A stretch of 64,000 bases of DNA from Fistulifera solaris. Its lineage: Eukaryota. Shown here one piece after another: positions 1 to 64,000 of the stretch (positions within the stretch are counted from its first letter, which is position 1; every line of letters starts with the position of its first letter). The position numbers and the translations under genes were made by a program. The notes beneath the pieces are model-generated. The model made no database searches and was not told where the DNA came from. It saw nothing but the letters and a program-made list of their open reading frames with translations. The stretch covers positions 992,001 through 1,056,000 of the forward strand of contig AP026131.1 of NCBI GenBank assembly GCA_030295235.1, written 5' to 3'.

Positions 1-25
1 AACACACTCAATCTGTCGAACCAAC

Positions 26-1371
26 TCAATCGAGTCGCGTGGATCCCATTTTGCGCAAATCGCGGGACATGTTTTTGTGATGACTTTCGTTCGTACCACC
101 ACCGATTTCCATGAGCTTGGCATCCCTCCACAATCGTTCGACATTGTATTCGCCCGTGTAACCGTTCCCACCCAGGACTTGTATGGCACGATCGGCGACA
201 GTTTTGGCCATGGAGGCACAAAAGAGTTTGGTGCCATCGGCATCGAGACCGTTGCCGTGCGTCGACAAATTTAAGGCATTCGCCACCGCGTACACATACG
301 ACCGTCCCGCCATGTATTCGGCGTAACTTTCGGCTATTAGGCGTTGAATCTGTCCGAATTCAAACAAATTCTTGGCCCCAAACGCGGTTCGTTCGAGTGC
401 GTACGCTTTCATTTCGTCGATACAACGACGCGCGATACCGACACTCATGGCGGCCAATCCGAGTCGTTCAATTTCCAAATTGCGCATCATACACAAGGTA
501 GCACCATTTACGGTTCCGACAATGTTTTCGTTCGGAATTCGAACTTGATCGAAGACGAGTTCCGCCGTCATGGAGGCCCGCATTCCCAATTTGTTATTGA
601 TTTTTTGTCCCAATCGGAATCCTTCCATGCCTTTTTCTACTACAAATTGTGTGATATCTGTTTTCCCCGGCCCCGTCCTCGCGTACACCAAGAACAAATC
701 TCCGGTGTCTTGACCGTCCAGCGTCCCATTGGTGATCCACAATTTCGTGCCGGTCAAACGCCAATGATAATCTCCATCTTGGACGGCTTTTGTTTGCATT
801 CCCAACACATCGGTGCCGGCCTGCGGTTCACTCATACACATGCCTCCTATGTGAGTGCCGTCACACGCAGCCGGCAAGAATCGTGCTTTTTGTTCCGGTG
901 ACGCATTGACGGACAAGTTGTTGATCAGCAGCAACGAATGTGCCAAATACGAGAGACACAAGGCCGGATCACTGTAGGACAATTCTTCGTGGACCGCACA
1001 CACGGCCGTGGCCGTAAATTCGGTCCATCCCGTTCCACCGTATTCGATTTCGGGAACTGTCAATCCCAACAAACCCAAGTCGGCCAATTTGCGAAACAAG
1101 GGAACATTGAATTGTTCCTGTTCATTGAAGGTACGTGCTTGCGGTTCGACCTAGTGATGGATGTGTGTATGAGAACGGGAACGACAGTTCAACTCATACA
1201 AAAAACGACGACATGTACCTCTTGTGCGACAAAGGATCGCAACGTTGCGCGCAATGCCGCATGTTCGGACGTCGGATTCCACAAGGTCGACAAGGGTGTC
1301 GTCGACCGAAACCGCCGTGATAACACGAGCTGCTTGCTGCGGGGGCGAATGAATCGCGTCGTCAAGAGCAT
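26..1371 (-). CDS. IVD: Isovaleryl-CoA dehydrogenase, mitochondrial (2 exons; intron 1151-1218)
   Basis: Acyl-CoA dehydrogenase motifs MSEPQAGTD, GTKLWITNG, KLGMRAS, QVLGGNGY and RDAKLMEIGGGT. Arg-rich presequence MLLTTRFIRPRS. A GT..AG intron joins ..VAQE|VEPQAR.. in frame. Confidence 0.9.
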
Positions 1372-1778
1372 GGTGCACAATTATGAAATCAATAGTGTAA
1401 AAAGAATTAAAACAAAGTTGACCCGGAGGGACGATGTCATAGAGAAAGAATGCAACAGAAGAACGAACGAAAACGAGAAAAGAGTTCTTTTTTCGTTTAA
1501 TTTTTGACGTCGTGTCACGCGAGGTGCACCCAAAAATGTCGTCCGGTTCGCATCCGTCTACTTTATCCCGATAGTCATACAATCCGACTATCCTTACTCA
1601 AGTAGTCTCGCTCCCGATCCTCGTCCGTTCGCGATGTCGCGCCGCTTCTTTATTTGCGTTGCAACGACGCTAACGAGGCGAAGATGATGTTGCTTCTCGT
1701 TGTTGTCATGATATATATAATAAAGAAACAGATACTCATTCTATTGAAAGCAGCAACACTAGAGTTTCACACCATCAA

Positions 1779-3052
1779 ATGACACAAGAATCCGAAGAAG
1801 AGAAACAACCCGACGAAACAAAGCCCACGGCGCGCGTCGATTTGCCACTCGAATGGACGCAACTGGGGAAACCCGAGGAAAACAAACAATTACCAATTCG
1901 TTATCCGGAAGAAGTCACCGACATTGATCCCGAAGATGATGAATTGATTGTCGTAGGAACGGCCGGTATGAAAATTACGAATCTCGGACCCGATTTTCAT
2001 ACGCGGCTCAATCCGCAGTTAAAACAATTGATATTGCGATCGCACGTCATTCGCAAAATGGAAGGATTGCAAGGCTTGCGGCAGCTAGAATTACTCGAAT
2101 TGTACGACAATCAAGTGGAAGCTTTGCAATGTCTCGATGAAGGCCCCGAAGGGGCCCCCGGGATGACCTTGAAGACGTTGGATATGAGTTACAATGTCAT
2201 TCGCGACATGTCCCCCGTCCAAGTGTGTCCGAATCTCGTCGATTTGTGTAAGTCCTGCTGCATGTGAGCGGCATGATGTGTTTCGTTGCTTCCTTTCCTC
2301 ACTCTTCGACACCATCAGACTTGGCCAACAACAAACTCAAAACCATGGCGGGTTTGAAAGGATTGCATCATTTGCGCAAACTCGACTTGGGAGCCAATCG
2401 CATTCGCGTCATGGATGGGGACGAATTGTCGGGTCTCGTCAATTTAGAAGAATTGTGGTTGGGCAAGAACAAAATTGAAAGAATCGAAGGATTGGAAGCC
2501 TTGAAAAAATTACGACGACTCGATGTGCAATCGAATCGATTGACGTGTGTCGAAAACTTGCAATCGCAACAAGAGACACTGGAAGAATTGTATTTGGCGC
2601 ACAATGCGATTGACAATGCCGGTGCCTCGCAACCCACCGGATTGGCACTCACGTTTCCCAACCTGTCCGTGCTGGATTTGAATCGCAACCAACTGACGTC
2701 GACCGATCCATTGGTGCATATAAAGTCGTTGGATGAATTGTGGATCTCCGGTAATTTGATTGCAAGTTTCGATGACGTTCAGTCCTTGACCGAATTGGAT
2801 GCCTTGTCCACCATCTATTTGGAATACAATGAGTGTCAGAAGGATCCTCTGTATCGCAAAAAATTACAAGAATTGATGCCCAACTTGAAACAGATTGATG
2901 CCGATTTGATTGGGGGTTTGGCGTCCCACGGACTGCCCTCGGCACCCCGAGGGCCCGCCTTGACCGAAGAAGAGCGGTTGCAACAGTTACAAGAACAAAT
3001 TATCGAGAGAGCCCGCGCCGAGACGGAACGAAAAGGAGGATTGAAAAAGTGA
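1779..3052 (+). CDS. SDS22: Protein phosphatase 1 regulatory subunit 7 (SDS22-like LRR protein; intron 2248-2318)
   Basis: Tandem SDS22-class LRRs (LEELWLGKNKIERIEGL, LRRLDVQSNRL) and an LRR cap YRKKL..LKQIDA. The GTAAGT..CAG intron joins the two ORFs as DL-Y-LANN. Confidence 0.88.
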
Positions 3053-3124
3053 TATTAATGAACGAAGTCATTTTTTGTTGCAACTTTAGGTCTCTAGCAC
3101 AAAAACTGATGGGTGGGGTGACAC

Positions 3125-4060
3125 GATTCATGACTAAACCAACACTTTGGGTTTGGGTCCATAGTAAAATAAGACAGACAACGTTTTGCAAGACTCTCTT
3201 CGACGTAAATATAATGACGTAAGATGAAAACACTGCAAAAGACTATTTCATTACAACAATGACAATAAAAGCCTAAGAAACTGGGCGATCAAACGACTTG
3301 AAAGTAACATCCGTCGCTCGAAAGAATATTGATTCATGACTGAAATGCAGTCGTAGTCTGCGTAAACTAACACTTTGGGTCTATAGTGAAATAAGGCAGA
3401 CAACGTTTCGCAAGGCTCTTCGACGTAAACATAATGACGTAGGATGAAAACACTGCTATAGAATGTTTCATTGCAACAATGACAATAAAAGCTCAAGAAA
3501 CGGGGCGATCGAACGGCTTGTAGGTAACATCCGTCGCTCGAAAGAATATTGATTCATGACATTTTATTTACTGAAATGCAGTTGTGGTCTGCGTAAACCA
3601 ACACTTTGGGTCCATAGTGAAATAAGACAGACAACGTTTGGCAAGGCTCTTCGACGTAAACATAATGACGTAGGATGAAAACACTGCTATAGAATGTTTC
3701 ATTGCAACAATGACAATAAAAGCTCAAGAAACGGGACGATCGAACGACTTGTACGTAACATCCGTCGCTCGAAAGAATATTGATTCATGACTGAAAAGCA
3801 GTCGTGGTCTGCGTAAACTGACACTTTGGGTCCATAGTGAAATAAGACAGACAACGTTTGGCAAGGCTCTTCGACGTAAACATAATGACGTAGGATGAAA
3901 ACACTGCTATAGAATGTTTCACTGCAACAATGACAATAAAAGCTCAAGAAACTGGGCGATCGAACGACTTGTAGGTAACATCCGTCGCTCGAAAGAATAT
4001 TGGTTCATGACTGAAATGCAGTCGTGGTCTCCGTAAACCAACACTTTGGGCTATAGTAAA
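3125..4060 (+). repeat. Tandem array of ~220-bp units (family A): 4 bodies, 5 terminal boxes
   Basis: The box GATTCATGACTGAAATGCAGTCGTGGTCTGCGTAAACCAACACTTTGGG(T)C(C/T)ATAGT(A/G)AA recurs at about 3125 (partly deleted), 3331, 3551, 3782 and 4002, with near-identical bodies in between. Confidence 0.95.
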
Positions 4061-4333
4061 TACCTTTTTGTTATTTGAATCAGACGGGAATTCTGATTAT
4101 TCTGGACTTTTCAGTTCGATAACAGTGGAATCCGGAATCGCAACGAGCGAAAATGTGGCAAATAGGATCCATACGGAGAGCGCCCCGCATCATCATCGCA
4201 TGCATGCGAGCGCTTTGGACGACAAACGAAGCATAAAAAGAAGAAACGGAGGTGTTATTCATTTGACTTTACTTATCTTCTTTGTCCATTCAACAATCGT
4301 TTATATCATTATAGTTTTATCACAAATAGCGCA

Positions 4334-5431
4334 ATGGGAACATCACAATCGAAGACGCCCACGGTGCCTGGATCGTTCATTCACTCCAAACTACTCGCTA
4401 CGTCCACCACACGTTGCGAGGATACACCACCACCGCCGCCTCCGCCGGGTGAAGCCCCTCCGCCGCCACCACCGAAAGATAGCATTGCCGAAGCAGCGGC
4501 AACTACGACCTTGTACAGCAATCCGGGACCCTACGAAATGGCCGCCATGGATGGCAAACGACTGGTGCAACTTGACACGTTCGACGGTTTCCGATGTGAT
4601 ATCAACAAACAACTCAGCCCATACATGGCTGTCGTACACTCGTTTCTGTTGGGAACGACCTCATTGCCTGATCGCACTTCGACGTATTCGTTTGTGACGC
4701 AAGTGGCGGATGAACAGGGCATTCTCATGACGCGCGTCGATCCGGGACGAAAAAGTGTCGATGGACGGGTGCATCGTGCGGTACTTGGCGGTTTGGCAAT
4801 GGCCAAACTGCAGCTGGGTTTATCTCCGGATGGTCAACAAGATCAGGCGTTGGCGGAACTGGATTTTGGTGGGTTGACTTGGACGGGAAATCTCAAGTAC
4901 GGAAGCATGGCCGGTGCCATTGTGTACGGGTGCAATTATCTACAGAGTATTACGCCTCAATTGCAAATGGGAGGAGAAGGAATGTACATTGCAGCAAATC
5001 AGTCGCTAATAAGTAATTATACGTTGAAATACACGATTCCGGCGTCGACGGGAGAAGAAACATCGGCATTACCGGCGGTTTCGAAGGGACCCGAACGAAA
5101 GGGGTCGTCGATGATGTGTGTGAATTATAATACCGCTCAGAATGCGCTCTCATTGAACTACAAGCGCGTTGTTACTCCCAATCGAGTCACTCTTGGTGCA
5201 GAATTACAGTGCAGTCCTTTGACGCTGGAATCGCAAGTTCTTCTTGGAGCCGAATTTAAACTTCACCGAAGCCGATTTGCCATTTGTGTCGATGGAGGTT
5301 TGCGAACACAAAGTATACTGGAAGCGAAACTGGGCGTCGCTCCAGGAAGTCCTACCTTGAACTTTTCTGCTGATGTCGATCACTTGAATGATGCTATGCG
5401 ATTTGGTTACGGCATCACCATTGAAGGTTAA
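4334..5431 (+). CDS. TOM40: Mitochondrial import channel TOM40
   Basis: Pro-rich N-terminus, NPGPYE, FDGFRCDINKQLSP..VVHSF, YLQSITPQLQMGGE and a C-terminal beta-signal RFGYGITIE. Confidence 0.9.
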   Translation: MGTSQSKTPTVPGSFIHSKLLATSTTRCEDTPPPPPPPGEAPPPPPPKDSIAEAAATTTLYSNPGPYEMAAMDGKRLVQLDTFDGFRCDINKQLSPYMAVVHSFLLGTTSLPDRTSTYSFVTQVADEQGILMTRVDPGRKSVDGRVHRAVLGGLAMAKLQLGLSPDGQQDQALAELDFGGLTWTGNLKYGSMAGAIVYGCNYLQSITPQLQMGGEGMYIAANQSLISNYTLKYTIPASTGEETSALPAVSKGPERKGSSMMCVNYNTAQNALSLNYKRVVTPNRVTLGAELQCSPLTLESQVLLGAEFKLHRSRFAICVDGGLRTQSILEAKLGVAPGSPTLNFSADVDHLNDAMRFGYGITIEG

Positions 5432-6009
5432 GTTTTCGAATAATAAATAAAGTCAATTGTTTTCTCTCCCCCCTGCGCTTGTAGAACTTCCTAGAGACTT
5501 ACTAGCTACATTAGGTTGCTTTGTAATGTCTCTTGTTCTCTCGTTTTGATTTGTCGTACCTAGTGCACTTCATCTGGCTCTGAAACTATTACAGTACGGA
5601 ACATCATTTTTTGTTGTCTAACTAGAGAATGTAATTCAGTTACATCCAACGACATTGCAATGCTCGCTTTGACTAATGCTACACATCATGGTAGACTTCT
5701 TTCAAAGGATGCAGGGGAGTGTTTATCCAGTTTGCAGAGCTACGATTGATCCCTCTCTAGCAACGAAAATGGAAATCGAAAGTCATTAACATTAACGATC
5801 ATGGTCCATCCGTCTCCCGTTCAAAAACGATGCGATTAACCCGTTTACGAATAAGGTTGCAGAAGATACGGACGGAATTTTTCGTTACGTCACTTCAAGA
5901 ACGAGAAAAACGACGGCAAATAAACCATAACACGCTCAAGCACAACAAGCAACACCGCTTCGCTGTTACCTTTGAAGTTTACCTTTTCTCCAATCAACAA
6001 CCACGCAAG

Positions 6010-6838
6010 ATGTTCCGCCTAGCTGTCTTTTCTCCTTCTTAGCGCTTCTTCGCTCGCTTTCGTCCCTCAACAGGGACAATTACACCAAGCGACCGAACTC
6101 GCCGCATTGAACCGTCGCGATGCTCTCGGTTTCGCCTTTTCTGCCATGATTGGGGCTGCGGCGACCTTGCCAACGGGAGCTGAGGCGGCTAGTAATCCCG
6201 CTTTAGAGACATTTAAGGGAGGAAAGAAGACAAAGGGGTCTTACATTCCTGGGAAGGGTCTTCGCGATCAGGCAACGTTCGATGAGCTTGTTGCCGCCTC
6301 AAATCCTGCCTTGGAAACATTTAAAGGAGGGAAGAAGACAAAAGGGGCTTACATCCCCGGAAAAGGTCTCCGTAACGGGCAGACATACGACGAACTTGTT
6401 GCCGTTTCGAACCCGGCTTTGGAGACTTTCAAGGGTCGAAAAGCTACCAAGGGATCTTTTATCCCTGGTAAAGGAATGCGAAACACTGCTGATTTCGACG
6501 AACTCGTTGCCGTTTCGAACCCGGCTTTAGAAACTTTCAAGGGCCGAAAAGCCACAAAAGGGTCTTTTATCCCTGGTAAAGGAATGCGAAACACTGCCGC
6601 TTTTGACGAACTTGTTGCCGCTTCGAACCCGGCTCTAGAGACTTTCAAGGGCCGAAAGGCCACAAAAGGGTCTTTTATCCCTGGAAAGGGAATGCGAAAC
6701 ACTGCCGCTTTTGACGAACTTATTGCTGTTTCGAATCCTGCACTAGAGACATTCAAAGGTGGTAAGAAGACGAAGGGAGCTTACATTCCTGGAAAGGGAC
6801 TCCGTGATCAGTTTTCGTTCGATCAATTGTTTTCATGA
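6010..6838 (+). CDS. Putative thylakoid-lumen protein of six 36-aa tandem repeats (1-nt frameshift near 6030)
   Basis: Removing one T from the TTTT run gives MFRLAVFLLLSASSLA-FVPQQ..LNRRDALGFAFSAMIGAAATLPTGAEA, then 6x (A/V)SNPALETFKG.K.TKG.(Y/F)IPGKG.R....(F/Y)D.L.. Confidence 0.8.
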
Positions 6839-6915
6839 ACATTTGACAGTTTGTACGCATGAATACTTAGTTGCAAATTTACTGTTAGCCTAAAAAAATC
6901 AACATACCTAGCATA

Positions 6916-8370
6916 CTAGCTAAGTCGCTTGATTACAGCGACAAAGAAACCGCCTGAATCATGATCTTGAGGCCACAGCCGTATACACCGTTCCAGGTGC
7001 AACTCGTTCGTCGAAAGAGGGGGCCACATCGAAGAACAGGCTTTCTCCATCTTTGCTTCGATTGCGTCTTCATACGATGCATGCCATCTGAGCTGGACTT
7101 TTTCATCGTCCTCTTGATCCGTATCCCCGATGTAATCAGCAACCTTCCAGCTAGATACTCCAGGGCGACCGGTAAAGCCTTCCATAACAGGCCATTCTAC
7201 TAATTCAAAAGCAGGCTGTCCTTTCTTCCGCTGCGACAGTGCTGCTGTGACCACGGCTTCGTTCTCAATCGGGTTCATACTGCACGTGCTGTAGGTCATC
7301 ACTCCGCCCGCCTTGAGACACTTGAGCGCCCGTGCCAAAATATCCACTTGCAAGCGGTGCAGGGCATTGCTCGTGGCGGGAGTCCAGTTGGTGATGACGT
7401 GAGGGTCTTTCCGGATTGTACCATCCCCGCTACAAGGGACATCGCATATGATGCAGTCATAGAGTTTATCGTCTTGCAATGGTATTGGAAAGTGACTGGC
7501 ATCCAGATTACTAAACTTGATTTTGCTCGAGAACGACATGCCGGATCGGGTCATGGATTCTTGCAAGCTTTCCAGGCGTTGCTTGTTGATATCATTTGCT
7601 TTGACTGACCCTCTCGTCATGATCTCCAAAACCTGCATGGTTTTACTACCGGGAGAGGCGCATAGATCCAAGACCCGCTTTGTCTCGGAAGTCAGCCATC
7701 CTCCGCGATGCAACACCAGTACAGGCAAAATGCTGGCCAGCTCTTGACGAGCCAATTTGCCATTTTGAGAATTTGTCACGAGAAACTCCTTTAACGCCGG
7801 GGAGCTCTGTAACAATGATCCTTTGTTTATATTCGATGATTTGGCTTGATAGATAAGAGGATCAAACGAGCACGGAGCGACCAAATTAGAAAATTGTTCC
7901 TCAATGAGTCTTTGCAGGGTCTCCTTTTTTATCGAAGGGAGGTTTTGTCGGATCCGAAATGTGAGAGGAAGTGGTCGACTCAAACTCCCAATAAAATTCC
8001 GAATCGTATCGGCAGATTGACTAGCTGACAATGCCTGCAGTAGTCTTTCGTTTTCCGGTGATTCGCTTGTCTCCGGTATTGCTACAGAGTCGTCAACCAC
8101 AAGCAGGTCTGTTCCCTTCGTGTCGTTGTTCGAATGTTTCTTTTTCTTACGACGTTTCGCTGCTCGTGATTGACCACAGTTCGTTTTCGCGACATGTTCC
8201 GCGACCGGAATTTCTTTGGCTGTTCCATCCGAGCAAACGCCCAATGGCTGGCGCGCATAATATTCAACGAACAATTGGAAGGCCGCCCCCGATTTGCGAT
8301 GCCACAGTAAATCGGCTTTGCTGTCACTCTTTCGAGCCGATGCTAGTGGATTGTTGGATCGTTTCGGCAT
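6916..8370 (-). CDS. RNA (cytosine-C5)-methyltransferase, NSUN2/Trm4-like
   Basis: Motifs VLDLCASPGSKT, DVPCSGDGT, YSTCSMNPIENEAVV and HDSGGFFVAV. Confidence 0.9.
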   Translation of the reverse strand: MPKRSNNPLASARKSDSKADLLWHRKSGAAFQLFVEYYARQPLGVCSDGTAKEIPVAEHVAKTNCGQSRAAKRRKKKKHSNNDTKGTDLLVVDDSVAIPETSESPENERLLQALSASQSADTIRNFIGSLSRPLPLTFRIRQNLPSIKKETLQRLIEEQFSNLVAPCSFDPLIYQAKSSNINKGSLLQSSPALKEFLVTNSQNGKLARQELASILPVLVLHRGGWLTSETKRVLDLCASPGSKTMQVLEIMTRGSVKANDINKQRLESLQESMTRSGMSFSSKIKFSNLDASHFPIPLQDDKLYDCIICDVPCSGDGTIRKDPHVITNWTPATSNALHRLQVDILARALKCLKAGGVMTYSTCSMNPIENEAVVTAALSQRKKGQPAFELVEWPVMEGFTGRPGVSSWKVADYIGDTDQEDDEKVQLRWHASYEDAIEAKMEKACSSMWPPLSTNELHLERCIRLWPQDHDSGGFFVAVIKRLS

Positions 8371-8756
8371 TGAAGATGCACTTTTAACTCTTTTCTCTAC
8401 GTTTGCCTTTCGATTAGTCTACGTATTCAATATTATGCTTTCGTTGTTTAGGGTGTACCGTACCAGGTAGCATCGTCTTGTTGCTTGATTGTTTGTTTCA
8501 CGTGTCAAAAACCTTGTCCAGAAAGGAATCCCCCTCATTGGGAAACGGGCTCGGGACTGGCCCTCTACTAGCGCACTAAGGCTAGAGAGTTAGAACCAAA
8601 GATTACTCAACGAAGTGTCGGACTGAAATATATGTGAAAAATTGAGATGAAAAATGGAAAATTCAGTCGAATGTCAAGATTACATCCTGACGGTTAGGCA
8701 ATTAATAGGAATAATATTATTTAACACCTTGCAAAAAAAATTTGGATTGTACAGTA

Positions 8757-9980
8757 TCCAGAATGTCTGAATGATCGAAAAAACCGATATCCCAGAATTT
8801 CTGGATCGTTCAAGAAATTCACGAGCATACACAGATTTTCTGTATGAAAGCAAAAACCTACCGAAATGGAGTGAAAGGTCCAAAAATTCTGGATAAGGTG
8901 TTTTGCATCTTTGCATCATAACGAAAGAAGTGCGCATTCCAAATTTTCAGGAAACTGTGTTTTGCATCTTAACGAGGAAAATGCAAATTCCAGATATTCT
9001 GGAATTTGTGTTGTGCTATCATACAGAAATTCTGTGGTAGTCCAGAAATTCTGGACCAATTTTTCGATCCTACCGAAATGCTGAGCAAGTTCCACAATTG
9101 CACTAAACAGTGTTATGGAGCAAAAGGAAAGAAAGTGCACGTTATAAGTTTTCAGGAAACTGTGTTTTGCATCTTAACAAAGGAAAATGCAAATGAAGTT
9201 GTGTTGTGCTATCATACAGAATTCTGTGGTGGTCCAGAAATTCTGGACCAATTTTTCGATCCTACCGAAATGCTGAGCAAGAAAAGGAAAGAAAGTGCAC
9301 GTTACAAGTTTTCAGGAAACTGTGTTTTGCATCTTAACAAGGAAAATGCAAATTCCAGATATTCTGGAATTTGTGTTGTGCTATCATACAGAAATTCTGT
9401 GGTGGTCCAGAATCCAGAAATTCTGGACCAATTTTTCGATCCTACCGAAATGCTGTGGATGTGCCGCTACTTTGCAGCTACAAGGTAAATGGTACATTTT
9501 TTCCGTATACAACAAAGTTTCTCTATGTTCTCAAACCGCAAACAAAACTATTTTGTCCAGAAATGCTACTCGAAACTCGAAACATCGATGATTCAAATCA
9601 GAATTTCAGGTATTTATGTAGTACAGTAGCTGTATGCCCGAAAACATCGATTTCATTATTTCAGATTTTCTTTATGTTTGTTTAGGTCTACCTAAAAACA
9701 CCGATTCCAGATTTTTGGATCGTATTTGGAATTTTAGTTCGATCAAGAACACCCATACCAGAATTTCAGGATTTGATCCAGAATGTCTGTATACCCATAT
9801 ATATTTTTTCCAGAATTTCTGTAGCGATCACAGATTTCAGCTCGACCAAGGACTCCGATGTTTATTTTCACACTTAAACATAATATTTGTATCACTGAAA
9901 ACACCTATTACAGAATTTCTGGAATGTATTCTGAACCTAACAACAACGATCTTCTTCCAGGACTTTTTGGACAGATCCAA
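8757..9980. repeat. Palindrome-rich repeat cluster (family C), copy 1
   Basis: Many TCCAGAA(A/T)TTCTGGA cores and ~190-bp subunits containing TTTTTCGATCCTACCGAAATGCTG. Homologous to the clusters at 41.8-42.8 kb and 51.7-52.3 kb. Boundaries approximate. Confidence 0.9.
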
Positions 9981-10073
9981 AATGTCTTTATCTCTAACAA
10001 GAATCTAACAAAAAGATTTATTGGATTTGGACCAATAAAGGTCGGGAGACACCGTTCACTGCGCCTTTTACCG

Positions 10074-11119
10074 TCACGTCTTTTTCACTACACCACCATG
10101 ATCAACCATTTGTTGAAACATGTCCCGCAACGTGTCATCCAATGGGCGGTACTCCATTCCCAATATTTGTTTCGATTTGGTGTTGTCGACGTTTCGCGGA
10201 ATATCGACCATATTCTCGACAAATCTGCGTTGTACCCCAAAGAAGGGTGCCACGAGCCAAAACAATGATTTGGGTACGACGGATTGAGGAATGGGATAAT
10301 CGGGAAACATTCGGCAAAGACGATTGGCGATTTGCACCAGATCCGTCAATTCATCACCCGACAACAAGAAGCGACCGTTCGCCGGCGAGGAATAGGCCGC
10401 GAGAATGTGCGCGCGCGCCACATCCCGGACATCCACCACACCCATTCCCACACGGGGAATGCGAGACACGCTCGTCAGTTGTTGCAACAAGCGAAAACAT
10501 TCATTCGTTTCGTGATATTTCAATCCAGGTCCCATCACTACGGTGGGATTCATCGTTACCATCGACCATTGTGTTTGTGATCCGGCTAGGACCCACGCCG
10601 CTTGCTCCGCCAATGTCTTGGACAAGGAATACGGCTGATATTGCAACGTAGCGGCGCGATTCCAGTTTGTTTCATCGACGACGTGATTGCTGGTATAACC
10701 TTCCCAATTGTCGGCACACATGGCGGCGGCGGAACTGGTGAGTACCACGCGTCGCACCGAAGGCGTTTGACACGCTTGTTGCAACACAATTTCGGTTCCT
10801 TGTACGGCCGGGTCAATGAGATCTCGTTTCGCGTCTTTGACTTGTAGGATGAAAGGCGATGCGGTATGAAATACAATCGAACAGTCGTGCATGGCTTCAG
10901 CAAAACTCCCTTTTGTTGCAAGTCAGCCTCAAAGAATCGAATCGTTCCTTTCAATTCATCCACGACATCTTGAAGGTACCGAAAACGCTCTGGTTTGGAA
11001 ATATCACGAACGGCCGCATGAACTGTGATGCCTTGCTGCACCAGTTCGCGGATCAGAACACCGGCAATATATCCCGTCGCGCCCGTCACGAGAACGGGGG
11101 AAGAAGAAAGGCCTGTCAT
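10074..11119 (-). CDS. NAD(P)-dependent extended SDR, dihydroflavonol-reductase/aldehyde-reductase-like (frameshift near 10910)
   Basis: VLVTGATGYIA, VFHTASPF, RVVLTSS, YSLSK (YxxxK) and VDVRDVARAH. Confidence 0.88.
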
Positions 11120-11348
11120 GATTGTTCGGCGGTTTCTCGCTGCTTGCATCCATTTCGTTACATGTCGACAACTCGCAGACTGTTGCATGTGAAAGAAGGG
11201 TTTATCATTTAAGAAATGAGAAGCAAGGGAAGCCTATTCGGGTCAATGCTAGTCGCATTTTTCTTCGAAATATAGATGATGCGGTCGCCGTTTTTTTTTC
11301 CGCCGCAATAAGTTTATCGTCTGTGCGTGCGCCCCTCATTTTTCTTGT

Positions 11349-11838
11349 TCGTGACCGAAAATGCAGTTAAGTCATGAAAAAGGTAATCTTCACTTTGGGC
11401 TATAGTAAATATAAGAACGACCACCATCGGCAAGACTATTCGGCGGAGATGCGCAAGGCAAATGATGCTAAAGATCATTGCATCCTATAGAAAATTATAG
11501 TTTACCAATCTAGACAAGAGAACAAATAGAAGGCGTGATTCGGCAATCATGCATCTCGAATATCATTCGTCGTGGCGAAAAACGGATAACACTTTGGGTG
11601 TATAGTAAATACTAACCCAAACGATCTGCTAGACTTCACGACATCATAATAGCGAAACTTGGGCTACAAAGGTATAGTGGAAGCGGTATAACTGTGATAA
11701 AACCAGTAAAAAGCTTGCCAAGCAAGTAACTGACGCAAAATAGGTAGTAATGGAAATCTCGAATTATCATGATGATTCATGACTGGGTGCAGTCGTGGTA
11801 AAGTTGACAGTCCCGGTACACTTTGGTTTTATAGTGAG
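11349..11838 (+). repeat. Diverged family-A array (3 boxes, 2 bodies)
   Basis: CACTTTGGGCTATAGTAAA at 11391, ACACTTTGGGTGTATAGTAAA at about 11589, and GATTCATGACTGGGTGCAGTCGTGG..ACACTTTGGTTTTATAGTGA at about 11774-11838. Confidence 0.8.
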
Positions 11839-11948
11839 CTGAACATTGAAAGCCTCGCGGCATCGCATTGCGTTGTTTCAGAGTAGGATGGGTTTCGCAT
11901 CATTTATTTATCAAAAAGGATTGCGAAACAACAATAGGATCTGACAAG

Positions 11949-13667
11949 ATGGCAACCTCTACCGCCGCACGTCTCTTTTGGAGCTACCAAGCTCCTTTGG
12001 CGGGCGCATTGGTGGTTCACAGAGCGTTTCAGGATGTGACGACGGCATGCGAGAAAGCTCCGAATACGAAGCTACAATCGAGGGTACGTTTGTTGGTGTT
12101 TTGTAGGAGCTATCAACAAAAAATGAATCACTCACTTTGTCTTCTGACTATCTGTGTATACTTGTGCTTATTTTTTGTGTCGATTCAACAGATGACATCG
12201 ATTGGACATTTCTCGGTCGTTTCCGAAACGACACACAATCCCAGCATTGTGACATTTGTCATGGCGTTGACGGGTCAGACACCTTTGACCGCGCAGGAAT
12301 TTTCTCGCTTGTGGCGCGAACGCGGTATGGAAGAACGCCATCCTCGGTTTCATAAGAAAATCGCGAATGGCTCGAACTTCATCCCCACGGACGACCCGGT
12401 GGAAGATCATCTGACGGAAACGACGTTTCCCGTCGTGCCCCGCGCGGATGTCAAAGCGCGGATTCAGCAGTTGCAAATGACGCCATGGGATCTTTCGGAA
12501 AAATTGTGGCATATGTGGATTGCCCCGTGGGGGAAATTGGGAGCTTCCGGGCTCATCGATCCAGAGGAGACAATATCCGATACTGAGAAGAAAGGAGAGA
12601 GTTTGTTGTTCTTTCGAGCGCATCATGCCCTGGGTGATGGGGCATCCATGACGGCGGCTTTCTTGGATGTACTGGATGAAGCAGCAGAAATACAACAAGA
12701 AATCATCGACTTTCTTCGAAAGCTCAGAAAACGCGGCGAGAAAACGAAAGGGTTTTGGCAGGCACTAGCAAAAAGATGAAACAAATTCTCGCGTTTCTAT
12801 TCGGAAGTCTCCGAGCTCTCGTCTATCAAACTTCTTTATTTTGGCACATGCTTTGGGAAACGGATTCCTGGTCACAAATTCGGAAATTGACACGCACCGA
12901 AGAGCAAGCTCAGCGAACCGTTTCTTGGTCGAAGGCAGCCCCGTTGGAGCAAGTAAAGTGGGTGGCCCAGCAGCTGAGTGTGGAAGGCAAAAGATTACCG
13001 TGAATGACATATTTTGCGCTTGTGTTTCGGTGGCCATCGGAAAACAAGTGTCGGAACATCGAAGCAAGATCCAGGCAACTTCGTCTGGCAGACATTCTGC
13101 GAAAATTGCGAAACAGGAGCATTTCAATATTGCATTCCCGGTACACCTGAAAGGCGGAGTGGTGCTACCAGGAGAATCGGTGGGGAATAATCTAGGAGCT
13201 TTTGTTGTCCGGGTTCCGGGTGAAAGAGACGATCCGCAATCACACGAACGACTACTCCAGGTACATGATACCTTGGCGACTGCGAAAAGCATGCCAACTG
13301 CGATTCTCAGTCACATTCTCGCAAAGGCTTTTCGTACGCGTCCGCGATTCTACCCACCCGCTTCGTTGGTTGGATGTATGCTTGTTCTAATGGCGGATCC
13401 ATCGCGGTGATTAGCAACAACAGAGGACTCCCCAAACCGGTCCATCTTGGTGGTCGACAAGTAGAAGCTATTTATGGTTTTGTACCACTCCCACCAGGTA
13501 TTCCTATCGGCGTTGTTGTGATGAGCTATGCCGGTACTGTTAATTTGACGATAACTGCAGAACCCTGGGCCGTACCGGATGCCGATCAATTCCTCGTTTG
13601 GGTGCTGGAGGAGTATAACAACCTTTTAAACGCCGCACGTCAAGAGAGGAGTTATAAGAAATTGTGA
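11949..13667 (+). CDS. Wax ester synthase/diacylglycerol acyltransferase (WS/DGAT); intron 12084-12191; about 3 single-base frameshifts
   Basis: HPRF, LWHMWI, catalytic HHALGDG (HHxxxDG), ITVNDIF, GNNLG and C-terminal GIPIGVVVMSYAG. Confidence 0.85.
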
Positions 13668-13721
13668 AAAAGTCTGAATACAAGGGAGGGATTAAGTTGA
13701 TACTGCTAATGTAACGTTAGT

Positions 13722-14396
13722 CTACATAATACTGAAGCTATCCATCAAAGATGGGCAGTCGGTGGATCCTGTTGCGGTGCGGTGGGTAGCGGACGCACGT
13801 AGATAGTTTCGGGCTCGTCTTTGCCCTTTCCGCCACACATTTGGAAAGCAAACGAAAAGTAGACACAAGAGTCCGACGGCACCTCCGACGGCTATTCCTG
13901 CGATTGCGCCTTTCGACAGACCGTCCTTATCTTCAACATAAAGCTCGCTGCCTACGCAAACGCCTGTATCAGTTGCGTTGTTGTTGACGCAGCATGTGCT
14001 CTCCTCGTAGGAGAGTTCTTTCGCGTCCTCGTTGGCAAGTAGGTTGTCTGGGTGCTTGCTCGAGTCGGTACACTGCGTAGCAATGGTCTCAACAAGATCA
14101 TCAGCGCTGCAAATATCTAGTAGGCACCGTGACTCTTCTCCTCCCAAGGCCGCCCGGTAAGAATCGAGTTCGCACTGGGTAAGCTCTAAAGTAGGACAAT
14201 CTTGGGCAATGGACTCGGTGCTGTTGTCGGTTTCAAGGGCTCTATTGAGTGCTTTCAGGGCAATATCGATAGCAAGGACCCCCAGAAAGTGATGAGGCGA
14301 TTTCGTGCGATCATACAGTGGAGCAGAAACGGTCGTGCCGAGAGCGTTTCCAGTAGCAAAGCTGTAAGGCTCAACCCAAGCCGTGAAATCGGCATT
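13722..14396 (-). pseudogene. 3' partial paralog of the neighbouring VWA/Cache membrane protein
   Basis: NADFTAWVEPYSFATGNALGTTVSAPLYDRT aligns with NADFVAWVEPYIFVTGNIFGSTISAVVYDRS in ORF 16143-16880. It has the same Cys pattern and TM helix but no signal peptide or VWA part. Confidence 0.7.
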
Positions 14397-14425
14397 AGGC
14401 AAGTATACTTCCTCACCCGATGGAG

Positions 14426-15218
14426 TTAGCTGTACTTCATCAAACACATCGATATCTCCCTTTACAATGAATAAGAAAATGTGACCAGTCGGTCAGTTTG
14501 ATGTTACAATAATTCAGACTCAATTGCACACCGACTTACGAATTCGTCTTGTTTTGGTTCCTTTTCGCGGAGTGCCTTTCCCTTCGTTGGTTTCTTTTCG
14601 CGGAGTGCCTGGCTCGTTTTCCCTCTGGCAATTTTATCCACCACCTCAAACCACTTTCCCGTCTCGTCCTGTTTCAAGAAACGTCCGGGAGGATCTTGGT
14701 GTTTCCAAGCATAGACGATTTCCTTGGCTAATGCAGTTTTTTTTCTTTTTTTTTAACCCGATGTATTTTTCTTTATAACCTTCAACCATCTTCCGATACT
14801 TCTTATTACCTTCGTGTTTATTCGTATGTCCTGTAACGAAAAGCAAAAAAATTGAGCACAAGTAATTGAACATCCAACAAACCATATTCCACCAAACGCT
14901 ATACTCACCGCCACGCCCACATAAAACATCATGTTCGTGCGGTTCCGTAATATCTTTCAGCGGATATTTTTTCCACCGTTTGGCGGGTTGTGGTGCCGGA
15001 TGTAAATCTTGCTCTGCCGGGTGCGACGCTGTATGCGGAGCCGGATGTGGTGCATGCTCGGCCGGGAGATTGCCACCTTCTTCTGTGTCGTATTCGCTAC
15101 TTAGCATTTCTTCTACCATAGCGACTGACGAATCCTCATCATCTTCGCTTTGCCGCTTTGCGTTTACCTGGTCGATTGACAAATCTTTACCTTGTTCATC
15201 GTCGGGTTTACACTTCAT
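14426..15218 (-). CDS. DUF6824-type protein (intron 14831-14908; probable second intron ~14460-14539; frameshift in the poly-T run near 14745)
   Basis: DVLCGRGG|HTNKHEGNKKYR, then after the frameshift AKEIV..PPGRFL..W..DKIARGKTSQALRE, which is the diatom-expanded DUF6824 signature. The 3' end is uncertain. Confidence 0.75.
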
Positions 15219-15401
15219 GGTGAAGATTTGCAATACTTACGAGTTTGTTTGAGTTGTAAAGAGAAGTTGGAATGCTCGCAGGTATTTCAGTTTCTTCTTT
15301 GTAATAAAAAATAAATAAACTTTGGGCGAGCGTCCAAGCAAGATGCAAAATCTTTGCGACTTTGCGAGCAGGAGTCAGTCGTGGAAAATACCTGGTAGAC
15401 C

Positions 15402-15573
15402 GAGATTCTTTCAGAAACCAGCCTGTTTCCGGGTGACTTTTCACAAACCAGCATTCAGGCTGTATTCAGGCTGTTTAGGGCCCTTCCGCCTACTGTTTGC
15501 GATCATACCAAAGGGCCTACCGGCTGGTTTGTGAAAAGTCACCCGGAAATCGGCTGGTTTCTGAAAGTACCTC
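15402..15573. mobile_element. MITE, Mutator(MULE)-like: 172 bp, ~51-bp TIRs, 9-bp TSD
   Basis: Left arm GAGATTCTTTCAGAAACCAGCCTGTTTCCGGGTGACTTTTCACAAACCAGC (15402-15452) is the inverse of 15523-15573 with about 4 mismatches. TGGTAGACC is duplicated at 15393-15401 and 15574-15582. Confidence 0.9.
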
Positions 15574-15699
15574 TGGTAGACCTATTGGGGACGAGCGACG
15601 AGCGTCCAAGGTCCAAGTAAAGATCTTTGCGAGCAGGAGTCAGTCGTGAAAAACGGGTTTGACGTGTGACGTGTGACGTGACTATGTAACGAGACAAGA

Positions 15700-15760
15700 G
15701 GTACCGGTACCTGGTACCAGTACCGGTACCGGTACCGTACCAGGTACGGTACCAGGTATA
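15700..15760. repeat. Degenerate GGTACC/GTACC simple repeat
   Basis: ggtaccggtacctggtaccagtaccggtaccggtaccgtaccaggtacggtaccaggta. Confidence 0.85.
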
Positions 15761-16142
15761 GTACAGACTACTCCTCCAAACTTCAAAAATTAACATTGTG
15801 ACATTGTAGTTGTAGGTACGAAGGCTTGCCGGAAGGAGATCTTTTTCAAAAGTTCTATTTTGCACTTTCGACGAAGGAACACTTGGGGCAAATTCTGTTG
15901 ACAAACTTCTTTGTTTTCAATAGAGATGATTCATTCATCAATATTCATCCCCTCGGATGAGATCAGCATTAACTCCATCCTTGTTTCTTTCGTTTGGTCG
16001 GTCTTTTTCATGTCGGTAGCCGAGAATGAGGCGCATGGCGGAGGATGCGATGAGCGAGTTCTACAGCCTTGTGTGCGTACAGAAATGCCTCAGTAGCGAA
16101 GAAAGATGATATACAAACACGAACTAATTAATGTCAATGTAT

Positions 16143-18000
16143 TTAAGGAGAGGACTTCCAAGTTGGTGCGCTGGGAGCGATCGGAGGAGGATTAACCGGC
16201 ACGGCAACAGCATCTTTGACTACAACCACTCGACGATTGCTACAACCTGAACGCTTAAGGCAGCAATAGAGCATCAAAAGGGCGGCAATGACGACAACAA
16301 CGCATCCGACTGCAATTCCCCCAATCATCGCTTTCGTGAGTTTGTCATCGCCGTCATCGTTGCCGCCAACGAGGCAAACGCCATTGTCGCTGCCGCAGCA
16401 AACAATCTTCTCGAACGAACGGTCCTTGTTATCGGAGTTCGCAGTAAGGTTGCCCGTATATTTGCTCGAGTCAAAGCACTTCTTTGGAACGGTCGAACTG
16501 AAATCGTCCGCGCTGCATTCATCTGGAAAGCATCGAGCTTCGTTCCCGCCGAAAAACGCGCGATATGACTCCATGACGCATAGAGGCAAATTTAGTGCGG
16601 GGCAAACAGCAACGGAGTACCGGGCCAGCTCAGAAATAGCTTCGGTGATGTTGTCGGTTTCGAGTGCTTCAGTTAAAATTTCAAAGGCGATGTCGCGTCC
16701 GACGACCCCTATTTTCGTCGGAGGTGACGTCGAGCGATCGTATACCACTGCGGAAATGGTCGAGCCAAATATATTACCTGTAACAAAAATGTACGGTTCC
16801 ACCCATGCAACAAAATCGGCATTTTCATTATCGCCAAGACCCAAACTGAATAATTGGTCGTAGCTTGACAAAGCCTCCACATCTGGTCTTCCCTGTTAAT
16901 CCTGGTCCATACCCCAAAATCAAGGGGGCATGCAAGTTTCTTTGGTAAGGTGTGCACTTCTTCTTTTCGGAAATCGAATACGAGAAGAAAAGCACCGGCT
17001 TGCCTATCTTCGTCGACGTTGCATTGAGGCGGCTTGTAACCAAATCGATGACGTTTTCTGGAGTAATTTCTTTGGGGTGCGTCATCTCGCCGTCTGTCAA
17101 GAACAAAATAGCACTGTTGCAGTTTACGGTCAGTTCCTCTCCGTGTGATTTGTCAAGCACATCAAACGCCTTTTCAAATGCGTCATAGAAGTTGGTTTCC
17201 CCCTGGGCTTCCAAATTTGTGATGGCATCGATGAGGACGGCTTTGCTCTCGTTGTTCGCTGGGTAGAGATACATTCCTTCCTTGGCTATGACACTTGCCG
17301 TTTCGTCGTACACAACAATCGCGATGCGGTCGCTCATTGTCAACGTCTCGATGACTCGAATCGCAGCTTTTTTCATCAGATTCATACGATTGCCTTCCAT
17401 CGACCCGCTCTTGTCGAAGAGAAGCAGGATATTCTTGGGACCGCTACTTGGGGCAACACCCCAGGGGCGCGGGCGAGGATCGTAGGCTCCGCAGTTCTTA
17501 GTGCGGCGACCTGGGTAGTAGCGAAAGACACCAGTTGTGCTGCCGAAGTAGATGGCGCCAGGATTGATTCCGAGCTCTTCCCAGAAAGCCCTATCTCGTT
17601 CGTTGCGTTGTATCAGCCATTCATCCATATGACGAGTCCAGCAAATCGTTTCATAGACGAGGGGGTCCGATTCAGCTGTGCCGGGTGCGATGCTGTACAC
17701 GCTCGTTGTGAAATCGACGTAACCCGGGCACCCTTCCCCGGAGCCGCAGCTTGGAATATTGAATTCCGGACCGGAGGGACAGGTAGGATTGGGCAGTGCT
17801 GCAAAGCACTCGTCGAAGTTAGCGAACTGACATTCCTTCAACGACGTCTCATTGCAACGCTTCTCGAGGGAAAGGCTTTCCATGAAATCGCGAAATTCAA
17901 GAATGTCTTCTTTAAATTTCGTAGCGACTTGATTGAAGCGTGGGCTGTTGAGGCCAAACGCCAATGATACGAAGAGGAAATGAAGTGTTACTTTCAACAT
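16143..18000 (-). CDS. VWA + Cache-like type I membrane protein (alpha2delta/CACHD1-like); frameshifts near 16880-16960
   Basis: Signal peptide MLKVTLHFLFVSLAFG, YFGSTTGVFRYYPG, YDPRPRPW, MIDAS DKSGS, ILFLTDG, WVEPY and a C-terminal TM helix. Confidence 0.85.
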
Positions 18001-18875
18001 CTTGTTGTTGCTGAAAATTGACCGGAAGTAGTTTTTACCCAAATGCCGAAGAAAAATGAGGGTGTGGATCTTCTTTCGTTTCCAGCTCGTCTTCATCATG
18101 TCCGCGTAAAGGTTACGTAGTTCAGGTACTGATACGGAATTCATTCGTGGAAAGCGAAATGGATATACAGAACACAGAACTTGGTTGAAATTGCACCCGA
18201 GAATAAGGACGTATAACCCAAGTATAACCTTACCCGAGAACTCAGAACTCAGAACATCACGTACAGTATGCCGAGCAATTCGTATTTCGTATCCACGATC
18301 GATTCCTTTTCATTGATTCATTCCTTCCTTTTCCTGTGGTTACCGGAACCGGACACCCGCAAATGTTAGGAATTGGGATAGTCGCTCGCGGACTGCGCGG
18401 ACATGACAAAACATGTCGCGCGGCGCTAGATAGACTCCCTAAGCCCGAACGTATTAGTCCTTTTCTGGACCTCTAGACAGTGGTGTTTGCGGTTTGTGGC
18501 AGTGCTTCGAAAGTAAAGAATAACCGAGAAGAAGAGGGCGACGGCCCTCGTATAAGAAGCATTTATTTTTTACTAAAAAATAAATATGCGGTGCACTGTT
18601 ATCAACTAGGACGCCATTTCTGTTACTGTCTTTTCCCTTTTTATCCTTGGTAGACTTTTATCCCGTCCTAGCTAGGAGTATCGTCGTCTTAGCTGCTCCC
18701 TTAATCACTGAGGAAGCCATTTTACGCTGAGGCACTTCCATTCAATGCAAGCCTGCTCGAAATTCCTAGTGGTTGAGTGAACGTATCCGGATTTGATGAA
18801 GCTCTTATCGTTTTTTTCGCCTTTCTTTTCTGTGGAACGCAACAAGAGCAGTGGCCCTTCCTCCCTTCCGTGTGG

Positions 18876-20288
18876 CTAAATTATATTGATGTGCGGACGA
18901 TCCCTGTACCTTGACGACGATGGCAATTCCAGTTCCTGTGGGTTATGAAAGACTCTGTCGTACACAATAGAATCCCCGGCTTTTCGTTTTTCTCGTCGCG
19001 CGCGGCGGATCATCAAAGTGATCAGGACGATGCTGATAGTGACAAACAACACAATACTCATGCTGGCTTGGCATCCCTTGCCTGAGCACAAAGATGGAAT
19101 CGATGGTGATTCTTCCTTATTCGTTAACGACGCGCGATGATTTCGAGTCTCTTCAATCGCATTCCCGGGATACTTCTTGGGCAACAGTTTCTTGTGCTTG
19201 TCGAATTTCGGTGCTTCGACATGTCCGATGCACCAGGGTTCCGCTTTCCCGTCATGGTGACAACGAAACTCTACCTCTTCTCCGGTTGTATGATTCGTGA
19301 TGCAAAAACAAAATGCGGGGCGGATGAAAATCTGTGGCAGTTCGTGACATGAATTCAATGACGCCTTGGGACAATATTCATCGTGAACGTACGATGCTGT
19401 AAGTGTGTCATTGAGTTCCGTTCGACACCATTTACCATTCGTCCGGTCCGCACATTCCAGTACATTCCCACTATACGTCCATGTCATGCTATCTTGTTGG
19501 TACCGATATTTGGCTCCACAGAATTGCGTTTCGCGAGCACCCAATGCGGATTTACACACCCTCTGACGCTCGGCTTTGCTGCAATCATTGGCGGTACGCG
19601 CACACGATGGGACCGTCACAATATCGGGTTCAATGGTTCCTTGACACACGGTCCGTCCATGTGAAACACATTTGTAATGAGTTTCATTGAGGCGGGATGG
19701 TCCTTCGCGACAGAATTTCGTAACTTCGGCAAAGGAGGCCACGTGTCGTGGCGGACACTTGTAGCGTTCCGGACTATTGACGATACCCTGACACCAACCT
19801 TCTTTCGGTTGTGCAACAGTACGATTCGGAGAATCATCTCGGAAACCATTCCATTGCACGGGATCCAGTGCTTGACACATATAAGTCCCATCGTCGTTAC
19901 ACATTCGAGGCGAATCTTGGACACACACTTGATCTAAATCCTGACAAGCCGGGATATTATAAGGACATTGCGGTATCGGATCGACATAATTGTGCACCAC
20001 ATTATCCCAAAATGCGTAGTTCTCATTAATAATGGTTCCACTGCACTGAATGTTCTTGCGATTGTCGACACAGCGATACCCCGTGAGTTTGTTTTGTGTC
20101 GGCGGAAAAGGTGGACTTCCCTTGATGGAGTAGGAGCAAAAATGTAACTCCTTTCGATCTGTCACGTAGTAGTGATCCTTTATTTTATAACCAGGACAAC
20201 CATGACTGCCATCCCAACTGGCTTGTGTGAGTCGGCCGAGAAGCAGCGACGGAAGGAGAAGAAGAGGTGTGTCGATTACTCGATGCAT
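18876..20288 (-). CDS. Cys-rich type I membrane protein of unknown function
   Basis: 470-aa ORF with a signal peptide, about 5 Cys-patterned repeats, a TM helix (IVLFVTISIVLITLMI) and a basic stop-transfer RRARREKRK. Confidence 0.8.
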   Translation of the reverse strand: MHRVIDTPLLLLPSLLLGRLTQASWDGSHGCPGYKIKDHYYVTDRKELHFCSYSIKGSPPFPPTQNKLTGYRCVDNRKNIQCSGTIINENYAFWDNVVHNYVDPIPQCPYNIPACQDLDQVCVQDSPRMCNDDGTYMCQALDPVQWNGFRDDSPNRTVAQPKEGWCQGIVNSPERYKCPPRHVASFAEVTKFCREGPSRLNETHYKCVSHGRTVCQGTIEPDIVTVPSCARTANDCSKAERQRVCKSALGARETQFCGAKYRYQQDSMTWTYSGNVLECADRTNGKWCRTELNDTLTASYVHDEYCPKASLNSCHELPQIFIRPAFCFCITNHTTGEEVEFRCHHDGKAEPWCIGHVEAPKFDKHKKLLPKKYPGNAIEETRNHRASLTNKEESPSIPSLCSGKGCQASMSIVLFVTISIVLITLMIRRARREKRKAGDSIVYDRVFHNPQELELPSSSRYRDRPHINII

Positions 20289-20497
20289 CTACGTGAATTG
20301 AATACTGTTTAACGCTGAAATAACGCAAAAGTAATCTTTATTTTGTTCTTGGATGGCTCAGTGGAAGCCTTCAAGAACGTTTTGTTTGCAAGTAACAATC
20401 AATTTTATTGCAGATTATAGACGCGCCATTTGCCATTTTGCTTTATGTCGCTGTCGGAAGCCATTTTGTTTTATCGCGACGCGCGCGATGCAAATCT

Positions 20498-21222
20498 TCC
20501 GGGTACCCCCTCTGTCGATAAATTTCCTTACGAGAGCTACGTGCGATTCACGTAGACATTTTCAAGCGTTGCACCTTTCACGCTTTGACGTATGGAAGTC
20601 AATCATTCAATGTTCAATACAGCCTATTGGCACGTACTATGCATGTCGGAGAATGCAACGATGGCAATGGTGCACAATAGACCTGGAAAATGGTGTGATC
20701 CAAATTACACAATATCCGGGTATCCCCTAAGTCGATAAATTTCTTTACGAGAGCTACGTGATATGCACGTAGACATTTTCAAGCGTTGCACCTTTCACGC
20801 TTTCACGTATGGAAGTCAATCATTCAATGTTCAATACAGCCTATTGGCACGTACTATGCATGTCGGAGAATGCAACGATGGCAATGGTGCACAATAGACC
20901 TGGAAAATGGTGTGATCCAAATTACACAATATCCGGGTATCCCCTAAGTCGATAAATTTCTTTACGAGAGCTACGTGATATGCACGTAGACATTTTCAAG
21001 CGTTGCACCTTTCACGCTTTGACGTATGGAAGTCAGTCATTCAATGTTCAATACAGCCTATTGGCACGTACTATGCATGTCGGAGAATGCAACGATGGCA
21101 ATGGTGCACAATAGACCTGGAAAATGGTGTGATCCAAATTACACAATATCCGGGTATCCCCTAAGTCGATAAATTTCCCCACGAGAGCTACGTGCAATTC
21201 ACGTAGACATTTTCAAGCGTTG
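20498..21222. repeat. Tandem array of 217-bp units (family B), ~3.3 copies
   Basis: GTCGATAAATTT recurs at 20514, 20731, 20948 and 21165. Units are nearly identical and each has the hairpin CTACGTG-N5-CACGTAG. Confidence 0.95.
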
Positions 21223-21606
21223 TATTATTGCCTTTCTTCGACGTTTAAAGCTCAATTAGTTCTAATCAATGATTTTCCATAGAAAGAAGCTATGCTAGTG
21301 ACATTTACAATGGTATTTGTTGCAGATGATAGAACAAACCTCAGATATACATTGATATTGAGCTTCGTTTAGCAGTACCGGATCGCCAGGTTGACGTTTT
21401 GCGATGACATCGCCCATCGCGGCGGAAATTCGTTCCGCGTTTTCTTTTCGAGAAAGTGTCGAAGATTCTTCTTCGTGTGTTGAAACGAAGAATGAGCCGA
21501 ACAATCGAATGAAACCATCTGTTCGATCGGTGTCTTTAAAAGCGCGTCATTGTTGTTCTAATTCGCCTTGGTTGCAGAAGCAAATGGCATTATTAATTGA
21601 GGAAAT

Positions 21607-24600
21607 ATGAAGCATTCAAGAATTCATTTCATGCGAGTACTGCTGTCATTGTCGTTGCTCGCGATAGGTCAAGCTTGGTCGTCCTATTTCATAGGTACAC
21701 GCCTTCAATGTAATGCCGTACACAGCACCTCTAATTTGTATATGCGCAAACAAAAGCCAGTGACAAGCGCACCTCACGACGACAAAAGGAAGGACCGCAA
21801 TTGCTCGAAGTCCTACCAACGACAATTACCGCCTCGCCGATGCAAAATCAGGCGTGGACACAAAAAGTGATGATTCAAGAACCTTCATCCGATTCGAATG
21901 GAGGAGGTCGTCAAAGATCGCGCAAGCGCAGTAATTTATACAATCGAATGGCTCGGTATCACAATACGTTTTTGAATGCCCTGACGTTGGAGTACAAAGC
22001 CGAGGTAAGAATACAATTCATCGAGCCTGCAACGCATCATTTCTAAAGTGACTCATCCACGTACACACACCTCGACAGGAAGAACAAGTATTGGGTCGCA
22101 TCAAGGCGAGTCTTGAAGATCCTTTGGGTCTCGAAACAGCGGGGCATTGTTTCTATGATATGCAAGGAGAACGAAGGGGGAATTTGTTTGCCGACGAAGT
22201 CTACCGATTGCACAAAGCCGCGGATGCCACGACCCTGTATACACCGCCGGATGAGAATTCCGCGGCGCAGGCGCGTTACTTGCCTCCGAATCACAAATTT
22301 GCGATCAATGATGTCATTTTACTGACGTTACAACCCTCAGGGAGTGGGGACTTCTTTTCCATTAATTCGTTACCGACGAGTGAAACGGCAATCTCGGTCG
22401 AAGCCCGCGTACTCAACATGGGTCCGACATATTTGGATATTGTGGTTCCGGCGGGGAGCTTTCCAGCGGCCTTTGGGGCTGCACCCAACGATTATGCGGC
22501 GGGCGAACCGAATCGGGAAAGCCGGATTCGGGTGGATCGTTTCTTTTCCAATGTTCCTTATCAGAGAATGGTCAGCGCTTTGAGTATGCTCACCAATATT
22601 CCCGCGAAAGCGTCCGAACCCAAGGAGAAACTCGATCCGGCCTTTGACATGCACATGGACCATGTCTTGCGCGAAGTCATATTACAGACGTTTTCGGGAA
22701 GAGAGGGCCCTAATCGTGTGCAAGAGCTGGTATGTTTGTTGATTTTGATTTTCGAAAGAAAGCTTCTACGCTGTTCTCACTAATTTTATTCAGATTAATC
22801 TTGTTTCCAAAACCAGCCATGGGTAACTCGATTGCTACCGCTCGTTTGATCATTAAGTATATCAAATCGAATTCGAAAGGAACGTTTCCCACTTTCAACA
22901 CTCCGCAACTTATGGCAGTGGAAGCTGCTTTGACACAAAGACTCACGCTAATACACGGGCCGCCAGGATCTGGCAAGACGACAGTGGCTGCTGCCATCGC
23001 TTTCGGTTTTGCCCATCAGTGTCGTTCGATGTCATCACCTCACAGTAAAGTTCTGGCGTGTGCCTTTAGCAACGTTGGGGCAGATAATTTGGCCGAGGCT
23101 ATGAGATCCAAGCTGGGATTAAAAGTAATCCGCATCGGTAAACCTTCAGCTTTATCGGAAACTTTGTGGGATGTTACATTAGATGCAGCCATTGACCGCG
23201 ATCCAGATGCGCAGAAGGCTTTGCGCGTAGCCGCCAAAGCAACCGCAGCATTGACGGAATTTCAGAGAAACAAAAAATCAGCGTCAAATAGTGCCAGCGA
23301 AAGAGCTTTGCGCGAAGCCGCTACCGCAGCTGTGAAGGCGTCCATCCAGGCATGTAACTTGGCGGCCACCAAAGCTCTTCGTGAGGCAGATGTCATTGTA
23401 TCGACTTCGACGGGTGCAGCAGATCCACGTCTTCTTGCTGCTTGTGGTATCCCTTCATCGGAGGCAGAAATTGATGACAAAAACAGCAACTCTGACGTGA
23501 AAGGAAGCAAACCTTTGGCTTCCTCTGGCGACCGCTTGCCTGCCCCAGATGGGTTACCTCCACTTTCGCTGCCATTTGTGCTTATTGACGAGGCTTGCCA
23601 AAGTGTGGAGCCGGCATCGCTGATTCCAATTGTTTCCAGCGATACTTGTAGGTCGTTGGTGTTACTGGGGGATCCCTGTCAGCTTCCTCCAACTGTGAAG
23701 AGCCTCGACGCGTCCGATCTGTCATTATCGCTAATGGAGAGACTAGCTGCTATTCTTCCTCCTTCTCTTTCTGTCAGCAATCTCAAGGACGATTCAAAGC
23801 AACACGATACATCTTACATAGACTCCCTTTCTATGAAACAAGCCAAGTCGCTTCTGAGATATCGTGACATGAACAGCGAGCAATCGTCTTATCGAAAACG
23901 TTTCTCTGGGTCTTTGTTGCTATCTGTGCAGTACCGCATGCACCCATCTATCGCCGCTTTTCCATCTGCAGTATTCTATGACGGCTTGTTGTCTACACCG
24001 TCTTTTATGGCCCATCAAAGATCATTTCCCAAAGTTCTCGCTGAAAATATGCCTTGCGCTGATGGCTCCCTTTGTGTTCGTGTCGTGGATGTTGGCGGTG
24101 GGTCGAACGAAAACCAAGGGTTACCCACACGGTTTTCGAAGACAGTGTTTGGGTCAGCGTCTGATCCTTCGTTATCTTTGGAAGACCAAACAACGTACTG
24201 GAATGAAGCTGAGGCGGAAGTCGTACTTTCGCTTATTCGCGACATAGTTTTCGACAAATCAAAGGAGGTACAGAGTATCGGGGTTATTACACCTTACCAA
24301 GGTCAGGTGCAATTACTAAAGTCGATGATTGCAGGGAGTCCAGCTCTTCGAAAAGGCTTGGCGGAGAACCAGGTCTCCATTGAAGTCAAGTCAGTGGACG
24401 GTTACCAGGGTAGGGAGCGGGACGTGATCATCTTTTCGGCTGTTCGATCGAACCGGCAAGCGCGAATCGGTTTTGTGCGAGACTGGCGACGTATGAATGT
24501 CGCTTTGACGCGTGCGAAAGCGGGGCTTGTGATTGTAGGCGATCTCGATACGTTAGCGGAAGCTGACAAGCACTGGGACGGATTACGGAAATGGGCATCC

Positions 24601-24657
24601 GGTGTTCGATGTATCATCGATGACAGCGACGGTCCCGATGAGGAACCAAGTCAGTAG
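21607..24657 (+). CDS. SF1 helicase, UPF1/DNA2/NAM7-like (introns 22005-22078 and ~22730-22793; frameshifts)
   Basis: IHGPPGSGKT, SNVGAD, IDEACQ, GDPCQLPP, QYRMHPSI, VDGYQGRE and RMNVALTRAK. Confidence 0.9.
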
Positions 24658-25687
24658 AGAGCAATGGAGAATACCATGGCCATAAATGTTTGATTGAGGA
24701 ACGAACCAGAATAGTTGTTTTCGATCTGTACAAATCTGTGTGTCTACTAACGTTTCTACTCAGTAGCATCTTTATTTCTTGTTTTTAATCAAAACTGCTA
24801 CAGCGTAAAATATTTTCGTGCTAGCTACCTATTGATTTTTAATCAGGAGGTGCTGACTCGTATAGATTGATCGATCAAAGAGGATCATCGCTAGTAATAA
24901 AGTGATACGGCATATGAGCTTTTGCTAGGACGCCTAGGTTTCTTGCTCCTAGTTTGGGTACCGGTACGGCTTTCTTCAAGCTATTACGTCTCGTTCTCGC
25001 GATCTTTTTTTTTTCATTTTTTTGTAACCGACGTCTATATGACGATGACGATGGATGACGATGCAATCAATTCAGCATTGTCGGTAATTCAACTGCAAGG
25101 TGTTCTATACATTCAAATTTGTCATTGGGAATTGCAATTGAAGCGAGCCGGTCAAGCCGAGATATCTTTTCATTATTTTATTCGCCAACATCTTGAAATG
25201 CATTTTTGTGTTCGAAGAAGTTTCCTTCTGCAGTTGCGGCAAAAGCTTGAAGGGGCACGGTCGTTCACTTCAACTGGTTTTTCCATTTGCTTTTGTGAAG
25301 TGAAATACCTTTGGCGCGCCAGTAGTGATACTGAATCTCAGAAGATTTTAAAGCTAACCACATGGATCTTTGACGTAATTTGAGGTAATGCTTGTAAATC
25401 TGAAGCACCTATAACAGCCTACAAAGGTGCTGCTGTCGACTCCACTCGAAATTTGTTGAAGAGGGTATGAAGAAACTTCCAAAGAGGAAATGGTCGAATG
25501 AGTGCATGAAAATATCACCATTCAAATAACGTTTTACATGGATCACACATACCGTCAGAACAGCACACACATGAACGTTCGAAGCGCCGAGGTACGCCCA
25601 GCCGACTGAGGAAATTTCTTGTTTTGCGTCCCAACGATCTACTCGAAATGAAATCGTCGCAAATGCTCTCAAAAAAGTCAAAATACC

Positions 25688-27058
25688 ATGATTGCTGCAA
25701 CGAGCCCGCAACAAGTCTATCGTTCGAACCAGTCTCGTATATCCGAGCACCCACCTGGACGCAACTTTGCTAGGTCGGCTCCATCGATGTGGGAAATTGG
25801 ACGGTCGAATGCAATTCGGGGCCCTTTGTCGAACGCTGAAAACCACGAAATTATGCGGCGAGAGCCGGAAAGGGACTTGTATCGAGTGATGCATCAACCT
25901 CCACAGCCTTTAAGAAATGACGCAATTGATTGGAAGCACAAGACAAGCCTCGAAGGACCTTATAGCAGGCATCCGAGTGATGCACGCTGGAGTCAAGCAG
26001 TCAATGCACCTCCTATGCGTCATTCTTCTCCGGCCTGGAATGTTCATCCGCGTGTTCCTATGGACGTTGAGCAATCCGAGAATGCTGTTCGTCGCGCACA
26101 GAACCCAAGTGTTAGAGGTTTTTATCCCGGTGTGCAGTATCAGCAGCAGCAACAGCACTGGCACCGATTTCTAGAAGCACGTCACAATGGCAAGTTGGAA
26201 CGAAGCAGTCAAGGACACCCAGCTTGGTCTACAACGGGTACTAACGTTCCCAGTTTAGTTATTCCGTCGGCAGAGACATCCACCTCGGCTCTGCAACTGA
26301 ATGACAACTACAAGCGACCCCTTTCATCCGTTCAGATGAACTCCAACAAAATGCCGAGGGGTCTCAACAAGCTTGATCTCCTTTGCAGCGCCACACTCGA
26401 AATTGGTCCTCTTCACGATAATCCGATGGGTTGCTCCTGTCCTAAGTCAAAATGTGTTGCTCTCTACTGTGACTGCTTCAAAGCCGGACGACGCTGCAAC
26501 CCTTCCACTTGCAGCTGTTTGGATTGCAAGAACACTATTGCGGAAAGTGGTCCGCATGGAGCGCGCACAGCTGCGATTCGATCCATTCTTGCGCGAAACC
26601 CACGTGCGTTCACAAATGCTGGTGTAGGGACACCTAAAGTAGCACCCGGCCAAGTCGCTTGCAACTGCATTCGCAGCAAGTGCTTAAAGCTGTACTGCTC
26701 CTGCTTTCAAAACGGGAAAGTTTGTGACACCAAAGTATGCACATGCGTGGACTGCTTCAATACATTAGAGAATCCAATGCGGAAACAAGCCGTCGAACTT
26801 TGCCTAGAGAAGCGACCAGATGCCTTTGTGACGAGGACACGAGAACCTGGTTTAGGTTGCGCCTGTAAGAACAATCGTTGTATTCGAAAATACTGTGATT
26901 GTTTCCGGTCGAGTCTTCCGTGCAGCAGCCGGTGCTCCTGTCGGCAGTGCGCGAATACAGACGACACCGCAAAGCATCGAGATACCCGCGAGGACGAACT
27001 AGAAAAGAAAGATAGTGCCGGGAGTCCAGAGAGCCGACTCGACTCCATTTCGGTATAA
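25688..27058 (+). CDS. Tesmin/TSO1-like CRC (CXC) domain DNA-binding protein
   Basis: Three CXC units (CSCPKSKCVALYCDCF, CNCIRSKCLKLYCSCF, CACKNNRCIRKYCDCF) with linkers RNPRAF and KRPDAF. The 5' end is uncertain. Confidence 0.9.
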   Translation: MIAATSPQQVYRSNQSRISEHPPGRNFARSAPSMWEIGRSNAIRGPLSNAENHEIMRREPERDLYRVMHQPPQPLRNDAIDWKHKTSLEGPYSRHPSDARWSQAVNAPPMRHSSPAWNVHPRVPMDVEQSENAVRRAQNPSVRGFYPGVQYQQQQQHWHRFLEARHNGKLERSSQGHPAWSTTGTNVPSLVIPSAETSTSALQLNDNYKRPLSSVQMNSNKMPRGLNKLDLLCSATLEIGPLHDNPMGCSCPKSKCVALYCDCFKAGRRCNPSTCSCLDCKNTIAESGPHGARTAAIRSILARNPRAFTNAGVGTPKVAPGQVACNCIRSKCLKLYCSCFQNGKVCDTKVCTCVDCFNTLENPMRKQAVELCLEKRPDAFVTRTREPGLGCACKNNRCIRKYCDCFRSSLPCSSRCSCRQCANTDDTAKHRDTREDELEKKDSAGSPESRLDSISV

Positions 27059-27345
27059 AGTTAGTGAAATGGAGAACAAACGTATGCTGACAGGCCTATC
27101 GGAACCCGGCTCCTCACTGCACATGATAGATAATTGTCATCCCATCCTAGGGGTGCGTTAGATATAACAAAGGTTTACACATAATTTCTCACTCTTGCAA
27201 CCAGCTGGGTCGTTTGCAATGGCTCCTGACAAGAGTACTATTCATATTTGTGCATCACTGGTGGCATAATTTCTTTACTTAGAATTAATTACGCAGACAA
27301 GGTACAAAGATGCTGGCAGCTCGGAAAAGCAAGAGAATGATTCAT

Positions 27346-28908
27346 CTACTTCTGCACTTGCGACCACAACCATTCCGGTGTCACCGACTTGGGTCGTTCC
27401 AACGGCAAACCCAAGGCGCGATCCCAGTAGAGTTGTGACAAGGCGCCCACGGCGCGGCTGACACCGAACAATACCGTGTAGTACTGATATTGGAGTGAAT
27501 CCGTAGTGCCACAGCAAAACTCCCGAATGACTGTCCACGTTGGGGTAAGGATTCGCGACCTTTCCATGCTCCTTTAAGATGCCCGGCATGACTTGGTAAA
27601 TTGTATCAACCAATTTGAATAAAGGGTCATCGGGGATGTGCTTGAGAGCAAATTCGCGCTGACAAGTGTAACGGGGGTCTGTTTTTCGTAACACAGCGTG
27701 TCCGTAACCAGGAATGACTTTTCCAGCTTTCAGCGTTTCCCATGCAAACTCGGTGATGGACTCAGCGTTGACTTCTTTTCCTTCTGCATCGAACTTTGAC
27801 TTTAGTTCTTGAATCCATTTGAGCACTTCCTGGTTCGCCAAACCGTGCAGAGGTCCTGCCAGTGCATTTAAACCTCCCGAATAGGACAAGTACGGATCAC
27901 TGAGGGTGGAACCCACCAAATGAGTCGCATGCGCACTGGCGTTGCCACCTTCATGATCGGTGTGGATGCACAAATAGAGACGCATCAGCTCATCGAACGA
28001 CGGATCGTCGTATCCCAACATACGGCAGAAATTACCCGAATAGTCCAAAGACAAGTCTTTGTCCACCGTTCCGTCAAAGTACACATTGCGGTAGATTGTA
28101 GCAGCAATTTCGGGAAGTTGTGCAACGACCGACAAAATGTCTTCGAGGGCATGCAAATGATACTCCTTCTTGGGGACACCATCCGCGTACGCTTTGGAAA
28201 ACTTGGACTCAGTCTGGGCCGCCATCAAACCGATCGACAGCTGCGTCATGGGATGCATCTGTTTGGGCAGACTGTTGAGAAGAGGAACGACGTGGGCCGG
28301 GAGTGTCGAACGCGCGTGCAACTCGGCCGTCAATGAATCGGCTTGTTCCTTGGTCGGAACTTCTCCCGTCAAAAGCAACCAAAAGAGTGACTCCAAAGAG
28401 GCTCTCCATCTCCCGTCTTGCCCGAGTACGTGGGCAAAACGGCTTGACATTCCGGAATGGTCAATCCACGAAAGCGAATACCCTCTTCGGCATCCAGATT
28501 GGACGTTTCCCACAGCATGCACTTGACGCTGCGGGCACCTCCGATACACTGATCAATCGTGACATTCCCAATCACGTGAGATCCGTGTTCCTTCTTGAGT
28601 TGGGCCAATTTAGCTTGCTTTTCGGGGACTTGCGCTGCCAAAGTCTCTTGTAACGTCGTGATGGAGCGGACGGACGTTTTGGCGAAAGACGAAGAAAGCG
28701 TCTATGATATTCAAGTTGAAATGAAGGCGATAAACAACCGGGTGAGTTGTGTAATAAGTCACAAAAGTATACAGCAATGGGTGTAGGGGTGAAAAAAGCA
28801 TTCCGTTCGCACCGTTGGCTCTCGTGCGAACGGAGAAGGCCAAAAAGTTGTGAAGCGGCTCACCTTTCGCGAAAGCGCGCTCGCAGATTTCGAAATCATG
28901 CGGTTCAT
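27346..28908 (-). CDS. CS: Citrate synthase, mitochondrial (intron 28702-28863; frameshifts near 28395 and 27495)
   Basis: [56 protein letters not shown] and ERPKS. Confidence 0.95.
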
Positions 28909-29189
28909 TGCTTCAAATATTATATTGGTAAATGAAAAAGAGATTATCCAATAAGCTTGTGAATGATCTACGAGCCCGTCAGAGACGCAATTATTGATGG
29001 ATCTTTTTAGCGGTCGGGAAGAAAAACAGCGAAACTTCTCTTTTTTCGCTTCGGTCTTTTTTTCGGCGAGTGTTGAATGCAAGTCACTAATTTTTACTCA
29101 GTAATTACGTACCAGGTAGTAGACGTGAATGAAAGTGCCGCGCCTAGGCTTTCTAGCTCTGATAGAGATGGGGATAAAATAGATGCCCT

Positions 29190-29470
29190 TGACTATAGTA
29201 TAAAGTGTATATCCACTTTTGCGCGACTGGATTTCAGTCACGAGACGCTATGTGGTGTGGTTGTGCGATTGTTCGCTTGAGTTTTATAAACACTTGTAGA
29301 CCTTTCCAAACGTAGTATAATATTGCAAAGGTACGTTCTACAAATTTTACATTATATGTGGTGATATCATAAAGGAACCAAGTCGAAAATTCTCGGAACT
29401 GCTCACATCTTCATTTACTATAGTCCCAAAGTGTTAGTTTACAGCAGACGCGACTGGACTTCAGTCACAG
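29190..29470 (-). repeat. Family-A unit (2 boxes, ~225-bp spacing), reverse orientation
   Basis: ACTATAGTATAAAGTGT..CGACTGGATTTCAGTCAC at about 29192-29241 and TTTACTATAGTCCCAAAGTGT..CGACTGGACTTCAGTCAC at about 29414-29468. Confidence 0.8.
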
Positions 29471-30182
29471 AGAATAGGTTGTGCGGCTAATCGTTGCTCG
29501 CATGAGCCATCGTCGCCCGTTGCTTCAATTGCTGTAGAGAGACTAAACGCAGACGTTAACAAACAGGTTAGACGAGTTCGCGTTTAGCCTTTAGCAATGA
29601 CTCTTCAATTCATTCACGATGACACGCAAGGCGAAAGAGAACGCGAACGCCGATGAGTACATTTTGAGTCACTGTAACTTTGGAAGGAGAAACCCTTTGA
29701 TGTATGTAGTTTTTTATTATGGAGTTACATACCGCTAAGCATTTACCACCCCTAACTAACTAATACCGCATCAATGGTATCGCGAACTCCGCCTGCCAAG
29801 ATGACAACCTCGTGTCAAACACACACTGCAAAGATTTCACACCGATGCCCTCAAATAGCCGGTGACTGACACCTCATTCCCACTTTTGGCATTGGTGGAA
29901 CAAAAGGGAAGTGAAGCAACTGTTCCATACACTGGCGAAGCTTCCCTATTCCCAGGTTCGCACAGTAGAAAACTCAAACGGGCATAAGGATAGCAGCCAT
30001 TTGTTTGTGACGTTTGACACCCTTTCGTCTCAAAAAGTGAGACAACAGTATCTTATAAATCCCATCAATCAAAAACAAACACAAACGAAAGTGTTTAGTC
30101 AAGCAATCCCCGCTAGAGTCTCCAGGGGCGAAGAGAGGAATACTTCAAGAAAGATCGGTCGTTCGAAAGAAAGGATATCGAA

Positions 30183-31853
30183 ATGGCAAATGCGATGTTA
30201 GAAGATGACTTCAAGTCATCGCACCCTGACTTGTCATTGTTTGGGGAGACCCAAAGGAAGGAGGAAAACGCCATACAATCCAAGATTCCGAATCGAAAAT
30301 CTGTGGAATTCATTATTGATAGTCCACCGGCGAAGCGCCATCGTCCCAATGTTAATTTGACGGCCAAGCAAATAGTGAACGGTACGTCAAAATCAGACAA
30401 ACCTTTGAATCTCTGTCATAATGATGCTCATACATAATCCTTGTTCCTATCTACAGCCATCAGTACGAGCATAACAATGAAAGAACGCTTGGAAAATATT
30501 CAAAAAGCCAAAGATGCGTTCGATCATGATATCCAAGCCGTGCACGACGATGAAATTACGGCCGGAGCCGATTCCGCGCTCGTCAAGCATCTGACGTTTT
30601 TGGCATTTCACACACAACAACAAAGTGAAGATTTGGCCGAGCTTTTCAGCGAGATCACTTGGACATGTGATACTTTGGAATCTATTTTGCGGGCATCTTC
30701 CGAATCCGTGGAACTTTGTTTTGAACGCATGGGGCACCAGATTATGCAGTTGTTGGTCGGGCTGATTGACAACGAGCTGTCGAGAAGGACGGCACTGGCA
30801 CGAGAACTAAATGATGACGACCGGGGCAGCGAAACTCCGGACCTTGATACTGACTCTCGTACTACAGATGATAGTCCTCCCAAGGTGGACCAAATAGCTA
30901 CGCCGGAAGGAGACTTGTTATTACGAAAGATTTGCAAAATATTTGGGCATTTTGCGCGCGTTGGTAAAGCCACCAAGCCCATGGCGCATTTTCCTGGTTT
31001 GTTGGGAGTCTTGCTCAGTGTCATCAGCTTTCGTCCCTATCAAGTTATTCCCTGGGAGTCGCGTCTATCAGCTCTGTGGACCATCGCAAATTTGGCGTGC
31101 AACTCGGAAAACATGCAAATGATGGCGTGCGCACCACGCTTCATTGAATCGTTGCTCGAGGTATCATGCAGGCCTTTACATCCAGGAGACACGCTAGAAA
31201 CAACCATGGAGGTGCTACGATCACGATCACTTGTTGCACGGGCTGTCTTGAACCTTTCGTGGTCACCGGAGAACAAAATTATCTTATCGGAGCACGGTCC
31301 GCTTTTGGATCTTTTACTTGAACTTACGGTTCACAGAACTGCTCCTTACGGTCAAAGCCGCACCGTTAGAGGCGTCCTGCTTTCGTCGCGTCAATTTGCT
31401 GTCGGAGCGCTGCGCAACCTAGCTGCGGCTCCTCGTCGTGTCAAACTTTATCTCTGCCAATACAATAATGGAGCTGTACTCGATACGCTCACTGACGCTA
31501 TCTTAAATGATACGGACGATGGAGTGAAAGATCGAGCAATCGCTGCAATTCACAATTTGGCTGTACACGATACTGCGTCCCTCTTGGCCCAGCGACAAGC
31601 TCTTGTGCTGATTTTGAAAGATGTCTTGTTGTCGAGCGAAACGCCGTCGGAACTAAACGAAGGCAGCAGAAAATCACATGCTTCCGCAACACTTCTGGTT
31701 TTGGAACGTTCCATAACCCCTGAAATGGATTCCTTTGAAAATTTACAGACTTTATTATCAGCAGTTCATCCGAGTGCAACCGGAGAAAGGGACGAGAAAA
31801 GTTTAACCAGCAGCAGCGATGGTTTGGATGCAGTCGAAATGTCCGCGGTCTAG
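30183..31853 (+). CDS. Armadillo-repeat protein (intron 30382-30456)
   Basis: ARM-type helices ALWTIANLACNSEN, AVLNLSWSPENK, AVGALRNLAA and AIAAIHNLAV. Confidence 0.8.
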
Positions 31854-31995
31854 ATCACTTGCACCAAAGAACGCATTCATTTAATTTTTATCATTCAATT
31901 TTACTTATAGAAAAAATTACAGATCATTGTTCTTTGATACTGATTGTTGCAACAATGAACAAGAGTACCAATGGATAACTACAGTTTATAAAGAT

Positions 31996-33696
31996 TTATA
32001 GTAGAGCCAACACAAAGAGGCCTCCGATCAGAAGGAACCCTGCAGCAGCTTCCACGTCTATGAGCTCCTCGTTCTTCCAGCCAGCGTACAAAAAGTTGAA
32101 TTGAACTGTGAAGAACAGAGGGAGAATGGGTTGCATCATACGAGTAACAATACCTGCATAGTTAAAGTTCTCAAACACGAGTTTGCCATCTTCATCACGA
32201 GTGACTTTTGCAGGCGTGTCAAAACCCCGAATGATAATATCTGATGCAAAACGCGACAACCCCTGGACCGCGGCGGAACGGATGAGACGTCGCGTTTGAT
32301 AATGACGCAAAGCATCATTGAGTTGGGAGCGTTTGGTGGCGCGTCGAAGTTCTTGCGAAACAACAAGGGCGTCTTCAATCGCCTGACAACCACCCTGTCC
32401 CAAATTCGGCATCATCGCGTGCACACCATCCCCGAGAAGAGCTACATGACCATCCGTCCAAGGTTGGAATACAGAAGGAGGTCGATCATACAAATCACGC
32501 TGCTCAATTTCCTCCTCTTTGGTGACTCGAAGAATACTGTGAATCTCCTCGGACCACCCATCGAAGATGCCTTGCAGGTAGGCAGATGAACCATTCGGTT
32601 TCGGTTCCGTCTCGGCAGAGTTAGGAGGTCGAGCCAAGAAGGCATACCATTGGTATCTACCTTGGCCAATATCCGTGATAACAAAGTACTTTTGAAAGAC
32701 GCAACACATGTCAGATTGCCGAGGATCCTCTTTTGAAACTGCAGGATGTCGACACGTACCTGATTGGGTCCAATGTAGACCTTGTACCCCACTTCGCCGT
32801 GATCCGGTGAATCATAATGCAATTCCCCCGCATACACGGTGTATCCGGAATACGTCGCCCCCGATTCCTCGCCGCGGGCCGCCGAGCCTCTCATGGTGGC
32901 GCGCACTTCCGACCAAATGCCGTCGGCACCAATGAGAACATCGGCGTACATTTCCTTGCCCGACTTGGTTCGGACTTTGACGAGACGACTGCGTTCATCC
33001 TTGGATTTGACCTTTTCGTATTCAACCACTTTATCACCCGTGCGGACCGTTCCGGAAGGCAGGGCATTGAGTTGAATTTGCTGTAAATCGGATCGATCAA
33101 TCACTCCCGTATAAGGCATGTTGCGACGTTCCGCGGGGGACGCGAGATCGAATTTGGCATACCATTCTGTGCGTTTGCCGTCTTTGATGCCGTTCGTCTT
33201 ATCTCCCGTGAAGGTGAATTTTTCCATAATATTCGCGTACACATCCTTGTCGATTGTTTTCATGGCTTCCAATGCATTGCTGGCTAATTGAATGGGACCG
33301 CCGAAGCGACGAAATTCGGAGGTTTGTTCGAGTACAGTAACTTGAATGGGCAGTCCTTCCTCTTTGGCTTTTTTACACAAATCGTTCGCCAGCGCCAAAC
33401 CTCCGATACCGGCTCCGGCGACAACGACTCGAAGTGGATGCTCCGCGGTAATGGCGTCGGGGACGTCGAGCTCGTCACTCACAATATTGGAAGACATTCC
33501 CGAACCGGGAGGAATTGTCATCGTCGACATTTTGAGCGAGAGAGAAGTCCTGCAATCATCACTCATTCAGTTTTTGACCCTAAAACGACGGAATTGACTT
33601 TCTCAAAATTTCTTACCTAGATGACAGGCGATCCACTCCAAACGAAGTTACGGATTGCAAGAGAAAACATGTAACAGTTGAAACGATGAGCTTCAT
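31996..33696 (-). CDS. ZEP: Zeaxanthin epoxidase, plastid-targeted (introns 33550-33616 and 32689-32759)
   Basis: Signal peptide MKLIVSTVTCFLLQSVTS-F; GAGIGGL, GGPIQLASNAL, GADGIWSEVR, YSGYT and LLGDGVHAMMPNLGQGGCQAIED. Confidence 0.92.
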
Positions 33697-34569
33697 GATG
33701 TTGTGAACGATGAGAAAGGCAGATTGTCAACTCAATATTCTAAACTCTCACGCTCCTCCGTCGGCTGCAACTATACGCAATTGCGAACTCCGGTGAGGTT
33801 ACAAAAAGAATGGCTTGTTGGTTGCGTTGGGTCTTCGGCGAAACAATAGTTTTGTCACAATGCTATTACGTCTGCAGTCTGCCACTGCCAGCCCAGCAGC
33901 ATTCTCTCGGCGAAAAAAGCACCGCAGCGCACGCTTTTGCACACGGAAACAACGAGCATGACCAAACTGCATCCGGTCCACGTGGTCGATGTTTGTATCG
34001 ACTACATTGTACAGTCCGGTACTCGAACAGCTCCCCCTTTCCGAACGGATGTGGCTTGGGAAAGGATGACGTGTCCGCGCGGCGCGCGCCGCGCTTTTTG
34101 TGTCCTGAGTGTTCTGACTCATGAATCCATCGTCATCCCCCATTTCTGTGAGTGACGCCCAACTCGCGTCCATGGTGACGTTTCATTCGAATTTCCGATC
34201 TTCTTCTTCCCAAATTTTGTGGGAACTTTCCGCTTGGGTGGAATTTGACGTAAGAAACCAAGTCAGAAACACCATCATAGTCACAGTACTTAAGACGTAT
34301 CACAGTGTCTTACCGGTTAATAATAGTACTAGACGGATGACCGTGACCAAAAAACCTTCTACTTTATAGTGAACTGCCAATGTCGCTTTACAAAACTGTG
34401 TATTAACAACAGCTTTACCGCGCATCTACGCGGCAACAAATGCCGAACACCGAACACTCCCTTCGTCGTCCAAAAAGGTTTATCGACTTCCTTTCTCCCA
34501 ACCATGCATACAATCTGTCTTGTTCTTTGATTTCATTTTCGCCCCTCCAATTCGAAAGAATTGTGAAAC

Positions 34570-36918
34570 ATGGCGGAAGTGTGCGGCATTTGCCGCTGCG
34601 CCGGAAGCGATCTCAGCGTCGTGGGTTGCGGATGTACCTTGCATGTGCGGTGCCTGCCGTTGGCCATGTTGGCCGAATTCGAGCCCCTCCACGGTTTCGT
34701 CGCCACGAAAAGTCAACTCAATCTGTGTCCCTGTTGTCAAAACTCCTTCATTGATCAACTGAAACTTCTTCCTCTCGGATTGGATGATCTCGATAAGGCC
34801 GTCGAATTGCAAAAGAAAGCGGGAGATCCAAGCTTGGATGCACAAGATCAGCACTTTCAGGAAATTGAAGCCGAGGCGTCTTACGTTCACCTTTCCCGAG
34901 GCGGAGGGTCGGTCTCCGCGAGTTTGAATCAAAACAATCATCAACGAACGGGTCGATGGACGAACGAAGAGATTGCTTACACCGATTACTTGGTCGACGC
35001 ATTTGATCAAGGAAAGCTCCCGGTCGCGCAAGGTGTGCGCCTAAACGATTTCTTGGGCGATATGCTCATGTGTAAGGGGAGTCGCTTGACCAAGAAGATG
35101 AAGAATGCGAAACTGAGCTCTCGTTCTTACGAACTATCGCCGGCGATTGGAGACGAGAAATTTGTGGGCGTGGACACGCAACTGCTCTCCAAGTTGGAAG
35201 ATGATTTCTTGAAATCGATATCTTGCGAGGCTCGTCGTCTCGAATTGCGATTTCATACGACCAAAGCGTGGCGGACCCACTTTTCGAACTTTTGCTTGCA
35301 ATTGAGTAGTTCTCTGCTCGAAGCCGACGAATGGGTTACCAGTTTGGAGAGAATGGAGCAACGGGCTGCTCAAGCCGAGGAAGCGATTCGCAAAGCCCGC
35401 CGACTTCGCATGGGCATCGCATTGAAGACAGATGTACGCTCTGCTCAGCAGGGCGTGTTTTTCAACGGGATGGCTGCGCCGATTCGTGAGAAATCAGTCT
35501 CCATTACGAAACACATGAATACAACGCGTGCTTCCCTCACTCAGCAGCCTGATATGATCCAAAGCTCGCTTGCGCAAGATTCAACAAACTCAATCACTTC
35601 GTCGGATGATGGTGACGCTGATTTTATTTCTAACATCCTCGATTATCAGCCAAGCAAACAAGCGACAAACGCTGCGGACGATTTCGCTTCGCTCTTTGAT
35701 GAATTCGCGGGTCAACCCTGGAGTGAATCGTCATCGAAGGAAACGAAATCGAGTAGTACATGTGCGGTCACATTTGTCGAAGAACTGCTTTCGTTTATTG
35801 AGCAAGAGAATCTTCCTTTTGAGCATGTGGATCTTTGGGTTCCTTCGTTTGCTGAAGGTAACGGCCCTGGCAATGAGATGCGCCTCTATCACGGTGGACA
35901 GGGCACTCGTGGAGACCTGGACGCTTCGCTCTATTATCGGATGTGTGAATACGGAGAATATAGTACGAGATTCTCATTTGCTGTTGGTCATGGGCTCCCG
36001 GGGCGCGTTTACTCCACGGACATGCCGTCTTGGGAGCGCCATATTCATGAGCAAGACCCAAAGATTTTTGAGCGTGCCGGTGGAGCAAGGATGTATGGAG
36101 TTAAGACTGGCTTCGGGGTCCCAGTTTTGTCCAAGAGCATTGGTCGTATTGTCGTCGTATTTTACAGCGTCCATGACATACCGCAGGATTTGCAAATGAT
36201 GGAGCGCATTGTTGCCGCTCTCTCTAAATATAGTCCTACGCCCAAGTGGAAGCTCGTCGTTGAGATGGGCGATAGCAAGCCTGTACCCACTCAATCGTCG
36301 AATCGACTGCTGCATTACGAGCACAACGTAGCGAAGAAAAGCAAAGAAGTACCGCATTCCGTTTCCGTGGCTTCGATCGTGGATCAGCAGGAAAAACTCG
36401 CTCCAGCTTCAATCTGCATGGAAGAGACGCATGAAGAAGAGCAGCATATTGCGTCACTACTCGGTCAGCACATGCCTATGTCCCAGTTAGCTCCTGGTGA
36501 TGGCTCAAACGACATGACCATGCTTCCGTACTTCATGTCTCTCAGGTTGTTACTATTGCGGGCGCCCAACCGGCGCTCGATTCAAGAAATGGAGAAGGTG
36601 GATACTATAATTAAAAGTTACCGAGGGTATCTACAGGGAGAACGGAAGGAAAAGCAAATTGTTGACTTGCTAGTGCAAGATTGGCGATTTCTATCCCAAA
36701 CCGAAGAAGTGCCCAAAGCACGTTACTTGGAACCTTCTTATCAATCGCATGTGATGGACAATTCGTCGACGACAATGGTCACATCAGCAGGAATTCCTAC
36801 CCGACAACCACAAGCTCTTCCGTTTGTTTTACCTCCAAATCAAGATCAGAATGCATCGATCTTCGGGCAGGATTTTAAGAAGAGACGTGTGTCTTCCTCG
36901 GAAGAGAACAGTTTTTAA
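34570..36918 (+). CDS. Putative regulator: RING-like Cys/His N-terminus, RTGRWT helical domain and NLP-type GAF domain
   Basis: CGIC..CGC..H.RC..CPCC, RTGRWTNEE..LNDFL..MLMCKGSRLTKKMK, and VDLWVP..FSFAVGHGLPGRVY..FERAGGA. Confidence 0.7.
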   Translation: MAEVCGICRCAGSDLSVVGCGCTLHVRCLPLAMLAEFEPLHGFVATKSQLNLCPCCQNSFIDQLKLLPLGLDDLDKAVELQKKAGDPSLDAQDQHFQEIEAEASYVHLSRGGGSVSASLNQNNHQRTGRWTNEEIAYTDYLVDAFDQGKLPVAQGVRLNDFLGDMLMCKGSRLTKKMKNAKLSSRSYELSPAIGDEKFVGVDTQLLSKLEDDFLKSISCEARRLELRFHTTKAWRTHFSNFCLQLSSSLLEADEWVTSLERMEQRAAQAEEAIRKARRLRMGIALKTDVRSAQQGVFFNGMAAPIREKSVSITKHMNTTRASLTQQPDMIQSSLAQDSTNSITSSDDGDADFISNILDYQPSKQATNAADDFASLFDEFAGQPWSESSSKETKSSSTCAVTFVEELLSFIEQENLPFEHVDLWVPSFAEGNGPGNEMRLYHGGQGTRGDLDASLYYRMCEYGEYSTRFSFAVGHGLPGRVYSTDMPSWERHIHEQDPKIFERAGGARMYGVKTGFGVPVLSKSIGRIVVVFYSVHDIPQDLQMMERIVAALSKYSPTPKWKLVVEMGDSKPVPTQSSNRLLHYEHNVAKKSKEVPHSVSVASIVDQQEKLAPASICMEETHEEEQHIASLLGQHMPMSQLAPGDGSNDMTMLPYFMSLRLLLLRAPNRRSIQEMEKVDTIIKSYRGYLQGERKEKQIVDLLVQDWRFLSQTEEVPKARYLEPSYQSHVMDNSSTTMVTSAGIPTRQPQALPFVLPPNQDQNASIFGQDFKKRRVSSSEENSF

Positions 36919-37126
36919 AAAAAGATGCTGACAAACCTCTTCCGGTCTGCAGTATTCGTCGAATCTCCATACATTTTCATTTTTCACCCTTTTCCTCATT
37001 TCACTCAAGAAGCACAAAGTTTTGGCTCGATTTTTATCTCGTCGTCCATGCACGATCTGGTGCCACCATTTTTATTACATTTTAAAAAATTTTAGTTCAT
37101 TTTTTTCATTCATGTCTTCTATGCGA

Positions 37127-39502
37127 CTATTGGTTCTTGTGCTTAGGTTGCTGAGAATATTCGGGTGCAGCAAGGAGCTTTGCCAGAGAGCTCCTCCGCA
37201 AAAAGTTTCCTAGCGCTAACTTCGTCGCCACTAGGCCTAGCCAAAACGCAAGCACAACAAATGTGGCCCAGATGGGCATTTCCTCCAGGTCTTCAACATA
37301 ATATTTGGAGGCGTCCCTTACGAGGCGAAACAAGACCGATACTAAAGGGATCTGTGCAAAACCAATTCGCTTTACAACCGCATGGGAATGATCCAAGTTT
37401 ACATGTTCATGTCCTATTCCGGTCACATCCCCGGCAAGCAGCAGAGCGTATTCCGGGTATACACGGGAAGGCAGGAAATTAAACTTGGTGATGAACGCAT
37501 GCTTGATCCAGTCTGATAATACTTCCGACCCGACCACAATACCCCACAGCCTTACGTAACCCATAAACTGACCCGGTTCCATTCCTTGGCAAGCATTCAG
37601 CAGAAAGACAAGACTGAGGAAAAGAGCCAGCTTGAATCGTTCGCATATATCAGATGCAGTAATTTTGAAGAGAGCTGCCTTGTTGTATTTTTTGAACACG
37701 GTACTTTTGATCTCGGCGAAATTGCCAGATATGAGCAATGTTAGCAACACATGATCCGTAGAATTCATGGCGACGTGCAAAGTCACAACATGGAGGAAAA
37801 GAAGGAGAGAATGCACGGAAGCATAGAGCCAAACCACCATCACCGAGATGACCATGCGGCTTGACCGTGGTCGATTGACAGTATTCCAGTACATGCTTTC
37901 CAAACAATCCTGTCCAAGGCTGCTAAAAAGTCGGTCAAAGACCTCCACCATTGCAATTAACACGTAGATTTTAAGCATGGCTTGTCCACGGATCCAATGA
38001 TAAAGTTTTCCGATCGTATTCTCAAGCAGAACGTAGCGGTATATCGTGTACAAGATTGTGATTTGAATGACTGGATAGAGATGGTGTCGGTGCAGACTAT
38101 ATTTGTCACCCATCGGTCGGGTATTCCGACGAAGCATGTCAAAACCATTGAGAAGCAGCAATAGGACGCTCCACGCGAAGCGAATAGGTAAAATGGTTAT
38201 CATGTATAAAAACGAATCCAAACAGATGCAAAATCCAAAGCTCATAACTTGTTCGACGCCTCCAGGGACTTTGATAAATTCTTCCATTTGTACATCGACG
38301 TCTGCAGTGGACTCTTGATAGCTGTTCAAATGATCCAGCCACTTTGTTCGAACGGATTCGTCCGGGGCACGCAAAGGGGGCAAGCGTGGATACGACAATC
38401 GTCTGGGTGTTTTGTGTTGATTTAACTCGTTGACGTCGTCGGCCGTTTGTTGTTGTCTTTGAAACTGTAATATGGAAGGTCCTAGCCATAGTCGCTCCGA
38501 CAAGGTCAGGGAATTCGAACTTTCAACATTTGAGTTTCGTTTGTTGTATTCTTCCTCGTCGCTGCTGTAGAGGAGACGAAACGAAAGGTTTCGACGATTG
38601 TGGGTTTTTGGTCGAAGAATTTCTGAAACATTCGTGCTTCCGATGTGACTCGACGTTAATTCTTTAACTTCGTCGCCCTGATCATTATTGAAACTCTCCG
38701 ATGAAGTCGTCTTCTGCCGATTGTCAACAGAGACGGTTTCGTCCATGGAAATTCCTCTCGTTCTAGCAATCTTCTCGGAGCCAGGGGGTTGTAGTAAACG
38801 CTCCAAACTTAATATTGTCTTGTTCGATTCGTCGTCTTCCTTGTTTTGAGGTGCGAGATGTTTTGACTCGTCCTCTGCCGTATTGGCTACCTCGGTTGTA
38901 TCTTCATCACTGCTGTATAGAGTTTTTGCTTCCAGAAACGTCGGAGTTTTAGATTTATGAGTTGCCGAAGGACTTTCTAGATACGGTGTCGAATCCGATC
39001 GTGGTCGTCGTTGGCGATTTGACACGGGCGTTGTCACGCGATTCGGAACTTCGGCGTCGACTTTGGGTGAAGTTTTCTGGGACCGCGGAGAGTCCAACGA
39101 CGCGAGCTGCTGTGACGAATGCTTCGGCTGCAGATTGTGGGCTTGCAGCAAGCGACTCAAAACGGCTAATTTTGTTTCCAGCTCTCGCACGCGTTCTTCC
39201 AACGATTGTGCAGTATCCGACGGTCCGGCAGGACTCTTTTCGCCCGGGAACCCTTGGTCCTCCAGTTGTCTTGCCAGCGTGGTATCAGCATCGGTCGCGG
39301 TACTAGACGTTAAGCTAGTCAAGCAGCCGTTATGTATTTTGCTGACCGGGGAAATGAACTCTTCCGAGGGTCGCACAAATGCTTCGTGGAGAGCAGAAGA
39401 AGACGTTGCATCTCTTAGTGACGAAGAAACTCCCTCCATTTCGTTTGTCGGCTCTCCACTAAGACTATTGTCCTTTTCGTTCACCGGCGTGATTGATTCC
39501 AT
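37127..39502 (-). CDS. TAPT1: TAPT1/Emp65 (DUF747) ER membrane protein
   Basis: FGFCICLDSFLY.ITILPIR, YHWIRGQAMLKIYV, NFAEIKSTVFKK, SDICERF and DWIKHAFITKFN. Confidence 0.9.
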   Translation of the reverse strand: MESITPVNEKDNSLSGEPTNEMEGVSSSLRDATSSSALHEAFVRPSEEFISPVSKIHNGCLTSLTSSTATDADTTLARQLEDQGFPGEKSPAGPSDTAQSLEERVRELETKLAVLSRLLQAHNLQPKHSSQQLASLDSPRSQKTSPKVDAEVPNRVTTPVSNRQRRPRSDSTPYLESPSATHKSKTPTFLEAKTLYSSDEDTTEVANTAEDESKHLAPQNKEDDESNKTILSLERLLQPPGSEKIARTRGISMDETVSVDNRQKTTSSESFNNDQGDEVKELTSSHIGSTNVSEILRPKTHNRRNLSFRLLYSSDEEEYNKRNSNVESSNSLTLSERLWLGPSILQFQRQQQTADDVNELNQHKTPRRLSYPRLPPLRAPDESVRTKWLDHLNSYQESTADVDVQMEEFIKVPGGVEQVMSFGFCICLDSFLYMITILPIRFAWSVLLLLLNGFDMLRRNTRPMGDKYSLHRHHLYPVIQITILYTIYRYVLLENTIGKLYHWIRGQAMLKIYVLIAMVEVFDRLFSSLGQDCLESMYWNTVNRPRSSRMVISVMVVWLYASVHSLLLFLHVVTLHVAMNSTDHVLLTLLISGNFAEIKSTVFKKYNKAALFKITASDICERFKLALFLSLVFLLNACQGMEPGQFMGYVRLWGIVVGSEVLSDWIKHAFITKFNFLPSRVYPEYALLLAGDVTGIGHEHVNLDHSHAVVKRIGFAQIPLVSVLFRLVRDASKYYVEDLEEMPIWATFVVLAFWLGLVATKLALGNFLRRSSLAKLLAAPEYSQQPKHKNQ

Positions 39503-39862
39503 CTCGTTCTTAGTCTCTCACCTACTACTTATACTAGAAAGTGTTTCTATGCGGAGGTTTTGATGGACTTCAATGGTTGTGATGGGTTTGATGGCTGGAA
39601 TAAAAACACAAAAACTGCGTTTATAAAAAGTGTTGCAATCTTAGCGTTACTGTTTTTCCTCGCCATTGTGTAGCACCGGTACTTGTAGTACTTTGTATTT
39701 TTTTTTTCGCCAACAAACGAAAACAGACTACTCCGTAAATATTTAATTCCTAATTTTCCTAAAATGCGGATGCATTTTTGACACTCAAGTGAATTTTCCA
39801 CTGGTTTTCTCTTTTGTCACATTTCTTTCAGAAACTTCGATTTCTGAATCACTGTACCACAG

Positions 39863-40115
39863 TTAGTAGTAAAGCGACAAACCTGCTCCGGTTTCCCAGT
39901 GCGGAGGATTGCGCTGTGGCGCGCCATCTCTCGGATTTCGCAATAGCATGCTCACCGATCGAACCAACGAGAGACTCAGACGAGATCGGATGAAGCCACA
40001 AATTTCAGAGTACGGTCTCTTCCATTTCTTTTGCAGCTTTCTTGCAAGTTGGCGTGAGGCAGCCACGGCTTGTTTACCCATAAGCCCGTCGACAGAAAAA
40101 ACAAGAGGCGTAACC
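39863..40115 (-). mobile_element. 5'-truncated remnant of a non-LTR retrotransposon (C-terminus of the restriction-like endonuclease, CRE-like)
   Basis: TPLVFSVDGLMGKQA..RQLARKLQKKWKRPYSEICGFIRSRLSLSLVRS matches the C-terminal pattern of RLE-type retroelement ORFs. Recognised by motif memory only. Confidence 0.65.
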
Positions 40116-40330
40116 TTACGGAGTATCAAAGTGTTGCCCGTTTTCAACACGACTGGATTCAGTCATGAGACGAAAGTCTGCCCGAATTGCTCGTATTGTT
40201 TTAGGCTTCGGAAAGAAGCGCCAAATGTTGACATCTCTACTTGACTATTGGCTAGTATCAATGCACCGCCGAATCATCATTGATATGTCGAATGGCCCTT
40301 TAGCCGTTCAATTAGACTTATCACGGAAAA
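40116..40330 (-). repeat. Diverged family-A unit, reverse orientation
   Basis: CAAAGTGTTG..CACGACTGGATTCAGTCATGA at 40127-40168, a conserved GTCGAA at about 40287 and a degenerate second box near 40320. Confidence 0.65.
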
Positions 40331-40484
40331 CTAGTACGCTTTAGTGTTTCGCTCGTCAGTCTCCCTGCATTGTCTAATACTCTTTAAATGTGGGTCTAGA
40401 GCAAAACGAAAGTTATGGACTGAACTTAAAGGATTGAGAATTCTTAACAAGAACCAAGAGCTACGGCTGAAATGGAGTAATGGC

Positions 40485-41538
40485 TTACTCGGCCGAATCA
40501 ATAATCTGCAGCAAGAGTCTGCTGTAATCTCCGCCAACTTCCGATCGGATACGATCTCTCAAGTTCTTTGAGAACAGCTCCTCATGGGCCACCATTACTT
40601 CTTTCAAAACGCCCTGGTTACGAATGATGGTAGCGGACAAGAGTAGTTCGTTCGTTCCCATGCCACGGCAAGCCTTATCGATGAGTTTGGCCGCAGCTTC
40701 GTACGGTTTGAGTTTCATGTCCACCATGTACATGGCAGCCCGCTGAACATGGCCACCCAACTCTTTCTCCAACACTTTGGGCAAGGTGTAACCGTGTTTC
40801 TCGGCGTACGCCAAGTTGAGTGCCTTCAAATACTGAGGAGGAGCGGCGCACAGGATTTTGAAAATGCCTTTTTCGTTGGTGCCCCACTTCCCCGTGCCGA
40901 AACTATACAATTGTTCGACATCCGCCTTGATTTTGGCATCATTGTGGTAATCGGGGTCGTACTTTTCTTCTGCGGCTTGAAAGACATTGAAGATGAGAGA
41001 TTCCAAGTTGCCACCCAATTCCGAGTCCAATCTTCGACCCAAATCTTCCGTTTTCCACGCAAAGTACTTCTTCTTGAGCAGCTCAATTTCCGTATTGGTA
41101 CGTCCACAAATGATGGAAAAGAGCAAATCTTCATCCGTCCCCGCGCCTTTGCAAGCCTTGTCGATGAGTAGACATTCCGTTTGCACGGGGTCGACGGCCA
41201 ACAATTGCAGCGCGAAGCCGAAATTGCGATTGCCGCATTCGGACTCCATCACTTTGACCAGTTCTTTTCCGAACAACTCTTTGTAGCGAAGAGCCACTTT
41301 GTAGCGAGTTTCGGGAGACATGCTGCCCATGGCTTTCAACAATCGACTGTGAATAAAAAAGTGACTGAGAAACCAAAGAGTGAAAAGCGATAGTATTGCT
41401 TCGTACTTACTCTTCATCGGTACCGAATCCTTTGCAAGCAGCATGGATTTCTTGGCAGACTTGATCGACCTCGTTTCCGAAGGAATCCGGCGAAAGATCG
41501 CCTTCATGAATGATGGGAGGGTACAAGTCGATGCTCAT
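40485..41538 (-). CDS. Annexin (intron 41347-41410)
   Basis: Four annexin repeats: ACKGFGTDE (exon 1), ACKGAGTDE, GKWGTNE and ACRGMGTNE, with ELGG/EVGGDY motifs. Confidence 0.92.
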
Positions 41539-41816
41539 GATGGAACTGCGGTACGGCACGCTTGTTGTCAAGCAGAGTTTTCTGGAATCAGGATTATGAA
41601 TTCAGCTTCTTGTTATGAGAAACAAAAGGATGACGCGAACAAGATGCGCTAATGTTGACGGCAAGAGCCAGAGTGACTCGTGCAAAGACATTTTGCGTCG
41701 GCGTTTCGTTGCAGCGATGACTTTGCGAGGTCTTCAAGATATTCTCCCACATTCGTCTACTCAAAAATCATATTGACTGTCGCAAAGGTTTCGTACATAA
41801 TCGCAATCACCGACCT

Positions 41817-42795
41817 TCCAGAATTTCTGTAGCAAAGGATTGCACACTGTCTCCAGAATTTCTGGAATTAACACCGTCCATAATTAACACCAGAATCTCT
41901 GTATGATCGCAATCACCGATTCCAGACTTTCTGGAACAGCCAAAGAATTTCTGTATGATCGCGATCACCGATTCCAGAATTTCTGGAACAGGCACAGAAT
42001 TTCTTTATGATCGCAGTCGCCTACCGAAATGGAGTGAAAGGTCCAAAAATTCTGGATACGGTCTGTTGGATCATAACGAAAGAAAGTGTATTTTTCAGAA
42101 ATTCAGGAAACTGTGTTTTAATAGTCTATCATAACGAAAAAGTGCGAATTCCAGAAACTCTGGAAAATGTGTTATGCATCATAAACTTACAGAAATTCTG
42201 TGGTAGTCCAGAAATTCTGGACCAGTTTTTTCGATCCTACCGAAATGCTGAGCAAGTTCCAAAATTTCATAAAACACTGTTATGGAGCATAACGAAAGAA
42301 AGTGCGTGTTCCACATTTTCTTGAAACTGTGTTTTGCATCTTAACGAAGCAAAATGCAAATTCTAAAAATTCTGGAAGAGTGTTAAGCATCACACAGAAA
42401 TCCTGTGGTGGTCCAGAAATTCTTGACCAGTTTTTCGATTCTACCGAAATGCTGTGCATGTTCCAGAAATTCTGGAGATGATGTTACAATCAAAAGAAAA
42501 GAATGTGCGCGTTCCAGAAATTCAGGAAACAATGTTCTGGATCTTAACGAAGGAAAATGCAAATTCCAGAAATTCTGGAAAGTGTGCTTTGCATCATTTG
42601 CATCCTACCAAAATGCTTAGCAAGTTGTTCCAGAATTTCATGAAACCGTGTTACTGTATGGAGAATAACGAAGGAAAGTAATTTCCTCTTGCCACCGAAA
42701 TGCGTGCATGAGCCGCTACTTTGCCGCTCCTTGGTAAACTACAGAATTTCTGTATGTTTGCAAACCTTGAGCAACATTTTTCCAGAAAATCTGGA
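41817..42795. repeat. Palindrome-rich repeat cluster (family C), copy 2
   Basis: Same cores as 8.76-9.98 kb. The 39-bp landmark CCTACCGAAATGGAGTGAAAGGTCCAAAAATTCTGGATA is identical at 8857 and 42020. Confidence 0.9.
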
Positions 42796-42978
42796 GCGGC
42801 TCTTGGTATCTTGCGACATGACGACGCGACTTCCTCAAAAACGCATGATGTATGAATAAGCGCATGAATGTTCATGTGCTTGCTTTTCTGCTACTCCACA
42901 ATAGAATTCAAAATATTACTGCGTTCAACCCCTTACTTGAGTGGCAACTATCATTTACTTTGTCAATACTTTTGATTC

Positions 42979-44464
42979 ATGACGAATGTGACCCACGATG
43001 ACGACGAATTCGTGGCCGCCTTTCAAGGTCTGGCGAAGCATCTGTTTCCGGATGGATGTCCGTATCAGAGTCTTGAATCCATATGGCCGCACTACGATCG
43101 AACGGCAGCCAAATGGACGGATGCCATCAATTCGTACGAGCAAGTCATCCAGTACAGTCTCCGGAATGGCTTGTCGTCACTACAAATACACGCGATGGTC
43201 GTATCCGTCCGGGCGATGCTGCCGCCATCCAAATACAAAGGGCCGTTTGCGACTCCATCCTACTTTGAAAAGACAGTACAAGCCATAATACCCCGCGAAC
43301 CAATACCATCATCGGCTTTGGATGAATTGATTTCCGGAGTCACGGCGAGCGAGAAAGGACGATCGTCGGTGTTGCAGTTTCTTTATTTGGCTGCTACTTA
43401 TGGATGTGTGGAGTTGAATTTACTGGAACAACGATATTATTCCTTTTTCCTGCACTGGGCACTGCAGGCGGAGACCTGTAACGACGCGGTGCGCTTGTTG
43501 CTGCTCTTGTCGCCCCGACCCCGCTACACTCGGAGACTCCTTTCGCGGAAAGAAACAACGGGATCTCTCTCGTTGCTAATCGAGTTGTATACGGGCGTCT
43601 CTACCCAGAATCGTCTCCCCCTTTTTGAATGGCGAATGGGAACAATTGTTTCAAAGATTTCACAAGCCAGCTCCTTTGGTGGCTCTGCAGTGGTCCGACC
43701 TGGATCATTCTTGGAAGGCTTTCCAGCTCTCTCAAATTGCCGGAATGAAGTCATCGCACAGTCGATCCGCTATATTGGAGCGCTGGTGGGATGCAGGGAC
43801 ACAGAGAGATTTATTGAAGAAGTTGGCGTGTGTGCCCACGGACCTGTTGGTACTACAACGCGTACTCCCACTGTGGGATGGTCGAGACGCCGATTGGTTC
43901 CTACACGCACTGCCATTGGAGCGCCGCGTCCTGCCCTATTTGGAGCGACACTTTTTGTTTGGCTCGTCGGCCGTAAAAATGGCGATCGGAGACTATTGGA
44001 TACGATTGATGCAAAATGGCGGCGATGATTCGGAAATTGTTGCAATGGTGCAGGATTTGCTGCTTCGGGCGTTACTGTTGAACTTGAGCTCGGTGGTCGC
44101 CTTCATCGCCTACGACTTTTTTGACAAGAGCATGTTTCCTCCGGACCCTACACTGCTGTACCTGTTGGGTGTATCGGCCGTGAGCTGGGAACGGTTCTGT
44201 CAACTCATTGTGCGGTACAGGAAGGAAGGGCGGATGGACGTTTCAGTCTTGGACAAGTTAGTTGATCACATGCGACGAATGCTTTCTGGAGGACCCAATC
44301 TAGAAGATATGTGTCATCGAGAATCGGTCAAGGGACGATTAGCGTCTCTGGCTAGCCGTATTAGCGGCTCTGATGATGATTCTCACACGTGTTTACCCGA
44401 ACTAGTGGAAGCTATTCAAACGGATTGGCCGGACGCCAATCAATTTTTGACTAAAAGATCATAA
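42979..44464 (+). CDS. Helical protein resembling centromere protein CENP-I/Mis6 (frameshift near 43625)
   Basis: YYSFFLHW..TCNDAVRLLLLL..RYTRRLL..LSLLIELY and VLPLWDG resemble the Mis6/CENP-I conserved blocks. The family call is tentative. Confidence 0.5.
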
Positions 44465-44817
44465 TTGCTCGTATTAAATCATATTGTCGAATAATAGATT
44501 GTAAGGAACGGTAAAAACTTTCACGCACAAGCACCTAGGTCCTTTCACGGGTCTGCGGTGTGAACAATTACATTGTGTGATGACGACTACAACGTGACTA
44601 ACCCATGACCCATCATTAGCTATAAATAACTGTTGTCCTATAGTGACTCAGTACAAACATCGCTATACAATGATCAGCGTGACCGCAACGACAAGAAAAA
44701 TAAGCCACGAAAGAGAATGACCGTTTGCAAAAGCACGCAAGGGCATTGCATCGATCATACATCGCCGCGACCATCCTTGTCTTATTCTGTTATTTGTTTA
44801 TTTATCCAGGATTTATC

Positions 44818-46842
44818 ATGAAGGGGTTTTCTAGGGCGTTATTCGTTTTATCAACAATAGTAGCAACTGTCGCGGCAGACGGCTCGGATCATAAATACAA
44901 ACCGGGCGAACATGTCGAGTTGTGGGTCAACAAGGTTCGTATTTAGCGGATGGCAAAAGATCTTTAGCACTTTACTAATCACTCCTTCATAATACAGGTC
45001 GGTCCTTATGCGAATCCACAGGAAGCGTACGAGTATTACACGCTCCCGTATTGCGCACCGGACACGAAGCACCATCCGGATCAGGGCGGAAAGTTTCAAA
45101 ACTACAAATTCCAGTCCATCGGTGAATATTTGGGCGGACACGTGTTGCGTCATTCCGGGCACGACATTGTCTTTGATCCGAAAGAAAAGACGGAAAGTTG
45201 TTCGACCAAGCCTCTCACCAAGGAGCAGGCGGATCAGTTCATATATGCCGTGCAGCACCGATGGTTCTATCAAATGTATCTCGATGACTTGCCGGTGTGG
45301 GGTATGGTGGGTGAGCTCGAACCGAAAAGTGGTAGTTTGCAATATTCGGAAAAGGATGATTTGCAGCATTTGGAAAATTTGCGCGATGATGTAACGGATT
45401 TATCCCAGTACACGCCCAAAGTCTACACGGTCCGCAACATGCTCATCAAATACAATGGCGCGCAGATTGTGCAAGTGGATTTGCACAGTGACAACTTGCA
45501 GGAAGTCAAAGAAGGTGCCTCGTTGACATTTGAATTGCGTGTGCAATGGGAAGCTACCACGGAAGAATTCCACAGTCGCTTTGAACGCTATCTGGATCAC
45601 GAATTTTTCAAGCATCCGATTCATTGGTTTTCCGTTTTTAACTCATTCATGATGGTCCTATTTCTTATGGGTCTAGTGGCTCTTATTTTACTTCGTACCT
45701 TGAAACGAGACTATGCTCGTTATGGAATTGTCGATATGGAAGAAGGTGGTTACAGTGAAGAGGATGACGAAGGCAAACCTCTCTCGCAGCAAGAAGAAGC
45801 GGGGTGGAAGCAAGTTCACGGAGACGTTTTCCGTGCCCCAGATGGACTACCGATCATTGCAGCGTTGCTCGGAACAGGCTGGCAGCTAGTTATCTTGACT
45901 CTTTCTGTTATTTTATTCGCTGTTTTGGGTCCATTGCACGGTGAAGTACACGAAGAGCGTGGTGAAGTGTTGACGGCGATCATTGTATGCTATTCGCTAT
46001 CTTCAATCATTTCGGGCTACAGTTCGGGAAAATATTTCAAAATGTATTATCCGACGACCTCGGCGGCGCGACGTGCTGCCACGACGGGAGGGGCCAAGAC
46101 GACTCTCTGGCAAATGGTGATGGGATTGACCGTTTTGCTACTTCCCACTCTCACCGTGGCTGTGCTATCCGTCTTAAATACTGTATCCTTGATTTACGGA
46201 ACGATTCACACGATTCCCTTTAGTGTGATTTTGAAACTATTTCTGATTTGGATCTTTGTTTCCGTTCCGCTGTGTGTCGTTGGAACCATGATTGGGCGAC
46301 ATACGACCAGTGCCGGTAAAGGAACAACTGCGGTCCTCGAATACTTCCCTTGTCGAGTCAATGCTATTCCCAGGCCGATTCCGGAAGAAGTCCCGTGGTA
46401 TGGAAAGCCATCTGGGTTGGTCCCTCTAGCCGGGCTTTTGTCGTTCGGCAGTATCTTCATTGAGCTGTACTACATTCTCACGTCGCTGTGGAATTACAAG
46501 TTCTACCATGTTTACGGCTTTCTTCTCGGCGTGTACGGTATTCTCGTCATTGTTGTCGGTATGACCAGCATCATTGTGGTGTATTTCTGTTTGAATGCAG
46601 AAAATTACCACTGGCAGTGGACTGCCTTTGCGAGCGGAGCCAGCACGGCGGTGTACGTTTTCTTGTACGGCATCTATTACTTCTGCTTCAAGACACAAAT
46701 GCACGGAGCGTTGCAGACGATTTTCTACTTTGGGTACATGACATTGCTCTCGGTGCACATTGGATTATTATGTGGCACTTTGGGTCATGGTGCGGCGAGT
46801 CGATTCGTTCGTGCCATCTTCCAGAACGTCAAAGTTGATTAA
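44818..46842 (+). CDS. Transmembrane 9 superfamily (nonaspanin/EMP70, TM9SF3-like; intron 44935-44997)
   Basis: LWVNK|VGPYANPQEAYEYYTLPYC, YLDDLPVWG, IHWFSVFNS, GWKQVHGDVFR, PCRVNAIPRPIP and C-terminal NVKVD. Confidence 0.93.
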
Positions 46843-46964
46843 ATCTGACTCTCTATTTCTTTAAAAAGTAATTAAAAACTGCCAATACAAAAAGATGCAT
46901 GAAAGTCTTCGCTTCGCTTTTTTTTGCAGCGTGTTTCTGAAAAAATCGCACTAAGGCGAAAAAG

Positions 46965-47717
46965 TCATGCATGCGAAAATGTGTTGCTTTTGATAGTAGC
47001 ACAGCCTTGGCTTGTATCCTTGAGCAAACTATTGATCCCTTGGTCTAAGGAGTGAACCACAGACCACGCAAAATGAAAACTGGACTGGTTCGAAGGTAGT
47101 TTCAAGCTTGCCATTGTCAATGGTGACGACAATGCTGCGAGCTTGGGTGATAGTATCGGCGGAGGAGGACCCATGGGAGCTTGCTTGATCCCGATGCTGG
47201 ACTGCGAGAGCATGTTAGCCTTGTGTGATGCTGTATCTGGCTTTTTCGCAATGCCTTTAGTCAAAAGTGGAGTCATCGTATGCTGGCTCCAATTGATCGA
47301 ATGCAATCGCGCTCCGTTTTTCGCGACGGTATATCTGTAGAAAGGATTCAGTTGCCCAGCCATGTACTTATAGCGCACTACTTCTTGTTGATAGTATATA
47401 GACTGTTCTTGTGCTCGGTATTCAAAGCGTGCTCGTTCGTCTACTGTGAGACTGTTCCATCGGAAGGCGAGAGCTAAATGCAGGTGATCTTTCGGTCGAT
47501 TTCCAAATAATGACTTTTCACGACACGACTCATACATGCTCAGCCTATATTCCTTACTCCATGTTTGTTTTTCCTCTTCGCAAAAGAGATCAAATGCTGT
47601 TGGGGGCGGTTGCGGTATTGCGAAGGGCTTAACGAGCGGCCTAATCTTTCGCAGAGATGATCGTTTTGAGGGGACCTTCGCCGATATATCGCTCCCGTTG
47701 CCACTACTGTTCACCAT
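46965..47717 (-). CDS. HMG-box protein (divergent)
   Basis: PQPPPTAFDLFCEEEK..LAFRWNSLTVDERARFEYRA..YQQEV..Y. Confidence 0.7.
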   Translation of the reverse strand: MVNSSGNGSDISAKVPSKRSSLRKIRPLVKPFAIPQPPPTAFDLFCEEEKQTWSKEYRLSMYESCREKSLFGNRPKDHLHLALAFRWNSLTVDERARFEYRAQEQSIYYQQEVVRYKYMAGQLNPFYRYTVAKNGARLHSINWSQHTMTPLLTKGIAKKPDTASHKANMLSQSSIGIKQAPMGPPPPILSPKLAALSSPLTMASLKLPSNQSSFHFAWSVVHSLDQGINSLLKDTSQGCATIKSNTFSHA

Positions 47718-48180
47718 GGTCCTCTGAGTTTACGGAAACTTGCAAGAACCCATTGTCAACTCTAATGACTTTCTCGCTCGTCGCCGACCTACTTGTTTGT
47801 GTTTCTTCTTTCTCACAGAAAAAGTGAAGTGTTTGCATTGTTGTCGAAGAAATTCTGGAAGTAAAAAGGCTTGCTTCCAGAACTTTAGCTTTCGAATGAT
47901 CAAGTGTCGTACAAAGTACCACTGAGTACCGCTTCTGAAACCACGATTCAAGACCGATCAGTGTGAGTCATGAGGAACATGACGAAGTTGACTGTGGAAC
48001 GTTAAGTACTTTCGAAATTGCCGCCGGTCGCGTTTTTCCCCCGAACGGCGACGACGACATCAACGACAACAACAATAATTGATGCACAGCAAAGCAGGAG
48101 ATAAAGAACAATCACCATTGTCTTTGGACTTGAGAGCTAGAGCATGACTTTGCGTGCTGTTACAGATCGTATTAGTTGTC

Positions 48181-50472
48181 ATGAAACGTAATCGGAGATC
48201 ACCGACATCCATAGATCGATCGGAAAACATTGTGCTTTTAGAGGACGACGAACAAGGGTATATTCACCATTACCCCAGAGAAGATGCAATCATACGCAAC
48301 ATTGCGTCGTTTATGACACTATCCGATGCAACATCTTTGACTTCAGCGTGGCCGGATCATGCGGATGCTGGCGTTACTCCTTCCGATTCTTGGGCGGTTG
48401 GCATTGAATTACACCCCGAAGATTCGTGGGATATTGCAACACCTTTAACGCCGGCTTTGGTGGCGTTATCGCCGTGCGAGAACGGACAGGATGATCATCT
48501 AGAAAGTATGGATGAATTACTTCGTGAAAGGCGGCGGCAGTGGGCGCAAGAAAAATTAACCACGGCTATTTTCGCTCATCCGCGATCGCTCCGGTCCTAT
48601 TGTTTAGAGGCATACTCCGCGGCCAAAGATATTCGCGCACAGAACCAACAACAGCATGATCTTCGCAAAGGAGATCCGGAAACATTAGTTGAACCGTCGA
48701 AGCTGGACCATCCCTCGACTAGAAAACGAAAACAGAACTTGAAAGTCCTTCATGATCTCATTGATATTGTTTTTCATAATGTCCCCTTGTCTGTTCTTAT
48801 TGATATCGTGGAAGCAACTACTGGATTATGCCTTGACACCACGGTTGCGGCATTCTGTTTCACCGGAAGGTCGATTCGTGCATTCTTTTCGGCCATAGTG
48901 GCGCTCATAGGAGCAGCTTGGGATGCTGTGACCAATTTTAACCCCTTCCAGCTTTTGGAAGCCATCATTACGATGCAGTTCAACGCGATGGGTAAAACAA
49001 GTGAAGCTCTCGCGAGCGGCTTGCAGAGTGTTGCGACGGGTGTAGGGTCGGCGAGCAGCATGGCTCTGAATCGGTTCTCTGGAGCTAATTTATCGGGGGT
49101 CATGTCGGCTTCGTCTCTCGTTGCTGGGGGACACTCCAAGAGGGGGACGATAGCAGTCAATCAAAAGCTGCTAAAGAAGTTGAGCACCATCAATGATGCA
49201 GCTCTTGTGGTTTCCTATAAAGAGTATGAAGATGATACCGGAGGACTTACTCGAAAGGCAATCAGCCGAACACGACGAATGATGCACTACGCTGTCTCTC
49301 TTCGACCTTTTGTGGCCACTGTTGCAGTCAATCAGGAGGGTGGCGGATCTCCCATGCTTGCGATGAATGAGAGTGAGTCAGATGAAAGTGATTCGGTGGG
49401 CGATGGGGACAGTCCGTTTATGTGCACTCCTCAGTCGTTTCCTCCGACACCACATTCAAGACAGTTTGTGATGATGCAAAAGTCGCGGTTTTCGGAAGAC
49501 GACATTTTTGCTGCTCGCGATCGCCTTCGTTTGCATGATGCTCTGGCTAGTGAAGATGAGAAAACCCGGGAGATGGCAGCGGCACTGAAGGAGAATAGGA
49601 TACTGGCTGTGTTTGACGACCGAGATTGCAGAGAGAGTGATATCGAACTTCGGTGTGGAGGACATGTAGCAACCAAAGTTGGTAGTATGTACTATTCAAC
49701 CGCCCGAGGAAGAGTCCCCTTGCTGCGGAATTGTTACGTGTATTTTGAAATGTCGGTCCTTCCGAATATCCGAAGTATTCCACCTATCACATTGCCCACC
49801 TTGTCGATCGGACTATCCACGGAGGAAATGCCTCCGAACACGTTAGTAGGTGCCTGGCAAGGCTCAGTGGGTTTGTGTACAAACGGACAAATCTTAACCG
49901 GAGGACAATGGTGCTCTTCACCGGATCCTGCTTTGAATTGTTACACGGCTGGTTCGACAGTTGGATGCTTAGTTCGCCTGGACGACGACTCCGCGTTTGA
50001 AACCTGGGATGGCGTCATGATTACGGCTACAGTAACATTTTCGGTTGACGGTCGCCGAGTGTCGCCAGTCATATTCCCACCTGCGGATTTGCAGCCAAAA
50101 GCTCCTCCAACCTTATCTGCAGCTGTCACTTCAACATCTCTCGACATCAAGCCTTCGTCGTTGGATAGTAAGCTAAGGACGATGGGTACTTCTCAAGTCT
50201 CCGTTACACCGGATCTCCTCGCGAGGCCTCCCATGTCCTTCGGTCCTCCGGAAACACTGGCTTCCAATCCTCCCTTTCCTACCGCTTCTGTGAAACTGTT
50301 GGTTCCAGCGGCCGAAGATGTCTTTCCTACGGTGACGATGCAAAGTGTGGCAACATCTGTAATGTGTCGTTTCTCTTCCCAGGATATCTTAGCTACCTCA
50401 CGTAATATGATTGGTGCCCCCGACGATGGGTCGCTGGTCTACGCAGTCGATGGTAGTGTTTTGAATTTCTAG
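48181..50472 (+). CDS. SPRY/B30.2-domain protein (SSH4-like C-terminus)
   Basis: VYFEMSV, LSIGLST, NTLVGAWQGSVGL, GSTVGCLV, TFSVDG and VFPTVTM in a long open frame. Confidence 0.7.
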   Translation: MKRNRRSPTSIDRSENIVLLEDDEQGYIHHYPREDAIIRNIASFMTLSDATSLTSAWPDHADAGVTPSDSWAVGIELHPEDSWDIATPLTPALVALSPCENGQDDHLESMDELLRERRRQWAQEKLTTAIFAHPRSLRSYCLEAYSAAKDIRAQNQQQHDLRKGDPETLVEPSKLDHPSTRKRKQNLKVLHDLIDIVFHNVPLSVLIDIVEATTGLCLDTTVAAFCFTGRSIRAFFSAIVALIGAAWDAVTNFNPFQLLEAIITMQFNAMGKTSEALASGLQSVATGVGSASSMALNRFSGANLSGVMSASSLVAGGHSKRGTIAVNQKLLKKLSTINDAALVVSYKEYEDDTGGLTRKAISRTRRMMHYAVSLRPFVATVAVNQEGGGSPMLAMNESESDESDSVGDGDSPFMCTPQSFPPTPHSRQFVMMQKSRFSEDDIFAARDRLRLHDALASEDEKTREMAAALKENRILAVFDDRDCRESDIELRCGGHVATKVGSMYYSTARGRVPLLRNCYVYFEMSVLPNIRSIPPITLPTLSIGLSTEEMPPNTLVGAWQGSVGLCTNGQILTGGQWCSSPDPALNCYTAGSTVGCLVRLDDDSAFETWDGVMITATVTFSVDGRRVSPVIFPPADLQPKAPPTLSAAVTSTSLDIKPSSLDSKLRTMGTSQVSVTPDLLARPPMSFGPPETLASNPPFPTASVKLLVPAAEDVFPTVTMQSVATSVMCRFSSQDILATSRNMIGAPDDGSLVYAVDGSVLNF

Positions 50473-50531
50473 AACAGTTAAAATAATATAGTTGTCGTAT
50501 CTATCGTGTGAATAATGATTCTATTCGTTCT

Positions 50532-51505
50532 CTAAATACTTCGTGTCGCCGCAATCGCCGCACCAACTTTTGACCGGGTGGGCTTCCCCAGAAGAGCGCA
50601 AATGAATTCGGCAGCATCCACTAACTTCATGAGATCGATTCCCGTTTCGAGGCCCATCCCGTGGAGCATGTACAGGACATCCTCGGTGGCGACATTCCCC
50701 GAGGCTCCTTTCGCGTAAGGACAACCACCCAAACCGGCGACCGACGAATCGATGGTAGTGATCCCCTGCTCCAGGGAAACCAGGATGTTGACGAGTCCTT
50801 GACCGTATGTATCGTGAAAGTGAACGGCAATCTGCTTCTTTTCCTCGTCGGAGAATTCTTGAAGCAATCGCTTGGTCTCGTACGGTGTTCCCACCCCAAT
50901 GGTATCACCCAGAGAGACTTGGCAACATCCCATTTCGAACAGTTTCCGAGTCACGGTTGCTACTTGTGCCGAGGAAATGGCTCCCTCATACGGACAAGCA
51001 ATGGCACACGAAACATACCCCCGAACGGGTAATTGTTTTTGTGCGGCCATCTCTAGCACGGGCCGGAATCGTTCCAACGATTCGGTAATACTGCAATTGA
51101 TATTTTTCTGCGAAAACGTTTCACTCGCGGCAGCAAAATGGCAATTTCGTTCACGCGTGATGGCGCTTGTTCCAGGCCTCGAAGATTCGGCACCAAAGCC
51201 ACCAAGGTCGTCGTCCGCGGCAAGTTTTCGAGTTCTTGAAATACTTGTTCGGTGTCGGCCATTTGCGGAACCCATTTGGGTGAAACAAAACTCCCAGCTT
51301 CAATGTACGAACATCCCGCGGATGCCAGCATGCGTATGAACTGTGCTCGATCTTGCACGGACAGTGTCACCAATTCGTTCTGCAAACCATCGCGGGGACC
51401 GACTTCGACCATGCGGACGGCGGGTGTCGTCAGCCGTCTTCTCACGAAATGGCCCGTTCGAAGGCGTTTTTGGAGTTGAGATGTAAAGGGAGTGATTCCT
51501 CTCAT
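50532..51505 (-). CDS. HMGCL: Hydroxymethylglutaryl-CoA lyase, mitochondrial (frameshift near 51135)
   Basis: VEVGPRDGLQNE, SFVSPKWVPQMAD, SLGDTIGVGTP, HFHDTYG and GLGGCPYAKGASGNVATED. Confidence 0.95.
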
Positions 51506-51709
51506 CGATGGATAATGATGAATGTTTTTCTATTCAACTTATGCGTGTTCTCACTCGATCGAGAAAGAGTGTCACTGCGTTTCTGTTCGTTTTTGTGTTT
51601 GCGCACTTTTTTGCGCGGACGAGGAAAAGTTCGTTAAAAACTATACTCTTTTCTAAGAAGTAGTCTCGAGTCTCTCTACGACTTCACGGTAAGGTTACTG
51701 TACTCCGAG

Positions 51710-52300
51710 AAGTTCTGGAACGCGCACTTTCTTTCGTCGTTATGATCAAATAATAGACTAGACCCAACAGTTTCCTGAATTTCTGGAACGCGCATTTTCA
51801 TTTGTAATACCCCAAAACAACGTGTCCAGAATTTCTGGAACGTGCACAGCATTTCGGTAGGATCGAAAAATCTGGTCCAGATTTTCCGGACCACCACAGA
51901 ATTTCTGTATGATAAGAATAATAGCTTATCCAGAATTTCTAGGTGCTGTCTCTTTCGTTATGATCAAATCACAGTGTCCAGAATTTCTGCTCTCTTTCGT
52001 TATAGTAATCCAAAACACCTTGTCCAGAATTTCTGGAACGTTCACAGCATCTCGGTAGGATCGAAAAATCCGGTCCAGAATTTCTGGACCATTACAGAAT
52101 TTCTGTATGATCAGAATAATAACTTATCCAGAATTTCTGGAACGTGCACTTTCTTTCGTCGTTATGATCAAATAACAGTTTCCTGAATTTCTGGAACGCG
52201 CATTTTCATTTCGGTAGGATCGAAAAATCTGGTCCAGAATTTCTGGACCAGCACAGAATTTCTGTATGATCAAGAATAATCACTTATCCAGAATTTCTGG
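51710..52300 (-). repeat. Palindrome-rich repeat cluster (family C), copy 3, inverted
   Basis: CATTTCGGTAGGATCGAAAAATCTGGTCCAGAATTTCTGGACC occurs 3 times (with variants). It is the reverse complement of the subunits at 9.0-9.45 kb. Confidence 0.9.
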
Positions 52301-52395
52301 ATGTGCGGTTTTTTGTTATATATTGCGATCTTTTTTCAAAAAAAATCATCATCATCGATGTAGATCGCAAACAGAACAAGTCTATCTTTTCCAGA

Positions 52396-53990
52396 ATGCA
52401 TGGTTCACACCATTCTAAGTCATTCATTCTTTCACTACTTGTCTTTGTTTTACGGAATGCGGACGCCCAAACCTGTAGCGCACTCGACGGTTATGTGCGG
52501 GTAGACAATCAACCGTTGCGCCCCAAGGATTTGCCGGCCGTGCAACTCTTCCAAGATTGGCAGAACTCGACCATCTCGATTCACAACTCTTTGCTTGTCA
52601 ATGTATCCTCGGGTTCGATTCGACAGGCAGGTTATAGCAATTATACGTCACAAGTCGAACTACTGTCCAAGATTGTCACCGCCGAAGAAGTGAGTCGGAT
52701 GCTGCAATTATTGAACAGTCCTCAAACGTTTTTGGATCAAGATCCGGATACAGTGGATGGATTTTCGACACAAGAATTCTTTCTCGATAATGATAGTCTT
52801 CGGAATGGCGAATCCGGAAAGCCGGGATTTGAATCGTCCGAGCAAGCGGAACAACGCCGCGAACTGCGACATGCTTTGCAAAGTATCGTACAACCCATAC
52901 TGGAAGAACGCATTACACCGTACGTCAATCAACGCTTTGCAGCTTGTCAAGGACGATGTACACCCTGCTACTCGCTCCTTCGTCGTTACTTGTACGGTGA
53001 GCGCCAATCGCATGCTCCGCATCGGGACGGTCATTCCTTTGTGACCGTGGTCGTGAGTTTGAGTGAGTACGGCACCGATTATCTTGGAGGGCTTTACGTT
53101 GCCTCGGAAACGAGTCATCCGTATTACTTGAAATTGAACCAAGGAGATGCGGCGGTCCATCAGAGTGATCTTTTGCACGGTGTCAAAGTCTACCCCATCG
53201 AAACGGAGGATGGTTTACGCGCGACCCGTTGGTCTTGGATTTTGTGGTTCCGCGATTCGGAACAATGTGAGGATGAGTCGCATCTGTGGTTCAAAGATTG
53301 TGCCGAAGAGGGGAATCCGACCTGTCAAATGATGCATGCCACCAAGGTATCGAGTATTCCGGGCATTTCTTCCGAAGAAGCCATGAAAGAAGTGGTCCTC
53401 TGGAATGAGAAAGCGGCAGAAATGGGTCACGCGACGGCTTGTGTCAAGTTGGCTCGTGCATTGTTGGGAAAATTACCGTCTCATTTGAAAAGAATCGAAA
53501 CGAGGCCAGGAAATTGTTCTTGAGAGCCATAGAATCGTCGAATGACCCCGATGCACAATACGGCATGGCCACCCTGTATTTGGAAGACGCCGGTGCGAAC
53601 GTAATACTGGGACGCCCGTACGACGATCTGGTCAAGAAGGCTGTAGCCCATTTAGAAGCGTCCGCGCTCGGAGGTCATCCATTTGCCATGTTCAATCTAG
53701 GCATGGTGCACATGATGGGATATGGGACGAAAATCGACCATGCATTGGCCGGAGAATGGTTCGAGGCATCGGGACTACCGGAAGGTTTGGCGGCTCGATC
53801 GATGCACTATTCGTCCATTGGGGAGCCCGAACAAGCGGTCGAGTTTCAACGAAGAGCTCAGTCCTTGGGTTTTGGAGCCCCCTGGCGCGTTCTGGCTCGC
53901 GAAAGTACGGGTTATGGCGGTGCCGGTGGCATCGATTTCAATTTGCCATGGCCTCCCAATGAATCGAATCGGGTTCCTCCGAAATGGTAA
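52396..53990 (+). CDS. Secretory 2OG-Fe(II) oxygenase with C-terminal Sel1-like repeats (frameshift near 53490)
   Basis: Signal peptide, LRRY, HxD (PHRD), YLGGL, LLHGV, RWSWILWF, then DAQYGMATLY and AMFNLGMVHMMGYG..AGEWF. Confidence 0.8.
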
Positions 53991-54789
53991 TTGATTTTTG
54001 AATAAGTGGTATTACTAGTTGTATGTAATTTTGTTAAACCGACTATTTACACTAGTGCGACTTGCAAACTAACGAATGAATAGTCTACTTCAAAATGAAT
54101 AATTATCATAGCTATAATAAAGTCAGTTGGTTAGGGATAGAGCTCAGGAATTGCTTCGAAGAAAGACGGTTGACTGACGCGCGTATACCGGTACTTTTCT
54201 CGTTATAATGACGGTTTTTTTTATCCTCATCCTTGTTGGACCCATACGAAATTTGTTTCGCTTTCACCGCACAGGCACAGCGCATGTCAAACGGCGGATC
54301 GTTGAGAGCAAAGCAACACAGCAACAGGTTCTAAAAACAGAATAAAAACCGTTCAATAAACGTATTTCCTTCATTCATACCCGGTATCGAATAATAAGGG
54401 TTTTATGCTAAGAGGTTAGCTCTGTGTGGTATTCCGGTTCATACCTGCTCAAAATGGTAAGCGATTAAGAGATTCAAGCAGGAGTCCGTTCCTTGAGGCG
54501 GGGGTGTGTTCGTTCGATCGCAGTGTTTTTAGCAACAGTTGTCTCACGCCGTTTTGTGGTTTGATGAACTATTCTGAATAACTATTTTAATTGCAGTTCG
54601 GTCTCGCGTTCAGCGGGAGCCAAAAAGGGTGAAGAGTATGGTCTACGCGTTCAAAAGAGTGCCCAACTTCGGAAATCAACCAAATTTGTTGTTCCGAAGG
54701 TTACGCACGCGGAAGACCCCGTCGAGAAAACGAATTCGAAACGAAATAGGAGGAGAAGGCGACCGAAGAAACCACAGGCGGAGGGACCC

Positions 54790-56262
54790 ATGTATCCGAA
54801 AATTTTGTCGAAGAAACCACACGATGCTCCGATGACCAAGCGTGATTTGTATTTTTGTCTTCGGTGCGGCATGGTTGTAGTAGGAAAGCAAGGCATGGAT
54901 AGTGCCGTAGGCCGGGTGGTTCTGGTGAACTGGGAGAATGAGACCGTCTTTGATAAATTTGTCAAAGTCCCGCTCCATGTAGCCGATTATCGCACCTCAG
55001 AGACCGGAATCACCGAGAAGGATCTCTCGTCATCAGGTGCTGTAACATTTGATCAAGCTCGAAAAGAAGTGGGCAGACTCATAAAAGGGAAAATTCTGAT
55101 AGGACATGGACTGGAGGTTGACTTGGCTTCGCTTGGATTGACTCATCCTTCGAGTGATACCCGCGACACGGCAACGTATACTGCTTATATGAAGGAAGTT
55201 ACGGACGTCAAATCTCCCATGCTTATGCCACAAGAATTGTCAACTCTCAGTAAAAAAGAACTAGGTCGAGATGTTGGGAAGGGCCCTGTTTCTCAGGCAA
55301 CAGTTTGCTTGGAACTCTACAAGGCAGCTCGGGCCAGCTGGGAGACGGAACTAATCCACTTGGTGCAACAGAAGGAAAGACAGCGACAGATGGTCATGTC
55401 TATGCGGGCGAGTGGCCAAGGAAATACGCGAATCAATGGAATTTCTGTACCGCTTTTTGCAATTCGAGAGAATGATGCATTACTTCAGCAAGGATATCGA
55501 CAGGGTGGACCTGCATTTCCTTGTACTTCTTCGGTCGATTCCGGTTCTCAGAGTGGGTCGTACTATTATGACGACGAGCTGACCTCTGAGACAAGTTATT
55601 TTAGCTTTGAAACGGACAACTTGTCAACGGTGACACCGAATCGTGCTCCAGCGCTCTCTGACTTTAGTGCGTCGTCGCAAGGTCGGGCGTCTGTTCTGCC
55701 CCAACCGGCTCAATGTGACGACGTAAATTACACAGAAAGGCGTTTCACAGATGCCTTCTCATTGACTCAGAAACCCGGGGTGAGCGAATCAGACAATAAC
55801 CGGACGAGCTCAGTGCCGAATAAATTTTTAGGACCATGCGATACAACCGATATTTGGGGTGTTTCGAAACCTCTGGGCTATATAGCCACTCCATCGCAAG
55901 ACGCGCAAATTCCGACCGATTTGAATATTGATATAACGAAACCTCCATGCTCCGATGACGAAGAACTTTTGATGCACCTACCATCAGCGCTTCTTGCCGA
56001 TCTAGACCAGGATATAAATTGCACGTTACCCCCCAAATCCACAGCTGAGAAGGAGACCACGGAGAGCTCCACTCTATGGTACCGAACACGGAGGAAGCAG
56101 AAGAGTTTGTCGGATTTTGGGTCGCGACATACTGGTGAAACTGGCAAGCCGATCAGTCGCTTCATAAGAACTGCATCTTTAGACAACATCATTATAAAGG
56201 AGGAAAAGAAAACGCCAGGGGTCTGGTTTCGCTCCTTGAGAATGCTCCATGCTACCAGGTAA
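54790..56262 (+). CDS. REX4-like DEDDh exonuclease-domain protein, catalytically degenerate; 5' end uncertain
   Basis: GRVVLVNW, FDKFVK, VADYRT..TGIT, KGKILIGHGLEVDL and TRDTA, followed by a long low-complexity tail. Confidence 0.75.
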   Translation: MYPKILSKKPHDAPMTKRDLYFCLRCGMVVVGKQGMDSAVGRVVLVNWENETVFDKFVKVPLHVADYRTSETGITEKDLSSSGAVTFDQARKEVGRLIKGKILIGHGLEVDLASLGLTHPSSDTRDTATYTAYMKEVTDVKSPMLMPQELSTLSKKELGRDVGKGPVSQATVCLELYKAARASWETELIHLVQQKERQRQMVMSMRASGQGNTRINGISVPLFAIRENDALLQQGYRQGGPAFPCTSSVDSGSQSGSYYYDDELTSETSYFSFETDNLSTVTPNRAPALSDFSASSQGRASVLPQPAQCDDVNYTERRFTDAFSLTQKPGVSESDNNRTSSVPNKFLGPCDTTDIWGVSKPLGYIATPSQDAQIPTDLNIDITKPPCSDDEELLMHLPSALLADLDQDINCTLPPKSTAEKETTESSTLWYRTRRKQKSLSDFGSRHTGETGKPISRFIRTASLDNIIIKEEKKTPGVWFRSLRMLHATR

Positions 56263-56569
56263 CCCTTCCAGCGTCTCGTCTGTCTTTCTTCGAAGACCGG
56301 TCCGGTGTTTCGTTATAAAGTCTGATTTCGTATCAACTTGTTGATTGTACTAATTTTGAAAGGAAGCAGAGCCGAAGTCAAAAGGTTTTGCATTTTTAGA
56401 TACTTGAACATTAAAGTACGTCATAGTGATGCTGGACTTGGTTGCAGAATAATAATCCAAAGTAATTAGTATTGACTAGGATAGAGAAAAGAAGAGCGTT
56501 GTTTTTAAAATTGCAAAAAAACACAGCACTTCAGAAATTCCGTCTGCCTGAAAATAAGTTATGTGGTAT

Positions 56570-56845
56570 CTACTATAGTTCAAAGTGTAGCACACCTTTT
56601 CCTCGACTGCATTTCAGTCATGAATTTATCAAAATTCTTTTGAGTGACATTGTCACCTCTAGAATCTTTTGTTCGTCAAATTCTTTGAGATGCACTTGTC
56701 GTTACTGCAATGTAACAGTCTTTAGAAGCGTTTGCATTGCACGCCTTGATATTTTGAAGTCGAAAAGCCTGCAAAACGTTGTTTTCCGTATTTACTATGC
56801 ATGGGTTCAATGAGAAACGAGATACGATTGATTGCATTTCAGTCA
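56570..56845 (-). repeat. Family-A unit (2 boxes, ~222-bp spacing), reverse orientation
   Basis: TACTATAGTTCAAAGTGT..CGACTGCATTTCAGTCATGAAT at 56571-56625 and degenerate TTTACTAT..GATTGCATTTCAGTCA at about 56791-56845. Confidence 0.75.
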
Positions 56846-57196
56846 ATGGTTCAAATACTGAACACGCTAAGACATTTTTCTGGTCTTTTTAAATTGCAGG
56901 GAAACTGTCTTCTACATAAAGATGTATACACAGATTGCTTTGACGTTTTTCGAATAGAGGAGGAGAAAAGGAACACGCCTGCACGCAACATCCGCAACAT
57001 CGAGCATTGCGAGACGACGGTTGACGATTTGCTTTTGACACACCCAAATGCAATCATTGCTAGTCTAATTACAATCATAAATAACAAGAAAGTGCTGCTG
57101 ATAGAGTTGCGCTTATTGCGACAAAAGACGTTTTTAACAACAAGCGTGAGCGCGTTTCTTAAAGTGAGCTACGGTAAACGTTTCAGCTGAGATACG

Positions 57197-60100
57197 ATGA
57201 ATGGCGAGGACGCCGCATTGGTATCAGATGACGGGGGCGATCCGGGCTTTTCCAGGAACGTTTCTTCTCCGGGCGCAGATATATCCCATAATTTAACATC
57301 AACTCCTTCGTCAACTGACTCCAAAGGATCAGCCGGGCGACCGTGGAAATCTCGAGTCAAGTCCGCTCTCGGTTCGCTTCGAAAAAAACGACGGGCGAGT
57401 CGAGAGAAAGCCAACTCGGCGATGGCCGAGCCATCCAGCAGTGAGGATTCCGAGGTTGTTGAAACTCAAGGAGGCAACGTCGATGCGGGAGACGTTGTTA
57501 AGTCTTTGGACTTTAAACTGTCGTCGGCGTCGTCTGGTTCGACCGCAGGGCCTCCTTCCGGTGCTTTTCCATCCGATTCTAATTTATCGACGGAGAGAAG
57601 CGGCGATGCAACGGATCCGGATTTACTAGCCATTCTGCGGGAAGTGTCGCTAAAATCATCGGGTGCTGGACGTTTTGACGATAATGAGGACGTTGGAAAT
57701 ACGGCTAGCTCAACCGATGTGGAAAATTCTGCCATGCGAACTATCATTGCAGCGGATCTCGACGATATCGAAGAGGAAACATTAAAAAGCTCCAAAACTG
57801 AACCAGTACCCGTGAGCAGTCCACGTGCCACCGAAGCCCCTGGCTATGGCATCAAATCGGAGTTCCAGTCGACCTTTCAGGGCGAGCGTGGTGGTTCTGC
57901 AGAGGATGCCGAACTTCTGGCTCTACTGCGTGGGGTATCGGCCAAGTCGAGCGGTGCTGATCGCTTTGCTGACTCTAGCGATGATGTCTCTCAAATGCGA
58001 CAAAGTCATGAGCGAGCCGCTCCGTCCCCAGTATCTGCGAAAAGCGAAACCGCGATTAAGAAGTCTGACAATCTACCTCCTTGGAAGCGAAGGGGACCTG
58101 CAAAGGCTAACACTGTAGATGCAGTTGTCGTCGCTGCACCAAAACCGAAGGGACCAGCAGCGTCGGAGGGTACAGCCGAGCAGGTGTCGCTTGCTGTCGA
58201 AGCATCTGGATATGGCATCAAGTCTGAGTTTCAATCGACCTTCCAGGGTGAACGCGGTGGATCAGCAGAGGATGCCGAACTTCTGGCTTTACTGCGTGGC
58301 GTATCGGCCAAGTCAAGTAGTGCCGATCGCTTTGCTGATTCGAGCGATGATGTACCTCAAGTACAACCAATTAGAAGACAGCCCGCGGTCAAGAAAAACG
58401 ACAATTTACCTCCTTGGAAGCGAAGGGGACCTGCAACAGCTGTAAATGAAGATGTAGTCGCCGTCGCTGCACCCAAAGCGAAGGGCTCGGTGCCGTCGGA
58501 TGATACAGCCGAGCAAGTGTCGCTTGCTGTTGAATCAACTGGGTATGGCATCAAGTCTGAGTTTCAATCGACCTTCCAGGGCGAGCGTGGAGGATCTGCA
58601 GAGGATGCCGGACTTCTGGCTTTACTTCGCGGGGTATCGTCCAAGTCAAGCGGTGCCGATCGCTTTGCTGACTCGAATGACGCTGCTGCCGAGGTGAAAG
58701 AGAATCGCAGTCAAACTTTACCCAAGCAAGAGTCAATTCAAAAGCCTACGCCAAACTCTGATCAGAGTCATCCAAACACAACCCTAAAGCTTCGCCTTTC
58801 TGAGAATAGCTCGGCCCGTAATACTGAACAAGCTGAAGACCAGAGTCTCGATCGGGGTAGTGTTAAGGAGGCTCTTGAAAGTAAAGATTGGAAAACTCGG
58901 GTCAGAGCATTTGAGTATCTCATATCAAACACGAATGGGTTTAGCGCTTCGCATGAGCTTTTTGATAGTGACGTCCTGTTAGAGGGCCTGGATGCAATGA
59001 TTCCCCGTTTCTTTGAAGATATGCAGGTTGCGGTACTGGACAAAGCATTGGAATTCGGTTTACTTTATGCAAATTACTGTAAAGGGGCAACAAAACCGGA
59101 ACAAGCGCGTGCAATCTCTTCTTCGTTATTGAAAAGAATGCATTTGCTTCTCGACCTTCAACGACATCTCTAGCCCACTCATTGGTACTGAAGTTGATTG
59201 AAGTTGGAGACACTGGTAAATCTTCTTTAGATGCCGTTGTGGATGTAATGTTGCATGAAGGGTTGATTTCCAAGAAGCCCAAGATCGTGCAGGCCGTATC
59301 AATCATTCTCCACGATGTGACTATTCATTTTGGATTCGCGAACCTTCCTTTGCCGTCGCTTGTTGAGCATTTACCGAAGCTGCTTGCACATACGAACGCC
59401 GTCGTAAGAGAGAATGGACTCAAGATTACCGCCGAAATATGTCGCGGCTTGGGTTCTAAAGCAGCCATTCAAAATGTGGTAGACCTGATGAAAAGCGCAC
59501 AAATTTCGCAATTAGACAAGCTACTCGATGAGCAGTCACATCCATCTCCTACTTTGACTGGTTTTCGCTCTTTAGGGGGAACATCTGCAGAATCGACGCC
59601 GGACAGTGATGCAGTTGCAATGCTGGCAGTGCGGGCAGAGGAACTAGAGGCAGAGCGTTTTGCGTCTCGCCCAGCCGTTGATCTCATTTCATCTTTGAAC
59701 AGGACGGAGTATTCTGTCAGGCTGCAACGCCCGAAGTGGTCCGAAAAGGTCGCAGCCCTGCAAATGGCCCTCGAGTGCGGCGGTCAAAAGCCTTACAAGC
59801 TTGTCCAGCCTTCTTCGACCGTTAATTATGGCCCTCTCATTGCGGACATGAAAGGCTTACTATCACACACTCACTTTGCTGTTTGTAATAACGCAATGCA
59901 GGTTCTGTGCATGTTAGCAGAAGGTGTCGGTGAAAAGCTTTTTCCTAATTTACGACCGCTCCTCTCAGCTTTGTTTCGACTTTCAAAGGATAAGAAGCTA
60001 ACGAAGGGAGTAGGACTTTGTCTGGATTCATTTTTCGGTAACATTGTGGGCTTTACCCATTTACTTGAAGACGATGCTCTACCTGCCTCTTTTGACGAGA

Positions 60101-63100
60101 AAGTTGAGAAAAATGCCCTTGCTCGTACTTCATCAATGGAATTTTTAGGTCGGTGTGTTAGCCGTGGCTCGAAAGCTGGCCCTCGCGGCACACTAGACGG
60201 AGATAACGTCACACGGATCGCTTCGCTGTGCACTGAAAAACTCGACGACTCAGACGCAGCCGTTCGTAAGGCGTCGATGAACGTATTGCAGCTGCTCATA
60301 GAATCGGCGAACCCTGAATTTTGTGATAAGCTACGAAGCTTTGTTGAATCCTTGAGAGTCTCAAATCCGAGAGCGCACAAAGTGTTATCGAAAGCGACCG
60401 AGACTACAGACACGCCAACAGTGTCCGCAAGTGAGACAACGCGAAAAACGAACAAAAGTAAACCTTCTACTTTAGAAACAAGAAACAATGCACCGTCAAG
60501 AGATGCTTCCAACGCTCCCGTCACCGCCACCGAAGCCCAGAAAGTTGGACACAAACCTGAAGCAGTCGCTTCTAACATAACCAAGTCTCCTGGATTAGAA
60601 GAGGCTCTTGAAGTTGCTGCAAGCCTGAATATTCCTCTTTGGGGAGATATTGATGAAAATGGTGGCATTTATGCTGGGTTTAAGTGTAAGTACATTTGTT
60701 TTGGGGCGTATTTTGCATAACGAAACAAAACTCACCTCTGCTTTCAGCGGCTAAATGGCTTTATCGCCAAAATTCAATCAAGGGTATAATCAACTATATA
60801 GAGTCGGGAAATATTGATACGTCGGCATTAGACGTGGAAACAAAATCGAGCGCGTTGATGTTTCTAGTCAAAGAGCACACTCGGGGTTTCAAGGAAACGA
60901 ACGTCAATATCTTGAAAGCAATCATGGATCTTTTTATCGCCGTATGTGAGTATCACGAGGCGAAGGAAAGGTTATTAGGAAAATGGGTCGTATATGATGG
61001 AGTCGACCTGGCCATCCAAAAGATTTCTGACAAAAAATTGGTTGGATCTTGCAAAGCATTGTTGACTCATTTGTGCGTCGTAGCTTCCCCCCGGATCTGT
61101 TTTTAATTCAATTGTTTCGGCTGTGAAAGTTGCCAAAGCACCTTTAGTACACGAAGAGTCACTTCGTTGGGTGATTACGTTCTACTCCGACTTCGGGGCC
61201 TTTTCATTGAATTCTGAAGTTTCAGTATTAGCTTCTTGGGCTGCTGAGGTAAGTTGTGACTGTTATTTTTCCTGACCTGTTAGCTGGTGAATTTTAGCTT
61301 GGTCTGATAACTCTGCAGGAGTTGAAAACAACAAATCCTAAAATCAAGAAAGAGGCACAGACGGTTTTAGCCGAGTTGGTGAGTCAACTGGGACCAAGAA
61401 TCAAAGTATTGGTTATGTCTTTGATAAAATCGCCCGAAATTAAGAGCGATTTGGAGCTTTGTTTTGCAAAGGTATCATATGATCCCTCGTCTCTTCCGAC
61501 GTCTTGGCCAAAGCAATCACTAGCTGACCGCTCCTCGTCGACGAACGGGCCTGAAAGCAAAGGGACGTCCAACTTCGATTTGCCCAAAACAGATTTGTTT
61601 TCTTTGCTACCTCCCGATACGGTTTCCAAATTGGTGCGTATAAAATCTTGTTATCAGCAGCGCTTTCCCTGCATGAGTCTGAACCTTTTGCGTTACAGGG
61701 GACACTAAGCGGCAAAGCGGCGTGGAAGCAGAGAAAAGAAGCCCTTGATGAGGTCGATCGAGCTCTTTCAGAATGTGGCGGCTTAGTGGACTCGGGCTCT
61801 AATCAGAAGAAGAAATTGGCCGACCTTGCGCGTGCACTAAAGGATCGCTTATCAGACACACAAATAAATCTTAAACCGGTGGCTGCAAAAGTATAGGGAC
61901 GTTGCTCTCGTCCGTGGAATCATCTGTCCAAGCAAAGCTAGGCAGAATTGTTTATTCGCCACTTGTAAACGCTGCTATGATTGATATCAAGAAACCAATG
62001 AGGGATGCGTGTTTAACGGCACTAAGAGCAGGGACTTCTCTTCATTCTACAGAGAGTAATGGGCTTAACATCGAAGCAGTGGAACCTCTAGTTTCAGCAG
62101 TGATCAGTGAAGTTACCGAGTCAACTACAAGGGTAAGTGCCTAAGATTTTGTGGTCTTTGTTATGAGAAAGTCTCATTTGTGAGTGCACACGAAAAGGCT
62201 CCCGGTCTCGCGGAAGTCCTCGAGTTTTTGTGCGAGCTCGCTGCTACTTTGCCGAATCTTGACGAATCGTTGTCTTCAACGGGCCAGCCATTAGGGGTAC
62301 CTTTTGCTCAAGTCATCGTGGAGTGTCTGACCTCATCCAAGACGGAGACAAGATCTGCGGCAACTCGGCTTTTAGAGGTGGTTCTAGGTAACAGGGTGAT
62401 CGGCGCGGAAAACTTTAGAAAGGCTGTAGGGAAGCTTGTGCCTGCCAAACAACGAACAGTTGGCCCATTGGTGGCCAAATATGCTGGAACTGAAGGTTCA
62501 ACTCCGCAAGCGCATGCCACTTTTGGTGACCCCTCAAAAAGTCGAAGTGTCCCTGCTCGAACTTCAACAAAATTGTCTGCCGCACCCAATCAAAAAGACT
62601 TTTCTAGCCGACAACCGCAAAATGGAATAGCTCCGATGGCTAACGACCGAGCTGAGGTTCGTCGACACCCACTTCAACCGAAAACTAATATGATGTCTCT
62701 CCCAACGTGCAAGGGTATGGTCTGGCCGGAATATCCTGAGGAGCCGCAAGGCACTTCCATTTATCTAAATCTTAAAAAGTCATGGAGTCAGATACTGTCC
62801 GCAAAGGCTTTTGCCGCCCTTTTCCCAAGCACAGGAATACGAAAGCAAGATGAAGCCAAAGATGGTTGTGAAGTTCTACAAAAAGCTTTACAACTAGATC
62901 GCGAAGCCGGCTATACGCATGTTGTGCAGCAATTGGATTTCATTTTGAAATGGACTGTTTTCTCTTTATGTAGTAGAGAGACAACCACTGGTCTTCAAAC
63001 TTTGCTGATGTTCGTGAAAGAACTGCTGGCATACTTAGTTGACTATAAACACGAACTTTCCGATTCTGAGGCTTTTGGACTTTGTCCCGTATTTAATTGA

Positions 63101-64000
63101 CAGGGCAAGTAACGCCAAGGTATGTACATAGTTGCTTCTGTATTTTATGTTTCAGGATTGTTTCTGACTGAGCGATACAAGGGACGGTTCGGCGAAGTAC
63201 TCAATGGTATTGTTGAGTTTTTGAAGAAAGAGGAGCTTCTGCCGCCGAAAAGGCTTGGCTCAGTTGTCTGTATCGCCGTTATCGAAAGATCACCCCACGC
63301 CAAAGCTCGTGCTCTTGCATGTCAGATCTGTCATGATTGTATTGAAACAATAGGTTTGAACGGTTGTGGAAAGAAGGGAGTGGTCGCCGCCGCGAAAGCT
63401 TTTTCCGAGGAAAAAGTAGCTGAGGTGCGTAGCGAGTCGTCAATTGCTGATCATCCCTCATTTGTTCGATTAATCATTTCTTTGTTTTACAGACGCGGCT
63501 TGCCGCGCTGAATCTACTTGAGATGATTCTTGCCAAAATGAATGGGGATATTCAGCGCCTTTCAAGAATATGTGGTCCTGCACTTTCTATGAAGGCAACA
63601 TCCGAGCTTGAAGAAAAATGGAACAAAAGAAATTTTACCGTTACAAGTCCTTCGCCACACCCAAACTCTCACAAATTTACGAAGAGCGCAGATTATGATG
63701 AAAACGGATTGAATATTAGCGAAGATAGACAAAGTATTCGCGATGAGTTACCCTCCTTTAGACTGGATGCTGATCCTCCACTAGCCACCAGTCGAGATTA
63801 TAAGGGAATGGTTACATTAAGCGAGACGCAAAAAGTAGAAGTGGGAGACCATTCCGAAGGAACCGAGTATTATGACGCCAAGGAGCACAGCGAAACACCA
63901 GGCAAATTAGACGGAACCGCAGCTTCACTTCGAATGCGTTTACTTCAAATCAAAGGGAAAGGCAACTGCTCTGATCAAGATGCCTCCATTTCGAGCTCGC
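57197..64000 (+). CDS. XMAP215/ch-TOG/CKAP5 microtubule polymerase; multi-exon, several frameshifts, runs off the window end
   Basis: Successive TOG/HEAT starts (LESKDWKTRVRAFE, PKWSEKVAAL, AKWLYRQ..GFKETNVNI, AWKQRKEAL..RLSDTQINL, LDFILKW). GT-AG introns near 60686, 61248, 61634, 62133, 63120 and 63425. Confidence 0.85.

Follow-up and report, generated by a model that had tools for sequence, protein, structure and literature searches.

A window of 64,000 nucleotides of Fistulifera solaris DNA (contig AP026131.1, positions 992,001 to 1,056,000) contains a unit of about 220 bp that was copied to several intergenic sites. Within the unit, a box of about 53 bp is conserved while the bodies between boxes drift; compared to the bodies, the box is constrained. 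The family (family A) comprises 13 boxes at five intergenic loci (L1-L5), that is, one locus per ~13 kb of the window. Their features are as follows (window positions).

L1, 3126..4057, + strand: four units (219-231 bp, 81-97% alike) with five boxes, in the spacer between an LRR gene and TOM40
L1 box 1, 3126..3165, + strand: broken; stem lost by a 22-bp deletion, and a 6-bp duplication
L1 box 2, 3335..3387, + strand: four core words all kept
L1 box 3, 3555..3618, + strand: stem interrupted by an 11-bp insertion
L1 box 4, 3786..3838, + strand: four core words all kept
L1 box 5 (last), 4006..4057, + strand: four core words all kept
L1 tail past the last box, 4058..4096, + strand: common to L5; ends in a 5-bp inverted repeat
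L2, 11350..11835, + strand: three boxes, the stems of the first and second broken, the third intact; between divergent genes
L2 bodies, within 11350..11835, + strand: two, mutually unalignable
L3, 29192..29510, - strand: two intact boxes (29468-29417 and 29242-29192) and one body
L3 body remnant ahead of the first box, within 29192..29510, - strand: at least 38 bp
L3 stems, both boxes, - strand: G-C at the pair where most other boxes have A-T
L4 box, 40124..40167, - strand: stem, spacer and ACACTTTG; interrupted at TA by an inserted element
L4 insert, 39731..40123, no strand assigned: 393 bp, 8-bp terminal inverted repeats, TA on both sides; MITE-like, outside family A
L4 box remainder (TAGT) past the insert, 39727..39730, - strand
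L5, 56572..56846, - strand: decayed first box (56846-56794), one body, intact last box (56622-56572)
L5 tail past the last box, 56531..56571, - strand: common to L1

A profile built from ten boxes matched those boxes at E<=3.2e-11 and detected three extra partial ones (11569, E 7.7e-5; 3131, E 5.5e-4; 56846, E 0.17), and the next match in the window had an E of 0.85. When one locus at a time was left out of the model, 5/5 loci were found again (E 6e-13 to 1.5e-6), with the best off-locus match at E 0.93. An earlier note on this DNA had placed boxes at these five loci, in both orientations and always between genes, which the profile search and the open reading frames of the window bear out. Its box spacing of about 200-230 bp agrees with the eight measured intervals (222, 231, 220, 219, 200, 229, 225 and 222 bp). 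The pattern as it was written, ACACTTTG-N2-3-TATAGT, is too strict, with only two exact matches. The stem was said to be retained: both arms are present in 8/13 boxes and the others are broken, and all four core words are kept in 7/13, a tally that combines seven of the eleven scored boxes with two unscored broken ones (the first boxes of L1 and L5). That each locus starts and ends with a box is approximate, given the body remnant ahead of the first L3 box and the tail common to L1 and L5, and L4 has a single box and no detectable body.

The box is composed of an 8-bp imperfect stem, a spacer of 16-17 bp, ACACTTT, a further 4-5 bp and ATAGT. The 8-bp arms of the stem dyad enclose a loop of 4-5 bp, and the stem finishes ~30 nt ahead of the ATAGT end. 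The spacer has a length of 16-17 bp in 10/11 boxes while its sequence varies freely, and at least three unrelated spacers of equal length are found between the conserved words. One stem pair is T-G in 8/10 boxes and thus forms on one strand only. One stem pair switches from A-T to G-C at L3; a test for stem covariation was not significant (70/500), and a second hairpin in the boxes was borderline only (28-93/500).

When comparing boxes to bodies, we find box identities of 0.57-0.78 against 0.44-0.47 for shuffled sequences in 10/10 pairs, whereas the distal body deviates by at most 0.05 from shuffled in 9/10 pairs. The proximal 45 bp past the box are kept better than the distal body in 3/10 pairs (0.67-0.78). 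Body lengths are 150-174 bp. The heavy body divergence described before is seen between the two L2 bodies (z 0.5) and in the L4 stretch, both at chance, whereas the L1 units are 81-97% alike and the L1 and L5 bodies share 65-67% identity (z 10-12). Kinships of boxes and of bodies are in conflict: over 55 bp, the first L3 box shows 87% likeness to an L1 box, yet the L3 body can hardly be aligned, and the body closest to L1 is that of L5. All L1 indels of at least 6 bp are inside boxes (3/3, none in bodies; post hoc p about 0.025). Both stem arms are present in the last box at 5/5 loci, and the first box is broken at 3/4 multi-box loci. Overall, 6/13 boxes are broken or interrupted, which suggests that single copies are dispensable.

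The right end of the arrays is sharp: inner-body similarity stops ~5 bp or less from the last ATAGT at L1, L2, L3 and L4, and L5 has a weak extension of 26 bp (4/200 shuffles). The tail common to L1 and L5 (0/200 shuffles) finishes with a small inverted repeat, and T-rich DNA comes next. On the left, the body-like stretch of at least 38 bp ahead of the first L3 box is well separated from chance (0/200 shuffles); we found no common 5' end among the five upstream flanks and detected no extra upstream box at L4. At the four loci with usable flanks, whose left boundaries are undefined, the longest common words measured 5-6 bp and did not occur at both boundaries; no target duplication was detected. 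A putative ghost body upstream of L2 reached 1/200 among 30 tests and 3/200 in another test.

In two sequencing runs, the box is common to many contigs and the L1 body is nearly private. Two L1 body positions occur in only 3 and 2 contigs of run X1 (depth 86 and 41; single contigs ~15-17), and no young dispersed siblings of this body were seen in that run. In run X2, L2 is spanned and occupied (record 15, 10617-12209), as is the right end of L1 (record 11); no empty site at L1 or L2 was found, and none among the 15 of 180 joints listed skips either locus. The excess over flanking depth is alike in both runs and thus gives no sign of a recent burst. Run X3 is RNA-like (a spliced joint and a poly-A end at 3062), and its cover of the units, next to nil, is uninformative on expression. 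Run X6, with a small share of words, has one 222-bp contig on an L1 unit, which we did not count as evidence. Metagenome and viral scans returned 63 and 34 loci with a best covariance-model score of 22 bits, and none of these loci has the diatom family-B palindrome twice. Eleven window boxes score at least 50 bits, but ten of them are in the model. We rejected the metagenome and viral matches as chance (22 bits compared to at least 50), and they give no evidence on distribution. Box words had 0 matches in 11 supplementary files of PMC5935921.

In our best, still tentative, reading, to which we give slightly less than an even chance, family A is an old mobile element, non-coding and non-autonomous, that works in the rolling-circle manner and depends on a HUH transposase, with the box as putative enzyme site. 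The box would be recognised on one single strand and would be the site of nicking or termination. Copying that halted at a box would generate box-body-box inserts whose right end is fixed and whose left end is ragged. Adjacent boxes could then cross over unequally and produce local arrays, L1 for example, and boxes and bodies could be mixed by exchange between loci. Conservation of the box may come from renewed copying, at a low rate, that is limited to copies with a good box, while other copies decay. The enzyme would lie outside the window: among 36 scanned window ORFs we found no transposase family and neither a RepHel nor a Replitron partner. A nick or recombination site of such an element, as the earlier note proposed, is consistent with the imperfect stem with its fixed asymmetric pair, the fixed right end, the tandem multimers, the lack of a detected target duplication and the clustering of large indels in the box, whereas an empty site, a young sibling and a partner enzyme were not found. 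IS608 and REP transposases read DNA as strand-specific imperfect hairpins. We also note, against the rolling-circle reading, that the same box is found at both ends, whereas the end boxes of Helitrons differ. Should it be mobile, family A would add a small family of the rolling-circle type, unusual in that every unit has one box at both ends, to a group in which no Replitrons were reported, and an enzyme not yet known would be expected.

Comparison to known elements yielded partial likenesses. Helitron1 was rejected: its 5'-TC and 3'-CTRR termini are absent, the arrays ending at ATAGT, and the stem is ~30 nt from that end compared to the required hairpin 10-12 nt from the 3' end. HINE and Helitron2 ends have subterminal inverted repeats of 12-15 bp, 2-4 nt from the 5' end and 38-60 bp from the 3' end (excerpts of PMC4067079 and PMC5148889). 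These are absent at the array ends, where inspection found only a short TCGA-centred likeness. The short palindrome of Helitron2/HINE near a T-rich 3' end (8-35 bp away) has a fit in the L1/L5 tail but was not seen as a common feature at L2-L4. As excerpted, HINE/DINE-1 (non-autonomous Helentrons) and Helitron2 resemble family A in being non-coding and dispersed, in a short hairpin close to one end and in internal tandem repeats; they lack target duplications, and none was detected for family A. Unlike them, family A has no defined 5' end and no TT flanks, and its box recurs in every unit. DNA/Helitron is an annotated class in Phaeodactylum (excerpt of PMC10421102). Helitron-derived repeats of Crassostrea gigas likewise form scattered short arrays with conserved boxes (42-53 bp, at the ends) and divergent interiors; however, their boxes flank the array, with left differing from right, whereas family A has one box inside each monomer (excerpt of PMC8268682). 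The available part of PMC10288648 reports no Replitrons in diatoms, and their terminal direct repeat measures ~6 bp compared to ~53 bp in family A.

Cryptons (CryptonS) have terminal direct repeats of 5-6 bp, mostly TATGG, and recombinase sites with arms of 11-13 bp and a spacer of 6-8 bp (PMC3212892). The family A dyad, with 8-bp arms, a 4-5 bp loop and the end word ATAGT, does not correspond to a Crypton, and by the same dimensions it is not the tyrosine-recombinase site suggested earlier. A MITE was rejected since the ends of family A are direct and not terminal inverted repeats, and a TRIM was ruled out on inspection. A tRNA-derived SINE was also rejected: no tRNA was called, the box strand has no A-run of at least 6, and the TTCGA patch lacks B-box flanks on inspection against the B-box consensus.

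It is possible, if rather unlikely, that the box serves as a module of double-stranded DNA bound by a host protein, with a dyad site and a second site 16-17 bp off, kept by selection and with one nucleosome between adjacent boxes. Its role would be in replication initiation, chromatin organisation or transcription; the unit would have spread long ago and now be immobile. The spacer of fixed length and free sequence, the body lengths, the density of loci in the window, and the nearly private L1 body compared to a widely common box, with both tested sites occupied in X2, are consistent with such a module. However, 6/13 boxes are broken, including the sole box of L4, large indels are enriched and not depleted in boxes, and there is no 10-11 bp periodicity. 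Thus, although bodies measure 150-174 bp, dinucleotide periodicity (176/500 shuffles) gives no support to the nucleosome phasing considered earlier. At 4/5 loci, a start codon lies 114-293 bp off in the direction in which the last box points (225 bp at L4 with the insert excluded), yet the orientation to genes is uninformative: two spacers are divergent, and of three tandem spacers two point toward a start and one toward a gene end. Centromeric repeats of Meloidogyne are short arrays of divergent monomers marked by a conserved dyad box, which favours the host module, but that box has 19 bp, is CenH3-bound and belongs to a holocentric animal (excerpt of PMC8097292), whereas diatom chromosomes are regarded as monocentric (excerpt of bioRxiv 10.1101/2021.11.10.468027). 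If host-bound, the box would represent a chromosomal landmark of a rare, sequence-defined kind in diatoms and could help in designing episomes and artificial chromosomes.

The centromere/ARS motifs 1-3 of F. solaris, of the same genus, are dispersed at intervals along chromosomes, and the box has CAGTCG and the preceding AAAT in common with them (excerpt of bioRxiv 10.1101/2021.11.10.468027). One copy of motif 3 contains both stem arms, and the alignment of motif 1 to the boxes exceeds that of shuffles (3/500), which favours a host module; once the common hexamer is left out, however, motif 1 no longer resembles the boxes significantly (43/500). In the window, AAATNCAGTCG occurs five times (four boxes and 8659) and GACTGAAAT six times (five boxes and 8621). 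We ruled out that the box is motif 1, 2 or 3, as their best window matches are outside boxes, in separate sequences at 8.64 and 39.7-40.0 kb. The 393-bp L4 insert contains matches to the published motifs; being inside a MITE-like insert, the motifs at 39.7 kb are weaker as host signals. The published motifs may thus be transposon pieces and not replication signals, on the basis of one copy in one TA-flanked inverted-repeat insert.

We consider it improbable that family A is a functionless dispersed short-array satellite, whose box would be a fragile, recombination-prone patch homogenised by gene conversion and whose arrays would grow by unequal crossing-over. The discordant kinships of boxes and bodies and the clustering of indels in boxes would fit, and comparable arrays are found elsewhere between genes of the window (a 217-bp array, 20.5-21.2 kb, and, at three loci, a family of 52-54 bp). 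Conversion, however, would transfer spacer and core words together, whereas no fewer than three unrelated spacers of equal length occur. It is also unlikely that well-kept boxes were merely selected from among neutrally decaying ones, since at 30% divergence about 3% of copies would retain 19/21 core sites.

Still more doubtful is a small-RNA cassette, either with an snRNA-type promoter for short RNAs (an upstream element and a TATA-like word) or with a self-cleaving RNA motif that frees ~220-nt monomers as in non-LTR retrozymes. Retrozymes are similar in monomer size, dimer-to-multimer layout, intergenic location and low GC, as excerpted from PMC7229834 and 10.64898/2026.07.22.740005; the tandem monomers of 200-231 bp fall within their range of 150-450 bp (coral 220-240 bp; excerpt of PMC7229834). 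The U-G stem pair suits RNA, the first 45 bp past the box are the better-kept part of some bodies, and Cuscuta has a U6-like promoter whose downstream RNAs are divergent (excerpt of 10.1101/2022.07.06.498962). However, the hammerhead core is absent from every box on either strand, and the window has no Rfam match at gathering score, with chance matches only at L1, L3 and L5 (E 3.6-4.5). Without a hammerhead or other Rfam ribozyme in family A, we rejected membership in the non-LTR retrozymes. Stable circular folding is absent (z below -2 in 1/12 folds), C/D boxes and Pol III terminators gave no consistent signal in family A, and the last box is best kept, yet no body comes after it.

Bacterial REP/BIME/REPIN elements depend on a RAYT transposase, and we know of no RAYT transposase in diatoms. 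Just as doubtful as the cassette is that family A represents a eukaryotic counterpart of REP/BIME: genome-wide strand-specific hairpin boxes, copied at a low rate and so maintained by a HUH-type nuclease, either undescribed or domesticated; these boxes would serve as nick or replication-initiation landmarks every 10-15 kb and be related to the proposed diatom ARS motifs. By description, family A is like the bacterial elements in its imperfect hairpins, its small intergenic clusters and its long persistence at a low copying rate.

Family A, a dispersed non-coding repeat with units of about 220 bp, combines a conserved module of about 53 bp that holds a hairpin and fixed words (the box) with a remaining part that we call the body. 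It occupies five loci:

3126..4057 (+), L1
11350..11835 (+), L2
29192..29510 (-), L3
40124..40167 (-), L4
56572..56846 (-), L5

Searching the window with a profile built from 10 boxes recovered all 10 and three partial boxes, with no other match below E 0.85. When one locus at a time was left out of the models, the omitted locus was recovered in all five cases. Furthermore, a covariance model of the box found no additional locus in the window, and the eight box-to-box intervals span 200-231 bp. We thus conclude that family A is real, as the earlier note had proposed for a five-locus box family with regular spacing. The box is less uniform than described there: the strict pattern written for its second half has just two exact matches in the window, and all four core words are present in 7/13 boxes. 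Nor does every locus read box-body-box, as L4 holds a single box.

The box consists, in this order, of a stem, a spacer, CACTTT, 4-5 bp and ATAGT. The stem has 8 pairs (91% of cells paired) and a loop of 4-5 nt. One pair is T-G in 8/10 boxes. Another, otherwise A-T, has become G-C in the two L3 boxes, which counts as one event; covariation in the stem is not significant (70/500). The spacer measures 16-17 bp after the stem in 10/11 boxes and has at least three unrelated sequences; a second hairpin that draws on it is borderline (28-93/500). Box identity between units is 0.57-0.78 compared to 0.44-0.47 in shuffled sequences, and distal body identity lies within 0.05 of shuffled values in 9/10 pairs, with L1-L5 as the sole exception. 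Well-kept boxes are unlikely to be chance survivors of neutral decay, where about 3% are expected at 30% divergence. The box is constrained.

The two ends of the loci behave differently. At L1-L4, likeness to the inner body ceases at most about 5 bp from the last ATAGT, and L5 shows a weak extension (4/200). Past the last box, a further tail is common to L1 and L5 (4058..4096 and 56531..56571; 0/200 shuffles); it terminates in a small inverted repeat. On the left, the loci end raggedly: L3 retains a body remnant of at least 38 bp before its first box (0/200), L2 a doubtful one (3/200), and none was detected at L1 and L5. Both stem arms are kept in the last box of all five loci, and the first box is broken at three of the four multi-box loci. 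All three L1 indels of at least 6 bp fall in boxes (post hoc p ~0.025). Likeness to an L1 box reaches 87% in the first L3 box, while the L3 body can barely be aligned; thus, boxes and bodies differ in history.

We tentatively favour, as the most likely explanation, that family A is an old non-autonomous element copied via single-stranded DNA by a putative HUH-type enzyme that would read the box, each of these steps being one that we infer. The fixed right and ragged left end, the multimers, the strand-asymmetric stem, the box indels and the box-body mosaicism fit such copying. No enzyme of this kind turned up among 36 ORFs of the window, nor did a circle, or an empty site among the contig joints listed for L1 and L2, come to light. 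Close behind, possible but doubtful, is a host protein-binding module, which accounts for the fixed-length spacer, the bodies of 150-174 bp, the occupied sites and the lack of young siblings, but leaves the many broken boxes unexplained. A neutral satellite with conversion is improbable and does not account for spacers that vary freely while the words around them stay fixed. Slightly less probable still is a small-RNA or ribozyme cassette, of which no known motif was found in the window or the boxes.

Among known systems, dispersed arrays derived from HINE/Helitron2 (PMC4067079, PMC5148889, PMC8268682) would be closest in working to family A; however, family A does not match the termini that define these elements (PMC4067079, PMC5148889) and is therefore not classed with them. 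It also failed the membership tests for Crypton, MITE, hammerhead retrozyme and tRNA-SINE. No Replitrons are reported from diatoms in PMC10288648. We found no description of the box in the literature, with the supplements (Figs S5, S7, S16, Data 1) and journal version of the F. solaris chromosome preprint outside the scope, and no paper that combines Fistulifera with either box word. Scanning metagenome and viral collections for the box pattern yielded no matches above chance level. Family A is a genuine repeat family and apparently so far undescribed. The preprint (bioRxiv 10.1101/2021.11.10.468027) refers, under Fig. S16, to repeated elements not yet described that lie between LPAAT genes and could be family A.

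Genome-wide statements rest on contigs of sequencing runs aligned over 1700-12800, that is, on L1 and L2 only. X1 is possibly the window's own source and hence not independent; X2 comes from another study. In both runs, the two main L1 box bins reach a summed contig depth of 549-764, compared to about 20-40 in flanking genes; as summed depth is not a copy number, we take this only to mean many loci. Contigs cease matching right after the stem in 29 and 36 cases, and some contigs bear two boxes around intervening sequence that does not align. Two L1 body positions were found in only 3 and 2 X1 contigs, so that this body has few close relatives. In X2, one contig spans L2 and another begins within the last L1 box; none of the 15 joints listed, of 180 over L1 and L2, skips a locus.

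The single L4 box is split at a TA by an insert:

39731-40123, element of 393 bp that has 8-bp terminal inverted repeats and is flanked by TA on each side

Past the insert the box continues with TAGT. Family A therefore predates the insert and survives disruption. The preprint describes three dispersed centromere/ARS motifs and terms its own functional data preliminary. Motif 2 lies inside the insert at 39923-39972 (8 mismatches in 50, compared to at least 14 in shuffles), as does a stretch like motifs 1 and 3 at 39738-39831. This one copy suggests that the published motifs may be pieces of a mariner-type MITE. The box itself matches none of the three; motif 1 modestly resembles it (3/500), chiefly via one hexamer (43/500 without it). 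Around a motif-3 match at 8639-8679, both box stem arms recur (8621-8679) in the same orientation, about 40 bp apart. This region (8600-8720) shows 72% likeness to the 39.7-kb stretch but does not carry its terminal repeats. The bin 8378-8748 has a depth of 1594 in X1 versus 21 in X2, and a contig of X3, a run that behaves like RNA, aligns there. This may be a repeat that was amplified in a single strain.

Two further repeats occur in the window:

8760-9950, 41890-42740 and 51700-52300, another dispersed family, with palindromic units of 52-54 bp and higher-order repeats of 160-216 bp
20498-21222, tandem array between genes, with 3.3 copies of a 217-bp unit that are 96% alike

The palindromic family is abundant in both X1 and X2 and is linked to family-A boxes in some contigs; the tail shared by L1 and L5 is similar to its palindrome. 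The 217-bp array does not match the family-A models; its period is near that of family A.

The window consists of diatom DNA with a high gene density. Its reading frame at 4334-5431 has 97% identity to Fistulifera solaris TOM40, and a protein encoded in the window belongs to the same 90% cluster as TOM40. Over 1700-12800, the contigs of X1 and of X2 each form two sets. The first is near-identical to the window and the second differs from it by about 8-12% in genes, a pattern expected for an allopolyploid; the second set often ceases to align in intergenic DNA. In the run contigs, the two LRR reading frames are linked by a 71-bp GT-AG intron (2248-2318), and there is a poly-A end at 3062, some 64 bp ahead of L1. 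The reading frame at 6146-6838 contains about six 36-aa repeats and has a weak DUF7795 match.
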